The position numbers and the translations under genes were made by a program. From Deferrisomatales bacterium (lineage in GTDB: Bacteria; Desulfobacterota; Deferrisomatia; Deferrisomatales; JACRMM01): 64,000 nt of DNA. Numbering within the stretch: the stretch's first letter is position 1; each line of letters opens with the position of its first letter. The stretch covers positions 20,972-84,971 of the forward strand of contig JAWSUI010000011.1 in NCBI GenBank assembly GCA_033551855.1, in the 5' to 3' direction. The notes beneath the pieces were generated by a model. The model searched no databases, had not been told where the DNA came from, and saw nothing but the letters and a program-made list of their open reading frames with translations. Positions 1 to 64,000 of the stretch are shown in pieces.

Positions 1-198
1 GGGCGGCTGTGGTTCGTGGAGACGGGGCTGCGCCCGAACCGCCTGGTAGGCTTCGACCCGGCGACGGAGGAGTTCTTCAGCCACACGGACATCCCCAGTG
101 GAGCCGGTTCGGTGCGGCACATGTTCTTCCACGGGAAGACGCGGGAGCTCTGGTTCGGGACCGATGAGAACACGATCGGACGTGCTCGGCTGCCGTAG
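1..198 (+). CDS. Beta-propeller repeat protein, Vgb/streptogramin-lyase-like; C-terminal fragment (5' end outside window)
   Basis: The frame is open from the window edge to TAG 196-198. The translation ...RELWFGTDENTIGRARL resembles the repeated LWFTE..N.IGRI blades of Vgb-type propellers. Confidence 0.5.
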   Translation, partial: GRLWFVETGLRPNRLVGFDPATEEFFSHTDIPSGAGSVRHMFFHGKTRELWFGTDENTIGRARLP

Positions 199-211
199 GG
201 AGGAAAGGGGA

Positions 212-784
212 GTGAGGCGGCTGGAGGCCGTCGGGGCCGTGGTCGCCTCCCTCTTGCTGTCGGGCGGGTTCGCCGCCGCGTACGTGGACGGTCCTCCGCC
301 AGGATATTCGGGCGGCTTCGGGGAGCCGACGTGCCACGTGTGCCACTTCGACCAGGTGCTCGACGATTCGGCGGGGCGCTTGGAGGTACAGGGCTTTCCG
401 GAGGCCTTCGAGCCCGGGGCCCGCTACGAGGTGGGGGTCACCGTGGCCCGTCCGGGAACGGCGCGGGCCGGGTTCCAACTGACCGTGCGCTTCTCCGGGG
501 GCACCCGTGCGGGGCAACAGGCCGGGCACCTCTCCGGTGGGGAGGAGGGAGTAGGGGTGGTGGAGGACGCCTCCGGCGTGCAGTACGCACGGCAGGGGCG
601 AGAGGGGAGCCCGGTGGCGGCGGACGGCATCGCCCGGTGGATCGTGCGGTGGGAGGCCCCGGCGGAGGCCGAGGGGGAGGTCAGCCTGCACGTCGCGGCC
701 AATGCGGCCAACGACGACGCCTCCGAGCTCGGCGACTTCGTGTACGTCGGGGAGTGGAGAAGCCGCAGCCGGGGTGCGCGGTGA
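212..784 (+). CDS. Secreted hypothetical protein with a single CxxCH haem-c-type motif
   Basis: GTG 212 follows an AGGAAAGGGGAG SD-like stretch. There is a hydrophobic signal-like N-terminus (AVGAVVASLLLSGGFAAA), a CHVCH motif and high GC3 in this frame. Confidence 0.6.
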   Translation: MRRLEAVGAVVASLLLSGGFAAAYVDGPPPGYSGGFGEPTCHVCHFDQVLDDSAGRLEVQGFPEAFEPGARYEVGVTVARPGTARAGFQLTVRFSGGTRAGQQAGHLSGGEEGVGVVEDASGVQYARQGREGSPVAADGIARWIVRWEAPAEAEGEVSLHVAANAANDDASELGDFVYVGEWRSRSRGAR

Positions 785-819
785 CGCGGCGCAGCCTGGG
801 GCGCGCCCCGGTCCCCGCC

Positions 820-1404
820 TCAGCGGACCCCCCGGAGGCCGCGCAGCCTGCCGGGGATGTCCCACTCCTTCATCAGGTCTGCGACCGGCGGGGGGACCAG
901 GGGTTCCCACGGCTCGCCACGGATCATCCGCTCTCGTACCTGGCTCGCGCTGAGGCCCTTCTGCTCGGGGGAGACCTCCCAGAGTACGTGGGTCCGGAGC
1001 CCGAGGCCTTGGAAGAGGGACCGCTTCTGCCTGCCCCACGCGTCGTAGATGGTCAGGAAGAAGACCGCGTCCAGCGGCACGTAGTAGCGGTACAGCTCGG
1101 GGACGTCGATGGGCAGCGGGACCACGGCGAAGGCCGCGGTCGGTACGCCCGCGGCCTCCAAGGCCGCTCGCACCATGAGCTGGCGCTCGTAGTAAGTGAG
1201 GGGGTTGGCCTGCGGCGCCGTCCTGTGCGGGTCGGCTCCCCGGTCGCGGGAACGGGTGGGGTCGGGGTTGGTCACCCCGACGACCAGCTGGCGGCAGAGC
1301 GCCCGCCCCGCGAGGAGGTAGCGCAGGTGGTCGCGGTGCAGCACCTGGAAGCGGCCGTGGATCACCCCGACATCGTAGGGGGCATCGTCGCGTTGTGCGC
1401 CCAT
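820..1404 (-). CDS. Cytidylyltransferase-family protein, nicotinamide-nucleotide adenylyltransferase-like
   Basis: Starts at ATG 1404. The N-terminal GVIHGRFQVLHRDHLRYL matches the (H/T)xGH nucleotidyltransferase motif region. The upstream part of the tracked ORF is Arg/Pro-rich and unlikely to be coding. Confidence 0.65.
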   Translation of the reverse strand: MGAQRDDAPYDVGVIHGRFQVLHRDHLRYLLAGRALCRQLVVGVTNPDPTRSRDRGADPHRTAPQANPLTYYERQLMVRAALEAAGVPTAAFAVVPLPIDVPELYRYYVPLDAVFFLTIYDAWGRQKRSLFQGLGLRTHVLWEVSPEQKGLSASQVRERMIRGEPWEPLVPPPVADLMKEWDIPGRLRGLRGVR

Positions 1405-1610
1405 CAGCAGCGTTCCTCGGGAGATCGGGCCGGGCCAAGCCGGTTTACGCAACGAGGGGACTCCCAGACACCGGGAACTTCCAGGACTGGGGAGACGTCC
1501 GGAGGAAACGTGCACGGGGGCCGTCTCGGCGACCCCTCCTCGCGACCAGAGGAGCACCTTGGTGCCCCGGTCTCCACGTGCCTTCGCCGAGGAGGTGTGA
1601 ACCGACTCGG

Positions 1611-2921
1611 CTACTCCAGGCGAAAGGGCTGATAGTCCCCCGGCCAGTAGGGCTGGTCCCAGGGCGTGTCCCGGGTGCCCGCGAGCTTGGACAGACCCAG
1701 GTGGTTCAGGACGAGGTACATGAGCTCCTTGCCGCGGACACAGCCCAGCGCCCCCTGGGCCGCACTCACCTCGTCGTAACGGGTCACGGCGTCGCGCCGT
1801 ACCCCAGGGCCGAACAACGCGAGGGGGACGGCGTCGCCCGAGTGGACCAGGGGCCCGGAGCTCGGGGTGGAGTGGTCCGCGGTCACCGCCAGGAGGAGGT
1901 CGGGCTCCTCGGCCAGGGCCCCCAGGGCCTCACCGATGGCCCGGTCCAAGGACTCGATCACCGCCCGCTTCGCCAGAGGGTCCTTCCGGTGCGCCGCTTC
2001 ATCCGGTGCCTTTGTGTGCACGTGGATGAAGTCGTAACGGGGGAGCGCCTCTCGGGCCAAGCGCAGCCGCTCCGCCAGGTCCCACCCGGGGTCCTCCGTG
2101 TCTGCCACCCTTCGGACATCGAGTCCCAGGTGGGCACAGAGGCCCCAGTAGACGGGGGCGGAGGCGAGGGACAGACCCCGCAGGCCGTTCTGCTGCCGGA
2201 AGGGGCGGATCGGCTTGAGGCGGCCGGCGCGCTGCGTGACCAGTCCCGTGAGAGGAGGAAGCCCGGCCTGGGCTCGTCGGGCATTCACGGGGTGGTCCTT
2301 CAGCCGGCCGTGGGCCCACACGAGGAACCGCTTGAGCGCCCGTGCCGCCCTGCGCGTTTCGGGATCCGCCGTATGGATGCCCCACGGCAGGACCTCCGGG
2401 ATCGGGCACTCCGTCCGCATGGGGTTGGTGTCCGTCACGAAGGGGGAGACCCCGCCCCGCAGGATGAGGACGCCGTGAGTTCCCTGGGTGCGGGCGAAGC
2501 GGATCTCCACGCCTTCGGTCTCGAAGGCGCCCACCGCCGCGGCCAGCGCCCGGGCCTCGCCCTCGTCCGCTTCCGGAGCGTCCAGGTCCAGCCACAACTC
2601 TCCCCCCCGGTCCGAGAGGCACGCGAAGTGGGCCAGGACGGCCACGTCATCCGGGCCAACGTCCACGCCCGCTCCCAGGGCCTCCAGGGGGCCTCGTCCC
2701 GGAAAGTCCTCCGGGTCGTAGCCGAACATCGCGAAGTGGGCGAGCTCGCTCGGCAGAGCCTGGCCGAGGGCCGCGGGGTGATACAGCCCGTTCGCTCCCA
2801 GGGTGGCCAAGCGGTCCAGGGCGGGCGTGTCGGCGGCCTGGAGCGGGGTCTTGTGCCCCAGGGACTCGTGGGCGTGATCCCCGACCCCGTCCAGCAGGAT
2901 CAGCATGCATTTTCGCGGCAC
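1611..2921 (-). CDS. apgM: Cofactor-independent phosphoglycerate mutase, archaeal type (ApgM family)
   Basis: 436 aa. Begins LILLDGVGD and ends ...VTADHSTP...HSGDAVPL, the typical metal- and phosphoserine-site pattern of ApgM / alkaline-phosphatase superfamily mutases. Confidence 0.85.
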   Translation of the reverse strand: MPRKCMLILLDGVGDHAHESLGHKTPLQAADTPALDRLATLGANGLYHPAALGQALPSELAHFAMFGYDPEDFPGRGPLEALGAGVDVGPDDVAVLAHFACLSDRGGELWLDLDAPEADEGEARALAAAVGAFETEGVEIRFARTQGTHGVLILRGGVSPFVTDTNPMRTECPIPEVLPWGIHTADPETRRAARALKRFLVWAHGRLKDHPVNARRAQAGLPPLTGLVTQRAGRLKPIRPFRQQNGLRGLSLASAPVYWGLCAHLGLDVRRVADTEDPGWDLAERLRLAREALPRYDFIHVHTKAPDEAAHRKDPLAKRAVIESLDRAIGEALGALAEEPDLLLAVTADHSTPSSGPLVHSGDAVPLALFGPGVRRDAVTRYDEVSAAQGALGCVRGKELMYLVLNHLGLSKLAGTRDTPWDQPYWPGDYQPFRLE

Positions 2922-3183
2922 CGGCCACCTCCCTCGTCCACCGAAGATAACACGGGCGCCGCCGGGGGTACGATGTCGGTGTCCGGGGAGTCTCCCGGCG
3001 GCCTTGGGGGTACCGGCGCACCGGGCCGGAATGGCTCAGAGCCTGCGAGACCACCTGCTTCGCGACCGGATCGCTTCGCTGTGCACCTGCGCCCTCCTCG
3101 CCGATCGACCTGCCCTGTCTCGTCGTTCGCCCACGCGCACCCTGCACTAGCCGGTCTGCGCGCGACGATCCCTTCACAGGCTC

Positions 3184-3846
3184 TCAGGCCGCCGGCGCCA
3201 GGGGAACGGGAGCTCCGGTGCCGGGAGTGCCCCGCAGGGGGCGGCACAACCCGCCCGCCAAGGCCCGGACGAGGTCCGCTTGGGAACGGATCGGAACGTC
3301 GAAGCGGGTCACGACGCGGCCCAGTTCCTCCGCGCAGTGGGCGTCGCTTCCCCCGCACGTGACGAGGGGGTAGCGGTCCAGTAGACGCTGTACCTTTTGG
3401 AGCTCCTCGCGGGTGCTCCGGCCGTTGATCGATTCCACGACGCGGCACAACCCCTCGCGGAACAGGTGCTCGCCAACGGGCCGTCCCAGCCGGCATGGGT
3501 GGGCGGCCACCGCGACGCCTCCCGCCTCCCCGACGCCGCGCAAGAGGTCCCGGGCCGGGAGGTCGGGCGGGAAGTTCGGGGAGGGATCGAAGACCAGGAA
3601 GTCGCCGTCGGGGGTGCTGTGCTCCACGCCGATCAGGACGCACAGGCCGTCCTCCTGAACGCCCTCGGCCACCTGGTGCCGGACGGCGGTGGTGCCGTGG
3701 TCCGTGATGCAGACCCCGTCGAGCCCCCGCCGTCGGGCGTGGCGCAGGAGGTCGTCTTCGGCGAGCGAGCTGCACGCCGAGTGGGCGGTGTGGACGTGGA
3801 GGTCGAAGAGCACCGGCGGCATCCTGGCAAGAAGTTGGGGAGGCAT
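3184..3846 (-). CDS. PHP-domain metal-dependent phosphoesterase
   Basis: LFDLHVHTAHS...GLDGVCITDHGT...VAAHP...GGSDAH are PHP His/Asp motifs. The start is ATG 3846 or ATG 3822 and cannot be resolved by eye. Confidence 0.7.
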   Translation of the reverse strand: MPPQLLARMPPVLFDLHVHTAHSACSSLAEDDLLRHARRRGLDGVCITDHGTTAVRHQVAEGVQEDGLCVLIGVEHSTPDGDFLVFDPSPNFPPDLPARDLLRGVGEAGGVAVAAHPCRLGRPVGEHLFREGLCRVVESINGRSTREELQKVQRLLDRYPLVTCGGSDAHCAEELGRVVTRFDVPIRSQADLVRALAGGLCRPLRGTPGTGAPVPLAPAA

Positions 3847-4111
3847 CCGCACCGGACGGGTCGTTCCCCGGCTACGCCGAGGGTACACTCTCGCCCGCCG
3901 AGGGACAAATCGGAAGGCGCCAGGGTCTGAGGCACACGGTATCGCCCCTGCCGATGGAGGACCCCCCCTGGCGGCGTTCCTCTGCTGACGGGTTGCGCAG
4001 GGGTCGCGGGCCGACCCGGGCAATGGTACCCTCTCGGGCACCGGGGGGAGCATCCCGGCTGTCCTTTGGACGGCGGCGCGTGTGCGCGGGATTCTCATGG
4101 GGAGGGTGGTC

Positions 4112-5005
4112 ATGCCGAGACGGCCCATCTACGTGGTCGATGCCTTCACGCAGGAGCCGCTCCGGGGCAACCCGGCAGGGGTGGTTCCCTTCGCCCGGGG
4201 CCTGGGCCCGGACCAGATGCTCGCCATCGCCCGAGAGGTTCACTCCTCCGAGACGGCCTTCGTGCTCCCGTCCCGCGAGGCCGACCTGGCTCTGCGCTAC
4301 TTCACCCCGACCCAGGAGGTCCCGTTCTGCGGGCACGCCACGTTGGCCGCCATGGCCCTGCTGGCCGAGCTCGGGGAGGTGCCGGTGCCGCGAGACCTCG
4401 CCCGAGTGCGGGTGGAGACGGGGGTGGGGTCACTTTCCGTGGATCTCGTCCGCACCCCGGAGGGGCTTCGGGTGGACATGACCCAGGCGCCGCCGGCGTT
4501 TCGGCCGTGTGGGGAGCCGGCCGACGGCATCCTTGGGGTGCTCGGGCTCAACCCGGAGGATCTGCGTTCCGACCTGCCGCTGGAACTCGCGTACACGGGC
4601 CTGTGGCACCTCTTGGTTCCCTTGGTGGGGGGCGAGGCCCTCGACGGCCTCATGCCCGACCTCCGGGCTCTGGCGGCCCTGAACCGGGAGCTCGGCGTGC
4701 TCACCACCCACCTCTTCGTGGAGGAGGGCGACACCCTCCACTGCCGCGACTTCGCGCCGGCCGCCGGGGTGGACGAGGACCCGGTCACGGGCTCCGCCTC
4801 CGGTGCCCTGGGCGCCTACCTGCTGCGGCACCGGGTCGTGCGGCCCCGGGTTCCCCTTCGGCTCCTTCAAGGGGAGGCCTGCGATCGGCCGGGGGAGGTA
4901 CGGGTGGTGGTGGACGGTGAGCCCGGTGAGCCTCGCTCGGCCGTGGTGGGCGGGCATGCCGTCGTGAGCCTGCGGGGAGAGATCAGGGTACCGGAGGCGT
5001 CGTGA
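4112..5005 (+). CDS. PhzF-family isomerase
   Basis: ATG 4112 follows a GGGGAGGG SD. IYVVDAFT...GNPAGVV...SETAFV...RYFTP..EVPFCGHATLA is the PhzF signature pattern. Confidence 0.85.
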   Translation: MPRRPIYVVDAFTQEPLRGNPAGVVPFARGLGPDQMLAIAREVHSSETAFVLPSREADLALRYFTPTQEVPFCGHATLAAMALLAELGEVPVPRDLARVRVETGVGSLSVDLVRTPEGLRVDMTQAPPAFRPCGEPADGILGVLGLNPEDLRSDLPLELAYTGLWHLLVPLVGGEALDGLMPDLRALAALNRELGVLTTHLFVEEGDTLHCRDFAPAAGVDEDPVTGSASGALGAYLLRHRVVRPRVPLRLLQGEACDRPGEVRVVVDGEPGEPRSAVVGGHAVVSLRGEIRVPEAS

Positions 5006-5658
5006 GAGGCGAGCAGAGCATCCGGTTCTCTTGCGGCGGGCTCGTTCTGGAGGGTGCCCTGTGGCTTCCCGCCGAAGGGCCGGCCCCCGGCGTCGCTCTA
5101 TGCCACCCCCATCCCCTCTACGGGGGATCCATGGACAACGCCGTGGTCCTGGGCCTGGCCCAAGCGCTCGTGGCCCGGGGAATCGCGACGCTCCGGTTCA
5201 ACTTCCGAGGGACGGGGCGCAGCGAAGGCCGACACGGGGCCGGGGAGGCGGAGGTGGAGGACGTGGGGGCCGCGCTGGATGTCCTGTCCTTCCGCCCGGA
5301 GGTGGACCCGAGGCGCCTGGCGGTGGCAGGGTACTCCTTCGGGGGGGCGGTGGGGCTGCGTGCGGCCTGCGCGGACTCCCGTGTGCGGGCCTTGGTCCTC
5401 GTGGCACCCCCCCTGGCAGCCTTTCCCATGGCCGAGGCCCCGAGGTGCCCGATACCCAAGCTGGTGGTCGCGGGAACCCGGGACGAGCACTGTCCTGTGC
5501 CCCTCCTGGAAGCCTGGTTCGCGGGCGCCGCCGAGCCCAAGCGCCGGGTCGCGGTCTCGGGTGCGGATCATTTCTTCTTTCGTCGGGAGGCCCAGGTCGG
5601 GGAGGCGGCCGGCACCTTTCTCGAGGAGCGCCTGGCCGCGCCGCAGGTTGTTCTCTGA
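5002..5658 (+). CDS. Alpha/beta hydrolase (KANL3/Tex30-like, dienelactone-hydrolase fold)
   Basis: GTG 5002 overlaps the phzF stop (GTGA). The motifs HPHPLYGGSMDN and GYSFGG (nucleophile elbow) are present. Confidence 0.75.
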   Translation: MRGEQSIRFSCGGLVLEGALWLPAEGPAPGVALCHPHPLYGGSMDNAVVLGLAQALVARGIATLRFNFRGTGRSEGRHGAGEAEVEDVGAALDVLSFRPEVDPRRLAVAGYSFGGAVGLRAACADSRVRALVLVAPPLAAFPMAEAPRCPIPKLVVAGTRDEHCPVPLLEAWFAGAAEPKRRVAVSGADHFFFRREAQVGEAAGTFLEERLAAPQVVL

Positions 5659-5699
5659 GGGCCTTTTCTCGGCGTTGGACCCGGATAGGCTGGACGCGC

Positions 5700-6077
5700 G
5701 CCTGCCGCAGGGCGCGGGCCGAGGCTCTGAGACCGGAGGGCAGGGAGCTCGTGCCGGCCGCGCGGGTGCAGGGCGCCGGAGACCTGCGCATCCTGTTCCG
5801 GCACCCCCTGCCCGACGCCCCGGCCCCGGTGCGCGTCTGCGCCACGCTTGGGGTGGGAGGTGCGGTCCTGGTGGAGTCGAGCCTGTCGTTCCCCGGTCTC
5901 GGGGTCCTGCCTCCCCGACCCAGCTGGGGAAACCTGTCGGCCCAGGCAAGGGACAACCTCCGGGTGGGATGGCGGGTGGCCGTGTTCCCGAGGCCGGCGA
6001 TCTTCGCCACGGTGCTGGGCTACAACCTGCGGGGCGAGCCCCTCCGGGAAGCCCTCGACCCGAAGCCGGACGCGTGA
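5700..6077 (+). pseudogene. 3' remnant of a Dpp/Opp ABC permease (DppC/OppC-like); N-terminal two-thirds missing
   Basis: Only the last ~125 codons resemble DppC (...GAGDLRILFRH.LP.A.AP..V.ATLGVGGAVLVESSLSF.GLGV.PP.PSWGN...FP..AIF.TVLGYNL.G..LREALDPK). There is no upstream membrane domain and the hydrolase gene ends at 5658. The left boundary is approximate. Confidence 0.6.
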
Positions 6078-7069
6078 TGGGCAACGACAGGCCGCTGCTG
6101 TGTGTGGAGGACCTTCGGGTGGCGTTCCCCGGAGCCGGGTCGGCCGGCGAGCTGGCCGCGGTGCGGGGGGTGAGCCTCTCCCTGAAGCGGGGAGAGACCC
6201 TGGCCCTGGTGGGGGAGTCGGGGTGTGGAAAGAGCGTGACCGCCCTGTCGGTGATCGGCCTCGTCCCGTCCCCCGGCCGAGTGACCGGCGGCCGGGTCCT
6301 CTTCGACGGCCGGGACCTCACGTCCCTGAGCAGCCGGGCGCTCCGAAGCGTTCGGGGGCGGGAGGTGGGGATGGTCTTCCAGGAGCCGATGACCAGCCTG
6401 AACCCGGTGTTCACGGTGGGGTATCAGCTGGCGGAAGCGCTCACCGCCCACCGAAAGCTCCCCCGAGCCGAGCTGCGAGGCCGGTGCCTGGAGCTCCTGC
6501 GGGAGGTGGGCATACCGGCCCCGGAGGAGCGCCTGGGGGCGTACCCCTCCCAGCTCTCCGGGGGGCTGCGGCAGCGGGTGATGATCGCGATCGCCGTGGC
6601 GTGCCGGCCGCGGCTCCTGATTGCCGATGAGCCCACCACCGCCTTGGACGTGACCATCCAGGCGCAGATCATGGCGCTCCTGGGACGGCTGCGCCGAGAG
6701 CTGGGCATGGCGTTGTTGCTGATCACCCACGACCTGGGACTGGTGGCGCAAAACGTGGAACGGGTGGCGGTGATGTACGCGGGCCACGTGGTCGAGGAGT
6801 GCACGACGCGCCACCTCTTCGCCTCCCCCCTGCATCCCTACACCCGGGGCCTCCTGGGATCCGTGCCGGGGGCTTCCGGGGTCGGCCGGGGAGGCCGACT
6901 GCAGGCGATCTCGGGCAATGTTCCCCACCCCTCCCGGGTCCCCTCCGGGTGCCCCTTCCGGGACCGGTGTCCCCTGGCTGCCGACCCCTGCGCCGCGGCG
7001 CTGCCCGAACTCGCGGAGGTGCTTCCGGGCCGCCGCGTCCGCTGTATCCGGGTGGAACGCCGTGTTTGA
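6077..7069 (+). CDS. Oligopeptide/dipeptide ABC transporter ATP-binding protein (DppD/OppD type)
   Basis: ATG 6077 shares one base with the stop (TGA 6075-6077) of the permease remnant. It has Walker A GESGCGKS, the LSGGLRQRV signature, Walker [13 protein letters not shown] and the oligopeptide C-terminal CPFRDRCP motif. Confidence 0.88.
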
Positions 7070-8015
7070 GATCCGGGGCGTCAGCCGTCATTATCCCGTG
7101 GGGGGGGGCCTCCTGGGGCGCAAGCGCTGGCTCCGGGCCGTGGAGGGCCTGGACCTCGAGGTGGAGCAGGGGGAGACCCTCGCCCTGGTGGGGGAGTCGG
7201 GCTGCGGCAAGAGCACCCTCGCGAGGTTGCTGCTTAGGCTGGAGGAACCCACCCGGGGTACGATACGCTACCGAGAGCAGGACCTCTGGGGGCTGGACGC
7301 CGCCGGGGTGCGCCGGTTCCGCCGGGAGGTCCAGATGGTGTTCCAGGATCCGTACGCATCCCTGAACCCCCGGATGAAGGTGCGGGACATCGTGGGCGAG
7401 GGGCTCGCCATCCATCGGATCGGGACGCGGGCGCAGAGGCGAGGCCGGGTGGAGGGCTTGCTGGCCCAGGTGGGGCTGCCCCAGGAGGCGGCCCTGGCGT
7501 ATCCCCACGAGTTCAGCGGAGGACAGCGGCAGAGGATCGGCATCGCCCGCGCCCTGGCGGTCGAGCCCCGATTGCTGGTGGCGGACGAGCCCGTATCGGC
7601 CCTCGACGTCTCGATCCAGGCCCAGATCCTCAACCTGTTGCAGGACCTGAAGAGGTTGCGTGGCCTGACCTATCTGTTCATCAGCCACGACCTGCGGGTG
7701 GTGGAGCACGTGGCCGACCGGGTGGCCGTCATGTACCTGGGGAGGATCGTGGAGCTCGCATCCACCGAGGGGCTCTTCGCGGCGCCCCTCCACCCGTACA
7801 CCCAGGCGCTTCTCGCGGCGGTGCTGCCGACGGGCGCCGAGACCGGAAGGGAGCTCCGGGTGCTGGAAGGCGACGTGCCGAGCCCCCTCGACCCTCCCCC
7901 GGGCTGCCCTTTCCACCCCCGCTGCCCGCGGGCATGGGGGTTGTGCTCCGAGGAGGTCCCGCCCCCGATGTCCCCGGGGGCGGGACGAAGCGTTTCTTGT
8001 CACTTGTATTCCTGA
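7062..8015 (+). CDS. Oligopeptide/dipeptide ABC transporter ATP-binding protein (DppF/OppF type)
   Basis: GTG 7062 overlaps the preceding stop. It has Walker [31 protein letters not shown] and the C-terminal GCPFHPRCP motif. Confidence 0.88.
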
Positions 8016-8022
8016 GGGAGCG

Positions 8023-8634
8023 ATGCGTGCACTGATTCCGCCCCTGGACACCTGGGAGCGAAAGATCTTCCTCTTGTGCGTGGCTGCCAGCGTCGCGGTC
8101 CACGCCGGCTTCGTCTGGTTTGCGGCGCCCCGCCCGGAGCGGCAGGCGGAGGCTGCCCCCGTCAGCGCCCTGGCGGAGCGCTACGCCCAGGCGGTGAACC
8201 GGGCCACCGATCTGGACCACGGGCAGAAGTCCCGCCTCACGGCCGTATTGGATCGGGTTCCTGCCCGGAGCTGGTCCCTGGGGGAGCTCGGGCAGACCGT
8301 CCAGTGGGTCTCGAAGGACCTGGGCTTCCCGGTGAAGGACGCGGACGTCGTCCGGGCGCTGGACGCCCAGCGCTCCCGGGAAGGCCGCTGGGATCTGCGG
8401 GTGTGGCTGGAGTGGGGGGAGGATCGAGACGCCGCCGATCTTCTGGCCCTGGCGTTTCTGGCCGGGGAGGGCACCCTCAAGAGCGACTTCGGCTCCCACC
8501 GCCTGTGGGTGCACCTGGTCACCCGGGACGGGGAGGGGCGGGTGGCTTTCGAGACGATGGACTGCCGGCTCTACCGGGCCGGGAGGATGGAGGCCTCGGA
8601 CCTCCTCCACCGGTCCGCTTGGTTCCAGCCCTGA
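8023..8634 (+). CDS. Hypothetical membrane-anchored protein
   Basis: ATG 8023 lies 8 nt after the dppF-like stop. There is one N-terminal TM segment (IFLLCVAASVAVHAGFVWF) and high GC3. I recognise no family. Confidence 0.5.
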   Translation: MRALIPPLDTWERKIFLLCVAASVAVHAGFVWFAAPRPERQAEAAPVSALAERYAQAVNRATDLDHGQKSRLTAVLDRVPARSWSLGELGQTVQWVSKDLGFPVKDADVVRALDAQRSREGRWDLRVWLEWGEDRDAADLLALAFLAGEGTLKSDFGSHRLWVHLVTRDGEGRVAFETMDCRLYRAGRMEASDLLHRSAWFQP

Positions 8635-8643
8635 CGGCGCGGG

Positions 8644-8975
8644 GTGCGTGCCCCGCCGCCGTCGAAACCCCTGGTCAGGGAACTGACCGACCAGGGGTTC
8701 GAGAGCCCCCACCTGGACCGCCTGCGCCGCAGTGTGAACGTGGACCCGTCCCACCGGGAGCTGGAAAGGGAGATCCTCCAGGAAATGGAGGCCGCCCTGG
8801 GGCGGGCCGAGGACCGGGTGAACCTGGCCCTCCTGGAGCTCGAGGTCCCGGAGCGGGAGCTGGGCCGTCTCGAGGCGGAGGGTTCCGCCGAGGCGTGCGA
8901 GGGGGGTGTTGCCGCGTACAACCCGGGGCGGGAGGTTGCCCTGCGGCGAGGGCCGGGGGGGAGAAAGGAACCGCG
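8644..8975 (+). CDS. Hypothetical coiled-coil segment; its frame has no nearby stop, so it is probably joined to the next ORF by a frameshift
   Basis: GC3 is high from GTG 8644 to about 8960 and then collapses in this frame. The nominal stop is only at 9189, inside the next ORF. Confidence 0.35.
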
Positions 8976-9344
8976 GTGTCGGTTCGCTTCGTGGGGGAAC
9001 GGCTTCGGCCGCTGTCGCGCACCGCGGACACGTCCTGCCTGGCCGCGGGGGCGCCGGGCCTGCCCCTGCGATTTCTCTGGAGGGACGTCGCCATCGACGT
9101 CGCCCGGGTGCGCCGCACCTGGCGGGAGACCGGAGCCTGCGTCCACGGCAGCGGGGAACGGTACGTGCGGCGGCATTGGTTCGAGGTGATCGCAGCGACC
9201 GGCGAGGTGTTCACGCTGTACTTCGAGCGCCGGGCCCGCCGGGGGGAAAGAAAGCGGGGCCGGTGGTGGTTGTACGGCATCGCCTGCGAAGGGGAGGGTG
9301 TCGTCGTCGCGCCTGGTTGCCGGCCGAACCCGGGGGAGCGATGA
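8976..9344 (+). CDS. Hypothetical protein (conserved-looking ...ERYVRRHWFEV...FTLYFERR... core)
   Basis: GTG 8976 follows GGGGGGAGAAAGGA. High GC3 resumes in this frame exactly where it stops in the 8644 frame. Confidence 0.5.
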   Translation: MSVRFVGERLRPLSRTADTSCLAAGAPGLPLRFLWRDVAIDVARVRRTWRETGACVHGSGERYVRRHWFEVIAATGEVFTLYFERRARRGERKRGRWWLYGIACEGEGVVVAPGCRPNPGER

Positions 9345-9457
9345 GACGCCCCGGGGGACCGGGAAGCGGCCGGCAGGGGCCGCGGCAATCGGCCTCCCTT
9401 GGGAAACGGCGGGGCAGGCCGTCCCCACTGCCCGTCGCGTGGTGAACGGGACGGGAT

Positions 9458-10435
9458 CTAGACGTGGTTTCGGAGCTGGAGCTCGACGGGGTGGGGCTGC
9501 AGGTAGGTCTGCAGCTTGAGGTAGGACTGGTCGTACTTGCGCACGTAGTGGTTGATGAGCGTGACCGGTACGACAAGGGGCACGAGCTGGGTGCGGTACT
9601 GGTCGATGACCTCCAGGAGCTCCGCCTTCTCTCCGGGGGTCAGCTGCTTCTTGAAGTAGCCGAGGGCGTGCTGGAGGACGTTGGCGTTCTTCTTTGGCGT
9701 GGCTTTGAGGCGCAGGGCGTCCACGAGAAGCTCCTCGTACCGGCGGTAGAGCTCCTCGGTGGGGTACTCCCTGGCGGCCGCCACGAGTCGGCCCAGGGCC
9801 TGATAGTGCCGGGGGCTGTGGGAGAGGACGAGGAACTTCTCGCGGGTGTGGAAGTCCATCAACGTCCCGCGGTTCCGTCCCTGGGCCGCGGTTCGGCGCC
9901 AGCGGCGGTACGCGAAGATCCTCTCGACGAAGTTCTCCCGGAGCACGGGGTCGTGGAGACGGCCTTCCTCCTCCACCGCGAGCAAAGGAAAGGAATCGAT
10001 GAGGGCCCGGGCGAAGAGCCCGACTCCGACTTTCTCGGGCATCCCCCCGTCGGTGTACACCTTGACCCGCTCCATGCCGCTGGAGGGGGACCCGCTCTTG
10101 AACACGAACCCGCACAGGTCCTCGGCCTCCAACTCGCACACTCTCCGGCGGGCCCACGCGAGCATGCGCTCGGTGTGGTCCACCGCCGTGCGCTGGGTGA
10201 CCAGGCGGGGGTGCTCCGGGTCGCCCACCAGCCGCATCGCCTCCCGGGGTACCGGGAAGCCGCACTCCACCTCCGGGCAGACGGGAACCCACTCCACGTA
10301 GCGGCCCAGGGTGTCTCGCAGATAGCGGTCGAGCTTGTGCTGGCCGTCGTATCGGACGGCCTCCCCCAGGAGGCACGAGCTGATGCCCAGGCGAATCCTG
10401 TCCGAGGCAGGGGCGGCGGGGGTCGGCGTGCTCAT
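9458..10435 (-). CDS. DUF523 (TudS-like) / DUF1722 fusion protein, YbgA-YbbK type
   Basis: N-terminal ISSCLLGE.VRYDG and CPEVE Cys pattern of DUF523. C-terminal ...HY.ALG.....L....Y.......L......N.L.H..GYFK of DUF1722. Confidence 0.8.
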   Translation of the reverse strand: MSTPTPAAPASDRIRLGISSCLLGEAVRYDGQHKLDRYLRDTLGRYVEWVPVCPEVECGFPVPREAMRLVGDPEHPRLVTQRTAVDHTERMLAWARRRVCELEAEDLCGFVFKSGSPSSGMERVKVYTDGGMPEKVGVGLFARALIDSFPLLAVEEEGRLHDPVLRENFVERIFAYRRWRRTAAQGRNRGTLMDFHTREKFLVLSHSPRHYQALGRLVAAAREYPTEELYRRYEELLVDALRLKATPKKNANVLQHALGYFKKQLTPGEKAELLEVIDQYRTQLVPLVVPVTLINHYVRKYDQSYLKLQTYLQPHPVELQLRNHV

Positions 10436-10637
10436 GGCGGCGTTCCTCTCGGGGTGGCAAGGGGAGAGCTGCTACACAGTGTGCCTGGGCCGGGCGTCAT
10501 CGCCAAGCCGGCCAGGTAGAGACAACGCGGGTTTGACGGGAGCCGCCAGGCTCGCCTACCTTGACGCGCGCCTGGGCCGGTCGATCCCCGATGGGGGAAC
10601 CGGTCATCTCCCGGGGGGCCCCGAGGAGGGAGTTGCC

Positions 10638-11246
10638 GTGACACACCCGCTTCGCGTCGAGGCGTTCTCGGGGGAGAGGGTGCACCCCCTCATCTCGGAC
10701 CTTGCGCGGCTCCGCATCACCGTCTTCCGAGAGTTTCCCTACCTCTACGACGGCAGCCTGGAATACGAGCAGCGCTATCTCCGGCACCTGTCCCGCTCGG
10801 CCGGGAGCGTGGTGGTGGGGGTTCTCGACGGCGCCCGCCTCGTGGGGGCCTCCACCGGCATGCCCCTGGCGGATGAGGCGGAGGGGCTCCAGCAGCCGTT
10901 GTTGGAGGGGGGCTTCGACCTCGAGACCGTCTTCTACTGCGCCGAGTCGGTGTTGCTTCGCCCCTACCGGGGCCGGGGGATGTATCGGGCGTTCTTTGCC
11001 GAGAGGGAGGCCCACGCCCGGAGGTTGGGGTTCTCGTGGTCCGTTTTCTGCGCGGTGGAACGTCCTGCCGACCACCCGCGCCGCCCTCCCGGGTACACCC
11101 CCCTCGACGGGATCTGGATGCGTCTGGGCTACACCCTCCGCCCGGACCTGCGCGCGGAGCTCTCTTGGCGGGACCTGGACGAGGAGGCAGAGACCCCGAA
11201 GCCCATGGTCTACTGGTTGAAGCCCCTGGAAGAGGGCAGAGGCTGA
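10638..11246 (+). CDS. GNAT-family N-acetyltransferase
   Basis: GTG 10638 follows a GAGGAGGGA SD. RPYRGRGMYRAFF is the acetyl-CoA binding (R/Q-x-x-G-x-G/A) region. Confidence 0.7.
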   Translation: MTHPLRVEAFSGERVHPLISDLARLRITVFREFPYLYDGSLEYEQRYLRHLSRSAGSVVVGVLDGARLVGASTGMPLADEAEGLQQPLLEGGFDLETVFYCAESVLLRPYRGRGMYRAFFAEREAHARRLGFSWSVFCAVERPADHPRRPPGYTPLDGIWMRLGYTLRPDLRAELSWRDLDEEAETPKPMVYWLKPLEEGRG

Positions 11247-11254
11247 AGGCCCCC

Positions 11255-12517
11255 GTGTCCATCCTCCCAGCCGGCCCGTCAGGGCCGCCGGCGGTCTCTC
11301 GGCGAGCCGGGCTCCGAGCCCTCGGTGCAGCCTGCCTGGCCGTCGCGTGGCCGGGAGCCCTGATCTTCGGGTACCCCGGGGTCATGGGCCCCCACTGGCA
11401 GGAGGCCCTGGGGTTGAGTCGGGCCGCCGTGGGGGGCACCTTGTTCTTCGTCCTCGCTGCGGTGGGCGCCTTCATGCTGCCGGTGGGGCGCCTGCAGGCG
11501 CGGTTGGGCACCGGGCGTCTCGTCCTCGCGGGCGAGGCGCTGACCGCGGCGAGCCTCCTGTTGACGGCGGCCCCCTCCGGGGCCTGGAGCCTCTATGCAT
11601 GGGGCTTTGCCGTGGGAACCGCGTCGTGCCTGGTCTACCTGCCCAGTCTGACCGCAGTGCAACTCTGGTTTCCCCGGCAGAGGGGTCTGGCCTCCGGGGT
11701 CCTGAACCTGTGTTTCGCGGGCTCTGCGGCCCTCGCCGCACCGGCCCTGGGCTGGGCGGTGGCCGGGTTCGGGTACGGGGCGGCCCACTACGCGCTGGCG
11801 ATTCTCGTCCTGGTGGCCGGCGGGGCGGCGGCGAGGGGGGTGGCGCCGCCCCTCCCCCCCGGGGGACGGCCCGCGCCCTCGGATGCCTCCGTACCCCGGA
11901 GTCTCGCCGAGATCGTCCGCACGCGGGCTTTCTGGCTCCTCTGGTCGACCTGGGCCCTGCAGGGCGCGGCGGGGATCGCCATGGTGACGCTGGCGGTGCC
12001 CCTGGGGCTGGCCCGCGGGGCTTCCCTGGCCGGAGCCGTCTTCGTGCTCACCTGCTTCAATCTGGCCAACGGAGGCAGCCGGGTGGTGGTGGGCCTGCTC
12101 TCCGATCGGGTGGGCCGTCGGCCCGTCCTGTGTGTCGCGTTCCTCGGCGCCGGGGCCGCCTACTTCGGACTTCCCGCGGTGGACACCGTGGGCGCCACGG
12201 CGATCCTCGCGGCGGGGGTCGGGGTGGCGTTCGGCACCCTCTTCACGGTCTCGGCCCCCCTCGCGGTGGAGTGCTTCGGCGCGGCCCACTTCGGGTCGGT
12301 CCTTGGGCTGGTGTTCACAGCCTACGGGTTCCTTTCGGGGCTCCTGGGCCCGTGGGTCAGCGGGCTGCTCCTCGACCGGGGCGGCGGGGACCCGCTCTTG
12401 CCCTGCCTGTACCTGGGTGCCCTGTGCTGGGTATCGGCCCTCTTGATCCTCGGGGTGCGGCCCCGCGGCGGGCAAGGCTCCGGGACGGGGGGCACGCGGG
12501 GGGAGACGCGACGTTGA
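11255..12517 (+). CDS. MFS transporter (oxalate/formate antiporter-like family)
   Basis: About 12 hydrophobic segments. LSDRVGRRP-type loop motif between TM8 and TM9. GTG start chosen at 11255. Confidence 0.8.
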   Translation: MSILPAGPSGPPAVSRRAGLRALGAACLAVAWPGALIFGYPGVMGPHWQEALGLSRAAVGGTLFFVLAAVGAFMLPVGRLQARLGTGRLVLAGEALTAASLLLTAAPSGAWSLYAWGFAVGTASCLVYLPSLTAVQLWFPRQRGLASGVLNLCFAGSAALAAPALGWAVAGFGYGAAHYALAILVLVAGGAAARGVAPPLPPGGRPAPSDASVPRSLAEIVRTRAFWLLWSTWALQGAAGIAMVTLAVPLGLARGASLAGAVFVLTCFNLANGGSRVVVGLLSDRVGRRPVLCVAFLGAGAAYFGLPAVDTVGATAILAAGVGVAFGTLFTVSAPLAVECFGAAHFGSVLGLVFTAYGFLSGLLGPWVSGLLLDRGGGDPLLPCLYLGALCWVSALLILGVRPRGGQGSGTGGTRGETRR

Positions 12518-12969
12518 CGGCACGTCCGTCGGCCCGTGGCGAGATTCTGGCTCTGCCGCAGCGCCGGGACCGGGCTTGGGAAGACCAGGATCGGCGCGGG
12601 GCGGCCGGGCACTTCGCCGCCGACGCGGCGCTCGAGAGCCGGACCGGCGCCCGGGTCGAACGAGGGGAGGCGCTGGAGCGGGCCCGGCGAACGTGGCTCG
12701 AGGGGGCGCACGTTTGCTTCGAGGAGGAGGAGACCGTCGTGGACGAGACCGGGCACAAGGCGCTCCACCCGTGGAATCTGCGGCGACCCTTCCGGGACAC
12801 CGGCGGGGAGGGCCACTCCGAGGTGCGCCGAGGGGTGGACATGGTCCCCTTCCAGGGGGGGGCGGTCGGGCGCAAGCCCACCCGTTCGGAGACCTCCGTC
12901 GCGACGGGGGAAGTGCGGGTGCGGCTCGTCGGCCGGGCCTCCGGGAGCCGCAGAGGGGGTGGCCGATGA
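12514..12969 (+). CDS. Hypothetical acidic protein, translationally coupled on both sides
   Basis: TTG 12514 overlaps the MFS stop (TTGA) and the stop overlaps the corA ATG (ATGA). GC3 is consistently high. I recognise no family, and the start is uncertain. Confidence 0.4.
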   Translation: MTARPSARGEILALPQRRDRAWEDQDRRGAAGHFAADAALESRTGARVERGEALERARRTWLEGAHVCFEEEETVVDETGHKALHPWNLRRPFRDTGGEGHSEVRRGVDMVPFQGGAVGRKPTRSETSVATGEVRVRLVGRASGSRRGGGR

Positions 12970-14027
12970 GCGCGGTTCGGGAGCGATCGGCCAAGACGGG
13001 CCTGCCGCCCGGGACCCTCGTGCACATCGGGGAGCCGGCAGCCGGCCCCTCCACCGTTTCCCTGTTGGAGTATGGGCCCGACGGATTCGAGGAGCGCGCC
13101 CTCGCCGGGATGCAGGAGGTCGCCGCGTGCCTGGAGACCCCGGCCGTGAGCTGGATCCGCGTGTGCGGCGTCCACGACGTGGACGCCGTGGCCCGGGTGG
13201 GCTCGGCGCTCGGCCTTCATCCCCTGGTCCAGGAGGACATCGTCAACACCCGACAGAGGCCGAAGGCCGAGATCTACGACGACCATCTCTTCGTGGTGCT
13301 CCAGATGATCCGCTACGACGCCGAGGCCGCGCGCCTGGACACCGAGCAGGTGAGCCTGATCCTCGGGCCGCGGTATGTCGTGACGTTCCAGGAGCGTCCC
13401 GGCGACGTCTTCGAGGCCGTGCGCCAGCGCATCCGTTCCGGGAAGGGGCGGATGCGGCGCCAGGGACCCGACTACCTCGCCCACGCCCTCATGGATGTGG
13501 TGGTCGATCACTACTTCCTGGCCCTCGAGGCCCTGGAGGACCAGCTCGAGGACCTGGAGGAGGCCCTGCTCCAGAAACCGGGACCCGAGACCCTGAAGGC
13601 CATCCACGACCTCAAGCGGGTCATGGTGGCGCTGCGCAAGGGGGTCTGGCCCCTGAGGGAGCTCCTCTCGAACTTGGAACGCAGCGAGTCGGAGCTCATC
13701 GCCCCCTCGACCCGCCCGTACTTCCGGGACATCTACGACCACTCCATCCAGGTGATCGACACGGTGGAGAGCTTCCGGGACGTGCTCTCCGGGTACCTGG
13801 ACATCTACCTGACCAGCGTCAGCAACCGGATGAACGAGATCATGAAGGTTCTGACCGTCGTCGCCACCGTGTTCATCCCCCTGACCTTCATCGCCGGGGT
13901 GTACGGCATGAACTTCGAGCACATGCCGGAGCTCGGGTGGCGCTGGGCGTATCCGGCCCTCTGGGGGGTCATGGTCGTGCTGGGGGGGGGGATGCTTCTC
14001 GTGTTCCGAAGGAAGAACTGGCTGTGA
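12966..14027 (+). CDS. corA: Magnesium/cobalt transporter CorA
   Basis: 353 aa with YGMNFEHMPEL (the GMN motif) followed by the final TM helix. The upstream part of the tracked ORF is rejected. Confidence 0.92.
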   Translation: MSAVRERSAKTGLPPGTLVHIGEPAAGPSTVSLLEYGPDGFEERALAGMQEVAACLETPAVSWIRVCGVHDVDAVARVGSALGLHPLVQEDIVNTRQRPKAEIYDDHLFVVLQMIRYDAEAARLDTEQVSLILGPRYVVTFQERPGDVFEAVRQRIRSGKGRMRRQGPDYLAHALMDVVVDHYFLALEALEDQLEDLEEALLQKPGPETLKAIHDLKRVMVALRKGVWPLRELLSNLERSESELIAPSTRPYFRDIYDHSIQVIDTVESFRDVLSGYLDIYLTSVSNRMNEIMKVLTVVATVFIPLTFIAGVYGMNFEHMPELGWRWAYPALWGVMVVLGGGMLLVFRRKNWL

Positions 14028-14072
14028 GGGGACCGCGGCGCCGGGAGGGGTGGCCCGGCCCCGCGAGGGAAC

Positions 14073-14114
14073 GGCGGCCCCCCCCGCGTGTCCTGACCTG
14101 CCGGGGGGGCCGCC
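14073..14114. terminator. GC-rich hairpin between the convergent corA and DUF481 genes
   Basis: GGCGGCCCCCCC (14073-14084) pairs with GGGGGGGCCGCC (14103-14114). There is no clean U-tract. Confidence 0.35.
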
Positions 14115-14130
14115 GCCGATCCTTCGGAAC

Positions 14131-14853
14131 TCAGAAATCGACGATCAGGGACGTGAGAAAGGTCCGGTCCGTGTTCTTCGCACCCTCCGGCGGATCGTTC
14201 TGGTACGCGACCAGGTAGCTCAGGCCGAGGGAGATGTTGCTGTTGACCTTGACCTCGAGCCCGGTCTGGGAGTGGAGGAAGTAGAGTCCCGCATCCTCCA
14301 GGGAGACCAGGTAATCCACATACTGTTTGAAGGCCAGGTTCTCCAGGATCTGCCAAGCATAATCACCGGCGAGCTTCGCCGTTGCGTAGGAGTCGTCGGT
14401 ACCGTCGGTGTAATTGTCCCAGGTGTAAAGCAGGGAGGCCAACCCTTTGAGCGACTGGGCCTCGGTCTTCAGGATGTCGTAGCCCACGCCCGGGCCCAAC
14501 TGGATCTTCGAGTCGAAGCCGGCGAACGTATCCTTGAGGTAGCTCGCTTCCACGAAGGCGAAGAAGCGCTCCGTGAGGCTTCGCTCGTAGCGGCCGTCCG
14601 CGAGCCATCGGCTGGACGTCTGCTCACCGTCGGTCTCCGCGAAGAGGACGGCGCCCCGCAGGAAGTAGCGGTTCAGTCCTTGCTCGTACGAGCCCTTGAG
14701 CTGCCCTGCGAGCGTCTGGGTGTCGGTGTTGCCGCTGGTGTGGACGTAGCTGGCCTCCGCGCGCGCCTGGAACGCGGCGTCCTCCGCAGCGGAGGGGTGG
14801 GCGAGCGCGGCGACGGCCGCGGCCGCCAAGGCGGTGCGGACGAGGGGGTGCAT
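14131..14853 (-). CDS. DUF481 (YdiY-like) outer-membrane beta-barrel protein
   Basis: ATG 14853. Signal peptide ...AAVAALAHPSAA, alternating beta-strand pattern and terminal ...SLIVDF (C-terminal Phe typical of outer-membrane proteins). Confidence 0.75.
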   Translation of the reverse strand: MHPLVRTALAAAAVAALAHPSAAEDAAFQARAEASYVHTSGNTDTQTLAGQLKGSYEQGLNRYFLRGAVLFAETDGEQTSSRWLADGRYERSLTERFFAFVEASYLKDTFAGFDSKIQLGPGVGYDILKTEAQSLKGLASLLYTWDNYTDGTDDSYATAKLAGDYAWQILENLAFKQYVDYLVSLEDAGLYFLHSQTGLEVKVNSNISLGLSYLVAYQNDPPEGAKNTDRTFLTSLIVDF

Positions 14854-15074
14854 GGGCTCCTCCATTCGTGGTTTGACTCGATACGGCAGCGACGGATCCC
14901 CGAAGGGGCGGCAGCCTAGCAGAAACGTCAGCCGCGTCCAACTCGCTGCCATCCCCCCGCTGCCGTATCACGAGACCAGCATCCTCCAACGGCCGCGTTT
15001 TCGCGGGGCGGCGAGGGGCCCCCGCGCCCCCGGCCACTGCCCGGACGGCCGGTCCTGGGGCAAACGAAACCATG

Positions 15075-15102
15075 TTGACAGTGCCGGGCCGTTGCCTATA
15101 AT
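15075..15102 (+). promoter_or_regulatory. Consensus sigma-70 promoter for tRNA-Gly(CCC)
   Basis: TTGACA (15075-15080), 16-nt spacer, TATAAT (15097-15102). The tRNA 5' end lies 14 nt downstream. Confidence 0.7.
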
Positions 15103-15115
15103 GGGCGCCACTTCG

Positions 15116-15191
15116 GCGGGCGTAACTCAGTTGGTAGAGTATCAGCTTCCCAAGCTGAGGGTCGCGAGTTCGAGTCTCGTCGCCCGCTCCA
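15116..15191 (+). tRNA. tRNA-Gly (anticodon CCC), CCA encoded
   Basis: Hand-folded cloverleaf: acceptor GCGGGCG/CGCCCGC, D stem ACTC/GAGT, anticodon stem TCAGC/GCTGA with loop TTCCCAA, T stem GCGAG/CTCGT, T loop TTCGAGT. Confidence 0.95.
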
Positions 15192-15201
15192 CGCCGTCAT
15201 C

Positions 15202-15227
15202 GACGCCCCGGCCCCGGCCGGGGCGTC
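15202..15227 (+). terminator. Hairpin downstream of tRNA-Gly(CCC)
   Basis: GACGCCCCGG / CCGGGGCGTC 10-bp stem followed by TTG. The U-tract is weak. Confidence 0.4.
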
Positions 15228-15794
15228 TTGCGTGTGGCCCACGGCCTTCCCCCCCTGATTCCGTCCCCGGCCGGGCGCCTTGGGGCGACGGGTCCCTTTT
15301 TCCGGCTCTTCCGGTAAACGACCGGGTGGGCCCGCCCCCTCCGGCGGACAATCCCGGACTGTACGGTAGGTGCGCTCCCGCGCCGCATCCGGAACCCTCG
15401 CTGCATCGCGGCTCCCGGCGTGGCTGCTCCCGTCGAGCGGCCGTCCGCCTGCGTGGCCGGGCCCACCCGGTCGTCCCTGGACACGAGTACCCGGTCATTT
15501 CCCGGACGAACCCTTCTCCCGGCTGTTCGGGGTTTGACTGCCGTACGCGAGGACGGCCGGGTGGGTCCGACGGCGTCGGCGGACGCCCGGGCGGGTCGGC
15601 CCGTGAACCCCCGGCTGCGACACCGGTGCCCAAAAAGCTCTCCACAAAAGCTCAAAAGGCTCTTGTGTCGCCACCAAACGCTGTGTTACGAGTCGTCGGG
15701 TCTGAAATCGGGGCGCGAAGGGGTGCCCCGGCACCGGTGGGTTCTCGGAGGACCAACGGGCTGTGGGAGCCCGCTGCGAGAGGAGGGAGACGGC

Positions 15795-16070
15795 ATGACC
15801 AAGAAGGATCTGGTTGGGAAGATGGCGGAGAGCGCCGGCGTCAGCAAGGCGACGGCGGAAAAGGCGTTGGCGGGGGCCTTGACGGCCATGGAACAGGCCC
15901 TGAAGAAGGGGGAGAAGGTGTCTCTCGTGGGCTTCGGTACGTTCACCACCGTCGAGCGCAAGGCCCGGCAGGGGCGCAACCCCCAGACCGGCAAGGCCAT
16001 CCGGATCAAAGCCAGGAAGGCGGTCCGCTTCAAGGCCGGGAAGCGTCTGGCAGACAAGGTCAAGAAGTAG
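15795..16070 (+). CDS. hup: Nucleoid-associated DNA-binding protein HU
   Basis: 91 aa: MTKKDLV...GFGTF....R.AR.GRNP.TG..I.I.A...V.FKAGK. GGAGGGAGA SD 5 nt upstream of the ATG. Confidence 0.92.
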   Translation: MTKKDLVGKMAESAGVSKATAEKALAGALTAMEQALKKGEKVSLVGFGTFTTVERKARQGRNPQTGKAIRIKARKAVRFKAGKRLADKVKK

Positions 16071-16109
16071 GGGGCCTTCTCACTCCCCTCCCGGGAGGGC
16101 GTTACCCAC

Positions 16110-16137
16110 GGCCCCTGCGGCGCTCGCCGCAGGGGCC
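16110..16137. terminator. Bidirectional hairpin between hup and the convergent DHH gene
   Basis: GGCCCCTGCGGCG-CT-CGCCGCAGGGGCC, a perfect 13-bp stem. Confidence 0.55.
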
Positions 16138-16164
16138 GTGTTCATGACTCGGCGGTGTGCGGCA

Positions 16165-17547
16165 TCACCCGTTGCCCGGGGTCTTTTGCTGATAGAGCGC
16201 CACGAGGAACCGGTCGCGCACCCAGTTCTCGTGATCGAGACAGTCCGTGGGGATCTGGGGCAGGGGAATCACCGCCTTGGCCATGGCCTTGTGTCCCCCT
16301 GCGCTCCCGTAGGTTTCGAAGGCGGCCTTGGTGACCTCCCCGGCGCTTCGCGTCGCACCGAAGTTCCGGACCGAGATGATCAGCCGTCCCTCGAAGAGAC
16401 CGGATACCACCGACCACTCCACCCCCTCCATTTCCAGGCAGAAGTCCGCGATGTACGGGATCACGTCCTCCCGGGTGAGGGGGCCCATGTGGGCGAAGAG
16501 GATGTCGTCGAGGATGTGGGCATTCTGCAGGGCGAGGCTCAGGGCCGGCAGATCTCCCCGCGGGAACTGGGGCCGGTCGATCCGTCGCAGCAGCCCCTGG
16601 TTTGCCAGGGGATAGAGGCCGGCGAAGGCCGAGACGTCCATCGGTGTGGTGTCGCGGCCCAGCAGTTGGGTGTCGGTCTTGATACCGTAGAGCAGGGCGG
16701 TGGCGAGCCGGGAGGAGATGGGCGTGTCCGAGGCGAGCAGGTACTCGGTCATAATCGTGGAGGTGGCCCCGTAGCGGGGCCGGATGTCCTTGATGCGGGC
16801 CGTGTAATTGATCCGTCGCGGGTGGTGGTCGATGACCAGATCCACTTGGGTCGGGATCTCGGGCGAGTGGAACGGCTGTACGTCGAGAAGGGCCACCCGG
16901 TCGTAGCCGGCGAGATCCGCTGCCTGGACCTTCTGGACCTTGATGTCGAGGAGGTTCACCATGGCCACGTTCTCCGGACGCGTCACCTCTCCGAAGGAGC
17001 CGATGACCGCCGAGAGGCGGTTTCTCCCCAGAAGGGTGCGCAATGCCAGCGCGGAGGCGAGGCCGTCGGGGTCGGGGTCGTCCTGGACGAGCAGGAGGAT
17101 GCGCTCCGCCCCCTTGAAGAGCGTTCGGATGGCGGAGAGGGAGCGGCGGGTGGCGGCCTTCTCCATCTCTGAGCGCAGGCAGACGGCACCCAGGCGGCTG
17201 CTGGGCAGGAACAGGACCTCGTCCTGCCAGGGCTCGGGAGGCTCGACCCCCGGGTCCAAGAGGACCGTCACGGGGGTCTCGGCGTTGTCCTTGAGGAGCG
17301 AGTGGAGACAGCGCCGCAGGAGTGCCGCCCGGGGGATGTGGATCAGGATGCGGTCCTGGGGGGAGACCTTGATGCGCCGGTACAGTCCCGGATCGCTGAG
17401 GTCCCCCGTGGCGGCGTGAAATCCTCTGCGGCGCGCCTTGCCGGCCAGGCGCTGGTCGTCGGTGACCACCAGACACTGGTCCTCGCCCCCCCGCGTGTCG
17501 AATAGCAGCAGAGGCAGCTCGGTCTGTGTGATCAAGGCGATCCGCAT
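16165..17547 (-). CDS. DHH/DHHA1-family phosphoesterase with an N-terminal regulatory-type domain
   Basis: Motifs DDPDPDG, DHH (VIDHHP) and C-terminal GGH (GSAGGHKAMA) are all present. Confidence 0.8.
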   Translation of the reverse strand: MRIALITQTELPLLLFDTRGGEDQCLVVTDDQRLAGKARRRGFHAATGDLSDPGLYRRIKVSPQDRILIHIPRAALLRRCLHSLLKDNAETPVTVLLDPGVEPPEPWQDEVLFLPSSRLGAVCLRSEMEKAATRRSLSAIRTLFKGAERILLLVQDDPDPDGLASALALRTLLGRNRLSAVIGSFGEVTRPENVAMVNLLDIKVQKVQAADLAGYDRVALLDVQPFHSPEIPTQVDLVIDHHPRRINYTARIKDIRPRYGATSTIMTEYLLASDTPISSRLATALLYGIKTDTQLLGRDTTPMDVSAFAGLYPLANQGLLRRIDRPQFPRGDLPALSLALQNAHILDDILFAHMGPLTREDVIPYIADFCLEMEGVEWSVVSGLFEGRLIISVRNFGATRSAGEVTKAAFETYGSAGGHKAMAKAVIPLPQIPTDCLDHENWVRDRFLVALYQQKTPGNG

Positions 17548-17768
17548 CGGTTCCGGCCTCGGCAGCCCTCTGACGTCCAGGAACCGCTCAGTCTAGCGGC
17601 GGGCCGAGAAGAGTGTCAAATCCGGCGACGGCGGCGTGCGGCGCGGTCCGGGATGGGGGAGGCGGGGCGCCCTGAAGGCGCGGCAGCGGGTCTTGACAGC
17701 GGCCGAGGCCGATCCCTATTCTTCGTGTTTGGCCTTGATCCAGAGGGGACGGTTCCTCGGAGGTCGTC

Positions 17769-18350
17769 TTGGAAGAACGGGTTCGCGGCGGGTTTCGGGA
17801 GGGGATCCGGGTTCTGGAGGCCTTTGCGGAGGAGGCCGCGCCCCAGCTCGTGACCGTCGCCCGGCTGACCGCAGACCGGTTGCGGCGGGGCGGCAAGGTG
17901 CTTGCCTTCGGCAACGGTGGTTCGGCGGCCGACGCCCAGCACCTGGCTGCCGAGCTGGTGAACCGTTTCCGGATCGACCGCCCGCCCCTTGCGGCTGTTG
18001 CGCTCACCACCGATACCTCCGCCCTCACGGCCATCGGCAACGACTTCGGGTTCGAGCAGGTGTTCGAGAAGCAGGTTCGGGCCCTCGCCCGTCCCGGGGA
18101 TGTGGCGCTGGGGATCAGTACCAGCGGTAGGAGTCCCAACGTGCTGCGGGCCCTTGCGGCCGCGCGGGAGGCCGGCTGCACCTGCGTCGGCCTCACGGGT
18201 GCCGCGGGTGGGGCCATGGCCGGCCTCTGCGACTTCCTGGTGCGGGCCCCCAGCCGAGACACCCCCCGTGTTCAGGAGTGCCACGTGGCGTGGATTCACG
18301 CTTTCTGCGACCTTCTGGACGCCGTGCTCTACCCCGACGGCGGCCGCTGA
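17769..18350 (+). CDS. gmhA: SIS-domain phosphoheptose isomerase (GmhA/DiaA family)
   Basis: FGNGGSAADAQH.AAELV.RF...R..L.A.ALTTD.S.LTAIGNDFGF..VF..Q...........ISTSG.S.NV is a near-canonical GmhA pattern. TTG start. Confidence 0.8.
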   Translation: MEERVRGGFREGIRVLEAFAEEAAPQLVTVARLTADRLRRGGKVLAFGNGGSAADAQHLAAELVNRFRIDRPPLAAVALTTDTSALTAIGNDFGFEQVFEKQVRALARPGDVALGISTSGRSPNVLRALAAAREAGCTCVGLTGAAGGAMAGLCDFLVRAPSRDTPRVQECHVAWIHAFCDLLDAVLYPDGGR

Positions 18351-19315
18351 TGGCCCGGCGTCTCGATCCCCAACTCGCCCTGGACCCTGCAGGGGCGCAC
18401 ACCTATCCCCTGGCGGACCGCCCGAGCAAGGTGCGGGTAGAGGATTTTCGGCCGCCTTTCCGCCCCGGCGGGACCTTTGCGGAGTTTCTGCAGAGCCTTC
18501 CGCCGTTCCTACAGGCCGAGGACCTTCGCGCCGTGGCCTGCGCCGTCGCCCGGGCCCATCGGCAAGGGAGGGTGGTCGCGCTGGGGCTTGGGGCCCACAA
18601 CCTGAAGGTGGGACTGCAGCCCTTGTACTCCGACCTCATGGAGCGGGGGCTGGTTTCCAGTGTGGCGCTCAACGGCGCCGGGATCGTGCACGATTTCGAG
18701 CTCGCCTTCGGGGGGCACTCCTCCGAGGACGTGGCCGCCCAGTTGGGGGACGGACGGTTCGGCATGGCCCGCGAGACGGGACAGTGGTTGAACCGGGTGG
18801 TGCGGGAGGGCCACCGGCGCGGCCAGGGTCTGGGGCGCGCGGTGGGGGAGGCGATCTGGGAGGAAGGACTCCCGTTCCGGGAACGAAGCCTGCTGGCGGC
18901 GGCGTATCGCCAGGGCGTGGTGGCGACCGTACACGTGGCACTCGGCACCGATATCGTGCATATGCACCCGGAGGCGGACGGCGAGTCCATCGGTGGGGCC
19001 AGCCTGCGGGACTTCCACCGATTCTGCGCCGTGGTGCGCGAGTTGGAGGGGGGCGTGTACCTGAACGTGGGTAGTGCGGTGATCCTGCCAGAGGTGTTCC
19101 TCAAGGCCATTACCCTGGTACGCAATCTGGGGTACGAGGTGCGCCATTTCACCACGGCCAACCTAGACTTCCTGCGGCAGTACCGTCCGAGTGCCAACGT
19201 CGTGGGCCGGCCTACCGGGGGAGGGGGTAGGGGCTACCACCTCACGGGCCCCCACGAGATCCTGGTACCGCTCGTCTTCGCGTGCGTCCTGGAGGAGCTG
19301 GCGCAGGATGCGTGA
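18350..19315 (+). CDS. Deoxyhypusine-synthase-like (DHS-like NAD/FAD-binding fold) protein
   Basis: ATG overlaps the gmhA stop (TGATG). The assignment rests only on remembered resemblance (..LGLGAHNLK.GL......L...G.V..VALNGAGIVHDFE...). Confidence 0.45.
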   Translation: MARRLDPQLALDPAGAHTYPLADRPSKVRVEDFRPPFRPGGTFAEFLQSLPPFLQAEDLRAVACAVARAHRQGRVVALGLGAHNLKVGLQPLYSDLMERGLVSSVALNGAGIVHDFELAFGGHSSEDVAAQLGDGRFGMARETGQWLNRVVREGHRRGQGLGRAVGEAIWEEGLPFRERSLLAAAYRQGVVATVHVALGTDIVHMHPEADGESIGGASLRDFHRFCAVVRELEGGVYLNVGSAVILPEVFLKAITLVRNLGYEVRHFTTANLDFLRQYRPSANVVGRPTGGGGRGYHLTGPHEILVPLVFACVLEELAQDA

Positions 19316-19970
19316 GGCCTACCCCGTCTTTCTGCAGCTTCGGGGGCTCCGCTGCGTGGTGGTCGGGGGGGGGCGGGTGGCGACCCGCAAGGTCGGGGGG
19401 CTTCTCGCCGTCGGCGCCCGTGTGACCGTGGTCGCGCCGGAGGCGTCGCCCGAGGTCCAGGGCTGGGCGCGGGAGGGGCGGGTGGCGTGGGAGCGCCGTC
19501 CCTTCCGGCCGGAACACCTGGAGGGCGCGGCACTGGTCTTCGCGGCAACGTCGGACCGGGAGGTGAACGGGCGCGTGGCGGCCGAGTCCGCAGCTCGCGG
19601 CGTCTGGGTCAACGTCGCCGACGACGCGGAGGCGAGCGGCTTCCACGTGCCGGCCGTGCTGCGCCGGGGACGCCTCGCGGTGGCCGTGGGGACGGGAGGC
19701 GCGTCACCTGCCCTGGCGGCCTGGGTGAGGGACCGCATCGGGGAGCTCCTGCCCGCCGGCCTGGAGCCCCTGGTGGAGTTGGCCGCCGCGGTGCGACGCG
19801 AGGGGGCGGACCCGGAGGGGCGCCGGGTGCGGGAGCTCATCGACGCGGGGGTCCTGGAGGACCTGGCGAGGGGGGACCGGGCAGAGGCCCAGAGGAAGGC
19901 GGCCCGGGCGTGCGGCGGGGAAGAACACGGCGGGGAGCCGGCCCAAGCCCCCTCTGCGGAGGCGAGATGA
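19308..19970 (+). CDS. sirC: Precorrin-2 dehydrogenase / sirohydrochlorin ferrochelatase (SirC / CysG N-terminal type)
   Basis: YPVFL.L.G..CVVVGGG.VA.RK NAD-binding motif and ...VNV.D.......F..PA..RRG.L.VAV.T.G.SPALA. Confidence 0.8.
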   Translation: MREAYPVFLQLRGLRCVVVGGGRVATRKVGGLLAVGARVTVVAPEASPEVQGWAREGRVAWERRPFRPEHLEGAALVFAATSDREVNGRVAAESAARGVWVNVADDAEASGFHVPAVLRRGRLAVAVGTGGASPALAAWVRDRIGELLPAGLEPLVELAAAVRREGADPEGRRVRELIDAGVLEDLARGDRAEAQRKAARACGGEEHGGEPAQAPSAEAR

Positions 19971-20812
19971 ACGTCTGGATTCTCAAGCTCGCGGTCGTGG
20001 TGTACCTGGTCGCGACGGGGCTGCACCTGGGGTACCTGGTGAGCCTCAAGCAGCTCGTGCGCCGATGGGCGGCCTGGACCACCTGGGGGGCCTTCGGGGT
20101 GCACACCCTGGGGGTCGTGGTCCGCTACTTCGAGGCGGGGTACACGCCCGTTACGAGCCTCCACGAGGCCATGAGTTTCTTCGCGTGGTGCGTCGTGGGG
20201 CTGTACCTGGTGCTCCAGTTGCGGTTCGACCTGCCCAGCCTGGGCGCCTTCGTCAGCCCGATCGCGCTCACCTTCGTGCTGGCGGCGGTGAGCCTGCCGT
20301 CCCAGGTCGAGCCGCTCCCGCCGGCGCTCGATTCCTACTGGCTGCCCATCCACGTGGTGCTGATCTTCGTGGGGGACGGAGCGTTCGCCCTGGCAGCGGC
20401 TGCCGGGGTGATGTATCTGATCCAGGAGCGCCAGCTCAAGAACAAGAAGCGGATGGGAGCGCTCTTCCACCGGCTCCCCAACCTCGACGTCCTCGATCAG
20501 CTCAACTACCTGTGCCTCACGATCGGATTCCCGCTGCTGACCGTGGGGATCATCACCGGAGCGATCTGGGCCCAGCAGGCCTGGGGGACCTACTGGAGTT
20601 GGGATCCCAAGGAGACCTGGTCCCTCATCACCTGGTTTCTGTACGCGGCGCTCCTCCACGGCCGGCTCACGGTGGGGTGGCGGGGGCGGCGGGCGGCCAT
20701 CTGGGCCCTGATTGGGTTTGCCTCGGTGCTCTTCACGTTCCTGGGCGTCAACTTCGTGCTCCCGAGAATCTTCCCGAGTCTCGAGAGCCTCCACATCTAC
20801 TACACGGGCTGA
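19967..20812 (+). CDS. CcsA-family cytochrome c assembly protein (HemX-like, haem-operon associated)
   Basis: ATGA overlap with sirC. Eight hydrophobic helices and the Trp-rich motif WAQQAWGTYWSWDPKETWSLITW. Confidence 0.8.
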   Translation: MNVWILKLAVVVYLVATGLHLGYLVSLKQLVRRWAAWTTWGAFGVHTLGVVVRYFEAGYTPVTSLHEAMSFFAWCVVGLYLVLQLRFDLPSLGAFVSPIALTFVLAAVSLPSQVEPLPPALDSYWLPIHVVLIFVGDGAFALAAAAGVMYLIQERQLKNKKRMGALFHRLPNLDVLDQLNYLCLTIGFPLLTVGIITGAIWAQQAWGTYWSWDPKETWSLITWFLYAALLHGRLTVGWRGRRAAIWALIGFASVLFTFLGVNFVLPRIFPSLESLHIYYTG

Positions 20813-20829
20813 GGGGAACGGGCTCTCCC

Positions 20830-22119
20830 ATGGAGATCGTGGTCGTCGGCCTGAGCCACAAGAGCGCCCCGGTGGAGTTCCGGGAGAAGGTCGCCTTCGC
20901 GGGGGACTGTCTGCACGAGGCGCTCCGTGGCGTGCGCGATGTCCCGGCGGTCCGGGAGGCGGTGATCCTGTCCACCTGCAACCGGGTGGAGATCTACGCC
21001 GCCGCCCGCCACCGGGACGAGGGGGTCGAGGGGCTGTGCCGCTTCATGGCCGACTACCATCGGGTTCCCGACCCGGACCTGCGTCCGCACCTCTACGTGT
21101 ACGCCGGAGCGGACGCCGTGCGGCACGTGTTCCGCGTGGCGTCGAGCCTGGACTCCATGGTGGTGGGGGAGCCCCAGATCCTGGGCCAGGTGAAGGACGC
21201 CTACGAGGCGGCCGCCGAGGGCGCCGCCACCGGCCTCGTGCTCAACCGCTTCCTGCACAAGGCCTTCAGCGCCGCCAAGAGGGTGCGGACCGAGACGCGG
21301 ATCGCCCAGTCGGCGGTCTCGATCTCCTTCGCTGCGGTCGAGTTGGCGCGCAAGATCTTCGGTAGCCTCGAGGGCAAGCACGTGCTGGTGGTCGGGGCCG
21401 GCGAGATGTGCGAGCTCGCGGCCACCCACCTGATGGAAAACGGGGTCACGGGGGTGCAGGTGACCAACCGAACCCTGGCCCGGGCCGAGGCCCTGGCGGA
21501 GAAGCTCCGGGGGCGGGCCGTTCCCTTCGAGCAGTTCCGCGCACACCTCCACGAGGTGGACATCGTCATCTCCTCCACCGGAGCCCCTCACCTCGTGGTG
21601 GATGTGGAAGACGTGCGCTCGGCGATGAAGGAGCGCCGGCAGAAGCCCATGTTCCTCATCGACATCGCGGTCCCTCGGGACATCGACCCGCGGATCAACG
21701 ACCTGCCCAACGTGTACCTGTACGACGTGGACGACCTCCAGGGCGTGGTCGACGCGAACAAGAAGGAGCGGGCCAAGGAGGCCGAGAAGGCCGAGCAGGT
21801 GGTGGCGGAGGAGGTGGCCGCCTTCCTCTCGTGGCTGAAGACACTGGAGGTCGCGCCGACCATCCGGGATCTCCGCGAGCGTTTCGACGCCATCCGCCGG
21901 TCGGAGCTGGAGAAGACCCTCAAGGCCTTCGGGGAGGGTCTCACCGAGAAGCAGCGCAGGAGCCTGGAGGCCATGGGCCAGGCCATCGTGAACAAGATTC
22001 TCCACGAGCCGAGCATGTACCTGAAGCGGCAGGCCGACGATGCGGCGTTGGAGGGGTCGGTCGAGACCGTCCGACAGCTCTTCGGCCTGGGGGATCCCCA
22101 CCGTGAGGATGTGACGTGA
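20830..22119 (+). CDS. hemA: Glutamyl-tRNA reductase
   Basis: VGLSHK.AP...RE......ILSTCNR.E.Y...[18 protein letters not shown]. Full length, 429 aa. Confidence 0.95.
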
Positions 22120-23063
22120 AGACGCTCAAGATCGCGACCCGCAAGAGCCAGCTCGCCCTGTGGCAGGCCAATTGGGTGAAGGGGGAGCTCGAGCGGCGCA
22201 ACCCGGACCTCCGGGTCGAGCTCGTGCTGATCATGACCAAGGGCGACAAGATCCTGGACGTGCCCCTGGCCCAAGTGGGGGGAAAGGGGCTCTTCGTGAA
22301 GGAGATCGAAGACGCCCTCCTGGATGGGCGTGCGGACCTGGCGGTGCACTCCATGAAGGACGTTCCCACCGAGCTTCCCCCGGGCCTGCACCTGCCCGTG
22401 GTCTGCGAGCGGGAAGACCCCCGTGACGCCTGGTTCGCGAGGGGAGGCAAGCCCTTCCGGGATATCCCGGAAGGAGCCCGGGTCGGAACCTCGAGCCTGC
22501 GCCGGCAAACCCAGTTGCGGGCCCTTCGCCCCGACCTGGTGTTCGAGAATCTGCGGGGCAACGTGGACACCCGGCTCCGGAAGTTGGAGGAGGGTCAGTA
22601 TGACGCCATCGTCCTGGCGGCCGCGGGGGTGAAGCGGCTCGGTTTCTCGGGCCGGGTGACCGAGTACCTGGCCGCCGAGGTGGTACTCCCCGCCATCGGG
22701 CAGGGCGCCGTGGGGATCGAGTGCCGGCGGGCGGACCCTGCCACCAACGCCCTGGTCGAGCCCCTGCGCCATGGCGCCACCTGGACTGCGGTGCTGGCGG
22801 AGCGTGCCTTTCTCCGCACTTTGCAGGGCGGGTGCCAGGTGCCCATCGCCGCTTTCGCCGAGCTGCACGGCGGGCAGGTTCACCTGAGGGGGCTGGTGGG
22901 TAGCCTGGACGGACGGACGGTGATCCGGGGATCCCGCCAGGGGACCCCGGTGGATGCCGAGCCGCTGGGTGTCGGTCTGGCAGAGGAGCTCCTGGACCGG
23001 GGGGCGCGGGAGATCCTGGAGGAGGTCTACCAGTGCGAGGCGGCGAGCCCCCAGGAGACCTGA
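22116..23063 (+). CDS. hemC: Hydroxymethylbilane synthase (porphobilinogen deaminase)
   Basis: [16 protein letters not shown]...L......IMTKGD...D.PL...[24 protein letters not shown] and C-terminal ...[13 protein letters not shown]. Confidence 0.95.
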
Positions 23064-24649
23064 TGCTGTCCAGGAGGGGGTTCGTTTACTTGGTGGGGGC
23101 GGGCCCGGGGGACCCCGGGCTGGTCACCCTCAGGGCCCGTGAGGTCTTGGCCCGGGCGGACGCGGTCATCGCGGACCACCTCGTGCACCCGGAGGTCCTG
23201 GGTTGGGCCCCCCGGGGGGCCGAGGTCGTCGTGATGGGCAAGGTGGGGAACCTCCATCGGCACCCCCAGCACGAGATCACCCGCGCGATCGTCGAGCGGG
23301 CCCTGCGGGGTCTGGTGGTGGTGCGCCTGAAGGGGGGCGATCCCGGGATCTTCGGGCGTCTGGGAGAGGAGGCCGAGGCGGTGGTGGACGCCGGCATCGA
23401 CCTCGAGATCGTCCCGGGTGTCACCGCCGCCTCCGGGGCGTCGGCTTACGCAGGGATCCCCCTGACCCATCGGGACTGTGCCCCGTCGGTGAGCCTCGTC
23501 ACGGGCCACCGAAGGAACGACGGGGGCAGCGGGCCGGAGATCGACTGGGAGGCGCTGGGGAAGGCCTCGGGTACCCTGGTCGTCTACATGGGCACCCGGC
23601 AGCTCGACGGGTTGACCCATCGCCTCCGGCGGGCGGGCAGGCCAGCGGACACTCCCGTGGCGGTTGTCCGGCGCGCCACCTGGCCGGACCAGCAGGTGGT
23701 GACCGGAACCCTGTCGGATATCGCGGAGCGGGTGCGGCAGCAGGGGGTCGAGGCCCCGGCGGTGGCGATCATCGGAGAGGTGGTTCGCCTGCGGGAAAAG
23801 CTCTCGTGGCTCGAGCGCCGTGCCCTTCGGGGGAAGCGGGTCCTCGTGACCCGGGCGGCCCACCAGGCGGCAGAGCTGTCCTGCCTGCTGCGCGCGGCAC
23901 GCGCCGTGCCGGTGGAGCTGCCGCTGATCGAGCTGCGGCCCTGCGGCCATCGAAGCGGGGTCGAAGCGGCCCTTCGGGCACTCTTCGCCTACGACTGGGT
24001 CGTGTTCACCTCGGGGAATGCGGTGGACTTCACCTTCCGCAGGCTCGAAGAGCTAGGCTTGGACGCCCGCACCTTTGGCGCAGCCCGGGTCTGCGCCGTC
24101 GGACCGGCTACGGCCGACGCGCTCCGGCGGCAGGGCATTCGTGCCGACGTGGTCCCTCCCGAGTACGTGGGAGAGTCCCTGGTGGAAGCCCTGTCCTCCG
24201 CCGGAGACCTGAAGGGCGCCTCCGTGCTCATCCCCCGGGCCAAGGAGGCCAGGGAGGTCGTCGCCCAGGGTCTCGAGGAACGGGGTGCCCGGGTGGAGGT
24301 CCTCCCGATGTACGAGAACGTCCGGCCCGCGAGCTTTCCGGAAGAGGGCTTGTCGGCGTTGCGGACGGGCGCCCTGGACGCGGTGACGCTGGCGTCGGGA
24401 TCGGCGGCGCGCAGCTTTGCGGCCTTGTGTCGAGAGCTCGGCCTCGACCCCGCCGGTCTCCCGTGTGTGGTGATCGGCCCGGCGACCCGGAAGGCGGCCC
24501 TCGCGGAGGGTCTCGCGGTGACGGCGATGCCCTCCGAATACACCCTCCAGGGCTTGGTCGGGGCCCTGGAGGCGTTCTTCACACCCTCCGACGGGACGCT
24601 CCCGGGGGAGGCCGCCCCCCTGCCGCCCCGCGACACTGCTCACCCGTAG
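23063..24649 (+). CDS. cobA-hemD: Fused uroporphyrinogen-III C-methyltransferase / uroporphyrinogen-III synthase
   Basis: The N-terminal half carries VYLVGAGPGDPGL.T.RA and GGDP.IFGR (SUMT motifs). The C-terminal half is HemD-like (...RVLVTRA..QA..L...L...GA......PLIE...). Confidence 0.9.
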   Translation: MLSRRGFVYLVGAGPGDPGLVTLRAREVLARADAVIADHLVHPEVLGWAPRGAEVVVMGKVGNLHRHPQHEITRAIVERALRGLVVVRLKGGDPGIFGRLGEEAEAVVDAGIDLEIVPGVTAASGASAYAGIPLTHRDCAPSVSLVTGHRRNDGGSGPEIDWEALGKASGTLVVYMGTRQLDGLTHRLRRAGRPADTPVAVVRRATWPDQQVVTGTLSDIAERVRQQGVEAPAVAIIGEVVRLREKLSWLERRALRGKRVLVTRAAHQAAELSCLLRAARAVPVELPLIELRPCGHRSGVEAALRALFAYDWVVFTSGNAVDFTFRRLEELGLDARTFGAARVCAVGPATADALRRQGIRADVVPPEYVGESLVEALSSAGDLKGASVLIPRAKEAREVVAQGLEERGARVEVLPMYENVRPASFPEEGLSALRTGALDAVTLASGSAARSFAALCRELGLDPAGLPCVVIGPATRKAALAEGLAVTAMPSEYTLQGLVGALEAFFTPSDGTLPGEAAPLPPRDTAHP

Positions 24650-24664
24650 CCCGCCGGAGACCAG

Positions 24665-25735
24665 ATGAGCCAGCCCTTTCTCCCCAAGTGGATCGCCTGG
24701 GAAACCACCCAGCGCTGCAACCTGCGGTGCGTGCACTGCCGCTGCTCCTCGGACATGGAAGCGGCGGAGGGGGATTTCACCACGTCAGAGGGGAAGAAGC
24801 TCATCGACGACATCGCCGAGGTCTCGAGCCCGGTGCTGGTGCTCTCGGGGGGAGAGCCCCTGATCCGCAAGGACATCTTCGAGATCGCCGAGTACGGGAC
24901 GGCCCGGGGTTTCCGCATGTGCATGGCCACGAACGGCAGCCTGGTGACCGACGAGGTGTGCGAGCGGATGCGGTCTGCCGACATCAAGATGGTGTCCCTG
25001 TCCCTGGACGGCCCCACGGCCGAGGTCCATGACGACTTCCGTCAGTGCCCTGGTGCATTCGCCGGGGTGGAGCGTGCGGCCGCGCTCTTCCACCGGCACG
25101 GGATCAAGTTCCTGGTCAACTCTTCGTTCACCCGGAGGAACCAGGCCCACATCGCCGAGACGTTCCGGAAGGCGAAGGCCTTGGGCGCCACAGCCTGGTA
25201 CCTGTTCATGATCGTTCCCACGGGCAGGGGTGAGGAGATCATGGCGGAGCTGATCTCCAAGGAAGACTACGAGGAGATCCTCTCCTGGCACTATCAGCAG
25301 GAGAGGAACGAGGACCAGATCCTCATGCGGCCCACCTGTGCGCCCCACTACTACCGAATCGTTCCCCAGATGGCGAAGGCGGAAGGGGTGAAGTTCGAGC
25401 GGCGCAGCCTCACCTTCTCGACCGGGGGCGGCAAGGGGTGCATCGCCGCCCAGTCCATCTGCCTGATCGACTGTTTCGGGGAGGTGAAGCCCTGTTCCTA
25501 CTTCCCCATGAGCGCGGGCAATGTGAAGAGGACACCCTTCCGGAAGATCTGGTTCGAGAGCCCGCTCTTCTCCCAGCTCCGCGACTTCAAGAGCTACAAG
25601 GGCAAATGCGGGCAGTGCGAGTTCCTCAACGTGTGCGGGGGGTGCCGGGCCCGGGCCTACGCGGTGTCGGGGGACTACCTGGAGGAGGAACCCTTCTGTA
25701 ACTATGTACCGGTGCGCCTCTCGCGGAACGGGTGA
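24665..25735 (+). CDS. Radical SAM / SPASM-domain protein of the AhbD / AhbC / NirJ family (putative haem-pathway decarboxylase)
   Basis: CNLRCVHC (CxxxCxxC) near the N-terminus. C-terminal auxiliary-cluster Cys pattern [18 protein letters not shown]. Sits inside the haem operon. Confidence 0.8.
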
Positions 25736-25986
25736 CGTGGGACGGGTCCTTCGGGCGCAGGAGCGGCCGTGGCCACTCCTTACAGAGTTTCCCATGACCT
25801 TCGGGTCACCCTGAGGGATGAAGCGCCGACCGGTCGCGGGCCGGTCGCCCTCACCCCAGGCCCCTCTCCCGGGGGGACAGGGGATTCAAGGAAGGTGAGT
25901 TGCTTTAATAGAAGTGCTGCAAGACGAGGCGCGGGGGATCCCGGCGAATGGGGCCCCCCACGGCCAACAGCCAAGCGGAGATCCCT

Positions 25987-27009
25987 ATGAGTCGAGCCGA
26001 CCGTTTCTTGAACGCCTGCCGGGGGGAGCCGGTAGACACAACCCCCGTCTGGATCATGCGGCAGGCAGGCCGCTACATGGCGGAGTACCGGGCCGTGCGG
26101 GCGAAGCACTCCTTCCTCGAGGTCTGCCACAAGCCGGAGCTCGCGTGCGAGGTGACCTTGCAGCCCATCGACCGGCTCGGGGTGGACGCCGCCATTCTCT
26201 TCTCGGACATCATGATCCCCCTGGAGGGCATGGGGTGCCGCGTGGAGTTCAACCCGGGCCCGGTCATGGAACCGATCCGTACCCGGGAGGCCGTGGATGC
26301 CCTCCGGGTGTGCGTCCCCGAGGAGGACGTCCCGTACGTCCTCGACGCCGTGCGGATGATTCGACGGGAGCTGGCCGGGAAGGTGCCGCTCATCGGGTTC
26401 TCCGGGGCCCCCTTCACCCTGGCCGCCTACATGGTCGAGGGGAAGGGCAGCCGCGACTTCGCGAACCTCAAGAGGATGATGTTCGCCGCGCCGGAGCTCT
26501 TCCACGACCTCATGACCAAGGTCTCGGATACGGTCATCGCCTACCTCAATGCCCAGGCTGCGGCCGGGGCCCAGGCGCTCCAGCTCTTCGACACCTGGGG
26601 CGGCATCCTCTCGCCCGCCGATTACGCGCGATTCGTGCTCCCCCACTCCCGCCGCATCCTCGCGAGCCTGGACCGGAGCGTCCCGGTGATCCACTTCGTC
26701 AAGGGCGCCGGGCTCATGCTCGACCTGGTCAAGCAGGCGGGGGGTGACGTCCTGGGACTGGACTGGCACATCGACCTGGCCGACGCGATCCGGGTCATCG
26801 GCCCGGAGTTCAGCGTCCAGGGCAACATGGATCCGGCCTACATGTTCGCCCCCGCCGAGATCGCCCAGGGCACCGCCCGTGAGATCGTGGAGAAGGGCAA
26901 GGCGGCCCGCGGGCATGTCTTCAACCTCGGCCACGGCATCATGCCCATGGCGGACGTGGACACAGCGCGGGCGGTCGTCGAGGCCGTGCACGAAGCCGGC
27001 GTGCGGTAG
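25987..27009 (+). CDS. hemE: Uroporphyrinogen decarboxylase
   Basis: RFL.AC.GE.VD.TPVWIMRQAGRY..EYR is the canonical N-terminus. 340 aa from ATG 25987. Confidence 0.95.
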   Translation: MSRADRFLNACRGEPVDTTPVWIMRQAGRYMAEYRAVRAKHSFLEVCHKPELACEVTLQPIDRLGVDAAILFSDIMIPLEGMGCRVEFNPGPVMEPIRTREAVDALRVCVPEEDVPYVLDAVRMIRRELAGKVPLIGFSGAPFTLAAYMVEGKGSRDFANLKRMMFAAPELFHDLMTKVSDTVIAYLNAQAAAGAQALQLFDTWGGILSPADYARFVLPHSRRILASLDRSVPVIHFVKGAGLMLDLVKQAGGDVLGLDWHIDLADAIRVIGPEFSVQGNMDPAYMFAPAEIAQGTAREIVEKGKAARGHVFNLGHGIMPMADVDTARAVVEAVHEAGVR

Positions 27010-27029
27010 GACGAGGAAGGGGGGAACCT

Positions 27030-28373
27030 GTGGGCTCGCCCGCCCCGGCCGGTCCGTCCCGCCCCCCCTTTCGCGAGGCCGTGGGGGTGTGGATCAAGGT
27101 GGCGTTGCTGAGCTTCGGCGGGCCGGCCGGGCAGATCGCGGTGATGCATCGGCTGGTGGTGGAGGAAAGGGGCTGGGTCGATGAGCGTCGGTTCCTCCAG
27201 GCCCTCAACTACACCATGGTCCTGCCCGGGCCGGAGGCCCAGCAGCTCGCCACCTACCTGGGGTGGCTGCTGCACGGGACGCGAGGGGGCCTCGTGGCAG
27301 GGACGCTGTTCGTGCTGCCGGGGTTTCTCTCGATCCTGGCTCTGAGCGTGCTCTACGCCTTTTTCCAGGAGTTGGCCCCGGTTCAGGCGCTGTTCTACGG
27401 CCTGAAGCCTGCGGTCATGGCTGTCGTGCTCGCGGCCGTGGTCCGCATCGGGAAGAACGCCCTGCGAAACCACGCGCTTCTCCTGCTCGCTGCGGGAGGG
27501 TTCATCGCCATCTTCTTCCTCGAGGTCCCGTTTCCCCTCGTCGTGCTCGGCGCGGCGCTGGCCGGCTGGGCCGGGAACCGGCGCCGCCCCGAGCTGTTCT
27601 CGGGGGCGGAGTCCCCGGCTGGCGGCGCACGCGGCCCTGATGCGTCGGTTCCCTCCCTGCGGCGGGCGCTGGTGGTCTGCCTGGTCTGGCTTCCCCTGTG
27701 GTTCGGGCCCCTCGTGCTCTTGGTGCTCGTCTTCGGCCCGGGGCACCTCTTCGTCACCCAAGGTGTGTTTTTCAGCCAGATGGCGGTGGTGACGGTCGGT
27801 GGTGCCTATGCCGTGCTGACCTACGTGGCGCAGCGGGCCGTGGAGACCTACGGGTGGCTCGCGCCGGGGGAGATGCTCGACGGCCTGGGCATGGCCGAGA
27901 CCACACCCGGGCCCCTGATCCAGGTGGTGCAGTTCGTGGCGTTCATGGGGGCCTTCCGACAGGCAGGGGAGCTCTCTCCCTTGGGGGCGGCGATCTTCTC
28001 CTCGGTCTTGGTGACCTGGGTCACGTTCGTGCCGTGTTTCCTGTGGATCTTCCTGGGCGCTCCCTACGTCGAGCGGCTGGGAAGCAATCGGGCCCTCAAT
28101 GCCGCCCTGACGGCGGTCACTGCGGCGGTGGTGGGGGTGATCCTGAACCTGGCGGTCTGGTTCGGCCTCAACGCCCTCTTCGATCACGTGATCGAGGTGC
28201 GCGGATGGGGCTTTCGCTTGTTGGTGCCGGCCTGGGAGACCCTCGACCTCCCTGCCCTGGTCATCGCCGCCGCCGCCTTTCTCGCCCTGTTCCGCTTCCG
28301 CGCGGGGCTCGCGCCGACCTTGGGGGGTTGCGCCCTGGCGGGCCTCGCGTACCGCCTGGTGCTGGCTCCGTGA
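27030..28373 (+). CDS. chrA: Chromate ion transporter ChrA (duplicated CHR domains)
   Basis: F...L.SFGGPAGQIA.M....VE.R.W..E..F...L...M.LPGP.A.Q.....G in the first half. The second half repeats the GGAYAVL.Y...... motif. Confidence 0.85.
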   Translation: MGSPAPAGPSRPPFREAVGVWIKVALLSFGGPAGQIAVMHRLVVEERGWVDERRFLQALNYTMVLPGPEAQQLATYLGWLLHGTRGGLVAGTLFVLPGFLSILALSVLYAFFQELAPVQALFYGLKPAVMAVVLAAVVRIGKNALRNHALLLLAAGGFIAIFFLEVPFPLVVLGAALAGWAGNRRRPELFSGAESPAGGARGPDASVPSLRRALVVCLVWLPLWFGPLVLLVLVFGPGHLFVTQGVFFSQMAVVTVGGAYAVLTYVAQRAVETYGWLAPGEMLDGLGMAETTPGPLIQVVQFVAFMGAFRQAGELSPLGAAIFSSVLVTWVTFVPCFLWIFLGAPYVERLGSNRALNAALTAVTAAVVGVILNLAVWFGLNALFDHVIEVRGWGFRLLVPAWETLDLPALVIAAAAFLALFRFRAGLAPTLGGCALAGLAYRLVLAP

Positions 28374-28567
28374 CCGTCTGCGGCCCGGGGTTGGCGGCCG
28401 GGCCCGGGGCACGGGGGCCCGTTGGGACACCGCTCCACACCGCCGCGGATTGCGAGGCGAAACATGGGGGCACCCGGGCTCCGCTTGCCGAGCAGGAGGG
28501 GAATCCCGGGTGCGGAGGCTCCTTGCGGCCCCCGGGTACGGGGGGAAGGGTGGATGGGGTAGCCGCC

Positions 28568-29371
28568 ATGCCCGAGTTGCCCCGTTGGATCGAAGCATTC
28601 CTCGCCGACCGCGTGCGCCGTGCACGGACCCGGACGAGATACCGAGAGCCGCTGGTGGGCTTCGCGGAGGCCGGGGACCCCGCTTGGCTGCGCCTTCGGG
28701 AGGTGGCGGAGCCGACGCACCTCCTTCCGGCGGATCTCCTGCCGGGTGCGCGCAGCGTGGTCGTCTTCTTCGTGCCGTTTGCCGAGAGCGTCGTCCGGGC
28801 CAACCGCGCCGCCTCCGGGACCGCGGAAGAGTGGGCCGTGGCGTACGAGGAGACGAATCGGCTCATCGACCGGACCGTGGATGCGCTGGTTCGGGCCCTG
28901 TTCGCCTGGAGGGTGCGGGCTGCGGCCCAGCCTGCGACCCACAACTGGGACGAGGAGACCCTGGTCAGCCCCTGGTCCCACAAGTCCGCCGCGGCCATCG
29001 CGGGTCTCGGGGGGTTCGGCCTGCACCGGATGCTCATCACGGACCGGGGGTGCGCCGGCCGTTTCGGCAGCCTGGTGGTCGACGCCGCGATTCCGCCCAC
29101 GTCCCGGCCGCAACCCCAGCGATGCCGCTACTTCCACGACGGAGGGTGCCGGGCCTGTGTGGCCGCCTGTCCGGCCGGGGCCTTGCAAGAGAAGGGGCTC
29201 GGGGGAATGAACCTGGACAAACGCCGGTGCCACGCGCGCCTGTTGGCGGTGGCTGCTCGGCTCGGCGCCGACTGCTGCGGCAAGTGCGCCGTGGGGCCCT
29301 GTGCCCTGGGGCCGGCGGTACCCCCCGCTGGGGGCGAGAGCGCCACGCCGCACGCCCACCGCGCGACGTGA
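28568..29371 (+). CDS. 4Fe-4S cluster protein related to epoxyqueuosine reductase / reductive dehalogenase C-terminal region
   Basis: CRACVAACPAGAL and CCGKCAVGPC Cys clusters, plus HK.AA..AGLG..G....LIT...G. Shorter than a canonical QueG. Confidence 0.5.
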   Translation: MPELPRWIEAFLADRVRRARTRTRYREPLVGFAEAGDPAWLRLREVAEPTHLLPADLLPGARSVVVFFVPFAESVVRANRAASGTAEEWAVAYEETNRLIDRTVDALVRALFAWRVRAAAQPATHNWDEETLVSPWSHKSAAAIAGLGGFGLHRMLITDRGCAGRFGSLVVDAAIPPTSRPQPQRCRYFHDGGCRACVAACPAGALQEKGLGGMNLDKRRCHARLLAVAARLGADCCGKCAVGPCALGPAVPPAGGESATPHAHRAT

Positions 29372-29533
29372 CGGGATTGGGGCACCCCACTCGCCGGCGA
29401 AGCGGCGGCGGGCAGCGCTCCGCGGCGACTTGTGCGGCGACTTGTGCTTTGACTCAGCCGCTAACCGCGCGGTAGGTTAGAGGTGACAGGGTATGGCGGG
29501 TTCGCTGCCCTACCACCCGGGGAGACCCATGAC

Positions 29534-30631
29534 GTGACACGGACCGGTTGCCGCGCGTCGTTCGCGTTCCGAATCGGGGTGCTCGCCCTGCTGATGCTGC
29601 CGCTCTCGGCGGGGCCGGTGCGCGCCGGGCACCTGGCCGTCCTGCCGGGAGAGCCCGTTCCCGACCTGGAGTTCGAGGGGCTCCTCGTTCCCGAGGATTA
29701 TCCGCGTCTCGGGCTCCCTGAGGGGGCAGGAGGCTTCCGGCTCTCCCAGGTGGCCGGCGAAGTGCTCGTCCTCGAGTTCTTCAACAAGGCGTGTGCTCCC
29801 TGTCAGCGACAGGTGCGGTTTCTCGAGGCCTTCCACCGGACCGTGGAAGCGGGGGGGCTCCGGGGCCGGGTGCGGATCCTGGCGGTGGCGGTGGGGAACG
29901 AGGCGAGATACCTCGGGACGTACCGAGAGTCTCGGGGACTGACGTTCGCCATCGCGGCCGATCCGCAGTTCGATCAGTGGCAGCGGCTCGGGGATCCGGG
30001 GAGGACTCCGTTTACCATGGTCCTGAGCCGGCAGGAAGGGGAGTGGGTCTTGTCCAGCTCCCATTTCGGGGTGCAGCTCGAGACCGAGTTTCTCGCCCAC
30101 ACGCGGGCCGCTCTGCAGGGCGGGGTCCGGCCGCGGCACCCCCGGGAGCTGGAGGTGGCGCCCGCGAAGGCGTTTGAGATGCCGCTGGACGCGGCCGGCT
30201 TCCGGGAGGCCGCGCAGCGCCTCCTGGCGCGGGCGGTCGGCCGGCCCGTGACCTTGGACCTGATGACCCTGCAGGACGGCACCCGCCTGTACCGGGCGGC
30301 GGCCGGCGGCCGCCGTCTCGACGCCTATGCCCGACTGGCCAGCCGGGAGCCGGTCTGCGAGGTGTGTCACGCCGTCCACTTCCTCTTCGCGTTCGATTCC
30401 CGGGGCCGCCTGCTGGGCTTCGAGCCGGTGCACGTGACCAAGTACGGGAACGAGGAGTGGGACGAGGACGACAACCGGTTCTTCGAGGGCCGTCTGAAGG
30501 GGCGCACCATGGCGGGGATGCGGTTCGACCCGGACGTGGACGCCGTGACCATGGCGACCATGACCTCGGCCCTCATCTTCGACGAGGTGCGCCGCTCGGC
30601 CGACCTCGTCCGGCTCCTGCCTCGCCCCTAG
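29534..30631 (+). CDS. Exported thioredoxin-like (TlpA/ResA-type CxxC) protein fused to an FMN_bind-like C-terminal domain; also carries a CxxCH
   Basis: GTG 29534 follows GGGGAGA (alternative GTG at 29483). It has a signal peptide, FFNKACAPCQ, PVCEVCH, and C-terminal DAVTMATMTS resembling the DAVSGAT.TS of FMN_bind domains. Confidence 0.55.
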   Translation: MTRTGCRASFAFRIGVLALLMLPLSAGPVRAGHLAVLPGEPVPDLEFEGLLVPEDYPRLGLPEGAGGFRLSQVAGEVLVLEFFNKACAPCQRQVRFLEAFHRTVEAGGLRGRVRILAVAVGNEARYLGTYRESRGLTFAIAADPQFDQWQRLGDPGRTPFTMVLSRQEGEWVLSSSHFGVQLETEFLAHTRAALQGGVRPRHPRELEVAPAKAFEMPLDAAGFREAAQRLLARAVGRPVTLDLMTLQDGTRLYRAAAGGRRLDAYARLASREPVCEVCHAVHFLFAFDSRGRLLGFEPVHVTKYGNEEWDEDDNRFFEGRLKGRTMAGMRFDPDVDAVTMATMTSALIFDEVRRSADLVRLLPRP

Positions 30632-31737
30632 CCTGGGCCGACCAGCGCCGCCGCCGGCCGCAAGGGCGGATCGGCCCTCCGGAGGAACCAACGGTCCAGC
30701 ACGATGCGGCGCAGGAAGGGACGGGAGCCCAGGAGCACCCTCCCGGCGAGCCGGCGCAGTGTGGAGGGCGGGCCTGCCGGCGCGCGGGGGGGGCCCAGGC
30801 GGCGCCGCAAGGCCTGCTCGTAGCTGTGCAGTCTCTCGGCGCGCGGATCCCCTGGGTCGTCGAGGATCGCGCGGGCCGCGAGGACACCGGATTCCACGGC
30901 GGGGCGAATCCCCTCTCCACTCTCCGGGTAGGCCAGGCCCGCCGCGTCCCCCACGAGGAGGGTCCCGTCCCAGACCAGCCGGGAAGGCCCGTGCCCCCAC
31001 AGGCGGTACGCCCAGCCGGACAGCGGCGGCCGCTCTCGCGGAGCAAGGGGCTCCCACACAGATGCCAGGAAAGCGGCCGCCCGCGGCTTGAGCGCTCCCC
31101 CCCCCTCGACACCGAGCCCCACGTTCAGGTGGTCCCCCTTGCGAAAGCACCACCCGTAGCCCTTGAGGTCGGGGGTGAACCACAACTCAGGCGTGTCACC
31201 GGATACGGGACAGGGACGGCCGTCGAGGGGGATCTCCACCTCCAGCGCCGCCACCGCCGTGCCCCCGCGCGCCCCGAGCCGCCGGGCCACCGGGCAGCGG
31301 GGGCCCCCGGCGCCGACCAGCCAGCGGGCCGCGACCTCCCCGTTGGCGAGCCAGCGGCCCCCTCGCCTCTCCAGGGCCGCCAACGGCTCGCCGAGGCGGA
31401 GGCGGGCGCCGGACCGCCGCAGCAGGAAGTCATCGAGCTCTGCCCGGAGGATGCCGTAACTCACGGGGCCCCCGTACCGCACCTCCGTGCGCCGCCCCCC
31501 CCAGAGGCCCAGTCGAAAGCCGGTGATGGGCTGCAGGACCCGGCCCTGCCCGTAGTTCTCCGGGGTCAGGCCGAGGGTCTCGAAGAGTTGGGGGGTGACC
31601 CAGCCGGCGCAGGTCTTGGGCCGGGGGAAGAGTGCACGGTCCAGGACCAGCACGTCGAGTCCTGCGGCGCAGAGGGTTGCTGCGCAGGAGGAGCCTGCCG
31701 GGCCGCCGCCGACCACCAGGACGTCGCACGTGTCCAT
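30628..31737 (-). CDS. FAD-dependent oxidoreductase (geranylgeranyl-reductase / halogenase-like family)
   Basis: N-terminal DVLVVGGGPAGSS.A dinucleotide-binding motif and ...LVGDAAG... near the C-terminal third. Confidence 0.8.
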   Translation of the reverse strand: MDTCDVLVVGGGPAGSSCAATLCAAGLDVLVLDRALFPRPKTCAGWVTPQLFETLGLTPENYGQGRVLQPITGFRLGLWGGRRTEVRYGGPVSYGILRAELDDFLLRRSGARLRLGEPLAALERRGGRWLANGEVAARWLVGAGGPRCPVARRLGARGGTAVAALEVEIPLDGRPCPVSGDTPELWFTPDLKGYGWCFRKGDHLNVGLGVEGGGALKPRAAAFLASVWEPLAPRERPPLSGWAYRLWGHGPSRLVWDGTLLVGDAAGLAYPESGEGIRPAVESGVLAARAILDDPGDPRAERLHSYEQALRRRLGPPRAPAGPPSTLRRLAGRVLLGSRPFLRRIVLDRWFLRRADPPLRPAAALVGPG

Positions 31738-31759
31738 CCGGGATTCGTCCTTCGGTCGC

Positions 31760-33034
31760 TCACCGGTAGAGGTGGTCGCGGGTCCAGGGGATCCCGTTGT
31801 CCTGCGGGCGGGCGAAGGTCACCTGGAACAACTGGAGGCTTCCCGTGCGGAAGGCGGCGACGGAGCCGGCCAGGTACAGCCTCCAGGCCCTGACGAACGC
31901 CTCGTCGAACATCTGCCGGACCTTGGTGGCGGATCTCTCGAAACGCGCCAGCCAGTGCTCCAGGGTGCGGGCATAGTGGAGGCGAAGGTTTTCCACGTCG
32001 AGCACCGAAAAACCGTGTGGCTCGATGACGCTCAGCACCTCTCGGAGGGTGGGCGGGTAGGCGCCCGGGAAGATCCGTCGCTCGAGCCAGCGGTGGAGCC
32101 GCCCCGGGCGGTTCCTTCCGATGGAGTGGAGGAGCCCCCGCCCTGTCGGCGTGAGGCAGCGGTGGATCACCCTGCCCAGGTCCCGGTAATGCTCCCTGCC
32201 GACGTGCTCGAGCATCCCCACCGACACGAAGGCGTCGTAACGGCCTGTCAGGTTGCGGTAGTCGTCCTCCACGAACTCGACCCGCCCTGCGAGGCCCTCG
32301 CGCCGTGCCCGTTCCCGGGCCCACGCGACCTGCTCCCGACTCACGTTGAAGGCGCGCACGGACACGCCGTGCTCCCGCGCCATGTGCAGGGCCAGAGCCC
32401 CCCAGCCGCACCCGGCCTCGGCCACCGACTCCCCGGGACGGAGTCGCAGCTTGCGGCAGACGTGGTTCATCTTGGCCACCTGGGCCTCCTCCAGGTCCGC
32501 GTCGGGCGACGGGAAGTACGCGCAGGTGTAAACCATCCGGTCATCGAGCCAGAGGCGGTAGAACTCGTTGCCCAGGTCGTAGTGGTGGTGGATGTTCTCC
32601 TTCGACCCGCCCCGGCTGTTTCTCCTCGCCGGGAGGAGCCAGCCGCGCACCCGACTCGCGGCCATCGAGATCGGTCCGGCCTTCTCCAGGGCTCGGAAGG
32701 CCTCCTCGACGAAACGCACCAGGTCTCCCTGGACCTCGATCCGGCCGGCGGTGTAGTCGTCGCCGAAGCACAGCTCCGGGTCGAGGAGGAGGCGGGCCAG
32801 GGCGCGCCGATCCCGAACGTGGAGTCGCGCCACCGGGTCCTTTCGGGAGGCCGCCACCTCTCGGCCACCCGGCAGCACGAAGCGCACGGGCGGGCGCCCT
32901 GCGCCCCTGAGAACGGAGCGGGCCAACCACTCGAACAGGGGGTCGGCGACGGGGGCCGCCCTCGGCCCGCAAGCCGCCGCGTCGGCCCTCTCGGATGCGG
33001 TGACGGGGAAGTCATCGGACGGGGTCGTCCCCAT
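31760..33034 (-). CDS. cfa: Cyclopropane-fatty-acyl-phospholipid synthase family methyltransferase
   Basis: HYDLGNEFY.LWLD..M.Y.CAYF......LE.AQ..K and the SAM motif VAEAGCGWG...SVGM.EHVG. Confidence 0.9.
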   Translation of the reverse strand: MGTTPSDDFPVTASERADAAACGPRAAPVADPLFEWLARSVLRGAGRPPVRFVLPGGREVAASRKDPVARLHVRDRRALARLLLDPELCFGDDYTAGRIEVQGDLVRFVEEAFRALEKAGPISMAASRVRGWLLPARRNSRGGSKENIHHHYDLGNEFYRLWLDDRMVYTCAYFPSPDADLEEAQVAKMNHVCRKLRLRPGESVAEAGCGWGALALHMAREHGVSVRAFNVSREQVAWARERARREGLAGRVEFVEDDYRNLTGRYDAFVSVGMLEHVGREHYRDLGRVIHRCLTPTGRGLLHSIGRNRPGRLHRWLERRIFPGAYPPTLREVLSVIEPHGFSVLDVENLRLHYARTLEHWLARFERSATKVRQMFDEAFVRAWRLYLAGSVAAFRTGSLQLFQVTFARPQDNGIPWTRDHLYR

Positions 33035-33447
33035 GGCTCGCCTCCTGGTCTCGGGGCCCGAGTGTTCTTCCCCTAGTGTCTACCGCAGGATGGCGCGCTT
33101 GTCTACCAGGTCCTCACCGGGTCCTCAGCGAAACCGGGTCCCTGGCGCCCCGGGGGGAGGCGCTCCGGCGCGGGCCGGGGTGCCCGGCTGGGCTGGTCTG
33201 CGCACGCCGAGGAGCACCGGGCGCCGTGCAGGCCGGTACGTGAGGTGGGGCACCGCGGCTAGGAGGTGGAAGAGGACGGGCAGCGTGGCCCGGCAGAGGC
33301 GGGCATCGTCTTCTGGAACCTGTGGCCGGCGTGGAAGAAGCTCCTGCCCGCCGGCGGGGTGGAGCGGGCGGTCCGCACGACCCAGGCCGAACCGTTTCCC
33401 GCGGGCTTCCCGGCGAAGGGCCGGCTGGGGCAGCGATCCGCTCCCTC

Positions 33448-34104
33448 CTATCTGTTCTTGTAGACCCTCACGGCAGACGTCCCTCGATTCGCGGCGACGT
33501 CATGGGCATGGGCGGTGATGGTGTGCGTGCCGAGGGCGACCCCTTTGTTCGTGTTCCAACTGATCGACCCGGAGCACGTGCTCGCCCCACGGCAGTTCAG
33601 GGAGCCGAGTTGCTTGTCCCCCGCGAACGCCTCGATACGCTCGATCGGTTCGGTGCCGGCCGCGTTGACCCTGATCCTCACTACTTTGCTGATGGTGCTG
33701 CCGTCGGCGGGAGAGGAGATCGTCACGCTGGGCGGTGTGGTGTCGGTGCTGTAAGGGGTCGGCGCCGGGGGGGTCGCCAAGACCTCCGACGAGTAGTGGC
33801 TCTGCAGGCCGGCACCATTGTAGGCGACCACTGCCAGGTAGTAGGTCCCACCGTCGTCGGGCAGGGCCAGGGAGTGCTGGGTCACGTTCCCCACGTTCAC
33901 CTGGGAAGAGTAGGCGGTGAAGCCCGACGCGGTGCGGGAGGTCTTGCCGTAGTGAAGGACGTAGCCGGTCACGTTCTCGGAAGGGGGATTGGGATCCCAG
34001 GCCACCGTGACGTTCCATGCCCAGGCCGGAGGAACGACGAGCACAGCGGATACCAGAAGGACGACTCTGAAGAGCGCGAGAAGCGAGCGAGGCCTGGTCT
34101 GCAT
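33448..34104 (-). CDS. Secreted protein with a fibronectin-III-like domain and an Ig-like domain
   Basis: ATG 34104. Signal peptide, then VAWDPNP...V.GY.L.YG........ (FN3-like). Thr/Pro linker, then ...I.V.A.D..G...V... (Ig-like). Confidence 0.55.
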   Translation of the reverse strand: MQTRPRSLLALFRVVLLVSAVLVVPPAWAWNVTVAWDPNPPSENVTGYVLHYGKTSRTASGFTAYSSQVNVGNVTQHSLALPDDGGTYYLAVVAYNGAGLQSHYSSEVLATPPAPTPYSTDTTPPSVTISSPADGSTISKVVRIRVNAAGTEPIERIEAFAGDKQLGSLNCRGASTCSGSISWNTNKGVALGTHTITAHAHDVAANRGTSAVRVYKNR

Positions 34105-34329
34105 GGCGTCGGGTCTCCTTTCCAGATGGCAGGGGCGCCGGCTGTCAGGGGCCACGGTCGCAAACGCCGTGCCAGTGCGCCCACGCAGCGCAGCAAGCGA
34201 TTTCTCCGCGGGCCGGGCGCTTGCGGGAGGTTCTGCGCGTCGGAAACGTAACCGGTATTTCCGCCACGTGATCGGGCGTTGGGGGCGGTTCGGGCTGGGA
34301 GGCGGGGCGGCCGGGGTGGTCTGCCCGGG

Positions 34330-35613
34330 TCAGCGCCCTGTGCCGAGGAGGACGAGGCTCAGGCCGGGCCAGTAGGTGATGATGAGCACCGCGGCCAGGA
34401 GGAGGAAGAAGAAGGGGAGCGTGGCCCGATAGAGGAGCAGGATCGGCTTCTCGAAGCGGTAGCTGGCGATGAAGAGGTTCATCCCCACCGGGGGGGTGAA
34501 ATAACCGATCTGCATGTTGGCGAGAAAGACGATGCCCAGATGGACCGGATGGATGTCGTAGCCCAACGCGACGGGAAGGATGATGGGGACCACGAGCACC
34601 AGCGCCGAGAAGATGTCGAGCATGGTGCCCAGCACCAGAAGGAAGACGTTCAGGAGCACCAGGAAGGCGAGACGGCTGTCCACGTGCGCTCGAACGGCCT
34701 CGAAGAGCCGCGTAGGGATCTCGGCGTCGATGACGTAGTTCGTGCTGGCCAGAGACGCCCCCAGGATGATGAGCACCCCGCCGACGAGCACCATCGACTC
34801 TCGCATCACCCCCGGCAGCCGGGTCCACGGGATCTCCCGGTGGACGAGCACCTCGACGACGAAGACGTAAAGGGCGGTGACGGCCGCGGCCTCGGAGACT
34901 GCGAAGGTCCCGCTGTAGATCCCGCCCAGCACGAGGAAGGGCAGGGGGATCTCCCAGGCCGATTCCCGCACGCACGTGGCGATCTGCCGCCAGGAAAAGA
35001 CCTTGGGGGGCCGACCGAGGGTGCGCCCGTTCCAGGCGCTCCAGCCGGCCAGGAGGGCCAGCATCAGGAGGCCGGGAAGCACCCCGGCTAGGAAGAGGTC
35101 GTCGATGCGCACCGGGGTCCCGACCCCGAGTTGCTGGACGACCACGCCGTACAGGATCAGGGGTAGGGAGGGGGCGAAGAGAAGGCCCAGGCTTCCCGAC
35201 GTGGTGACCAGGCCCAGGCTGAACCGTTCCCCGTAGCCTGCCTCCCGAAGAGCGGGGTAGAGCAGCGACCCGAGGGCAACGATGGTGACCCCCGAGGCTC
35301 CGGTGAAGGCGGTGAACAGGGCGCACGCCACCAGGGCCACCATGGCAAGGCCCCCGGGGAGCCACCCCAGGAGGGCGCCGGTGAGTCGCACGAGGCGTTG
35401 GGGTGCCTGACTCTCGCCGAGGAGATAGCCGGCGAAGGTGAACAGGGGGATCGCGAGGAGGACCGGCATCTCGGCCAGGCGGTAGATCTCGATGGCGACC
35501 ACGGAAAGGTCGATCCCTGCCCGGTGGAAGCCCAGGATCGCTCCTGCGGCGATCACCGCGAAGAGGGGCGCACCCAGGAGAGCCGCCACCAGAATGATGG
35601 CGACGGTGATCAT
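34330..35613 (-). CDS. dctM: TRAP transporter large permease (DctM family)
   Basis: 428 aa, about 12 TM segments, ...LF.AFTGASG.T..A.G....P.... ATGA overlap with dctQ. Confidence 0.9.
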   Translation of the reverse strand: MITVAIILVAALLGAPLFAVIAAGAILGFHRAGIDLSVVAIEIYRLAEMPVLLAIPLFTFAGYLLGESQAPQRLVRLTGALLGWLPGGLAMVALVACALFTAFTGASGVTIVALGSLLYPALREAGYGERFSLGLVTTSGSLGLLFAPSLPLILYGVVVQQLGVGTPVRIDDLFLAGVLPGLLMLALLAGWSAWNGRTLGRPPKVFSWRQIATCVRESAWEIPLPFLVLGGIYSGTFAVSEAAAVTALYVFVVEVLVHREIPWTRLPGVMRESMVLVGGVLIILGASLASTNYVIDAEIPTRLFEAVRAHVDSRLAFLVLLNVFLLVLGTMLDIFSALVLVVPIILPVALGYDIHPVHLGIVFLANMQIGYFTPPVGMNLFIASYRFEKPILLLYRATLPFFFLLLAAVLIITYWPGLSLVLLGTGR

Positions 35614-36122
35614 CCGGGTTTCCCCCGCATTGCGGCCCCGAGGTGGAGGGCAAAGAGGGCGAGATAACGGAGGGAGATGATCCCGAAGGCGAAGGGAAGG
35701 ATGCTTTCGACCACCCAGACGGGGATCCTCGCGAACGCCGTGGCCCCGGTCCCATAGTCCGAGACCACGAACCTTGCGGCATGGTACGCGATGACCGCCG
35801 ATACCGCCGCGGTGAACAGGCTGGTTGCCGACCGGGCCCCGGCCCGCAGGGGGCCGGGCAGCAGGCGGGAGAGGACGTCGATGGAGATGTGGCGGTCCTC
35901 GCGGCTGGCCACCAGGGCGCCGAAGAGCCCCACCCACAGCACCAAGGCCCTCAGGAGGGGGTCCACCCAGATCCACCCGATGTCGAAGGCATTGCGCAGC
36001 AGGATCTGCCCTGCGGCCAGCAGCACCATGGACCCCACGAGCAGGACCAGCAGGGCGTCCTCCACCCGCCGGAGCACGCGCACCGAGCGGAAGGCGGCCG
36101 ACTCGAGATGTTCAGCCGCCAC
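35610..36122 (-). CDS. dctQ: TRAP transporter small permease (DctQ family)
   Basis: 170 aa, 4 TM segments, sits between the dctP and dctM homologues. Confidence 0.8.
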   Translation of the reverse strand: MAAEHLESAAFRSVRVLRRVEDALLVLLVGSMVLLAAGQILLRNAFDIGWIWVDPLLRALVLWVGLFGALVASREDRHISIDVLSRLLPGPLRAGARSATSLFTAAVSAVIAYHAARFVVSDYGTGATAFARIPVWVVESILPFAFGIISLRYLALFALHLGAAMRGKPG

Positions 36123-37152
36123 CGCCGCCTCCCTGGTGCTGCCGGAACTGCCTGAGGTGCTCCTGGACCATCTCCAGCGTCTCCGGAGAGAAAGCCTGTC
36201 GGCCCCCCAGGCGTCTCATGGCTTCGTCGGCGATGCCCCTCCAGCGTTCGAGCTCGGCAGGCGACTCGGGCTTCACGGCTTCGATCCCCTGCTGCAGCAG
36301 GGCCTCCCGGGCACGGCGGTTCCCCTCCCGGTTGAGCACGTCCAGGCGTGCCAGCGCCGCGCCCATGTGCTCGTGGACCGCCTCCTGGTCCCCCGGGCGC
36401 AGCCTCTCGAAGGCTCGCCGGTCGAGCGCCACCACCCCCACCAGGTAACTGAGCGGCACGTCGGTGAAGTGCTTCACCCGAGTGTGCCACTGGAAGGCGA
36501 TGGCCCCTGAGGTGGAGGTGGCCACCGTGTCCACCAGCCGGGTCTGGAGAGCCGTGTACACATCGGCCAGGGGCAGGGGGACCGGGGTGATGCCGGCGAC
36601 TTCCAGGGCGGTCCGGCTGACCAGGTCCCCCTCCGGGATCCAGACCTTCTTGCCTTTGAGGTCGTCCACGCGGCGCACCGGGGAGCCCGAGAAGAGGTAG
36701 GCGAACCCCCCCTCGCTGATGCCCAGGGCCACCATGCCCCCCCGGGCGAGCCCTTCCTCGAGGAGCGGGTCCACCCTCTCGCGCACGTAATCGACCTCGT
36801 CGTAGGAGCGGAAGAGGAAGGGCAATCCGTAGATGTCTGTGTCGGGGTAGATCTCGGTGAGGCTCCCGGCCGTGAAGGCGCCCCCCTGCAACTGCCCGGC
36901 CCGGATCTTGCGAAGGACCGTCCGGTCGTTGCCCATCACTCCGCCGGGGTAGAAACGGATCTCGACCCGTCCCTCGGTCGCGGCGGCCACCTCCTCCGCC
37001 CCCCTCCGCAGCTCCTGCATCCACGACGTGCCTTCCGGGGCGAGCGTCGCGATCTTGAGACTGGTCCGGGCCGCGGCGGCCGGTTCGACGACGAAAGGTG
37101 CGACGAGACCCAGGGCTACAGCGAGGATCAGGGTGTTGCGGGGCGGACGCAT
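36112..37152 (-). CDS. dctP: TRAP transporter substrate-binding protein (DctP family)
   Basis: ATG 37152. Signal peptide, then LK.AT.APEG..W........V...T.GRV....YPGG..G.D...L.K.R.GQLQG. Odd C-terminal GGGGGG tail. Confidence 0.85.
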   Translation of the reverse strand: MRPPRNTLILAVALGLVAPFVVEPAAAARTSLKIATLAPEGTSWMQELRRGAEEVAAATEGRVEIRFYPGGVMGNDRTVLRKIRAGQLQGGAFTAGSLTEIYPDTDIYGLPFLFRSYDEVDYVRERVDPLLEEGLARGGMVALGISEGGFAYLFSGSPVRRVDDLKGKKVWIPEGDLVSRTALEVAGITPVPLPLADVYTALQTRLVDTVATSTSGAIAFQWHTRVKHFTDVPLSYLVGVVALDRRAFERLRPGDQEAVHEHMGAALARLDVLNREGNRRAREALLQQGIEAVKPESPAELERWRGIADEAMRRLGGRQAFSPETLEMVQEHLRQFRQHQGGGGGG

Positions 37153-37177
37153 GGACGGCTCCTTGGGGGAAGGAGAC

Positions 37178-38032
37178 TCAGAAATAGGCATCGGCGCCTT
37201 CCAGGAGGGCACGTGCCTGCTGTTGGGCGAGGACGTTCGAGAGGGTGAGCCCGGGAGCCGCCGGGTCGGCGGCGAGCACCTCTTCGAGGAGCCCGTCGTG
37301 GAGCTCCCGGTCGAAGACCAGCCGGGCGTAGTGACGGGCGAAGAGGACCCGGGCCATGAGGTTGTGGCCTCCCGAGAGCTCGACGGCCCGGCGGAAGTGC
37401 TCGCGGCCCTTCTCGGGCCGTCCCCCGAGGGCCTCGGGCCGCAGGGTGGCCAGGACCCCGAGGTATAGGTGGGCCCCCCCCGCTTCGTGCCCCTCGTCGA
37501 GCTCGACCACCCGGGCCATCGCGGCCTCGATCTTCGGGAGCTCGGCTACCGCCGACCAGTCCTCGGGGTTGGCCTGGACCCACCCCGCCCAAGCTGCGGC
37601 GAAGCCGTACAGGGCAGGCACGTCGTCCGCTTCGAGCTCCCGCAGCCGGGGGGCGAAAGCTTCGAAGGGGCCTTCGGCTGCGGCACACAGCTCGGGCCGC
37701 CGCAGGCACAGGGCCCGGTGGCCGTAGTCCCGGGCCCGGGCAGCCAGGCGCCGCACCCGCTCCGGGTCGTCCACGAAGGCGGCGGAGTAGGCGCCATAGA
37801 GGCGGGCGCCGGCGAGGAGCAGGTTCTCGCTCCGGGGGTCGCCCTCGATGAGGCCATCCACCATGAGAAGGTAGGCCGGCGCGCCGTCCCGTACGGTCTC
37901 CAGGTCGTCCTGGTTGAGGATCGCGGCCGAGAGGTTCCCGGCCAGGCGGCCCGTGGCCGACGAGACGAGGCCCGCGCAGGCGCCCAGCAGGGGAAGGCCC
38001 AGGGCGATGGCGAGCAGGTGCAGGCGCGGCAT
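37178..38032 (-). CDS. tatT: TatT-family TPR lipoprotein (TPR-protein-associated TRAP transporter component)
   Basis: Lipobox LLGAC. Helical-repeat sequence ending ...ALLE.AD.YF as in TRAP TatT-component proteins. Lies immediately upstream of dctPQM. Confidence 0.7.
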   Translation of the reverse strand: MPRLHLLAIALGLPLLGACAGLVSSATGRLAGNLSAAILNQDDLETVRDGAPAYLLMVDGLIEGDPRSENLLLAGARLYGAYSAAFVDDPERVRRLAARARDYGHRALCLRRPELCAAAEGPFEAFAPRLRELEADDVPALYGFAAAWAGWVQANPEDWSAVAELPKIEAAMARVVELDEGHEAGGAHLYLGVLATLRPEALGGRPEKGREHFRRAVELSGGHNLMARVLFARHYARLVFDRELHDGLLEEVLAADPAAPGLTLSNVLAQQQARALLEGADAYF

Positions 38033-38563
38033 GGGGCTGTGTCCTCGATCTCGATTCCGGCCAGATGCAGGGCGCGCCGGCGGCGCGTCGGGGCTGCCGC
38101 AGGCTCTCTTCCCGTGTCAGGCCTCCCGCGGAGGAGCGGAAAGACCATTCCTCTCTCAGATCGCACGCCCATCATGCCAGACTGGCGCGACCGTGAAAAG
38201 GAAGGTCCCCATCCTGGCTCCGCCGCCCGGCACGTGCTCGGGCTCGGGGACCCCCTCCGCTCCGCCCCACAATCTGCGATATCCGGACGAGGCGTTGGGG
38301 AGGAAGCGGGTACGCCCAGCCTCACTCGTTTCTGCGGGCTTCGGCCCATCGGTCAAGCCGGTGCGGGGCCGCTCTCCGGATCTCCCAGATCCCGGCCCGC
38401 GAAGCGGTGTCGGACTCTGGCCATCCTCGGTCAGCCCACTGACCTGCCCGTCCCGCTCCCCGCCGGGACGGCGGCGCAGGAGGCGTCGTCGTTCTTGATC
38501 CGGCCCCTGCTGGTTTGTTACAAGGAGACTTCTCCCCTGTTTCTTTTCACCTTCGGAGGTCCC

Positions 38564-40327
38564 GTGACGACCCATCTCCTCTCCGGCAACGAGGCCATCG
38601 CGCGGGGGATCTACGAGGCCGGGGTGACCGTCGCCTCGGGATACCCCGGCACCCCCTCCACAGAGATTCTCGAGGCGGTGAGCCGCTTCAAGGGGGACAT
38701 CTACTGCGAGTGGAGCCCCAACGAAAAGGTGGCCTTCGAGGTGGCGGCCGGGGCCGCCCTGGCCGGCGCCCGGGCCGTGTGCACCATGAAGCACGTGGGG
38801 CTCAACGTGGCCGCCGATCCTCTGATGACCCTGTCCTACATCGGCACGGTGGGGGGGTTCGTCGCCTGCGTGGCGGACGACCCGGGGCAGCACTCCTCCC
38901 AGAACGAGCAGGACACCCGCCACTACGCACGGTTCGCAAAGATCCCGATCTTCGAGCCGGCGGACTCCCAGGAGGCCAAGGAGTCGGTGGCCCTCGCCCT
39001 GGATGTCTCGGAGCGCTTCGACACCCCCGTCATCCTGCGCACCACTACCCGGGTGAGCCATTCCCGGGGACTGGTCCGGCTGGGGGAGCGCATCCCGCCC
39101 CGGACGGCGGCCTTCGAGCGGAACCCCCCCCGCTATGTCCCGATCCCCATCTGGGGCCGAAAGATGCGCGTCAAAGTGGAAGAGCGCCTGGGGCGTCTCG
39201 CGGAGGAGGCGAGCCGGTCTCGCGCCAACCGGATCGAGTGGGCGGACCGGGGGCTGGGCATCGTGGCCGTCGGGGTCGCCTACGGGTACGTGAAGGAGAT
39301 CTTCCCCGAGGCGTCGATCCTGAAGCTGTCCTGGTGCTATCCCTTCCCGGACGCCCTGCTTCGGGAGTTTGCGGCGGGAGTGGAGCAGGTGCTCGTGGTG
39401 GAGGAGCTCGACGACATCGTCGAGGAGCACGTCAAGGCACTGGGGATCCCCTGCCGGGGCAAAGACGTGGTGGCCCGGATCGGCGAGCTCTCGGCCGGGC
39501 GGCTCCGGGAGAGCCGCGCCCGGCTCGAGGGGAGCGACCCGGCCACCGTCGGCGTCCCCTTGGCCGACGAGGCCCAGGACCTGCCGGGGCGTCCCCCCGT
39601 GCTCTGCCCCGGCTGCCCCCACCGGGGGGTCTTCCACGGCTTGGGAAAACTCGACGTGGTGGTGACGGGCGACATCGGGTGCTACAGCCTGGGGGTGTTC
39701 CCGCCCCTGAGCCGCACGGACACGATCCTGTGCATGGGAGCCGGGATCACCATGGCCCACGGCATGGACAAAGCCGGCGAGCCGCGCAAGGTCGTGGGCA
39801 TCGTGGGCGACTCGACCTTTTTCCACTCCGGGATTACGGGGCTCCTGGACATCGCATACAACCGCGGGTCCTCCACCATCATCGTGGTGGACAACCGGAC
39901 CACCGCCATGACCGGCCACCAAGACCATCCGGGCACGGGCCGCACCCTGATGGGCGAGCCCACGGGGGAGGCCTCCATCGAGGACTTGGGCCGGGCCTGC
40001 GGCATCCGACGGGTCGTCACCGTGGACCCCTACGATCTCAAGGCCACGGCCGGCGTCCTCAAGGCCGAGGTGGAGGCTCCGGAGCCGTCCCTCGTGGTCT
40101 CACGAGCCCCCTGTCCCCTTCACACCCGCAGCCGGCTGGGTCCCGCGCGCTGGATCGACGCCGAGACCTGCGTCCAGTGCGGCAACTGCGTCAAGCTGGG
40201 GTGCCCGGCGATCGAGAGCGACGAAGAGTCCGTGCGGATCAACGAGCTCCTGTGCCTGGGGTGCGGGATGTGCGAGCAGGTCTGCCGCCCCGGCGCGGTG
40301 TGGACCGGGGAGGGCGACCGTGGGTGA
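38564..40327 (+). CDS. iorA: Indolepyruvate:ferredoxin oxidoreductase, alpha subunit
   Basis: GTG 38564 follows GGAGG. L.GNEA.ARG..EAGV.VA.GYPGTPS.EI. TPP-binding GDIGCY...GDSTFFH.G. C-terminal 2x[4Fe-4S] CxxCxxCxxxCP motifs. Confidence 0.9.
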   Translation: MTTHLLSGNEAIARGIYEAGVTVASGYPGTPSTEILEAVSRFKGDIYCEWSPNEKVAFEVAAGAALAGARAVCTMKHVGLNVAADPLMTLSYIGTVGGFVACVADDPGQHSSQNEQDTRHYARFAKIPIFEPADSQEAKESVALALDVSERFDTPVILRTTTRVSHSRGLVRLGERIPPRTAAFERNPPRYVPIPIWGRKMRVKVEERLGRLAEEASRSRANRIEWADRGLGIVAVGVAYGYVKEIFPEASILKLSWCYPFPDALLREFAAGVEQVLVVEELDDIVEEHVKALGIPCRGKDVVARIGELSAGRLRESRARLEGSDPATVGVPLADEAQDLPGRPPVLCPGCPHRGVFHGLGKLDVVVTGDIGCYSLGVFPPLSRTDTILCMGAGITMAHGMDKAGEPRKVVGIVGDSTFFHSGITGLLDIAYNRGSSTIIVVDNRTTAMTGHQDHPGTGRTLMGEPTGEASIEDLGRACGIRRVVTVDPYDLKATAGVLKAEVEAPEPSLVVSRAPCPLHTRSRLGPARWIDAETCVQCGNCVKLGCPAIESDEESVRINELLCLGCGMCEQVCRPGAVWTGEGDRG

Positions 40328-40904
40328 CCTGGCGATCACGGGCGTGGTGTTGGTGGGCGTGGGGGGGCAGGGGGTGCTCCTCGCCAGTGAGATCACCGCT
40401 CGGGCGGCGATCGTGGCGGGCTTCGAGGTCAAGACCAACGAGGTCCACGGCATGGCCCAGCGGGGCGGTTCGGTCATCGCCCAGGTGCGCTACGGCCCCC
40501 GGGTCTGGAGCCCCCTGGTGGAGCAGGGGACGGCACGGGTCCTGGGCTCCCTGGAGCGGATCGAGGCCCTCCGTTATCACCAGCTCCTGGCGCCGGAGGG
40601 GCTCGCGGTGGTCTCGTCCCAGATGATCGTGCCCACCACCGTCTCGTCCGGCCAGGCGGTCTACCCGGCGGACGCCGAGGAGCGACTGGCCCGGGTCTTC
40701 CCCTCGCTGGTCTACGTGGATGCCCTGGCGGAGGCTCGAGCCCTGGGGGATGCGCGGGCTGCCAACATCGTGGTTCTGGGGGCCATGTCCACCGCCCTCG
40801 ATCTGCCGGTTGCGGCCTGGGAGCAGGCCTTGGGCGAGAGCGTGCGGGCGGAGCATCTCGAGCGGAACCTGCGGGCCTTCCACCGGGGCCGCGAGCTTCC
40901 CTGA
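40320..40904 (+). CDS. iorB: Indolepyruvate:ferredoxin oxidoreductase, beta subunit
   Basis: GVGGQG.L.AS.......G..V...E.HGM.QRGG.V pattern. Overlaps the iorA stop. Confidence 0.85.
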   Translation: MGDLAITGVVLVGVGGQGVLLASEITARAAIVAGFEVKTNEVHGMAQRGGSVIAQVRYGPRVWSPLVEQGTARVLGSLERIEALRYHQLLAPEGLAVVSSQMIVPTTVSSGQAVYPADAEERLARVFPSLVYVDALAEARALGDARAANIVVLGAMSTALDLPVAAWEQALGESVRAEHLERNLRAFHRGRELP

Positions 40905-40925
40905 CCGGCCCTTCCCGTCCCGCCG

Positions 40926-41315
40926 TCAGAACTCCTCCAGGATCCGCTTGCGGATGAGGTCCGCGATGGAGTCCACCGCCTGCCGCACCCGCTTGTCCGC
41001 GAGGATCCTCTCCCGGAGCTCCTGGTCGGGGGAGTCCTTGAGGTCGTGCCCCTCCTCGATCATCCGCCGGGCGCCCACCAGGCTCATGCCCTTCGTGTTC
41101 ACGTAGAAGTCCAGCTTTCGGATCTTCTCCAGACATTCCGTGGTGTAGCGGCGCTGACCGCCCTGGGTGCGGACGGGCCTCAGGAACCCCGGGATCCTTC
41201 GCTCCCAGAGGCGCAGGGTGTGGGGTGGGATGTCGGTGAGCTCGCTGGCCTCCTTGATGGAGTATACGGGCGGGTTGGGGTCTTGTACCTCTGCCCCTTC
41301 ACGGTCGTGGGTCAC
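40926..41315 (-). CDS. MerR-family transcriptional regulator
   Basis: YSIKEASELTDIPPHTLRLWERR...L.P.RT.GG.RRY is the MerR HTH region. Confidence 0.8.
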   Translation of the reverse strand: MTHDREGAEVQDPNPPVYSIKEASELTDIPPHTLRLWERRIPGFLRPVRTQGGQRRYTTECLEKIRKLDFYVNTKGMSLVGARRMIEEGHDLKDSPDQELRERILADKRVRQAVDSIADLIRKRILEEF

Positions 41316-41434
41316 GTTGCCTCCGGTCGTCTTTCCCCCGTGGTGTCGGCGGAGCCTTCGCCGGTTCGGTCGGCGCTCCGCCTTTCGTTTTCGGCTCGCC
41401 GGTTCCGGGACTCAAGCCCGCCCCGGCTCCCCGG

Positions 41435-42307
41435 TCACAGGATCTTGTTCAGCGGATACTCGACGATCCCCGTGGCCCCTGTCTTCAGGAGGCGGGGGAT
41501 GAGCTCCCGCACCACGGCCTCGCCCACCACCGCCTCCAAGCTGAGCCAGTCCGAGCGGTACAGGTGGGCGATCGTGGGGGCCTGGAGGCTGGGGAGCAGC
41601 TCGATCACGTCCTCCAGCCGGTGACCGGGGACGTTCATCTTCAGGCCGACCATCCCGTCGGCCTTGAGGGCGCCCTGGAGCAGCAGGGCGAGCTGCTCGA
41701 TCTTCTCCCGGCGCCAGGGATCGTCCCAGGCGGCGGGGTTCGCGATCAGCTTGGTGTTGGTCTCCAGGAGGGTCTCGAGGATGCGCAGGCCGTGCGCCTT
41801 GATGGTGGAGCCGGTCTCCGTCACCTCCACGATGGCGTCGCACAGCCCCTCCACCACCTTGGCCTCCGTGGCGCCCCACGAGAACTCCACATCCACGGAG
41901 ATGCCCCGCTCCCCGAAGTAGCGCCGGGTGAAGCCGACGAGCTCGGTGGCGATCTTCTTCCCCGCCAGGTCCTCGGGCCGCTGTGCGGGGCTGTCGGCGG
42001 GCACCACGAGCACCCAGCGGGCGGGTCGGGTGGAGGCCTTGGAGTAGACGAGGTCGCAGACCTCCACCACCTGGGAGTTGTTCTCGAGGATCCAGTCCTT
42101 CCCGGTGAGCCCCGCGTCCAGCACGCCGTCGTGCACGTATCGGCTCATCTCCTGGGCCCTCACCAGGGAGAGCCGCAGGTTGGGGTCGTCCACCGAGGGG
42201 AAGTAGTTCCGGGAATTGGCGCGGATCTTCCAGCCCGCCCGCCGGAAGAGCTGTACCGTGGCCTCTTCGAGGCTGCCCTTGGGAATCCCGAGCTTGAGCG
42301 CCTTCAT
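41435..42307 (-). CDS. hisG: ATP phosphoribosyltransferase, long form
   Basis: [13 protein letters not shown]...AG and ...D.IV..T.TG.T......L... 291 aa from ATG 42307 (the tracked ORF extends further upstream and was trimmed). Confidence 0.9.
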
Positions 42308-42681
42308 GCCTTGTACACCTCTGCCGGGTCGAACAGCGGGGCGCCCTCCACGACCCAGCGACCATCCTCCACCCTGCGATAAAAGCAGCTGCGATGGCCC
42401 GTGTGGCAGGCCGCGCCTCCGACCTGGGTCACCTTGAGCACCACGGCGTCCGCGTCGCAGTCCACGCGCACCTCCCGCACCTCCTGAACGTGGCCTGACG
42501 ACTCGCCCTTCATCCAGTAGCGGTCCCGGGAGCGGCTGTAGAACCACGTCCGGCCGGTCTCCAGGGTTCGCCGGAAGGCCTCCTGGTTCATGTACGCCAG
42601 CATCAGCACTTCACCCGTCTCGGCATCCTGCACGACGGCTGGGACGAGGCCGTCGCCCTTGGAAAAATCCAACTCGTTCAT
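42304..42681 (-). CDS. hisI: Phosphoribosyl-AMP cyclohydrolase (monofunctional)
   Basis: [21 protein letters not shown]...T..TG....SRSR...W.KGE.SG..Q.V......DCD.D..L..V.Q.G.ACHTG..SCF. ATGA overlap with hisG. Confidence 0.9.
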
Positions 42682-42709
42682 GGAATCCTCGGGAAAGGAG
42701 GGGCTTGGG

Positions 42710-43588
42710 TCATCGGGCCAGGAGCCGGGGAGCCCCCAGCGTACCCCGGATCCGAGCCGTGTAGCGGCCATCTGAGGCCCGGGCCCCGGGGAAGATCGCG
42801 AAGAGCAGAGCAAGGTCCTGGGAGACTTGGTCGTCGGGCCGCAGGGAGAGCACACCGTTCACCAAGCTGCGGGTCGGATCCGGCCGCAGCAGCACGCTGC
42901 CCGAGAGCTCGACGCCCAGGTCGCCGCCCTCGAAGACCGCCGACTCGACCTCGAGCCTGCCCCCGTCGGCGACCAGCCGGAGGCGGCCGTTACCGAGCCC
43001 CACAGGGGGAACGGGGAACCCGAAGGCCTTTCCGGCGCCGATGCGCACGTCCTGGAACGTGATGTCCGTTCGACCGCCCGAGTTGATCGGGGCGGTCTTC
43101 CGGACCTCTGCTTCCAACTGCCCCGAGGCCTCTCCGGCCAGTGGGAGCTCCGAGAGGGCAGGGGGCAGGCGCAGTCGGGAGAGGTCGACGTCTGCCCACT
43201 CCAGGGAGGCCCGGGGCGTGGACCCCAGTGAGAGTCGAGCGGAGACGCCCCCTCCGAGGGTCCTGGCGTCCACCGCCACGATGGGCTGCCCCCGCACCAG
43301 GCTTCGCAGGGGAAACCCCACCTGGGCGTCGTGAAGATCCAGCCCCCACTCCGGGCCGTTGGCCGGCGCCAGGCGGACCGTGCGGGCGCGGACCCCGGGG
43401 AACGCGCCGGGTCCCAGCCCCTCGATTCGGGCTGCGATGCCCTCCGAGAGCAGCCGGCTCTCGAGGTTCCGGGAGAGCTCGGGGTAGGGCAGGAGGCGCC
43501 ACAGGGAGAAGAGGAAGACCCCCAGCGTGAAAAGGGTATACCCTGCTCCGCGCAGGAGGCTGCCCCGGGTGAAGGATATCCAACGCAC
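42710..43588 (-). CDS. gspN: Type II secretion system protein GspN-like
   Basis: One N-terminal TM helix then a beta-rich periplasmic domain, following gspL/M-like genes. The assignment rests on position plus remembered similarity to delta-proteobacterial/Leptospira GspN. Confidence 0.6.
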
Positions 43589-43589
43589 C

Positions 43590-44117
43590 TCAGGCGCCCT
43601 CCAGGGGTTCGTAGGAGGACACCTGGAACCGCACGTCCAGGAGATCGGCGTCGTCGAATCGCGGGCGCACCTGAATCTGCTTCACCCGCAGGAGCTCCGG
43701 CGAGTGCTCCACCTCGTAGAGATAGCGTACCAGCTCCGACAGGCGGACCCGCTCCATGCGGATCTCCACGCTGTTTTCCCGGTAGTAGCGTGAGACCTCC
43801 CCGGGTCGCGGTCTCATCTGCACGATGCGGTCCTGGACTTGGTGCCTTCGGGCGAGGCCCTCCAGGTAGGAGAGGATGGAGAAGTCCCTGCTGCGTCGCA
43901 GGTGGGCCTCGATCCCCTCGATCCTGGCGCTCAGCCTCTGGAAGCGGTCCCCGAGCTCCCGGATCTCCCGGTACTCCTCTCGTTTGGCCTGGACGCGGCG
44001 CTCCTGCAGTTCGAGGTGCGCATGGGCCGGCTCCCACACGGCGAGCCAGAAGACGAGCACACCCAAGACGGCGCTCCCGATGCCCACCGCGAGCTTTTCC
44101 CGATCGGAGAGCCGCAC
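43590..44117 (-). CDS. gspM: Type II secretion system protein GspM-like
   Basis: 175 aa: short cytoplasmic N-terminus, one TM helix (LAVGIGSAVLGVLVFWLAVW), a coiled-coil and a ferredoxin-like C-terminus. 1-3 nt spacing to its neighbours. Confidence 0.6.
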   Translation of the reverse strand: MRLSDREKLAVGIGSAVLGVLVFWLAVWEPAHAHLELQERRVQAKREEYREIRELGDRFQRLSARIEGIEAHLRRSRDFSILSYLEGLARRHQVQDRIVQMRPRPGEVSRYYRENSVEIRMERVRLSELVRYLYEVEHSPELLRVKQIQVRPRFDDADLLDVRFQVSSYEPLEGA

Positions 44118-44120
44118 CGC

Positions 44121-45539
44121 TCAGCCCTCCCGTCCCAGGTTGATGGTCAGCCTGAACAGGACCTTGTCGCGCTCCACGCCGGCCTTGGCATCGCTCACCG
44201 TTACCGTGGAGAAGCGCGGGTACTGGGACAGATCCGCCTTGATCCGGTCGATGGCGTCGAAGCTGCCCGTCACCCCGTCGATCCGCACCCGGCCTTCCTC
44301 CACGGTGAAGTCGCGGAACTCCACCTCCAACTCCTTGGGGATCCGCGACGAGATCTCCCGCAGCACCCGCAAGGGGGACACGTCGCGATCCACGAGGCTG
44401 CCCAGGCCCTGGGCCCGGGCCTCGAGCTCGCGCACCGCTGTGCGCATCTGGTCCACCTCGCTCACGATGGTCCGGACCTGGGGCAGCGTGCGGCGGAAGG
44501 TCTCTCGAATGTCTGCCCGCAGCGTCTGGTACTGGGCCTCCCGGTGGGCAGACTCGGTCCACACGCCGAGCCCCCAGAGGGAGACCAGTATCCCCCCGCC
44601 GATACCGCACACGGCCGCCAGGTGCCTCCAGGGCGCCGAGTGCTGCGTGGGGGCGAAGGGGCCCTGGCGCAGATTGAGCTGGCTTACCTGCCGGCCTGCT
44701 GCGTCCCGCAGGGCCAGGCCCAGGGGAACTGCCCAGTCGGGCCAGGGCTCGCCGCCCCCGGATTCGTCCCGGAGCCCGGCAGCGGGGAAGGGCAGTAGGT
44801 CCACCGGACACGCCAGCGCCGCCCGCCAGGTGGCCAGATCCTGTTCCCGGGCCCCTGGGCCGCTGAGATAGACGTCGCTCGGTCCCTCGGGGGCCTCGGC
44901 CCAGCGGGCCACGATGGCGGTCACCTCCTCGAGGAGGCCGGGGTCCGTGGGGTCCGAGGAAAAGGCGTGGAACGCTTGGGGCCCGCTGGCCCCGACGGCC
45001 ACGGCCTGACAGAGGTCCGGGGAGAGATCGACGATTACCGCGCGCGCGCCCTCGGCCAGGGCACGGCCGGCCACCGTCGCCAGGGCGAGGGCCTCGACAT
45101 CGACGATCTGGGGATCCCGGCCGGCCGCCGCCAAGCCGGCCAGGAGGGCGGCTTCCCGCTCTTCCGGCACCGCCACCAGAAGGGCCGTCGAGGCGCCCCC
45201 TTTGCGCCCGAGCACCTGCACGTGGCACACGAGCTCTTCCAGAGGCAGGGGGAGGGTCTCCTCGGCCTCGAGGGGGGCGGCCTGCACGATCCGGGCGCGA
45301 TCCGCGAAGGGGAGCTCCACCACCCTCGCGAACGCGGCGTCCGCCGGCAGGGCGGCCACCACGGTGTCTGCGGAGGGGAGTCCGGCCGCCAGCAAAGCCG
45401 CGCCGCGCTCCTCGGGGCTCCCGCTTGGCAGGTCCACGCGGGCGACCCTTGTCACGGCCGAGGTCTTCCAGCCTCCCTTGAGGTAGACTCCGAGGGCGCA
45501 GGTGGCCCCCCACCGAATTCCGAGGACGGTCTTGGGCAT
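44121..45539 (-). CDS. gspL: GspL-like protein (PilM-type actin-like N-domain fused to a PilN-like TM/periplasmic part)
   Basis: 472 aa. N-terminal ...LG...G......V... PilM-like repeats, a central TM helix (LAAVCGIGGGILVSLWGLGVW) and a C-terminal PilN-like domain. Confidence 0.6.
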   Translation of the reverse strand: MPKTVLGIRWGATCALGVYLKGGWKTSAVTRVARVDLPSGSPEERGAALLAAGLPSADTVVAALPADAAFARVVELPFADRARIVQAAPLEAEETLPLPLEELVCHVQVLGRKGGASTALLVAVPEEREAALLAGLAAAGRDPQIVDVEALALATVAGRALAEGARAVIVDLSPDLCQAVAVGASGPQAFHAFSSDPTDPGLLEEVTAIVARWAEAPEGPSDVYLSGPGAREQDLATWRAALACPVDLLPFPAAGLRDESGGGEPWPDWAVPLGLALRDAAGRQVSQLNLRQGPFAPTQHSAPWRHLAAVCGIGGGILVSLWGLGVWTESAHREAQYQTLRADIRETFRRTLPQVRTIVSEVDQMRTAVRELEARAQGLGSLVDRDVSPLRVLREISSRIPKELEVEFRDFTVEEGRVRIDGVTGSFDAIDRIKADLSQYPRFSTVTVSDAKAGVERDKVLFRLTINLGREG

Positions 45540-45609
45540 GAACGGTTCGACCCGCAGGATCGCAAGCAGTAGGGAAACAGTAACGGAAAGGGAAGGGGGG
45601 AATCAAGGA

Positions 45610-45645
45610 GGCATCCCCCCTGCGGAGAACCGCAGGGGGGATGCC
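45610..45645 (-). terminator. Intrinsic-terminator-like hairpin after the S21-like gene
   Basis: GGCATCCCCCCTGCGG-AGAA-CCGCAGGGGGGATGCC, a perfect 16-bp stem starting 7 nt after the stop. A pyrimidine-rich tail follows on the minus strand. Confidence 0.6.
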
Positions 45646-45651
45646 GTGGGA

Positions 45652-45906
45652 TCAATCCTGGTCGAACTTTCGGAGCTGCCTGCGGCGGCGCCGGGCCGCC
45701 TTTCGCTCCTTGATCCGCCGCATCTCGCTCTTGCTCACATAGAACGAGTGCCGCTTCACGGCAGGGAGGACGTTCTTCTGGAAGTCCTTCTTCAGCTTGC
45801 GCACTTCCCGCTCGAAGTCGCGGCGGGGGTCGCTTCCACCCTCCCTGTCGTAGTCCCGGCGAGGGCGACGCTCCCCACCCTGGTACTCGCTGCGCTCTCT
45901 AGCCAA
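45652..45906 (-). CDS. Ribosomal protein S21-like protein with an Arg/Asp-rich N-terminal extension
   Basis: TTG 45906 follows a GGGAGGAGGTG SD. The C-terminal two-thirds (EREVRKLKKDFQKNVLPAVKRHSFYVSKSEMRRIKERKAARRR) parallel S21 (..ALRRFKK.CEK.GIL.E.RRR..YEKPSE.RKRK.AAA.KR). Confidence 0.55.
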   Translation of the reverse strand: MARERSEYQGGERRPRRDYDREGGSDPRRDFEREVRKLKKDFQKNVLPAVKRHSFYVSKSEMRRIKERKAARRRRRQLRKFDQD

Positions 45907-46144
45907 CGGGGTAACACCTCCTCCCTGTGCGAATTCTCCCGGCGCGCCGGGAAGCGGACTTGATACCAGGTCTGCCGAGTGGTGTCAAATGGGAACCCTG
46001 GCCCTGTGGAGAGTGTGGGGAGCACAGGATGTGTCCATCGGGAACCCGGCTCTGCGGCGTCGGGAGTCGGTGGCTCCGGGAAGGCCGGCCCCGTGAAGGC
46101 CGGGCCCGTTGCGGGGGGGACGACGGTGCGGTTATGCTGGAGGC

Positions 46145-46780
46145 ATGGGTACGAACGGTACGGTGCGACTGCTCATTCTGGACTGCGACGGCGTTCTCAT
46201 CCGATCCGAGGGCGCGAACCTCGCCTATTACAACCACCTCTTTGGCGCTTTCGGCCTACCCCTGATCTCCCGGGATGATCGGGCCTCGATGGGGCTGCTC
46301 CAGACGCTGTCCACTCCCCAGGTGATCGAAGCGTTCTTTCCGCCGCCGCTGCAGGGGAAGGTGCGGGAGTTTGCCTCGGGGATCGACTTCGCGCCGTTCC
46401 TGGGGCAGGTCGAGCCCGAACCGGGCTGGCAGGGGGTCCTCGGGCGCTGGCGGGGGCGGGGCCGGACCGCCGTGGCTACGAACCGGGGAGCCAGCGCCCG
46501 GGCCGTGCTCGAAGCCGTGGGGCTCCTGCGGTTGGTGGATCACGTCGTGACCATCCGCGACGTACCGCGCCCCAAGCCCCACCCGGACCTGCTGCTCGGG
46601 GCGCTCCGGCATTTTGGGATTTCGGGTGGGGAGGCACTCTACGTAGGGGATTCGGAGCTCGACCGCCGGGCGGCCGGCGCGGCGGGGGTTCCCTTCTTGG
46701 GATTTCGAACGTCCACGCCTCCTTCCGCGCGGGACGCGGCGGAGGTGGAAGCGCACCTCACCGGTCTTGCCGGAGAGTAG
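46145..46780 (+). CDS. HAD-superfamily hydrolase (phosphoglycolate-phosphatase-like)
   Basis: LILDCDGVL (motif I DxD), ...ATNR... (motif II) and YVGDSELD (motif IV). Confidence 0.8.
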   Translation: MGTNGTVRLLILDCDGVLIRSEGANLAYYNHLFGAFGLPLISRDDRASMGLLQTLSTPQVIEAFFPPPLQGKVREFASGIDFAPFLGQVEPEPGWQGVLGRWRGRGRTAVATNRGASARAVLEAVGLLRLVDHVVTIRDVPRPKPHPDLLLGALRHFGISGGEALYVGDSELDRRAAGAAGVPFLGFRTSTPPSARDAAEVEAHLTGLAGE

Positions 46781-46834
46781 ACCTCTGATATCCTCACGCC
46801 GGGCGACGACGAACCTGCCGAGAAAGGAGCACGT

Positions 46835-47029
46835 ATGGCCGACCTGACCAAGAAGTTTCACGAGCAGCAGGACGCCAATACCCTCAAGATGGGCTGCCAG
46901 GTGGCGGACGCAGAGGTGGACCTGTGCCCGTGCGGTTCCAAACAGTCCTTCGCCAAGTGTCACGGGGCCCCCTGCGAATGCGGCTCCGGCAAGCCCAAGT
47001 TCAAGTGCTGCCACACGGACGACATCTGA
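46835..47029 (+). CDS. Small SEC-C-motif metal-binding protein
   Basis: 64 aa with CPCGSKQSFAKCH and CECGSGKPKFKCCH, two SEC-C-type zinc motifs. AAAGGAG SD 7 nt upstream. Confidence 0.6.
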   Translation: MADLTKKFHEQQDANTLKMGCQVADAEVDLCPCGSKQSFAKCHGAPCECGSGKPKFKCCHTDDI

Positions 47030-47579
47030 GTGTCGGTGAAGAAACCGCCGCGAGCCGGCCGGGGTGCCCAGGAAGGCGATCCGGTTGGGCGGCAGATGGA
47101 TGGACAGACGCTGAGAAGACCCGGGCGGCCCACAGACGACCGCCCCCGAGGAGCGGGCTGCGCTCCAGGTGAGGGCCCCCGTCGCGGAACGAGGCGCGAG
47201 CGCCTGCAGGTCCCCGGGGGGTCTGGAGGCGCTCGCGCGTCATGGGGCGGGCGCGGGCGGGCGCTTTTCGCATCCACCCTCTCGTCGGGTTTCGGGGCCG
47301 GGTGCCTCTGGCGGCGCGCTGTGCCCTCGGCGGCGGCCTGAGCGCGTGGGTCGGGGCGGGCCGCCGTGTCCCCGTCATCGGTTCCGGAGGGTTTCCGCGA
47401 CAGGCCGGGCGCATGGCTGGAACCGGCGGTGTTTCCGGAGCCGCTGAAGCTGAACGAGAGGATTCGGACCTCGCGGCCGGCTATTGCTCCGGTGCCCGTC
47501 GGCCGATAGGTGGGGGCGCCGTTTCGGTCGGCGATGCCCAAGGACACCTCGAGGGGAACGCGTGAGAGAGGACCGAGGG

Positions 47580-48896
47580 ATGGGGGCAAGGCTCTACCTG
47601 GTCGGCCCCCCGGAGCGAACCTCTGCCGTGGCCGGGGAGTTGGCGGCTGGCCGGCTGGGGATACGGGAGTTCGCGGACCTGGAAGAGTTCCTGGACGCTG
47701 CGTTCGCAGCGCCCCCCCGCGCGGCGGTCGTCTGGGACTGCCTGCCCTCGGAGGCGCTGGACGCGGCCTTCGATGTCTTCCGCCACCACTTCTGCTCCAA
47801 GGATTGTGCGGTGCTGCTGGTCAACTGCGGCGCCTCCGCGCCGGTGCCCTGCTCCTGGGGAGTGCACGCCGTCCTCCGCGAGCCGGTGGACGTGGGGAAG
47901 CTGCGCGAGGCGCTCGACGAGTGTTCCGAGGCGGGCGTGGAGCTCGGGAGCGGCATCCCGCGAGTCCTGGTCGTCGATGACGACCCGAGCGTGGTGCTCC
48001 TCGGGAGCCACGTCGTGAGCAGTATCGGCATGATCCCCCTGGTCGCCTTCGACGGGGCGGAGGCGATTGAGAAGGCGAAACGGATTCGGCCGGATCTCGT
48101 GCTCCTCGACATCAACATGCCGCACATGGATGGGTTCGCGGTGATCGAAGCGCTCAAAGCCGACCCGCTCACGAGCCTCGTGCCGATCATCGTCTTCTCC
48201 GCTCGGAAGGACGACGAGGACAAGGTGCGGGCGCTGCACCTGGGCGCCGACGACTACGTGACCAAGCCCTTCAGCGTCATGGAGCTGGGGGCGCGGATCG
48301 ACCGCCTGCTCCAGCGGACGCGGACCGGGGTGCAGGCGTCGAGCACGACCGGGCTGCCGGGCAGCCTGAGCGTGGAGCAGGCCCTCGTCGAGCGGATCCG
48401 CAGCCGCGCCCCCTTGGCCGTGGTCTATCTGGACCTCGACCACTTCAAGAGCTTCAACGACCGGTATGGATTCACGAGGGGTGACAGCGTCATCCGGCAG
48501 ACCGCAGACATCCTCCTGGAGGCGGTCCAGGGGATGGGCAACCCGGACGACTTCGTAGGCCACATCGGGGGGGACGACTTTGTCGTCCTCACGTCCCCGT
48601 CGCGTGCGGTCCCGGTGGCGGAGGCCGTGATCGCTCGCTTCGAGCGGGTGATCCCCCTGTACTACGACTCCGACGATCGCAGGCGGGGCCACATCCTCTC
48701 CGAGGACCGACGGGGCTGGCAGACCAGCTTCCCCCTGATGAGCCTCTCCATCGCCATCGCGACCAACGAGTCCCGGGAGTTCACCCACCCCGGGGAAGTG
48801 GCCGACGTCGCGGCCCAGCTCAAGCGGTATGCCAAGAGCCGGGCCGGCAGCGTCTGGGTCAAGGACAAGCGGGCCAACGATGAGAACGGCAGCTAA
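47580..48896 (+). CDS. Response regulator with a degenerate receiver, a canonical receiver and a GGDEF domain (motif GGDDF)
   Basis: RVLVVDDD...DLVLLDINMPHMDG...SARKD...GADDYVTKPF is a canonical REC domain. TGLPG......YLDLDHFKSFND.YG...GD..... then HIGGDDFVVL. Confidence 0.85.
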   Translation: MGARLYLVGPPERTSAVAGELAAGRLGIREFADLEEFLDAAFAAPPRAAVVWDCLPSEALDAAFDVFRHHFCSKDCAVLLVNCGASAPVPCSWGVHAVLREPVDVGKLREALDECSEAGVELGSGIPRVLVVDDDPSVVLLGSHVVSSIGMIPLVAFDGAEAIEKAKRIRPDLVLLDINMPHMDGFAVIEALKADPLTSLVPIIVFSARKDDEDKVRALHLGADDYVTKPFSVMELGARIDRLLQRTRTGVQASSTTGLPGSLSVEQALVERIRSRAPLAVVYLDLDHFKSFNDRYGFTRGDSVIRQTADILLEAVQGMGNPDDFVGHIGGDDFVVLTSPSRAVPVAEAVIARFERVIPLYYDSDDRRRGHILSEDRRGWQTSFPLMSLSIAIATNESREFTHPGEVADVAAQLKRYAKSRAGSVWVKDKRANDENGS

Positions 48897-49503
48897 CCTG
48901 TGCACGGCGGTGCTCTTCGCACTGGTGTCCGGGGGGGTGGCCGCCGACATCTACTCGGCCCGGCGGCCGGACGGCTCGGTCTCGTTCACCGACACGCCCA
49001 CCGCCCCCGAGTATTCCGTCGTCATCCGGGAGACTCCGCCGGTCTTGCCCTGGCGCGACGTGGCCGAGAGGGAGGCAGGGCGCCACGGCCTGGATCCCCG
49101 CCTCGTGCGTGCGGTGATCTACGTCGAGTCCGGGGAGAACCCCCGGGCCGTGTCGCCCAAGGGCGCCCAAGGCCTCATGCAGCTCATGCCGGGGACGGCC
49201 GACGAGCTGGGGGTGGGAAACCCCTTCCGGCCCAGGGAGAACATCCAGGGCGGGGTGAGCTACCTGGCTTCCATGCTGCAGCGTTTCGGCGGAGACCTTG
49301 AGCTCGCCCTGGCCGCCTACAACGCCGGGCCGGGCGCCGTGCAGCGCCACGGGGGCATCCCGCCGTACCCCGAAACCCAGCGCTACGTGAAGAAGGTTCT
49401 CGAGGTCTACCGCCGCCAGGGAGGCGAGACGGGGGGCGCCGCGGGGGTTGACACCGGCAACCTCCCCATGGATAATTCGGACCCCACAACCGGGCGGGAA
49501 TAA
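48880..49503 (+). CDS. Lytic transglycosylase (DUF4124-like N-terminus + SLT domain)
   Basis: Signal peptide, DIYSARRPDGSVSFTD, and SLT motifs VIYVESGENP...SPKGAQGLMQLMP.TA...AAYNAGPGAV. The 3' end overlaps the tRNA by 10 nt. Confidence 0.8.
   Translation: MRTAANLCTAVLFALVSGGVAADIYSARRPDGSVSFTDTPTAPEYSVVIRETPPVLPWRDVAEREAGRHGLDPRLVRAVIYVESGENPRAVSPKGAQGLMQLMPGTADELGVGNPFRPRENIQGGVSYLASMLQRFGGDLELALAAYNAGPGAVQRHGGIPPYPETQRYVKKVLEVYRRQGGETGGAAGVDTGNLPMDNSDPTTGRE
49448..49476 (+). promoter_or_regulatory. Sigma-70-type promoter for tRNA-Gly(GCC), embedded in the 3' end of the SLT gene
   Basis: TTGACA (49448-49453), 17-nt spacer, GATAAT (49471-49476). The tRNA 5' end lies 18 nt downstream. Confidence 0.55.
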
Positions 49504-49568
49504 CTCAGTGGTAGAGTGCGACCTTGCCAAGGTCGAAGTCGCGGGTTCGAATCCCGTTTCCCGCTCCA
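49494..49568 (+). tRNA. tRNA-Gly (anticodon GCC), CCA encoded
   Basis: Hand-folded: acceptor GCGGGAA/TTCCCGC, D stem ACTC/GAGT, anticodon stem CGACC/GGTCG with loop TTGCCAA, T stem GCGGG/CCCGT, T loop TTCGAAT. Confidence 0.95.
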
Positions 49569-49593
49569 CGAAATCTCCAGTCCCTACGGGGAC

Positions 49594-50892
49594 TTACAAT
49601 TCGATAGCCCCCATTTTCGGCCGGATGTCACCCCAAATGTCACCCGAGCCGAGCTGGGGGCTCCCGTTTTTCGGGCCTTCGAGGTACTCCTCGATGGCGT
49701 CCACGTCGTCCTCCAGTCCCTCCACGTACCGCCCGTAGACCTCATAGATCATCTGCCGGCTGCCGTGCCCCATGAGGCGGACCACCTTGTCGGGGTGGAC
49801 CCCCCGCATGAGGTTCCACGCGGCGAAGGTGTGCCGGGCGGCATAGGGCTTCCGGTAGGGAAGACCGGAGGCCTGGAAGGCCTTGGCCCAGGGGCCGTTG
49901 CGAAACCGCACGTTGGCCGCATTCGTCTCGATCCAGGGACGGCCATCCTCCCAGGTGATCAGGTGGTCTCCGTGCCGGCGCTCCCTGAGCTCGTCGAGCT
50001 GGCGCCGGAGCGCGGGCGTGACCGGGATCTCCCTCTTCCGGTAGACGGTCTTGCTCCCCTGCACCGTCAGCCGGTCACCCCGGATGTCACCCGAGGTGAG
50101 CCGTCCAAGCTCCGAGGAGATCATCCCCGTCATCACCATCACTTCGCAGATGGGCCGGTAGTGGGGGGCCATGTGCTTCATCAGGGTCTGCCACTCGTGG
50201 ACCCGGAAGGTCTGGGGGTCGCTCTTCGTCCGCTGCGGGATGAGCTGCCCCCGGCGGTTTCGGCGCTTCAGGTGCTCGAAGGGGTTCCGGAGGTCCCAGC
50301 CGTGCTCTTCGACCGCATCCTCCCAGATGATCCGCAGGGGGATGAGGAGGTTCCGGATCCGGCTCGGGGACAGATGGTCGAGCCCCCGCACGAAGTCGAC
50401 CACCTGGACCCCGGTGAGCTCGCCGAAGCTCAGGCCCCCGAACCGGGGAAGGAGGTGCCGGTTGATGATCGACCGATAGTCCCGGCGCTTCGTCGCGCTC
50501 CGCTCAGTGTCCAGGTGAGCCGTGACCCACGTGCCGACGTAGTCGGCGATGATGACGTCCGCCGGGTCAGTCTGGGCGTCCTGATGCTCGTGACCCTCGA
50601 GCCGAGCGAACTTCGCCTTCTCCTGATCCGAAGCCCCGGGAAATGCCTCCTCGAAGCGAAACGTCCCCGCCTGGATGGCCTTGCCGATCTCGGCCAGGAA
50701 CGCGCGGGTCTTCCCGCGGTTCTTCCGGTTGTCCTCGAGCCCAGTAGCGCGTTGCACGACCTCTCCGAAGTACGTGAACCGGATCGAGAGTCGCCCGCCG
50801 CGGGCGATCACGTATCCGAACCGTCGAGGCCTTGGGGTTTTCTCACTCTTCTTCTGTTCTGGAAATGGAATCACCTCTGCCGATGGTTGCAT
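49594..50892 (-). CDS. int: Tyrosine recombinase / integrase
   Basis: 433 aa from ATG 50892. Catalytic-region pattern ...TGMISSELGRL...ARHTFAAW...LMGHGS..M....YGRY (R..H-x-x-R..H..Y). Lies 25 nt from the tRNA 3' end. Confidence 0.9.
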   Translation of the reverse strand: MQPSAEVIPFPEQKKSEKTPRPRRFGYVIARGGRLSIRFTYFGEVVQRATGLEDNRKNRGKTRAFLAEIGKAIQAGTFRFEEAFPGASDQEKAKFARLEGHEHQDAQTDPADVIIADYVGTWVTAHLDTERSATKRRDYRSIINRHLLPRFGGLSFGELTGVQVVDFVRGLDHLSPSRIRNLLIPLRIIWEDAVEEHGWDLRNPFEHLKRRNRRGQLIPQRTKSDPQTFRVHEWQTLMKHMAPHYRPICEVMVMTGMISSELGRLTSGDIRGDRLTVQGSKTVYRKREIPVTPALRRQLDELRERRHGDHLITWEDGRPWIETNAANVRFRNGPWAKAFQASGLPYRKPYAARHTFAAWNLMRGVHPDKVVRLMGHGSRQMIYEVYGRYVEGLEDDVDAIEEYLEGPKNGSPQLGSGDIWGDIRPKMGAIEL

Positions 50893-50965
50893 GTCAGTCT
50901 CCCATGGTGCACCTCCTCTCCATGACTGTGGCCTGAAGGGAGAGTACACGGGGGAAGTGGGGTGC

Positions 50966-51301
50966 TCAAGGGGGCGCCCGGTAGTGCAGGTCCAGGACCG
51001 GTTCCTTGGAGCCGGACTTCTGTGCCTTATGGGGACGTGGCGGAGCAGGTTTCGTCTCCGAGGGCGTTTCCACTTCCGAGACTGCGGCCGTGAGGATCGC
51101 GTCTCGGGCCTGGGGCCAAAGGTAGCGGACGTTCTTGTCCGAGGGGCGGACCTTCGGTCCAGCGCGGGTGGAAGGGATCCAGGTGTAGTCACGTTGCGCC
51201 TGTAGCAAACCGAGCCGACGCCATGCCTTCACGGTGCTGACGCTGACGTCCATGCGCTCCGCGAACCTCGTTTGGGTCAACAGACACTCGGCTTGTGTCA
51301 C
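50966..51301 (-). CDS. xis: Excisionase/AlpA-like helix-turn-helix DNA-binding protein
   Basis: GTG 51301 follows an AAGGAGAAGG SD. LLTQTRFAERMDVSVSTVKAWRRLGLL is a MerR-superfamily excisionase-type HTH. Lies directly upstream of int. Confidence 0.6.
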   Translation of the reverse strand: MTQAECLLTQTRFAERMDVSVSTVKAWRRLGLLQAQRDYTWIPSTRAGPKVRPSDKNVRYLWPQARDAILTAAVSEVETPSETKPAPPRPHKAQKSGSKEPVLDLHYRAPP

Positions 51302-51625
51302 CCGATCACCTTCTCCTTGCGTCTGCTGTATAGGTGGCGGGCGGGGTCATCCTTCTCGATCTCTGGCGGAACACCGCCCCTTCACTTAGGTATTCGCGCG
51401 CCTTGGAACATGAAACCTGGGCTGAGGCACGGGGGACGGAGCGATGTCTACGACCGGAGGTGGCACTGCCAGAAACGGGCCGGTTCTGGGAAGTGATGGT
51501 GTCTCGGCGCAGGCGAAGAGGGGCAGGGATTCGGGAGCTGTTCGCAAGAAAGAGCGCGTCAGCCGGGATGCCCGCGCTTCTGGTGGGAGGGGGGGCGGCT
51601 CTACGGAATCAGGCGCAGAGTAGTC

Positions 51626-52603
51626 TCAGGTGCGATCGATCCCGAACCTTGCCCACAGCGGGTAGTGGTCGGAGACGCGGAAAGAGATGGAGTTCCGGCT
51701 GAGGTTCGCGTCCGTGTAGACGTAGGGCAGAAAGTCGAAGTTTCCGCCGCTGAGGTACTCCATGGACAGGAGGCGCCGACTGCCTTCTTGAAACCACGCG
51801 ACCTGGTCATAGAACTTCCCGGTGTCCGGGTTGCCGGGCTCGGAGAAGATCGTCCGGGGCAGGCTGACCAGGTCCGCCGGGACGTGGAGCCCGGTCGAGG
51901 TGAAGGCCCTCCAGAGGTCGTCGCCGTGGCGGTCGATGTTGAAATCCCCGAGGGTCAAGAGGTTGTGGTGCCAGCGGTTCTCCCGAGCCGCCCACTCGGC
52001 CATCCACCGGGCGATCCCCCGGAGCTCCGGGACGCGGCCGGCCGCGTCCCGCCCATACTCGACGTGGAGGGTGACGAGGATGAAGGTGGCGGCGCCGGTC
52101 TTGAAACTCACCGCGTAGGGCGTTCGGGCGAACTGCCGCCGCAGCGCAGTGGCCTCGATCTCCTTCTCCCACTCGGGGGGAACCACGAGCTCACAGGCAA
52201 GGCCGGAGGGTCTTACACGTTCCAGGTCGAACAAGAAGGCCATCCGTTCGTGGTTTCCCGCCTGGCCCAGGGTCACGTCGGTCATGAGGAAGGCCCAACG
52301 CTCGCCGAGAAGCAGGAGGAGGTCCCGGAGCGCTCTGAGGTCCCCCATGACTTCTTGAAGGGCTACCACGTCGAAGCGGGACACGATCTCCCCGATGGCC
52401 AGGAGCCCGCGGAGGTCGCGTTTGGGGGTGTCGCTCGCCTGCGCAGTCCATTTGCGGGTGAGGGAGCTGAACATGCGAAGGTTCCAGGTGGCGATCAGCA
52501 GGTCCCCAGCGTTCTTGCGCGGGATAAACGTGTCCAGCCCGTTGCGGAGGGCGTCGAGGTCGTTGCGGACGTTCGCAGGCGGGGAGTCGAGGATGGTCGG
52601 CAT
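51626..52603 (-). CDS. Endonuclease/exonuclease/phosphatase (EEP, DNase I-like) family protein, no signal peptide
   Basis: ATWNL (Asn), ALQEV (Glu), TLHVEYG, LGDFNID and SDHYPLWARF (Asp-His) make a full EEP catalytic set. Confidence 0.8.
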   Translation of the reverse strand: MPTILDSPPANVRNDLDALRNGLDTFIPRKNAGDLLIATWNLRMFSSLTRKWTAQASDTPKRDLRGLLAIGEIVSRFDVVALQEVMGDLRALRDLLLLLGERWAFLMTDVTLGQAGNHERMAFLFDLERVRPSGLACELVVPPEWEKEIEATALRRQFARTPYAVSFKTGAATFILVTLHVEYGRDAAGRVPELRGIARWMAEWAARENRWHHNLLTLGDFNIDRHGDDLWRAFTSTGLHVPADLVSLPRTIFSEPGNPDTGKFYDQVAWFQEGSRRLLSMEYLSGGNFDFLPYVYTDANLSRNSISFRVSDHYPLWARFGIDRT

Positions 52604-52684
52604 GCAACGTCTCCCGTCACGGGGTGGCCCCGATGGCAATGGGCTGGCCCAGCGGCTCTCAAGGCGGGGGTCGTGGGGCCTGCC

Positions 52685-53050
52685 TCAGAAGACCGGTAAC
52701 TCCCGGCGTTCGTCCGCCTCCGGGCTGCGGTGGGGCCGGCCGTTGATCAGCACCTCGACAACGTAGTCGTTCGGGTTGCACCCGGCGAGCCGGAACTTCG
52801 AGATGCCGGAGCTCGCGTCCGGGTTGTAGTACACCGCGCGCAAAGGTTCTGGCGGGGTCGGAGTCGCGCCGTCCATGGGGACCAATGCGAGCATCGGGAC
52901 TACGACCAGAGCCCAGAGAAGGGTCGTCCTTGATCTCCTGGGCGGGGGAAGGGGGGGGTCGGGGCGAAGGGGTATTACGTTCTCTCCGGTGGCGCTCCGG
53001 ACGATCTGCCGGACTCTCCGTGCGGTGATGCAACGAACCCTGTCGTCCAT
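52685..53050 (-). CDS. Small single-pass membrane protein (hypothetical)
   Basis: ATG 53050 follows an AAGGGGGAG SD. Central TM helix (TTLLWALVVVPMLALVP). Lies between the XRE and EEP genes. Confidence 0.5.
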   Translation of the reverse strand: MDDRVRCITARRVRQIVRSATGENVIPLRPDPPLPPPRRSRTTLLWALVVVPMLALVPMDGATPTPPEPLRAVYYNPDASSGISKFRLAGCNPNDYVVEVLINGRPHRSPEADERRELPVF

Positions 53051-53077
53051 GGTCTCCCCCTTTGTCCTCCGACGGTC

Positions 53078-53503
53078 TCAGGTTGCCAGTCTGATCATCT
53101 TCGCGATGTGGGCCCGGCCCGGCTGGGTTCCTTCCTCGTGTCCCACCATGTCGTAGAGCAACACCACCAGCTCCGCCTTCTTTTTCGGCTCCAGGGTCAC
53201 CCCCAGCTCGCGGAGTTCCGTCTCCACCCCCTCGATGACGCCCGCCAGCACGGACTCGTCCGGTCCCGCGCGCTCCCCCCGCTCCGCCGGAGGGGGCTCC
53301 CGACCCAGCACGAGCCAGTCGCAGGACACTCCCGCCTCCTCGCTGAGCTTTCCCAGGAAGACCGGATCGGGGAGCTGGCCCCGTTCGATCCTGCCGACGG
53401 TGTCCCGAGAGACCTCGGTGCGTTCTGCCAGCTCCGCCTGACTCCAGCCGAGCCGCTCACGCGTCTCCCGCACTCTTTCGCACACACTCGGTAGCGTCGC
53501 CAT
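53078..53503 (-). CDS. XRE-family (cI-like) HTH transcriptional regulator, probably leaderless
   Basis: VRETRERLGWSQAELAERTEVSRDTVGRIERG is an XRE HTH. ATG 53503 lies 6 nt downstream of a TATACT -10 box. An alternative GTG at 53518 lacks an SD. Confidence 0.8.
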   Translation of the reverse strand: MATLPSVCERVRETRERLGWSQAELAERTEVSRDTVGRIERGQLPDPVFLGKLSEEAGVSCDWLVLGREPPPAERGERAGPDESVLAGVIEGVETELRELGVTLEPKKKAELVVLLYDMVGHEEGTQPGRAHIAKMIRLAT

Positions 53504-53509
53504 GTGCGA

Positions 53510-53537
53510 AGTATACACAGGAAAGGGGAGGTGTCAA
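53510..53537 (-). promoter_or_regulatory. Near-consensus sigma-70 promoter driving the XRE gene (leaderless configuration)
   Basis: On the minus strand: TTGACA (53537-53532), 16-nt spacer, TATACT (53515-53510), then TCGCAC and the ATG. Confidence 0.5.
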
Positions 53538-53722
53538 CCCGTGGTTTAGGCCTCCAGTGGCCTTCCATGGAGGAATCCAGCCAGGACTACGAGGAAGCCG
53601 CGCGTCCGGTCTACGTGTGCGAATCGTGCATTTTCATGGTTGACGAGTGCGAAGTACGCGTGCTATCTGTGTTCATGTCGCACAACACGACGGGGCAGGG
53701 TAGAGCCCGGGAGGGAGACGAT

Positions 53723-54439
53723 ATGGAACCCATGACGGCGAGGCGGGATCAGACAGGGCCCGCCTGCGGGACTCCGCGAGGGCGTGACCGGGGGAGGCAC
53801 GGTCTCCGAGTACGCAGGACGGCCACCGGCGTCTCGTCTCGGGCCTCGCCGGAGGGAGACGGGGTTCCTGACGCCGAGGCGTGGGAGCAGGCGGCGCGGT
53901 GGGTGGAAGAGCACCGGAAGTTGATCGTCCGTTGTGCCGAGCGCTATGCGGCCTACGCACCCTACGATCGGCAGGACTACCTCCAGCAGGCCGTTCTGGC
54001 CGCCTTCCACGCCTGGAAGGACTGCGTTCGCTTGGGGCAACCGGAGCGCTTCACTGCCTTCTGCTTCATCCGCTTCCGCCGGGAGTGCCGGGACGAGCTC
54101 GCCATTCGCCGCGACGCTCCGGCGAGCCTTCGCCCGGAGGACCGGCCCCTGGACCCGTCGGCCGGAGGCCTGGAGGGGAACCGAAGGAACGCGGGCGGAG
54201 AGGAGGTGGCCGAGCGGGAGGCCCTCATCCGGAAGGCCCTGCACTGGATGACCCCGCGCCAGCAGCTCGCCTGGCTCCTCGCCCTCGGCCATCTCGGCCA
54301 TGGCCAAGCGGACCCCAAGGAGATCGCCCGGACCCTCAAGATCAGCCGGCGCGCCGCAGCAGGACTCTTGGCGCGGGGACAGGTCCAAGCGGAAGAGGGC
54401 GTCCGCCGGGAGAAGCAGGCGCTGAAGGCGGCCGGCTGA
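53723..54439 (+). CDS. Sigma-70-family-like protein (region 2 and region 4 HTH)
   Basis: ATG 53723 follows GGGAGGGAGA. LIVRCAERYA....DRQDYLQQAVLAAFHAWKD is region-2-like. MTPRQQLAW.L......ADPKEIARTLKISRRAA is region-4-like. The upstream part of the tracked ORF looks non-coding (AT-rich). Confidence 0.5.
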   Translation: MEPMTARRDQTGPACGTPRGRDRGRHGLRVRRTATGVSSRASPEGDGVPDAEAWEQAARWVEEHRKLIVRCAERYAAYAPYDRQDYLQQAVLAAFHAWKDCVRLGQPERFTAFCFIRFRRECRDELAIRRDAPASLRPEDRPLDPSAGGLEGNRRNAGGEEVAEREALIRKALHWMTPRQQLAWLLALGHLGHGQADPKEIARTLKISRRAAAGLLARGQVQAEEGVRREKQALKAAG

Positions 54440-54539
54440 ACAAGGAAGTCCCGCGAAAGGGCCCGCCGTGTTCCACCGCCGACGAATACCTAAGTGAGGG
54501 CAGAAAGCGAAGCCCGGACAGCCGTAGGAGGAGAGAGCA

Positions 54540-54917
54540 GTGAACGTACGGAGGTGGGGTCTCGTGGCAGGGCTTCTCGCGGCCAGCTTCGCGGAGGCGG
54601 ACGCCATTCGCCAGGAGCGCTACCAGTACGCGAGTGGCCTCGCTCGCTTTCTGGTGAGCGAGCGCTCGTGGGTGGTCCGTGCGGAGCCGATCGCTGCCCA
54701 AGCCCTCCACATCCCAAAGCCCTCGCCGCCACTCCTAGCGGTTCGCATGGGAGGCGCGACGAGGCCTCCCCAGGACGGAGGATCCGGAAGAAGAGCAGAG
54801 GAGGGCCCCGACCGAGCAGCCAGCGAGGACCCCGGGACGAAGGCCCGGTGTCTGGAACCCTTTGGCCAGGACGGAGGCACCCGCCCCTTTGACCCCGTCT
54901 TGGAGGAGTCGCCGTGA
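54540..54917 (+). CDS. Small secreted hypothetical protein
   Basis: GTG 54540 follows AGGAGGAGAG. Signal peptide (WGLVAGLLAASFAEA). GTGA overlap with the dsbC-like gene. Confidence 0.45.
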   Translation: MNVRRWGLVAGLLAASFAEADAIRQERYQYASGLARFLVSERSWVVRAEPIAAQALHIPKPSPPLLAVRMGGATRPPQDGGSGRRAEEGPDRAASEDPGTKARCLEPFGQDGGTRPFDPVLEESP

Positions 54918-55621
54918 GAAGTCCCCTTTGGATCGTCTGCTGTGGTGGGCTGTTCCTGACGAGTCTGTCCACAGGCTGGGCCTTCGCAGAAGGAGACTCC
55001 TCCGACGCGGAGACGGCACTGCGACAGCTCTTTCCCCGGTTCGAGGTCACGGCGGTCCACCCGACCCCGGTGGAAAGCCTGTTCGAGGTTGTGGCCGGCG
55101 AGAACGTCCTCTACTTCGCCGCAGCCACCGGACATCTCCTCTTCGGGGAGCTCTGGTCCAAGGAGGGGGTGAGCCTCACCGCGGCGCGGAAGGAGCGCCT
55201 CCTGGCCGAGAAGGTCGCGCGCCTTCCCCTGGACCGGGCCGTCCGGATCGGCTTCGGCCCCACGGTGGTGATCGAGGTCACCGACCCCGACTGCCCCTTC
55301 TGCCGGATGGGCAGCGACTACCTGAAGACCCGGAGCGACGTCACGCGCTATGTGTTCTTCCACCCCCTGCCGAGCCATCCCCAAGCCCGAGCCAAGACCC
55401 GGTACATCCTGGCCGCCTCCGACCCGGCCGGAGCCTACGCCGAGGTCTTCGCCGGCTGCTACGACGAGGGCTCGCTGCCCGAGTCCCCACCCACGGATCG
55501 ACTGGAGGAGCACCTCCGGCTCGTGGAAGGGCTCGGTGTCCGCGGGACACCGCACTACTGGATCGGCGGCGAGCACGTGGCTGGGGCCGATCTCGACGCC
55601 ATCCGCAACCTGCTGCCGTAG
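54914..55621 (+). CDS. dsbC: DsbC-like thiol:disulfide interchange protein (ICE-encoded)
   Basis: Signal peptide, a dimerisation-like N-domain and a thioredoxin fold with DPDCPFC and ...GV.GTP. Confidence 0.75.
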   Translation: MRSPLWIVCCGGLFLTSLSTGWAFAEGDSSDAETALRQLFPRFEVTAVHPTPVESLFEVVAGENVLYFAAATGHLLFGELWSKEGVSLTAARKERLLAEKVARLPLDRAVRIGFGPTVVIEVTDPDCPFCRMGSDYLKTRSDVTRYVFFHPLPSHPQARAKTRYILAASDPAGAYAEVFAGCYDEGSLPESPPTDRLEEHLRLVEGLGVRGTPHYWIGGEHVAGADLDAIRNLLP

Positions 55622-55648
55622 GCGGCACCCACCTCAGGGGAGAAGAGC

Positions 55649-55966
55649 ATGCGAACCATCTTCCGGAAGCTCCGCGGCAAGACCGGCCTCGTCCTTCTTG
55701 CTGCGACCGCGGCCGTCGCGGCGGCCGGCACGGCCCTGGCCCTGCCGGTCCCGGTGGCCGGCGACCTCGGCTACGACGTCTACACCCTCTTCATGGACAT
55801 CAAGGACGGCCCGGTGGGCTACGCCGGGGCCGGCATCGGCATCGCCGGCGCGGCCTTCCTCGGCTACAAGTCGCAGTGGATCCCGGCCGTCGGCGCCCTT
55901 CTCGGCACCGGCGCCATCGTCAAGGCCGACACCATCGTCCAGAGCCTCGGCGCCCTCATCGGCTGA
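55649..55966 (+). CDS. Conjugative pilin precursor candidate (TraA/TrbC-like)
   Basis: 105 aa: long leader ending ALA-LP, then two Gly/Ala-rich hydrophobic helices. Lies directly upstream of traL and is followed by a terminator-like hairpin. Confidence 0.55.
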   Translation: MRTIFRKLRGKTGLVLLAATAAVAAAGTALALPVPVAGDLGYDVYTLFMDIKDGPVGYAGAGIGIAGAAFLGYKSQWIPAVGALLGTGAIVKADTIVQSLGALIG

Positions 55967-55993
55967 ACCGACGCACGGGCCCTCCCGGCCCTC

Positions 55994-56034
55994 GGGAGGG
56001 GCGCGGCGCCCCAGACGCGTCCCTCCCCCTTTTT
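55994..56034 (+). terminator. Intrinsic-terminator-like hairpin plus T5 after the pilin gene
   Basis: GGGAGGG-G-CGCG...CGCG-T-CCCTCCC followed by CCTTTTT (T-run 56030-56034). Confidence 0.5.
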
Positions 56035-56048
56035 GACGGCAAAGGCAA

Positions 56049-56082
56049 GACCTTGGACATGATGAGACCTTGGACATGATGA
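56049..56082. repeat. Perfect 17-bp tandem direct repeat (GACCTTGGACATGATGA x2)
   Basis: Copies at 56049-56065 and 56066-56082 are identical. They lie in the relatively AT-rich 275-bp pilin-traL spacer. Confidence 0.95.
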
Positions 56083-56240
56083 CAGGATTGGCCGGATGGA
56101 AACCCCAATGGGGCACCTCGGTGGGCTCATGCGGAGAACGGGTGTGCGAAGTCTCCCAACCGAACCTGAGACCTCACACATGAGGAGAATCATCCCGTTC
56201 ATCCTGTAATCCTGTCCAAAAAAGCCGTTCGGAGGTTGCC

Positions 56241-56510
56241 ATGAAGCGCGTGCCCTTTCCCCAGTACCTCTCCCGGCCCATGCAGTTCCTCTGGTGGGAG
56301 AGCGACGAGCTCGCCGTGATCCTCCTCTTCGTGGGGTTGGCCATGATGTTCGAGGGGGTCTTCTGGTTCCTGCCCTTCCTCGGGAGCTACGCCTTCGTGC
56401 GACTCAAGCGCGAGTACCCGAAGGACTTCCTCCGCCACGTCTTCTACTTCCTCGGGCTCACCCGCTTGAAGGGCTACCCGGAGTACTGGGAGCGGGAGTT
56501 CTCGGAATGA
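56241..56510 (+). CDS. traL: Type-F conjugative transfer protein TraL
   Basis: 89 aa. FPQYLSRPMQFLWWESDEL then a TM helix, the TraL-family N-terminal pattern. Confidence 0.75.
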   Translation: MKRVPFPQYLSRPMQFLWWESDELAVILLFVGLAMMFEGVFWFLPFLGSYAFVRLKREYPKDFLRHVFYFLGLTRLKGYPEYWEREFSE

Positions 56511-57127
56511 GGGCCGCGAAGTTCCTCGACGAGAAGAGCAACCTCACCTCACAGAACCGGCTCCTCAAGTTCGCGGTGGTTGCCCTGGTCCTGGCCGAGG
56601 CGGTGCAGGGGGTGGCCACGGTCCGGGCGCTCCGCTACCAGCGGACGATCCTCGTCCCTGCGTCCCTCAACCGCCAAGTCGAGTTCGTGGGGGACCGGGC
56701 GAGCCCGGAGTACGTACGGGAGTTCGCGCGCTACGCCGTGGGCCTCGCCCTCAACGTCACCCCGGCCACCGCAAGCGGGAACTTCGAGGAGCTTCTGACC
56801 CTCTACTCCCCGCGGGCCTATGCCTCCGGCCGGAAGGCGTTCTACGCCATGGCCCGGGACATCGAGGGGGCCAAGGTCTCCGGGGTCTTCTATCCGCTCA
56901 AGATTCGGCCCGAGGAGGCCCAGGGCCGGATCGAGATCGAGGGGCACCGCAAACTCTACACCGACGACCTCCTGGTGGAGAGCGCCCGCAAGACCTACGT
57001 GCTCCGCTACGAGGTCGTGGACGGCCGCTTCCAGGTCCTGGGCCTCGTGGAGAAGGCGCAAGAGGCGGACCTGGAGGCTGCGATCCAGGCTCCGGAACCA
57101 AGCCAGGAAGAGGAGACATCGGAATGA
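56507..57127 (+). CDS. traE: Type-F conjugative transfer protein TraE
   Basis: ATGA overlap with traL. N-terminal TM anchor, then ...RTILVP......F.V.......EY...FA.Y...L.LNVTP...... as in TraE. Confidence 0.75.
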   Translation: MRAAKFLDEKSNLTSQNRLLKFAVVALVLAEAVQGVATVRALRYQRTILVPASLNRQVEFVGDRASPEYVREFARYAVGLALNVTPATASGNFEELLTLYSPRAYASGRKAFYAMARDIEGAKVSGVFYPLKIRPEEAQGRIEIEGHRKLYTDDLLVESARKTYVLRYEVVDGRFQVLGLVEKAQEADLEAAIQAPEPSQEEETSE

Positions 57128-57939
57128 AGCCAGCCACTCCACGGAATGAGCCGCCCCTCCATCCTCTCTGCCTGGCTGCGTGCGCCCTCGCGCTCGTCCT
57201 CGCGACGACAGCGGGCGCTGCGGAAGCGGAATCGCCCCCTGACCCCGACGTCCGGTTCCGGAACGTCGTCGTCCACCCGGAGACCCCGACGGTGGTGGAG
57301 ATGAGCTCCACCGACGTGAACAGGGTCACCTGCTCCGAGCCGATCCAGGACGTCGTCTATTCGGCGGAGAAGGGGGTGAGCGTGCGCTTCCTCGACCGGG
57401 AGGCCTTCGTCAAGTTTCTCGTCCGGAAGAAGGGACCCGAGACCCTCTACGCCACCGACCCCACCGAGCTCTACGTGGTCTGCGGCGGCGCGGTCTACAC
57501 CCTGATCGCCCAGCCCCGGAAGATCCCCCCGCCCCCGATCCGCCTCGCCGCTCCCAAGGGCGACGCGGTGCGGGAGAACCGCGAGCACCTGGGCGGTCTC
57601 CCCCGGGAGGTGAAGCTCGTGACCCTCATCCGGGAGGCCTACACCGGGGAGCTCCCGGAGAGCTACCTGGTCCGGCCGGTGAACCGGACGGTCGCCCTGG
57701 CTCCTGACCTCACCGTGGTGGTTCGCCGCCTCGTGCTCGTGGAGGGGGAGGGGCTTCAGATCAAGGAGCTCCACGTCACCGCGGGGCCTCAAGGGGGCGA
57801 GCGCCGCCTGGCCGAGCACCTCTTCGCCAACCCGGCCCTGGGCCCGGAGAGAAAGGTCGCCGTGGCCATCGAGAAGACGAACCTCCAGCCCGGCGAGACC
57901 ACGCGCGTCCTCGTGGTCGAGCTGGCCCAGGGGAGCTGA
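57124..57939 (+). CDS. traK: Type-F conjugative transfer protein TraK (secretin-like)
   Basis: Signal peptide, ...V.MSSTDVNR..C....I.DV.YS.EKG, and position between traE and traB. Confidence 0.7.
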   Translation: MKPATPRNEPPLHPLCLAACALALVLATTAGAAEAESPPDPDVRFRNVVVHPETPTVVEMSSTDVNRVTCSEPIQDVVYSAEKGVSVRFLDREAFVKFLVRKKGPETLYATDPTELYVVCGGAVYTLIAQPRKIPPPPIRLAAPKGDAVRENREHLGGLPREVKLVTLIREAYTGELPESYLVRPVNRTVALAPDLTVVVRRLVLVEGEGLQIKELHVTAGPQGGERRLAEHLFANPALGPERKVAVAIEKTNLQPGETTRVLVVELAQGS

Positions 57940-57942
57940 ACC

Positions 57943-59160
57943 ATGAACCGCCTCGCCAAGTGGTTCTCCGGCCTCCCGCCGAAGCGAAAGCGCCGGCTGG
58001 TCCTCCTGGGCATCCTCGCCCTCGTGTCCGGCCTCTTCATGCTCGGCTACCGCCCAGACGAGGCGCCTCGGCGCCGGGAGGCCCCGCTGGTCCGGGAGCT
58101 CACCCTGGACGGGCAAAGCCTCGAGAGGGCCAAGTACCTCGACCTCCAGCGTCAGCTCGAAGCGCTCGCCCAGGAGAGAGCCAAGCGGGTAAAGGACGGC
58201 CGGGACCCCAGGGCTTCGGTGCCGGCCGACCAGTCCAGGCGCGAAGCGCCGGCTCGGGAGGTCCCGGCCGAGCCGGAGGCGGGCTCCCTGCGCCTGCCCA
58301 CGGCGGCCGAGATCGCCCCTTTGCCCACACCCGCGCCGGCCCCGGCGCCGGTAGCGCAGCCGACGCCGCCCCCGCCCGCCCCGCCGGGCCGCGCGCCGCT
58401 CCCCCAGCCCTCCATGGAGCCCCTGGAGGAGATCGTCGGCGGGATCGAGGTGGCCTCCAACGGGTTGGCCGCCGCCAAGGGCAAGACCGCTCCCCAGGAG
58501 AAAAAAAAAGACCGCAGGGAGGCCGTCTACCTCCCCCCGTCGTTCATGGAGGCGACGCTTCTCACTGGGCTCGACGCCTCTACCTCTGGGGAAGGTAGGA
58601 AGAGCCCGGAGCCGCTGCTCCTGCGCGTCCAGAAGCCGGCGGTGCTCCCGAACCGCGTCAAGGCGAATCTGCGCGGCTGCTTCGTCATCGCCGAGGCCAC
58701 GGGGTCTCTCGCCAAGGAGCGGGCCATGGTGCGGCTCGTGTCCCTGAGCTGCCTCGACCGGAAGGGGCAGGCCGTGATCGACCAGCCGGTCAAGGGCTTC
58801 GTGGTGGACGTGGACGGCAAGGTCGGCCTCGGGGGGCGCGTCGTCTCCAAGATGGGCGCGGCCACGGCCCGGGCGGTGATCGCCGGGATCTTCGGTGGGG
58901 CCGGCGAGGTGCTCCAATCGGCGAGCACGGCCCAGACCATCTCCCCTCTAGGCGCGACCCAGATCGTGGACAGCGAGAACCTCGTCCGGGCCTCCCTGGG
59001 CGGGGGGCTCTCCGCCGGGGCGAACACCCTTCGGGACTTCTACCTGGAGCTCGCCAAGCAGGCCACCCCGGTGATCGAGGTCGGGGCGGCCAAGGGGGTC
59101 ACCGTGGTGATCAGTGAGGGGGTAGATCTCCTGGTCCGGGACGTGAGCCCGGTCCCCTGA
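57943..59160 (+). CDS. traB: Type-F conjugative transfer protein TraB (VirB10-like)
   Basis: N-terminal TM helix, a coiled-coil, a Pro-rich linker (PTPAPAPAPVAQPTPPPPAPP) and a C-terminal beta-domain (...G.......G.GG.V......). Confidence 0.75.
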   Translation: MNRLAKWFSGLPPKRKRRLVLLGILALVSGLFMLGYRPDEAPRRREAPLVRELTLDGQSLERAKYLDLQRQLEALAQERAKRVKDGRDPRASVPADQSRREAPAREVPAEPEAGSLRLPTAAEIAPLPTPAPAPAPVAQPTPPPPAPPGRAPLPQPSMEPLEEIVGGIEVASNGLAAAKGKTAPQEKKKDRREAVYLPPSFMEATLLTGLDASTSGEGRKSPEPLLLRVQKPAVLPNRVKANLRGCFVIAEATGSLAKERAMVRLVSLSCLDRKGQAVIDQPVKGFVVDVDGKVGLGGRVVSKMGAATARAVIAGIFGGAGEVLQSASTAQTISPLGATQIVDSENLVRASLGGGLSAGANTLRDFYLELAKQATPVIEVGAAKGVTVVISEGVDLLVRDVSPVP

Positions 59161-59178
59161 CGGAGAAAGGATGGGAGC

Positions 59179-59742
59179 GTGAAACAGATCCGATGGACCT
59201 GCGGGCGGCTCCTGAGCGGCGGCCTTGTCAGCGTCTTGTTCCTGGGCGGGTGCGGCGTCGTGAATCCCTACCGGAGCGACTTCAAGTGCCCACCCCTGGA
59301 CGACGGGAAGTGCATCAGCGTCGAAGAGGCCTACGACGAGGCCCTGGGCTTCGGGCGCGATCTGGCTCCCCGCCAAGACTGCTCCAGGGAGGCAAAGGCG
59401 CCGGCCCAGGCCCCCTGCGAGCCGTGCCCCAACTGGCCGGACTGCGGAAACGACTGGTGCGAGGAGGCGGCCGGGGGCACCCCAGCGCCCTGCAAGGGCG
59501 CCCCGGCGCCTCCTCCGCCTACCCCCTCGGAGGAGTACCAGGGAGCCCTCTACCGCCGCCTGGCCGGCCTGGTGCAGGAGCCGCGCACGCCTCTGGTGGC
59601 TCCTCCCGAGGTCCTGCGGGTCTGGCTCCTCCCCTACGAGGGGGAGGGAGGAGAGCTCTTCATGGAGCGCTACGTATACGTGATGGTCCAGAAGCCCCGC
59701 TGGGTGCTCGGCACCTACCTCACGGAGCAGGAGGACAAGTGA
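59179..59742 (+). CDS. traV: Type-F conjugative transfer lipoprotein TraV
   Basis: Lipobox FLGGC, paired Cys (FKCP...GKC) and C-terminal ...LRVWLLPYE...G.L....YVYV....P.W. Confidence 0.7.
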   Translation: MKQIRWTCGRLLSGGLVSVLFLGGCGVVNPYRSDFKCPPLDDGKCISVEEAYDEALGFGRDLAPRQDCSREAKAPAQAPCEPCPNWPDCGNDWCEEAAGGTPAPCKGAPAPPPPTPSEEYQGALYRRLAGLVQEPRTPLVAPPEVLRVWLLPYEGEGGELFMERYVYVMVQKPRWVLGTYLTEQEDK

Positions 59743-62246
59743 TGCTGTCGGCTCTCCGGTCCTTCGGACAACGGGTGCGGGACGCCTCGGAGCAGGGCCT
59801 GCGGTTCTCGGACCTCCTCCGGGCCGCCGACCGCCACCCCTTCTCGGTCTACCTCCCGTGGCTCGCCTACGACGGGGAGACCGACACCTACGTCCTCCAG
59901 GACGGCACGGTGGGGGCCCTGTGGGAGTGCCACCCGCTCGCTTTCGCCTCGGCCCAGACCGCCAACGGCCTCGACGGGCTCTTCCGTCTCGGGCTTCCCG
60001 ACGGGGCCGCGCTCCAGTTCGTGCTCCACGCCGACTCGCACCTGGAAGGGCACCTGGCTTCGTATCAGAGCTTGAAAACCCGGGATGATCCCACCGTGGC
60101 GGCCTGCGTGGAGGAGTTTACGGCGTTCCTCCGGGAGGGCACCGCGGGCATCCCCAAGCTCTCCGGCATCCCGGTCCGGGACTTCCGGCTCTTCGTGATT
60201 CTCAAGGTCCCCATGGACAAGACCTCGCCGCTTCGCTGGGAGGATCTGCGGGCGAGCACCGAGGAGATCCTCCAGGGGGCGTCCCTCTGGCCCCGGAGCG
60301 TCGGGCCCGAGGCGCTCCTGGCCTGGGCGCGGCGGCTCTTCAACGACGACGCGGGCGGGAACGCCGCCCACTACGACGCGGAGCGCGCGATCCGCGACCA
60401 GGTGATCTACGCCGAGACCGGGGTCTGGGACGAGGGCCGGCACCTCGCCATCGGGGAGAACCACTGGGCCTGCCTCACCCCCAAGGCCAACCCCAAGGAG
60501 GTGGACCTCTTCAGCACGAACCAGCTCGCCGGAGGGGTGTGGGGCCTCGTGAGCGACGCGGACCAGATCCAGACCCCGTTCCTCCTGTCCCTGAACTTGA
60601 TCTTCGAGAGCCTGGCTCCACGGCTCCACGCCAAGTGCAACCTGGTCCTGGGCCAGGGCGCTGCGGGGAGCTTCGCCCCGAGCCTCGCGCGGAAGAAGGA
60701 GGAGTACCTGCGCGCCGTGGACTCCCTCGAGCGCGGCGCGGTCTTCGTCCGGGCGCTCCCCACCCTCTGGGTCTGGGGGAGGGACAAGCAGCTCGTGGCC
60801 GAGGCTTTCACCCGCGCGAAGCGCATCTGGGAGAACTCGGGCTACGTCATGCAGCAGGACCGGGGGATCCTGAAGGTCCTCTTCCTCCTCTCGCTCCCCT
60901 TCGGGCTCTACCTCCAGGGGAAGAACCTCGAGAACATCGCCCGGGACGCGATCGTGGACTCCGAGGCGGCCACCGCCATCCTCCCGGTCCAGGCCGACTT
61001 CGCCGGCGGCGGCAAGCCCGCGCTTCTCTTCGTCGGCCGCAAGGGCCAGCTCGCGACGCTGGACTTCTTCGACGCCAGGGCCAACAACCACAACTTCCTG
61101 ATTGCCGCCGAGAGCGGCTCGGGGAAGAGCTTCCTCACGAACTACGTGGCCTACAACTACTGGGCCAACGAGGCCATGGTCCGGGTGGTGGACATCGGCG
61201 GGAGCTACAAGAAGCTCGCCCGGATCACGAACGGCCGCTACATCGACTTCGGCGAAGCGGGAGCGGGAGGGAAGGCCCTCTGCCTCAACCCCTTCACCCA
61301 CATCGTGGAGCCCGAGCACGAGCTCCAGGTGGTGGACGCGGTGGTGGCCCAGATGATCTACAGCCGCTCGGGGGCCCGGCCCTCGGAGACCGAGAGCTCG
61401 CTCATCCGCTCCGCGGTCCAGTGGGCCTGGGCCCAGGAGGAGAACGAGGCCGACGTCGACGCGATCTACCACTTCCTCGCGCACCTGAAGGACGTGCCCG
61501 GCTTGGACGACGCCCCCATGCTCAAGCACCCGAAGATCGTCGAGCAGGCCGGGATGCTCTCCTTCAACCTGCGGGAGTTCACGAGCCAGGGGACCTTCGG
61601 GCGCTACTTCAACGGGCGAAGCACCTTCGACATCCGCTCGGACGAGTTCGTGGTCCTGGAGCTCGAGCACTTGAAGGGCCAGACCTCCCTCTTCCGGGTC
61701 GTGACGCTTCTGGTGATCAACGCCGTGACCCAGGACCTCTACCTCTCCGACCGCTCCCGGGAGCGGTTCGTGATGTTCGACGAGGCCTGGCAGTTCCTGG
61801 AGCACGAGGCCGACACGCTCACCCAGGTGATCAACGAGGGCTACCGCCGGGCCCGGAAGTACCAGGGGTCCTTCGGCATCATCGTGCAGTCGATCGAGGA
61901 CCTGGCCCAGTTCGGCAAGGTGGGCCAGGTGATCCTCAACAACAGCTCCTTCAAGCTCTTCCTCCAGTCCTCGGGGTTCCACAAGGCGAAGCAGAAGGGC
62001 CTCGTGGACTACGAGGACTTCACCATGCGCATCCTCCAGAGCCTCGCCTCGAAGAAGGGGGACTACTCGGAGATCTTCGCCGACACACCCTTCGGGGTGG
62101 GGGTCCTGCGTCTCGTGGTGGACCCCTTCTTCTACGGGGTCTGCACCTCCAACGGGAAGGAGAACGCCGCGATCGAGCGCGCAGTGGCCCGGGGGATGAC
62201 CTACGCGGAGGCGATCCGCCACATGCTGGAGCAGCGGGATGCGTAG
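59742..62246 (+). CDS. traC: Type-F conjugative transfer ATPase TraC (VirB4 family)
   Basis: 834 aa from ATG 59742 (overlaps the traV stop). Walker A AESGSGKSF, Walker B VMFDEAWQFL. The N-terminal region matches the TraC layout. Confidence 0.9.
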   Translation: MLSALRSFGQRVRDASEQGLRFSDLLRAADRHPFSVYLPWLAYDGETDTYVLQDGTVGALWECHPLAFASAQTANGLDGLFRLGLPDGAALQFVLHADSHLEGHLASYQSLKTRDDPTVAACVEEFTAFLREGTAGIPKLSGIPVRDFRLFVILKVPMDKTSPLRWEDLRASTEEILQGASLWPRSVGPEALLAWARRLFNDDAGGNAAHYDAERAIRDQVIYAETGVWDEGRHLAIGENHWACLTPKANPKEVDLFSTNQLAGGVWGLVSDADQIQTPFLLSLNLIFESLAPRLHAKCNLVLGQGAAGSFAPSLARKKEEYLRAVDSLERGAVFVRALPTLWVWGRDKQLVAEAFTRAKRIWENSGYVMQQDRGILKVLFLLSLPFGLYLQGKNLENIARDAIVDSEAATAILPVQADFAGGGKPALLFVGRKGQLATLDFFDARANNHNFLIAAESGSGKSFLTNYVAYNYWANEAMVRVVDIGGSYKKLARITNGRYIDFGEAGAGGKALCLNPFTHIVEPEHELQVVDAVVAQMIYSRSGARPSETESSLIRSAVQWAWAQEENEADVDAIYHFLAHLKDVPGLDDAPMLKHPKIVEQAGMLSFNLREFTSQGTFGRYFNGRSTFDIRSDEFVVLELEHLKGQTSLFRVVTLLVINAVTQDLYLSDRSRERFVMFDEAWQFLEHEADTLTQVINEGYRRARKYQGSFGIIVQSIEDLAQFGKVGQVILNNSSFKLFLQSSGFHKAKQKGLVDYEDFTMRILQSLASKKGDYSEIFADTPFGVGVLRLVVDPFFYGVCTSNGKENAAIERAVARGMTYAEAIRHMLEQRDA

Positions 62247-64000
62247 CGTGAGCAGCAAGGCCGCCACCGCCGCGCTCCTCCTGACCGGGTTCTTCGCGGG
62301 GAGCGCTCTCGCGGGGGAAGCCGAGGACGCGGCGAGCGCCGCCTACGGGCAGGTCCACTCCGCCTATGGGCAGAAGGACGCCTTCCGCCAAAGCGCGACG
62401 CTCCCCCTGACCTCGGACGGGACACCGATGGAGACCCTGGATGGCGAGACCTCGTTCCCCGCCCAGCTCCGTGCCCCGTCGAGCGACGCCTACCTCACGG
62501 TCCTCGCCCAGCCCGGCGGGACCGGAGACCTCCAGGTGGTCCGGATCGGCCAGGACACGGACCTGGACGGGACTCCGGACTACGCCTTCACCGTGCCCTT
62601 CCGGGTCTCCGGAGTCTGCGCCAACGGAGTGATCGGCTGCGAGCCGGGGACCTGGTCGAACTGCCGCTTCCACGAGTGGGTGGCCGACGCCTCGGGGCGG
62701 GTGAGCCTCCGCGAGGTGCCAGCCTCGTCCCTCGGGGGCTGCTACTGCATCAACGACGACTGCGGCTCGAACCTCGTCTGGACGAACCTCGCCCTGGTTC
62801 TCCGGGACCTGGGGGGCGGCGCCGTGGGCGCGGCCCAGGCGGCCCGGCCCGACTTCTCCGTCTCCGAGGTCCGGGTGGACCCTCCGACCGTCACCTACTA
62901 CGGCCAGAAGGTGGGCGCCGCGGCGCCCGGCCCGGCCACCGCCGTCACCCAGCAGCGCTACTACCGGGACGCCCTCGGCCTGGAGGCCGACGCCCGGGCC
63001 GAGCTCCTGGCCCAGGGGGGGGACCCGGGGAGCCTCTACTCCCTCACCCTCGGCGCCATGACCCGCGCGGGCACCGGGGCGAGCCGCTCGACGTGCACGG
63101 TGGAGCGAAGCGTCACCCTGGAGGAGGTGACCCTGGCCGACATCCTGGAGGACCGGGGCGGGACCGAGGGGTCCTTCACCCCCTCGATCGACCCTGTGAC
63201 TGGGCAGCCCTACGTCCGCTGGGTCCTCGGGCGGTACACGTCCTCCAGCTGGATGCCGAACAACAGCATCGTAGACCAGATCCGGGAGGTCTACATCGCC
63301 CGGCCCGAGCGCATCACGAGGGCCGTCCTCACCGAGGTCCGCTCCGACGACACGACGCTGGTGGTCCTCGGGGGCACCGTGGTCTACGGGCAACCCTGGA
63401 TGTGCGGCTACGACGGCACGGGCTGCAGCCTCTCGGCCGGAAACCTCCTCACCTACCCGGACCTCGACCTCACGGCTCACTTTCGGAGCCCGGGCCTCCT
63501 GGAGGGGAACGCCCGGGTCTTCGTCGGAAGGAACGGCGAGGGCTACGCGGTGATCCGGATCGAGGTCGAGGAGAGCTGCGAGCCGAGGGAGGCCGTCGCC
63601 AACGGCTGCGCCGGCTTCGAGGCGGACCCGGCCTGTACCCTCGGAGGGGAGACGGTGGATGGGGTCGTCACCGTCCGGAACGGGACCCCCACCGGCCTCG
63701 TCCCGCTGGGGGAGACCCGAACGATCACCGGGGGGAACTGCGTCCTGGACGTCACACCGGCCTGGTGGCGGAAGGAACGGTCCTACCTCTGTGCCGACGC
63801 GGCCGCCTTCGACTTCGCGGACGCAAAGGAGCGGCTGGGGGCGATCGACGCCAGCGTGGCCTTCGGGGCGGGAACGCTCACCTACACGGACCGGAGACGC
63901 GACGCCTCCGGCGCGTGGGTGGTCGAGGACGGCGCGATCGAGGTCGGCCTCACCCCGGCCCCGGGCGAGTGCGAGCGCGCCTGCAAGACCCGCCGGCGGC
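62239..64000 (+). CDS. Cys-rich secreted protein, TraN-like (mating-pair stabilisation); 3' end outside the window
   Basis: Not in the supplied ORF track because no stop occurs. I translated phase 1 by hand from ATG 62239 to 64000 (587 codons, no stop). Signal peptide MRSVSSKAATAALLLTGFFAGSALA. Many Cys pairs (GVCANGVIGC, GGCYCINDDCG, CAGFEADPAC, WWRKERSYLC). Confidence 0.6.
   Translation, partial: MRSVSSKAATAALLLTGFFAGSALAGEAEDAASAAYGQVHSAYGQKDAFRQSATLPLTSDGTPMETLDGETSFPAQLRAPSSDAYLTVLAQPGGTGDLQVVRIGQDTDLDGTPDYAFTVPFRVSGVCANGVIGCEPGTWSNCRFHEWVADASGRVSLREVPASSLGGCYCINDDCGSNLVWTNLALVLRDLGGGAVGAAQAARPDFSVSEVRVDPPTVTYYGQKVGAAAPGPATAVTQQRYYRDALGLEADARAELLAQGGDPGSLYSLTLGAMTRAGTGASRSTCTVERSVTLEEVTLADILEDRGGTEGSFTPSIDPVTGQPYVRWVLGRYTSSSWMPNNSIVDQIREVYIARPERITRAVLTEVRSDDTTLVVLGGTVVYGQPWMCGYDGTGCSLSAGNLLTYPDLDLTAHFRSPGLLEGNARVFVGRNGEGYAVIRIEVEESCEPREAVANGCAGFEADPACTLGGETVDGVVTVRNGTPTGLVPLGETRTITGGNCVLDVTPAWWRKERSYLCADAAAFDFADAKERLGAIDASVAFGAGTLTYTDRRRDASGAWVVEDGAIEVGLTPAPGECERACKTRRR

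Follow-up and report, generated by a model that had tools for sequence, protein, structure and literature searches.

Several described systems resemble the element reported here in part. The integrative and conjugative elements (ICEs) of the SXT/R391 group carry an F-type mating-pair-formation system (MPF-F) with dsbC inside the transfer cluster, in the order traLEKBV-traA and then dsbC-traC, and their TraN is one long protein. SXT inserts into prfC, and its repressor SetR holds off an FlhDC-like activator, SetCD, which turns on int/xis and the tra genes together. Among plasmids, pPRO1 of Pelobacter propionicus (NC_008607.1) has the order OmpA, DsbC, a 106-aa hypothetical protein in the pilin position, TraL, E, K, B, V and C, followed past TraC by a 658-aa protein, TraN, and then TraU, TrbC and an S26 peptidase. 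The Salmonella enterica plasmid pSA20053897.2 (NZ_CP029997.1), typed as MOBF, MPF_F and conjugative, has DsbC, then a small gene where the pilin would be expected, then TraL, E, K, B, V and C and two consecutive genes labelled 'TraN', past which lie TraU, TrbC, an S26 peptidase, TraF and TraH. Enterobacter cloacae plasmids give TraC matches similar to that of pSA20053897.2. On the chromosomal side, the island Pam100G of Protochlamydia amoebophila UWE25 holds an F-like tra unit by gly-tRNA genes, with short direct repeats (PMC548262). The TraN classes of IncF, IncA/C and IncH plasmids are described by single protein lengths (PMC13104618; PMC9246713).

The locus considered here lies at the end of the window, that is, the whole stretch of 64,000 nucleotides that was analysed. 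Proteins of the window match NCBI entries MDW7710081-MDW7710095 exactly; these come from an 87,111-bp contig of a Deferrisomatales metagenome-assembled genome (MAG). To our knowledge, no mobile element has been described in this lineage of iron-reducing, high-GC bacteria, and a full-text literature search gave no paper joining Deferrisoma with the term conjugative. The stretch from 49574 to at least 64000 is probably the left part of an ICE at the 3' end of a tRNA-Gly(GCC) gene of this uncultured Deferrisomatales bacterium. We infer that the element is self-transmissible; the word 'conjugative' keeps this status because the relaxase, the type IV coupling protein (T4CP) and attR lie outside the window.

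Insertion site, integrase and cargo

The insertion site and the first genes of the element comprise the following features (window coordinates):

49448-49476: sigma-70-like promoter of the tRNA-Gly gene, TTGACA-N17-GATAAT
49494-49568, plus strand: tRNA-Gly(GCC) (ARAGORN; Rfam tRNA model, 71 bits), the integration target, whose 3' end is the left junction (attL side)
49569-49573: left boundary of the insertion, the last positions matching the same-species contig L096
49594-50889, minus strand: tyrosine integrase, 431 aa (Arm-DNA-bind_2 PF12167, 4e-14; Phage_integrase PF00589, 5e-9)
50966-51301, minus strand: small HTH protein, candidate excisionase (recombination directionality factor; MerR-type HTH, E 5e-4, under the Pfam cut-off)
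51626-52603, minus strand: endonuclease/exonuclease/phosphatase-family protein, cargo or accessory (PF03372, 7e-10)
52685-53050, minus strand: conserved 121-aa protein (orf121), in the XRE operon downstream of XRE, conserved in L001, L086 and L087

The left edge of the insertion lies within 5 nt of the tRNA end. L096, a contig from a second MAG of the same species, matches the window in megablast at 99.8% identity over 37562-49573 (12 kb), with no match past 49573; in a three-way alignment, identity ends 5 nt past the tRNA 3' end, where L096 has a different integrase (48% identical to that of the window). L085, a more distant relative, has the same flank as the window and, over the 1.6 kb that its contig continues past tRNA-Gly, no integrase. 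The tRNA sequence itself is the same in both contigs (75/75 nt). Because L096 diverges at this point and L085 is without an integrase, the DNA from 49574 onward is strain-specific inserted DNA. The original prediction had proposed an element at tRNA-Gly(GCC) carrying an MPF-F type IV secretion system (T4SS), with comparison to relatives without the element as a check; these comparisons agree with it, as do the family searches given below. The tyrosine integrase that it placed within 25 nt of the tRNA, on the opposite strand, ends with its stop codon 25 nt past the tRNA. Beyond this tRNA, Rfam gave no match in the window. No second copy of the tRNA 3' 31-mer (up to 3 mismatches) was found anywhere in the window, and the right end lies beyond 64000. 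That the two same-species MAGs differ in what fills the tRNA site suggests recent movement of the element.

The same tra block, at 88-91% nucleotide identity, occurs in three other assemblies (L001, L086 and L087) with different cargo and, in one of them, a different integrase. The window integrase combines an arm-binding with a catalytic domain, and its gene is immediately preceded, within one operon, by the xis-like gene; in L086 a 100-aa gene takes the place of the latter. The predicted excisionase-like HTH holds as regards a small HTH gene in the right position; as the MerR-type match is weak and sub-threshold and the rest is position, the excisionase role is plausible. The PF03372 nuclease gene is kept in L086 (85% aa, dN/dS 0.16), with other genes instead in L001 and L087, and mercury-resistance genes are the cargo of one relative. 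Neither the nuclease nor the small ORFs matched a defence system in PADLOC. Likewise, orf121 has no family match in Pfam, NCBIfam or PADLOC; its dN/dS against the three close relatives is about 0.4. The AT-richer patches described earlier at about 51.3-51.6, 53.5-53.7 and 56.0-56.25 kb are present but mild (GC 0.57-0.615 at 51.2-51.5, 53.5-53.7 and 56.0-56.3 kb versus about 0.68-0.72 nearby), and they fall on intergenic regulatory DNA.

The transfer genes and a two-gene TraN

The transfer genes run to the end of the window:

54540-54917, plus strand: 125-aa protein, first gene of the tra operon (hydrophobic, signal-peptide-like N-terminus by eye; dN/dS 0.39-0.56)
54914-55621, plus strand: DsbC-family periplasmic disulfide isomerase (DsbC_N, 7e-13; Thioredoxin_2, 1e-6)
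55649-55966, plus strand: pilin candidate, 105 aa (leader ending ALA, two hydrophobic helices, just before traL)
55994-56034, plus strand: terminator-like GC-rich hairpin and T-run directly 3' of the pilin gene (12-bp stem, then UUUUU; z = -2.4)
56241-56510, plus strand: TraL (PF07178, 2e-12; TIGR02762, 33 bits, above cut-off)
56507-57127, plus strand: TraE (PF05309, 7e-48)
57124-57939, plus strand: TraK, secretin-like core component (TraK_N, 1.5e-15; TraK_C, 7e-19)
57943-59160, plus strand: TraB, VirB10 family (PF03743, 3e-31; F-type TraB NF010289, 1.7e-47)
59179-59742, plus strand: TraV lipoprotein (PF09676, 2e-26; TIGR02747, above cut-off)
59742-62246, plus strand: TraC, F-type VirB4-family ATPase, 834 aa (TraC_F_IV PF11130, 3.9e-78; TIGR02746, 1.4e-145; MDW7710095.1)
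62239 to beyond 64000, plus strand: N-terminal piece of TraN, cysteine-rich, truncated by the end of the window after residue 587 (full length about 665)

The predicted string of dsbC, pilin candidate, traL, E, K, B, V, C and a TraN-like gene forms an intact run. Its description as tightly overlapped applies to most of it, except that 274 nt separate the pilin gene from traL. The genes traL, E, K, B and V stand in F order, and all five products score above the Pfam gathering threshold; TraC reaches 486 bits against TIGR02746, under the equivalog cut-off of 567. For the 125-aa protein there is no Pfam or NCBIfam match, and its position is taken by an OmpA-family gene in the more distant relatives L003, L004 and pPRO1. 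Compared with L001, L086 and L087, no element gene is frameshifted and dN/dS is 0.06-0.56 for every one, except for the 28-residue remnant left by a deletion of dsbC in L086. An apparent DsbC-pilin fusion in L001 was rejected as a frameshift in that assembly, the stop codon being conserved in the DNA. The visible genes of the element are intact, under purifying selection and, by their family matches and order, encode an F-type mating-pair-formation system.

In position, size, leader and its two hydrophobic helices, the predicted product of 55649-55966 fits a pilin. It has no match of its own in Pfam, NCBIfam or PDB; four of its six positional orthologues give weak TrbC/VirB2 (PF04956) matches. 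In the comparison with L002 it is also the best-conserved gene (91% aa for the mature part versus 70% for TraC). An AF2 model made from the single sequence without an alignment (pLDDT 52) was too poor for a structure search. The hairpin sequence 3' of the gene is kept in L001, L086 and L087, and might serve to keep pilin in excess over the machinery. Further on toward traL, a 190-nt insert folds no better than shuffled sequence (z = -1.8).

The last gene, which begins with a hydrophobic, signal-peptide-like N-terminus, has no match in Pfam, NCBIfam or PDB, and could on that ground be taken for a new, non-TraN protein. Profile comparison rejects this: with hhalign, its family aligns over residues 28-617 with the single-chain, 800-aa TraN of L004 (probability 100, E 2e-93), end to end with the first 'TraN' of pSA20053897.2 (E 1e-78), and with the 658-aa homologue of pPRO1 (3e-102). 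The TraN-like gene of the original prediction is thereby placed as the N-terminal ~600 residues of TraN, which in this lineage is made up of two adjacent genes. A C-terminal piece with PF06986 comes next in L001, L002 and L087, and the two pieces together amount to about 1,020-1,040 aa (about 665 plus 357-366). On the long TraN model NF011458, the first TraN gene of pSA20053897.2 matches positions 226-380, and the L001 C-terminal piece matches positions 771-867. Both pieces begin with a hydrophobic stretch resembling a signal peptide, and an additional Cys-rich region of about 190 aa is found in the C-terminal one. A pseudogene split was rejected because the division is conserved across identities of 39% to 88%, both N-termini are signal-peptide-like and dN/dS is about 0.25. 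A scan of species-representative genomes with the TraN N-terminal fragment gave no match. That TraN works as two separately secreted polypeptides is, taken jointly with the sigma-factor switch discussed below, a possible reading that we hold tentatively. DsbC would fold the cysteine-rich TraN pieces.

In agreement with the original prediction, the window contains no relaxase, coupling protein or right att site: no relaxase or T4CP domain was found among the element ORFs scanned (49.6-64 kb), and the repeat search described above gave no attR. No oriT is in view either. The contigs of the close relatives (>85% nucleotide identity; L001, L086 and L087) end in TraN or TraU, and a metagenome scan with TraU for the right half returned short or distant contigs only. 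L001 and L087 show TraW and TraU, L002 shows TrbC, and L004 has, beside the same tra genes, a T4CP gene, a primase, a weak Replic_Relax match and TraF/TraH/TraG. Beyond the window we would expect the TraN C-terminal piece, TraW, TraU, TrbC, TraF, TraH and TraG, and further a coupling protein, a relaxase with oriT, and attR. The first few of these genes are the ones seen in close relatives, the rest being seen in more distant ones.

With the DNA-processing genes out of view, the F-type system might serve another use: it could export proteins or, like the system of the gonococcal genetic island, release DNA. This is extremely unlikely, given a pilin gene and a mating-pair-stabilisation TraN, both typical of conjugative F-type systems, relatives that carry a T4CP, a primase and a relaxase-family protein beside the same genes, and a plasmid of the same layout that is typed as MOBF and conjugative. 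More weight, although still that of an unlikely explanation, is given to a T4SS island that can no longer transfer itself and would now be a fixed remnant or mobile only with help, its relaxase, coupling protein or right end being absent or lost. Nothing downstream of TraN is in view; the closest plasmid relatives, pPRO1 and the Desulfosarcina sp. BuS5 plasmid, are 'non-mobilizable' according to MOB-suite, the latter with a reduced tra set, and L086 has lost dsbC. Against such decay stand the intactness of all visible genes under purifying selection, the different filling of the tRNA site in the two same-species MAGs, and the near-identical tra blocks in differing cargo and integrase contexts. 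The self-transmissible ICE is the reading we retain.

An XRE/sigma node and a shared promoter-like motif

Between the cargo and the tra operon lies a divergent regulatory node, and a promoter-like motif precedes two operons:

51382-51410, minus strand: promoter-like motif TGTTCCA-N14-CTAAGTGA, some 80 nt before the start codon of the xis-like gene
53078-53503, minus strand: XRE-family HTH repressor candidate, 141 aa (HTH_3, 2.5e-13; Phage_CI_repr, 8.5e-5)
53537-53510: XRE promoter TTGACA-N16-TATACT
53504-53680: divergent control region, GC 0.57, containing the repeat GTGCGAA(G/T) three times (53504, 53617 and 53647)
53640-53669: sigma-70-like promoter TTGACG-N18-TATCTG, pointing toward the sigma gene
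53681-54439, plus strand: divergent sigma-70-family protein, sigma2 and sigma4 core (TIGR02937, 3.9e-10, under cut-off)
54469-54497, plus strand: promoter-like motif TGTTCCA-N14-CTAAGTGA, 42 nt upstream of the first tra-operon gene

As had been predicted, an XRE gene (HTH_3) and a sigma-70-family gene diverge at 53.5 kb. The XRE protein has no further Pfam domain at E≤0.01, peptidase S24 included. At the place of the sigma-gene promoter, L001 has TTGACC-N17-TATGCT. PGAP places the start of the sigma-70-family gene at 53903 (178 aa). Among 5.8 billion proteins, the sigma-70-family protein has only 10 homologues, all inside these elements and all named sigma-70 family by NCBI. The 50 best Foldseek PDB matches of its AF2 model, with a mean pLDDT of only 60, are all sigma factors.

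A search for TGTTCCA-N14-CTAAGTGA gave two matches in the window versus none expected, and these precede the xis-int and the tra operons. The copy before the tra operon is kept at the same place in L086, L087 and L002, and in L001 with N15; in L086, whose integrase differs, the xis gene is preceded by a copy as well. The motif is unlike both the ECF and the sigma-28 consensus. Its presence before both operons and its recurrence in related elements suggest that excision and transfer may be coupled through a sigma factor that the element itself encodes. We infer this link between sigma factor and promoter from co-occurrence and position, and the motif could instead be the binding site of another regulator.

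In the mechanism that we propose, the XRE repressor would keep the divergent promoter of the sigma-70-family gene shut. Once repression is lifted, the sigma factor would direct RNA polymerase to TGTTCC-N16-TAAGTG before the xis-int and tra operons; through this shared promoter, excision and assembly of the pilus and T4SS would be switched on together. An ICE family activated by its own highly divergent sigma-70-family factor through a dedicated TGTTCC-N16-TAAGTG promoter, under an XRE repressor, is thus a conceivable arrangement, and we judge it somewhat doubtful.

The motif and the relatives also bear on whether the stretch is a single element. A small integrase island (int, xis and nuclease) might lie beside an unrelated T4SS module, or the contig might be a host/plasmid chimera of the MAG: integrase and cargo are swapped among relatives while the XRE-to-tra stretch is constant, assemblies of this family break repeatedly, and another, related tra set is present on short contigs of the same MAG. 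We regard this as very unlikely, since the same motif stands before xis-int and tra in both the window and L086, the independent JGI assembly L086 has the same order from int to tra (int, xis, nuclease, orf121, XRE, sigma, tra), and no plasmid replication or partition genes occur in the 14.5 kb.

Relation to described systems

The original prediction had seen F and SXT/R391 layouts combined in the gene order. This order is instead the standard one of an existing MPF-F branch that takes in pPRO1, pSA20053897.2 and many Thermodesulfobacteriota contigs; DsbC, pilin, TraL-E-K-B-V, TraC and a two-gene TraN also follow one another in L001, L002, L003 and L087. By gene order and protein comparison, the element is a member of this pPRO1/pSA20053897.2-type branch. 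The closest TraC proteins of annotated plasmids (44-46% aa) are those of pPRO1, Geobacter anodireducens and Desulfosarcina sp. BuS5. The members of this group are plasmids without a tyrosine integrase or tRNA junction, whereas the window element is integrated, and the stretches examined from them have no XRE/sigma module. The layout of pSA20053897.2 is that found here, but it is an enterobacterial plasmid with a TraC only 35% identical to that of the window and with different regulation. Assignment to IncF does not apply: there is no TraA (PF05513) match, TraC is about 35% identical to that of enterobacterial plasmids, and the element is chromosomal.

Pam100G is a 100-kb island with many transposases, unrelated in host and sequence and not comparable in integrase or regulatory content (PMC548262). 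As for TraN, the pieces found here match the N-terminal/middle and the C-terminal parts of long TraN models, like the proteins of IncF, IncA/C and IncH plasmids; those classes are given as single lengths, whereas the lineage of the window uses two adjacent genes.

SXT/R391 shares with the element its ICE lifestyle, MPF-F, dsbC in the transfer cluster and a repressor/activator logic akin to that proposed here. It differs in that the target here is tRNA-Gly, the activator candidate belongs to the sigma-70 family, and dsbC and the pilin gene precede traL; no SXT-specific features were found in the window element. If the proposed switch is true, the element would follow the SetR/SetCD logic of SXT with a sigma factor as the activator. 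The sigma/promoter pairing that may couple excision to transfer and the two-gene TraN are worth bench work in conjugation biology, and neither alters the general picture of ICE function. With its left half in view, the element is a fairly ordinary example of a well-known kind, in which the F-type branch of Desulfobulbaceae, Geobacter-group, Pelobacter and even enterobacterial plasmids circulates as tRNA-Gly-targeting islands with swappable integrases and swappable cargo.

An integrative element at the tRNA-Gly(GCC) gene

The feature is the left 14.4 kb of an integrative and conjugative element (ICE) with an F-type mating-pair-formation (MPF-F) T4SS, integrated at tRNA-Gly(GCC) in a Deferrisomatales MAG. 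The original prediction had read the region in this way, and correctly so: the integrase and tra genes next to the tRNA were confirmed by ARAGORN, Rfam, Pfam and NCBIfam. Because a GC content of about 70% crowds plain ORF lists of the window with spurious frames, genes were called by third-position GC, and each call was checked against Pfam and NCBIfam. The lower-GC patches that had also been pointed out are real and coincide with intergenic regulatory DNA.

Genes of the visible part of the element and the adjoining tRNA gene
49494-49568, + strand: tRNA-Gly(GCC) (ARAGORN; Rfam agrees)
49594-50889, - strand: tyrosine integrase (Arm-DNA-bind_2 and Phage_integrase)
50966-51301, - strand: small HTH gene, xis-like (MerR-type match, below threshold)
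51626-52603, - strand: endonuclease/exonuclease/phosphatase-family gene
52685-53050, - strand: 121-aa gene, no assigned function
53078-53503, - strand: XRE HTH gene
53681-54439, + strand: sigma-70-family gene
54540-54917, + strand: 125-aa gene
54914-55621, + strand: dsbC
55649-55966, + strand: pilin candidate, 105 aa
56241 to 62246, + strand: traL, traE, traK, traB, traV, traC
from 62239, past the window end, + strand: cysteine-rich gene (TraN N-terminal piece)

The integrase stop codon lies 25 nt from the end of the tRNA. The transfer proteins are exact matches to NCBI MDW7710089-MDW7710095, encoded together, under SCH98_ locus tags, on one 87,111-bp contig, and the host response-regulator gene beside the tRNA is 100% identical to MDW7710081.1 of a Deferrisomatales MAG. 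The existing PGAP annotation names TraL, TraE, TraK, TraB, TraV and TraC and leaves the pilin candidate as hypothetical.

The insertion is borne out by the sites of two relatives. L096, a contig from another MAG of this species, matches the window at 99.8% identity along 12,012 nt; the match stops at position 49573, 5 nt after the tRNA, and no similarity between the two was found beyond this point. At the same tRNA-Gly, L096 (12013-13600; GCA_047921355.1) has another integrase, which belongs to the same family and shares 48% amino acid identity with that of the window. In L085, a contig of a more distant relative whose flanking gene shares 75% protein identity with its window counterpart, the order HAD, SEC-C, response regulator, SLT, tRNA-Gly is kept and the 75-nt tRNA is identical; in the next 1.6 kb of this contig there are lipoprotein-like genes but no integrase. 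These comparisons mark the tRNA-Gly(GCC) 3' end as a hot spot for at least two related integrases in the species and place the left end of the element to within 5 nt. The L096 integrase is also 61% identical to that of L086, an assembly bearing this tra family; therefore, more than one related integrase type makes use of this tRNA-Gly within the species.

The upstream SLT (lytic transglycosylase) gene extends 10 nt into the tRNA gene (49494-49503), an arrangement also seen in L085 and therefore native to the host. A second glycine tRNA, tRNA-Gly(CCC), lies at 15116-15191 and is followed by a gene for an HU-like DNA-binding protein; no integrase adjoins it in the window. Elsewhere, translations judged by eye suggest a haem biosynthesis cluster (22107-27009) with hemC-like, uroporphyrinogen methyltransferase/synthase fusion and hemE-like genes and a radical-SAM AhbD-like gene (24650-25735) of lower first-position GC.

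A motif shared by two operons and the XRE/sigma pair

The 64 kb contain two copies of a 29-nt motif, TGTTCCA-N5-G-N-CGAATACCTAAGTGA (short form TGTTCCA-N14-CTAAGTGA), against an expectation of none. The + strand copy (54469-54497) precedes the tra operon's first gene by 42 nt and the - strand copy (51410-51382) precedes the xis-like gene of the xis-int operon by about 80 nt, both in sense orientation to their operons. Read as TGTTCC-N16-TAAGTG, the motif has the geometry of a promoter, differing from the sigma-70 consensus. It is kept before the tra operon in L086, L087 (about 4950-4980) and L002 (2455-2483), the last a less close relative, as well as, in a form with N15, in L001. The xis gene of L086 is likewise preceded by a copy, despite the different integrase there; the two L086 copies are at 5534-5562 and about 2450-2480 (-).

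The XRE and sigma genes, a divergent pair, sit between the two copies. The sigma-like product gives sub-threshold sigma-70/ECF matches, FliA and another sigma factor lead its PDB sequence matches, and its only 10 homologues in a large protein collection all come from these elements. The best 50 Foldseek matches of its AF2 model (pLDDT 70-83 in structured parts, mean 60) are all sigma factors. The gene's own promoter is sigma-70-like (TTGACG-N18-TATCTG). In the divergent region (53504-53680), three GTGCGAA(G/T) repeats fall within 150 nt, of which one lies in the spacer of this promoter and another overlaps the -10 element and start codon of XRE; they are probably operators. The most economical model, drawn from position and conservation, has two steps: XRE would repress the sigma-like gene, and the sigma factor, once made, would switch on excision and transfer together.

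A modular family under purifying selection

The same transfer block is present in three other assemblies (L001, L086 and L087) at 88-91% nucleotide identity. Against these, dN/dS of every element gene ranges from 0.06 (TraC) to 0.56, the sole exception being a 28-residue dsbC remnant in L086, where dsbC is deleted, and no frameshifted element genes were found. The possibility, raised originally, of a frameshifted tra remnant is thus rejected for the visible part. A 348-aa DsbC-pilin "fusion" in L001 (5200-6246) was traced to a frameshift in the Logan assembly; at the DNA level, the TAG stop is retained.

The segment left of XRE varies between relatives. L086 shares the nuclease and the 121-aa gene with the window but has a different integrase, L087 (1817-3020) carries MerR, MerC and thioredoxin (mercury resistance) in place of the window cargo, and L001 (1799-2750) a nucleotidyltransferase pair (NTP_transf_8/DUF6788). 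In addition, the dsbC deletion of L086 (about 5500-6000) is clean. This makes the family modular, with a constant core for regulation and transfer and with exchangeable integrases and cargo.

A second, closely related pilin/TraL/TraK/TraB/TraV/TraC set is found on short contigs of the same MAG (MDW7712520/21 on 7,086 bp; MDW7712558-62 on 5,997 bp), which points either to a genome with two related elements or to a strain mixture. The assemblies of close relatives end in TraN or TraU, and coexisting related copies are one likely reason for breaks inside the tra region.

Transfer genes and their counterparts in known systems

The 105-aa protein encoded immediately ahead of traL is a well-placed pilin candidate rather than a proven pilin. 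Its leader ends in Ala-Leu-Ala and is followed by two hydrophobic helices, and its gene is the best conserved against L002 (91% identity in the mature part; TraC, 70%). Weak TrbC/VirB2 matches were obtained for four of its six positional orthologues (best E 0.038), whereas its own sequence gives no hit at all; a single-sequence structure model was too poor for use. Directly 3' of the gene, a strong hairpin with a T-run, kept in four elements, looks like a partial terminator. Between this and traL lies an insert of about 190 nt (56036-56226) with a lower GC of 0.58-0.60, which the window shares with L001 alone; L086 and L087 lack it. Within the insert are a perfect tandem 17-mer (AGACCTTGGACATGATG x2, 56048-56081) and, at 56144, a fourth GTGCGAAGT copy; it folds no better than shuffled sequence.

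The last gene of the window, originally labeled TraN-like, has no sequence match in Pfam, NCBIfam or PDB and no close relative in the GTDB species-representative genome collection. Profile alignments show the label to be right. Its homologues in relatives (657-681 aa) are followed, in the closest ones (L001, L002 and L087), by a second gene of 357-366 aa whose match to the TraN Pfam model is confined to the model's C-terminal half. In the more distant relative L004, TraN is a single chain of 800 aa; the profile of the first-gene family aligns with its residues 28-617 (probability 100, E 2e-93), and the second gene with its residues 616-795. The first-gene family also gives an end-to-end alignment with the first gene of the "TraN" pair of Salmonella pSA20053897.2 (E 1e-78) and matches a 658-aa hypothetical protein preceding traN in Pelobacter pPRO1 (3e-102). 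In NCBIfam, a single long TraN model is matched by the two pieces, at positions 226-380 and 771-867, and both pieces begin with a hydrophobic, signal-peptide-like N-terminus. Therefore, TraN is encoded by two adjacent genes in this branch. The arrangement is old and widespread, and the annotation of a RefSeq plasmid already lists the two genes as TraN. Only this arrangement and the putative pairing of sigma factor and promoter go beyond the routine.

The relaxase, coupling protein (T4CP), oriT, remaining T4SS genes and attR are placed beyond 64000. In L004, a T4CP, a primase and a weak relaxase-family (Replic_Relax) match stand beside the same tra genes, with TraF, TraH and TraG after them, and the window copy is therefore predicted as likely to be self-transmissible.

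The gene order had been taken for a mixture of F-like and SXT-like layouts. Annotated plasmids show instead one established MPF-F branch with the order (OmpA), DsbC, pilin, TraL-E-K-B-V, TraC, TraN-N, TraN-C, (TraW), TraU, TrbC, S26 peptidase, TraF, TraH. This order is shared by pPRO1, by pSA20053897.2, which is typed as MOBF and conjugative, and by chromosomal copies in Desulfolithobacter and other Thermodesulfobacteriota. Named homologues at 49-55% identity come from Desulfobulbaceae, Manganitrophus (Nitrospirota) and unclassified Deltaproteobacteria/Proteobacteria MAGs. The closest plasmid TraC proteins (Desulfosarcina, Geobacter, Pelobacter) are 44-46% identical to that of the window, and F-like enterobacterial TraC about 35%.

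Follow-up and report, generated by a model that had tools for sequence, protein, structure and literature searches.

Do the three leftward genes at this locus form one functional system, or do they only lie side by side? In the window (the whole stretch of 64,000 nucleotides that was analysed), an XRE/cI-type HTH repressor (positions 53078-53503, 141 residues from its ATG), a single-pass membrane protein (52685-53050, 121 residues, called TM here) and a DNase I-like EEP protein (51626-52603, 325 residues, PF03372) are all encoded on the minus strand, between a divergent transfer-gene region and an xis-int-tRNA-Gly segment. A sequence-only reading had described them as a co-oriented operon, and the open reading frames were found as it placed them. 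The gaps are 27 nt between XRE and TM and 81 nt between TM and EEP, and the Shine-Dalgarno sequences GGGGGAG and GGGAGA stand upstream of the two downstream ATG codons. The comparisons below divide this operon into an ordinary ICE repressor module, made of the two backbone genes XRE and TM, and a slot that holds a single-gene cargo cassette, here EEP. With this, the three-gene reading dissolves, and a false call of a "new defence system" is averted.

The integration end of the element and its control region

The ICE setting beside xis and int, which the earlier reading had recognized, is borne out. A tRNA-Gly(GCC) gene (49494-49568, plus strand), which is the integration site at the left end of the element and the sole match in the Rfam scan, is abutted by a tyrosine integrase and a MerR-type xis. 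The integrase (49594-51192, minus strand) carries Arm-DNA-bind_2 and Phage_integrase domains according to Pfam. The excisionase-like small HTH protein (xis, 50966-51301, minus strand) has a weak match to the MerR-type HTH (E 6.3e-4, under the Pfam cut-off), and a gene of 100 amino acids takes the equivalent position in the sister element L007. The listed xis and integrase reading frames overlap, so the true start of one or both must differ; that of the integrase probably lies downstream of the listed GTG. In DNA comparison, L007 matches at 49546-49574, at the end of the tRNA gene. No second copy of the tRNA 3' end occurs anywhere in the window, which places the other end of the ICE outside it.

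The TraL/E/K/B/V/C genes are located on the opposite side of the three genes, with 87-93% DNA identity to annotated loci. Between them and XRE, and divergent from XRE, is a gene for an ECF-like sigma factor (53723-54439, plus strand) with a region 2 (Sigma70_r2, E 3.4e-4, under the Pfam cut-off) and a region-4-type HTH. Both the sigma-2 and the sigma-4-like blocks are conserved in four ICEs, and the protein is a candidate activator of the downstream tra genes. The locus can be read as the end of an F-type ICE that serves regulation and integration, with tRNA-Gly(GCC) as the insertion site, and the two-module explanation, taken as a whole, is slightly favoured over all others together.

The control region that separates XRE from the ECF-like sigma/tra operon is 219 bp long and contains repeated TGTGCGAA. 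It includes a sigma-70-type promoter for the XRE operon, TTGACA-16-TATACT (53510-53537, minus strand), which agrees with sigma-70 at 11 of 12 positions (0.1 such sites expected in shuffled sequences) and is the only sigma-70-like site in a scan of 51200-54000. The -35 hexamer, five of the six -10 positions and CGCACATG are invariant in the sister elements L007, L014 and L015, and the -10 hexamer of L014 reads TATAAT. The promoter is conserved even in one sister element of only about 75% identity. Between the end of the -10 hexamer and the XRE ATG there are 6 nt. The conserved promoter thus puts the transcript start at this ATG, and the XRE mRNA is probably leaderless; the same suggestion in the sequence-only reading is therefore plausible.

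Four copies of the TGTGCGAA/TTCGCACA repeats (53477-53653) are placed between the divergent promoters, with the members of one inverted pair on either side of the transcript start. The sister ICEs have conserved copies of the motifs, which are candidate half-sites of an operator bound by XRE. A scan for promoters and terminators detected none between the XRE, TM and EEP genes. Judged from this absence of predicted signals only, EEP may be co-transcribed with XRE and TM and would then be expressed by read-through from the repressor promoter. For the F-type ICEs of Desulfobacterota, the locus is a clean example of an ECF-like sigma factor set against an XRE repressor whose mRNA is putatively leaderless.

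The repressor and the membrane protein in sister elements

XRE is matched by the Pfam families HTH_3 (E 2.5e-13) and Phage_CI_repr (E 8.5e-5) and by phage repressor PHROGs, while PADLOC gives generic HTH matches only. It is syntenic in L007, L014, L015 and L016, with dN/dS of 0.13-0.23, and would hold the ICE quiescent. The TM gene directly follows XRE in every sister ICE. Its product has no match in Pfam, NCBIfam, PADLOC or PHROGs. There are six full-length homologues of the same length, 54-67% identical and all in sister ICEs, and dN/dS is 0.32-0.39; these two facts indicate that the 121-residue frame is a real gene. In the window and in all four sister elements, XRE and TM adjoin the divergent TraL-E-K-B-V-C genes. 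By gene content and synteny, they are a backbone pair of the ICE, common to four sister F-type elements.

A single hydrophobic segment (residues 43-59, Kyte-Doolittle 2.26) is present in the TM protein, whose N-terminus carries a charge of +6; the predicted topology is N-in, C-out. Its AlphaFold model (pLDDT 55) was too poor for a structure search. The 34 N-terminal residues are conserved, and the membrane segment and the outer part are fast-evolving or swapped. In the comparison with L015, the TM proteins share only 54% amino-acid identity, as opposed to 96-97% in the neighbouring XRE and sigma genes, and the DNA homology stops at 52947, inside the TM gene. A hypervariable small membrane protein rides on the repressor transcript in F-type ICEs. 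From its topology and evolutionary pattern, TM is most likely an entry-exclusion or specificity determinant. It would be produced from the repressor transcript during the quiescent state; the cytoplasmic N-terminus would be its constant part, and the outer part the one that evolves fast and is swapped. Alternatively, it might pair with the divergently encoded sigma factor as an anti-sigma protein in the membrane.

It is useful to compare TM with the described entry-exclusion proteins F TraS, SXT/R391 Eex and ICEBs1 YddJ. Like them, it is a small, element-encoded membrane protein, confined to one element lineage, with alleles that diverge far beyond the neighbouring backbone genes. However, it is encoded with the repressor and not inside the tra operon, and sequence similarity to any described family was not detected in the four databases named above.

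The arrangement also resembles ICEBs1 immR-immA-int and lambda cI-rexAB, in which a cI/XRE-type repressor has accessory genes on its transcript. As in ICEBs1, the repressor is divergent from the transfer genes, and xis and int are nearby. The activator side differs from both systems in encoding an ECF-like sigma factor, and the genes are not homologous to rexAB. The likeness to ICEBs1 had led to the suggestion of an ImmR/ImmA-like induction module, in which a downstream protein would act as an anti-repressor, inactivating XRE to induce the ICE. The position fits, since genes lie between the repressor and xis-int, and Pfam finds no S24 peptidase domain in XRE; a repressor that lacks this self-cleavage domain would need some anti-repressor. 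However, ImmA is an M78 metalloprotease, and neither TM nor EEP contains a Peptidase_M78/ImmA (COG2856) or HEXXH domain. Moreover, unrelated genes take the place of EEP in sister ICEs although the repressor there is the same, and the EEP family is found overwhelmingly outside ICEs. An induction module of this type is extremely improbable.

A variable slot behind the repressor pair

The gene that follows XRE and TM is not constant. It is EEP in the window and in L007, a methyltransferase plus DJ-1 in L014, and an M16-like peptidase in L015 and L016. The junction between backbone and cargo (52604-52684, minus strand) is the 81-nt spacer, which holds the Shine-Dalgarno sequence of EEP and no detected promoter or terminator. 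The TM stop codon occupies 52685-52687, and homology to L014 breaks off 2 nt beyond it, at 52683; homology to L007 ends exactly at the EEP stop, at 51626. The differing third gene, these two breakpoints and the unequal numbers of homologues (six for TM, more than 3,700 for EEP) lead us to propose two separable modules, an XRE-TM backbone and an EEP cargo in a variable slot before xis-int, and this division is very probable.

The sequence-only reading had considered instead that the XRE protein, a membrane sensor and the EEP nuclease make up one three-component defence, abortive-infection or exclusion system. The co-orientation, the short gaps and the lack of a predicted internal terminator or promoter agree with such a system, and the same trio occurs in L007. 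It was also correct that no described defence system matches: PADLOC-DB 2.0.0, searched at E up to 0.01, gave no match for EEP or TM. The distribution of the genes, however, argues against a joint function. A lack of co-occurrence of TM and EEP elsewhere, which that reading had itself named as grounds for refutation, is largely what is seen: the two occur together only in the window and L007, two closely related elements whose EEP proteins are 85% identical. XRE and TM are found without EEP in L014, L015 and L016.

The converse holds for EEP. When all open reading frames of at least 50 amino acids within 5 kb were clustered for 86 EEP loci, no conserved neighbour and no XRE or TM partner appeared, and the largest cluster comprised 6 loci. 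The point at which homology is lost lies precisely between TM and EEP. By distribution in the sequences compared, a three-component system is thus largely refuted, and we consider it very improbable. A type II toxin-antitoxin pair, with XRE as antitoxin and EEP as toxin, was rejected as well, on the same 86 loci and on the lack of a conserved small open reading frame upstream of EEP.

The cargo protein, its family and its possible function

EEP matches PF03372 with E 6.8e-10 and 39.5 bits, against a gathering cut-off of 24.5. The intact catalytic set and the lack of a signal peptide, both reported from the sequence earlier, are confirmed. All of 38 homologues compared retain N41, E84, H180, D220/N222, D266 and D312/H313, the family positions aligned to DNase I E39, E78, R111, H134, D168/N170, Y211/D212 and D251/H252 are likewise invariant, and the hydropathy profile has no hydrophobic segment at the N-terminus. 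The AF2 model (pLDDT 82.7, pTM 0.88) is a four-layer alpha/beta sandwich nearest to DNase I. The best Foldseek matches were 4awn, 2a3z and 7kiu (E 1.9e-13 to 1e-11), with 4awn at E 1.9e-13 and DNase1L3 at E 9.9e-12. A fold search of BFVD returned generic EEP folds only, at 9-17% identity. In PDB sequences, phmmer with the single EEP sequence found no match; DNase I was reached by the family profile only, down to E 3.3e-7, and supplied the only matches under E 0.01, the lone other match being a nitrite reductase at E 0.056. Instead of grouping with housekeeping phosphatases, which the sequence-only reading had named as a possible outcome, EEP is therefore set apart from them, since the PDB profile and Foldseek both point to DNase I. 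Membership in two known groups of secreted or membrane bacterial EEP nucleases, which have a signal peptide or lipobox, was rejected: MnuA (22.7 bits against a cut-off of 185) and ExeM/NucH (13 bits against a cut-off of 300).

DNase I and DNase1L3 thus share the fold of EEP and are its best structural and sequence match, at 16-23% identity. Several features distinguish EEP from them. It is cytoplasmic, without signal peptide or disulfides, and has an extra conserved N-terminal helix of 33 residues and a PKRDLR insert. The family is prokaryotic, solitary and horizontally spread.

The substrate is probably DNA, although this assignment is made with moderate confidence. It may instead be a non-DNA phosphoester (a lipid, an inositol phosphate, RNA or poly(A)), since the EEP fold spans many substrates, CNOT6L and PDE12 are among the structural matches, and the minor-groove residues Y76 and R41 of DNase I, by its established numbering, are not conserved in the profile alignment. 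However, among the 50 PDB matches listed there was no sphingomyelinase or inositol phosphatase, the profile that found DNase I gave no other nuclease or phosphatase, and the fusion of a relative to an LTD domain resembles extracellular DNases of the ExeM/NucH type. A non-DNA substrate is accordingly rather improbable.

The family comprises more than 3,700 proteins of about 324 amino acids, 52-85% identical, in more than 15 phyla including archaea. The genomes that carry them span 32-72% GC. Identity of 52-71% across these phyla and GC contents indicates horizontal spread under strong constraint. The gene is rare and patchy, with at least 408 carriers in about 185,600 species genomes. Distant loci share homology only as far as the borders of the open reading frame, and between L008 and L030 it is confined to EEP itself. 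All-against-all blastn of the 200-nt upstream regions revealed no shared DNA or small open reading frame beyond close relatives. A Pfam census assigned 147 nearest neighbours to 221 families and 135 next-nearest neighbours to 166 families; among the 25 most frequent families listed in each census, none matched more than two members. In these comparisons, EEP behaves as a self-contained one-gene unit, spread horizontally and having no fixed partner gene.

Thousands of strongly conserved, signal-less DNase I homologues of nearly identical length across bacterial and archaeal phyla are of value in themselves. The annotation of the family gives nothing beyond the superfamily name, and there is no PHROG model and no specific NCBIfam match. 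No copy was detected in phage genomes by tblastn. Literature searches found no paper on the family and no experimental link to any function; one apparent match for "EEP" was the name of a phage, and a 2020 paper on conflict systems does not mention EEP or DNase I.

What such an enzyme does may be indicated by its relatives. Fusions to TIR, caspase or WYL domains occur in proteins 35-44% identical to EEP, and together with the LTD fusion they suggest that EEP is most likely a conflict effector. Proteins with two EEP domains in tandem exist as well. The TIR and caspase fusions are on contigs too short to inform on context, and a split TIR+EEP locus sits among IS elements and recombinases. Some EEP loci are in ICEs beside zeta, TacAT or CcdA toxin-antitoxin genes; one adjoins cas1/cas2 and BREX pglW, and others adjoin Fic or HipBA. 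The flanks are mostly ordinary (pyrG, glyoxalase, permeases, ABC transporters and CLC channels), and very few of the 147 nearest neighbours were matched by PADLOC defence models. No mobile-element or defence family dominates among the two nearest neighbours on each side, so the weakly indicated enrichment in defence islands is not claimed.

We propose that EEP may be a cytoplasmic DNase that works as a single gene, travels as cargo of the ICE and is possibly defensive. As a Mg2+-dependent nuclease of the DNase I type, it would act inside the cell and degrade incoming or non-self DNA (of a phage or of a competing plasmid or ICE), to the advantage of both the element and the host cell. A role in defence or exclusion is possible, at somewhat less than an even chance. 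The wider proposal, that the family is a new immune or exclusion type of self-sufficient single-gene intracellular nuclease, horizontally spread in bacteria and archaea and placed by ICEs on the repressor transcript as protection from phages or rival conjugative elements, is more tentative still and is less likely than not. If true, a very small system of one gene would join those known. We know of no earlier intracellular role in prokaryotes for an enzyme of the DNase I type, and EEP would then be the first.

A DNase that acts alone in the cytoplasm, without an immunity gene, requires substrate restriction or gating, and no such mechanism was found for EEP. The host could be safe if the substrate were limited to single-stranded, modified or protein-capped DNA, for example relaxase-linked T-strands, or if activity were gated by the conserved N-terminal helix. 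A non-toxic repair enzyme would also account for the tolerance of a solo copy in the cytoplasm. EEP could be an accessory enzyme of DNA repair or nucleic-acid processing that hitch-hikes as ICE cargo and is not an immune effector: a TDP2-like 5'-phosphotyrosyl phosphodiesterase that clears gyrase, relaxase or Rep adducts, for example, or a nuclease that cleans 3' ends. TDP2, which has the EEP fold, ranks as a group just behind DNase I among the structural matches, at E about 1e-10 and with target-normalised TM-scores of 0.61-0.70, similar to those of DNase I. Neither an immunity gene nor a partner gene lies beside EEP, the flanks are mostly of the housekeeping kind, and synteny is stable in some clades. 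In these clades, for instance in Alphaproteobacteria with the order pyrG-EEP-glyoxalase, EEP looks vertically kept; this fits a cellular role in nucleic-acid metabolism equally well. However, TDP2 has no match to EEP at the sequence level, and the family profile reached DNase I and not TDP2, APE1 or ExoIII, apart from the marginal unrelated match mentioned above. The rare and patchy occurrence of the gene also speaks against a repair function, as do the TIR, caspase and WYL fusions, which are typical of conflict systems. A repair role is fairly improbable, and if it proved true, the enzyme would be unusual among repair enzymes in being traded horizontally.

The possible role of EEP as a conflict effector can be compared with the caspase-nuclease "canu" pairs, which are protease-gated DNase effectors (PMC12799240). 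The nucleases of canu and Hachiman are of the MBL fold and not of the EEP fold (PMC12799240). The EEP of the window differs from the canu pairs in being solo, with no sensor or protease partner, but the TIR, caspase and WYL fusions of its relatives echo their protease-gated arrangement (PMC12799240).

Organisation of the repressor operon and the conjugative element

The three genes are found on the minus strand exactly at the positions proposed in the sequence-only reading. They encode an XRE regulator (53078-53503; 141 aa; HTH_3 E 2.5e-13 and a weaker Phage_CI_repr match in Pfam), a membrane protein, TM (52685-53050; 121 aa; stop codon 52685-52687), and a DNase I-like protein, EEP (51626-52603; 325 aa, PF03372; stop at 51626). 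The intergenic gaps are 27 nt (XRE-TM) and 81 nt (TM-EEP), and GGAG-type Shine-Dalgarno motifs precede the ATGs of both downstream genes. The only sigma-70-like promoter detected by a promoter scan of 51200-54000 is TTGACA-16-TATACT (53537..53510, minus strand), a match at 11/12 positions that is expected 0.1 times in shuffled sequence. Six nucleotides separate the end of its -10 hexamer from the XRE ATG. Three sister elements retain CGCACATG, the -35 hexamer and five of the six -10 positions unchanged, L014 having TATAAT. The spacing and the retention of the promoter make the earlier claim of a leaderless XRE mRNA well supported.

Upstream of XRE lie a 219-bp control region, a divergent ECF-like sigma gene (53723-54439, plus strand; weak Sigma70_r2 match, region-4-like HTH) and then TraL/E/K/B/V/C, the tra genes being identified by 87-93% DNA identity to annotated loci. 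Beyond EEP are a MerR-type excisionase-like gene, a tyrosine integrase and tRNA-Gly(GCC). The element is an F-type ICE at tRNA-Gly, with a conserved, leaderless repressor operon opposite the ECF-like sigma gene, whose product may drive the tra operon. Four ICEs keep the sigma gene, whose N-terminal extension varies. Four TGTGCGAA/TTCGCACA repeats occupy 53477-53653, within the control region that separates XRE from the divergent gene; the XRE start falls between the members of one inverted pair. Since these motifs are kept in the sister ICEs, they are probably repressor operators. By binding them, XRE would keep the ICE quiescent. In the quiescent state TM and EEP would both be made from the repressor transcript, the scan having detected neither a terminator nor a promoter inside the trio. 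The arrangement works like that of prophages and ICEs with repressor-linked accessory genes. The immA-like module suggested earlier is ruled out by the absence of an M78 protease. The trio also matches no known PADLOC system.

A DsbC/thioredoxin-like gene (54914-55621, plus strand) opens the tra region; its counterparts in L014 and L015 are DsbC_N/Thioredoxin_2 genes, and L007 is without most of it (homology gap at 54917-55557). In the integrase and xis-like region (49594-51301, minus strand), the mechanically listed integrase ORF has 532 aa from a GTG and overlaps the xis-like ORF; as related integrases measure about 414 aa, translation probably begins further downstream than this GTG. Another tRNA gene, tRNA-Gly(CCC) (15116-15191, plus strand), is distant from the ICE end.

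Backbone and cargo in the sister elements

Only six relatives of TM were found among 5.8 billion clusters. All have 120-121 aa, except the window's own gene, which the public annotation of the contig calls only as a 69-aa C-terminal fragment (P0123). Their loci, L007, L014, L015 and L016, are sister F-type ICEs, in each of which the divergent TraL-TraC block recurs and TM again directly follows the same XRE. The gene that follows TM is variable: L007 has EEP and, after it, xis-int; L014 has genes for a SAM methyltransferase and a DJ-1/PfpI protein; L015 and L016 have one for an M16-peptidase-like protein. DNA homology with L014 ends at 52683, 2 nt beyond the TM stop codon, while that with L007 extends to the EEP stop at 51626 and resumes only in part of the integrase gene. 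The variable gene and these breakpoints indicate that XRE and TM belong to the ICE backbone and that EEP, a solitary DNase I-like gene, occupies a variable cargo slot before xis-int. We consider this two-module architecture highly probable. The new XRE/TM/EEP system suggested earlier is not supported; what remains is a routine ICE module and a single representative of a nuclease family that is large, uncharacterised and moderately intriguing. L007 has EEP in common with the window, yet its integrase is much more divergent, which points to module shuffling at the xis-int end.

TM has no family match in Pfam, NCBIfam, PADLOC or PHROGs, and its AlphaFold model (pLDDT 55) is too poor for use. With a dN/dS of 0.32-0.39, the ORF is a real gene. 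A single hydrophobic segment (residues 43-59) follows a +6 N-terminus. The protein diverges far faster than its neighbours, with 54% identity to L015 against 96-97% for XRE and the sigma factor. DNA homology to L015 breaks at 52947, right behind the conserved 34-residue predicted cytoplasmic N-terminus. The gene is mosaic relative to L015 7001-7363, the first 34 codons being kept and the remainder only about 50% identical. A small, lineage-restricted, allele-swapped envelope protein made from the repressor transcript would fit an entry-exclusion or specificity determinant; alternatively, TM could serve as a membrane-bound anti-sigma protein that pairs with the divergent sigma factor.

Fold and possible function of EEP

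The AlphaFold model of EEP is confident (pLDDT 82.7, pTM 0.88). In the Foldseek search that the sequence-only reading had proposed, here run against PDB, human DNase I is the top match (E 1.9e-13), followed by DNase1L3 and then TDP2, EEPD1 and CNOT6L. The 50 matches listed include neither a sphingomyelinase nor an inositol phosphatase. The family profile matched DNase I among PDB sequences at E down to 3.3e-7, the sole other match being a nitrite reductase (E 0.056). The catalytic set was rightly described as intact: in the established DNase I numbering, E39, E78, R111, H134, D168/N170, Y211/D212 and D251/H252 align to invariant family residues. Y76 and R41, through which DNase I contacts the minor groove, are not retained. 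Its domain, fold and catalytic residues place EEP in the DNase I-like branch of the superfamily. Its N-terminus is not hydrophobic, in agreement with the proposed absence of a signal peptide, and it belongs to neither of the secreted families MnuA and ExeM/NucH.

EEP would act as an intracellular Mg2+-dependent DNase on incoming or non-self DNA. That its substrate is DNA seems rather likely; a defensive or exclusion role is proposed only tentatively. The main rival, which appears unlikely, is that EEP has an accessory part in repair or processing, such as a TDP2-like one; this would account for the tolerance of a solo cytoplasmic copy and for the housekeeping genes at many flanks.

Additional domains occur in relatives of 35-51% identity: a second EEP in tandem (EEP-EEP, P0127/P0128), TIR at the N-terminus (P0160/P0179/P0193/P0198/P0206), caspase (P0169), WYL (P0382; L102 8001-9524) and C-terminal lamin-tail (EEP-LTD, P0132). 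The TIR part matches ThsB, SAVED-TIR and Argonaute-TIR defence models; the EEP parts of the fusions have no PADLOC model. One split TIR+EEP locus lies amid IS elements and recombinases. After the WYL-EEP gene come one for a STAND-like AAA_16 ATPase and one of LuxR type.

Distribution and genomic settings of the EEP family

A word-indexed search gave more than 3,758 hits; the best 120 show 62-85% identity and have lengths of 315-332 aa, apart from two outliers of 342 and 417 aa. Carriers with 52-71% identity comprise at least 408 GTDB species genomes, including Planctomycetota, Chloroflexota, Nitrospirota, Alpha-, Beta- and Gammaproteobacteria, Bacteroidota, Verrucomicrobiota, Calditrichia, Chlorobiota, WOR-3, Gemmatimonadota, Actinomycetota, Bathyarchaeia and Haloarchaea. 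Such identity across many phyla, at host loci of 32 to 72% GC, indicates horizontal spread under strong constraint. No match was found in phage genomes or PHROGs, and our literature search found no paper on the family.

The settings are diverse: a Hyphomonas ICE (adjoining DUF1508 and zeta toxin), an F-type element (TacAT and CcdA), a Streptomyces plasmid (Fic toxin), chromosomal sites adjoining HipBA, and others adjoining entirely ordinary genes. On the Sphaerotilus sulfidivorans plasmid NZ_CP035707.1 (L017 5541-8234), a homologue 63% identical to the window's EEP stands between a hypothetical gene and cas2-cas1-cas2 (12 nt away), with BREX pglW 2.5 kb off. Clustering of all ORFs within 5 kb of EEP at 86 non-redundant loci gave no conserved neighbour, which also excludes a toxin-antitoxin pair. 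The biggest clusters, pyrG (a syntenic alphaproteobacterial group) and an ABC-transporter ATPase, contain six loci each. The 147 nearest neighbours match 221 Pfam families and the 135 next-nearest match 166; of the 25 commonest families listed per scan, each matched two members at most. Matches to defence models (AbiEi, MADS, JetA) are confined to a few neighbours, and enrichment in defence islands cannot be claimed. The upstream DNA lacks conservation, and homology between distant loci is limited to the ORF. EEP is therefore a one-gene unit without an obligate partner.

Among the alphaproteobacterial loci L051, L066, L075, L083, L084 and L088, of several genera, EEP is immediately 3' of pyrG (CTP synthase) in most, a glyoxalase-like gene follows it in four, and EEP looks vertically retained in this group. 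A gammaproteobacterial MAG has two EEP copies within a 3.1-kb repeat, 99.5% identical (L023 365-3482 and L024 5856-8975). The repeat ends 9 nt past the EEP stop; in L023 it is situated near a contig end. It could be either a mobile unit of small size or a repeat of the assembly.
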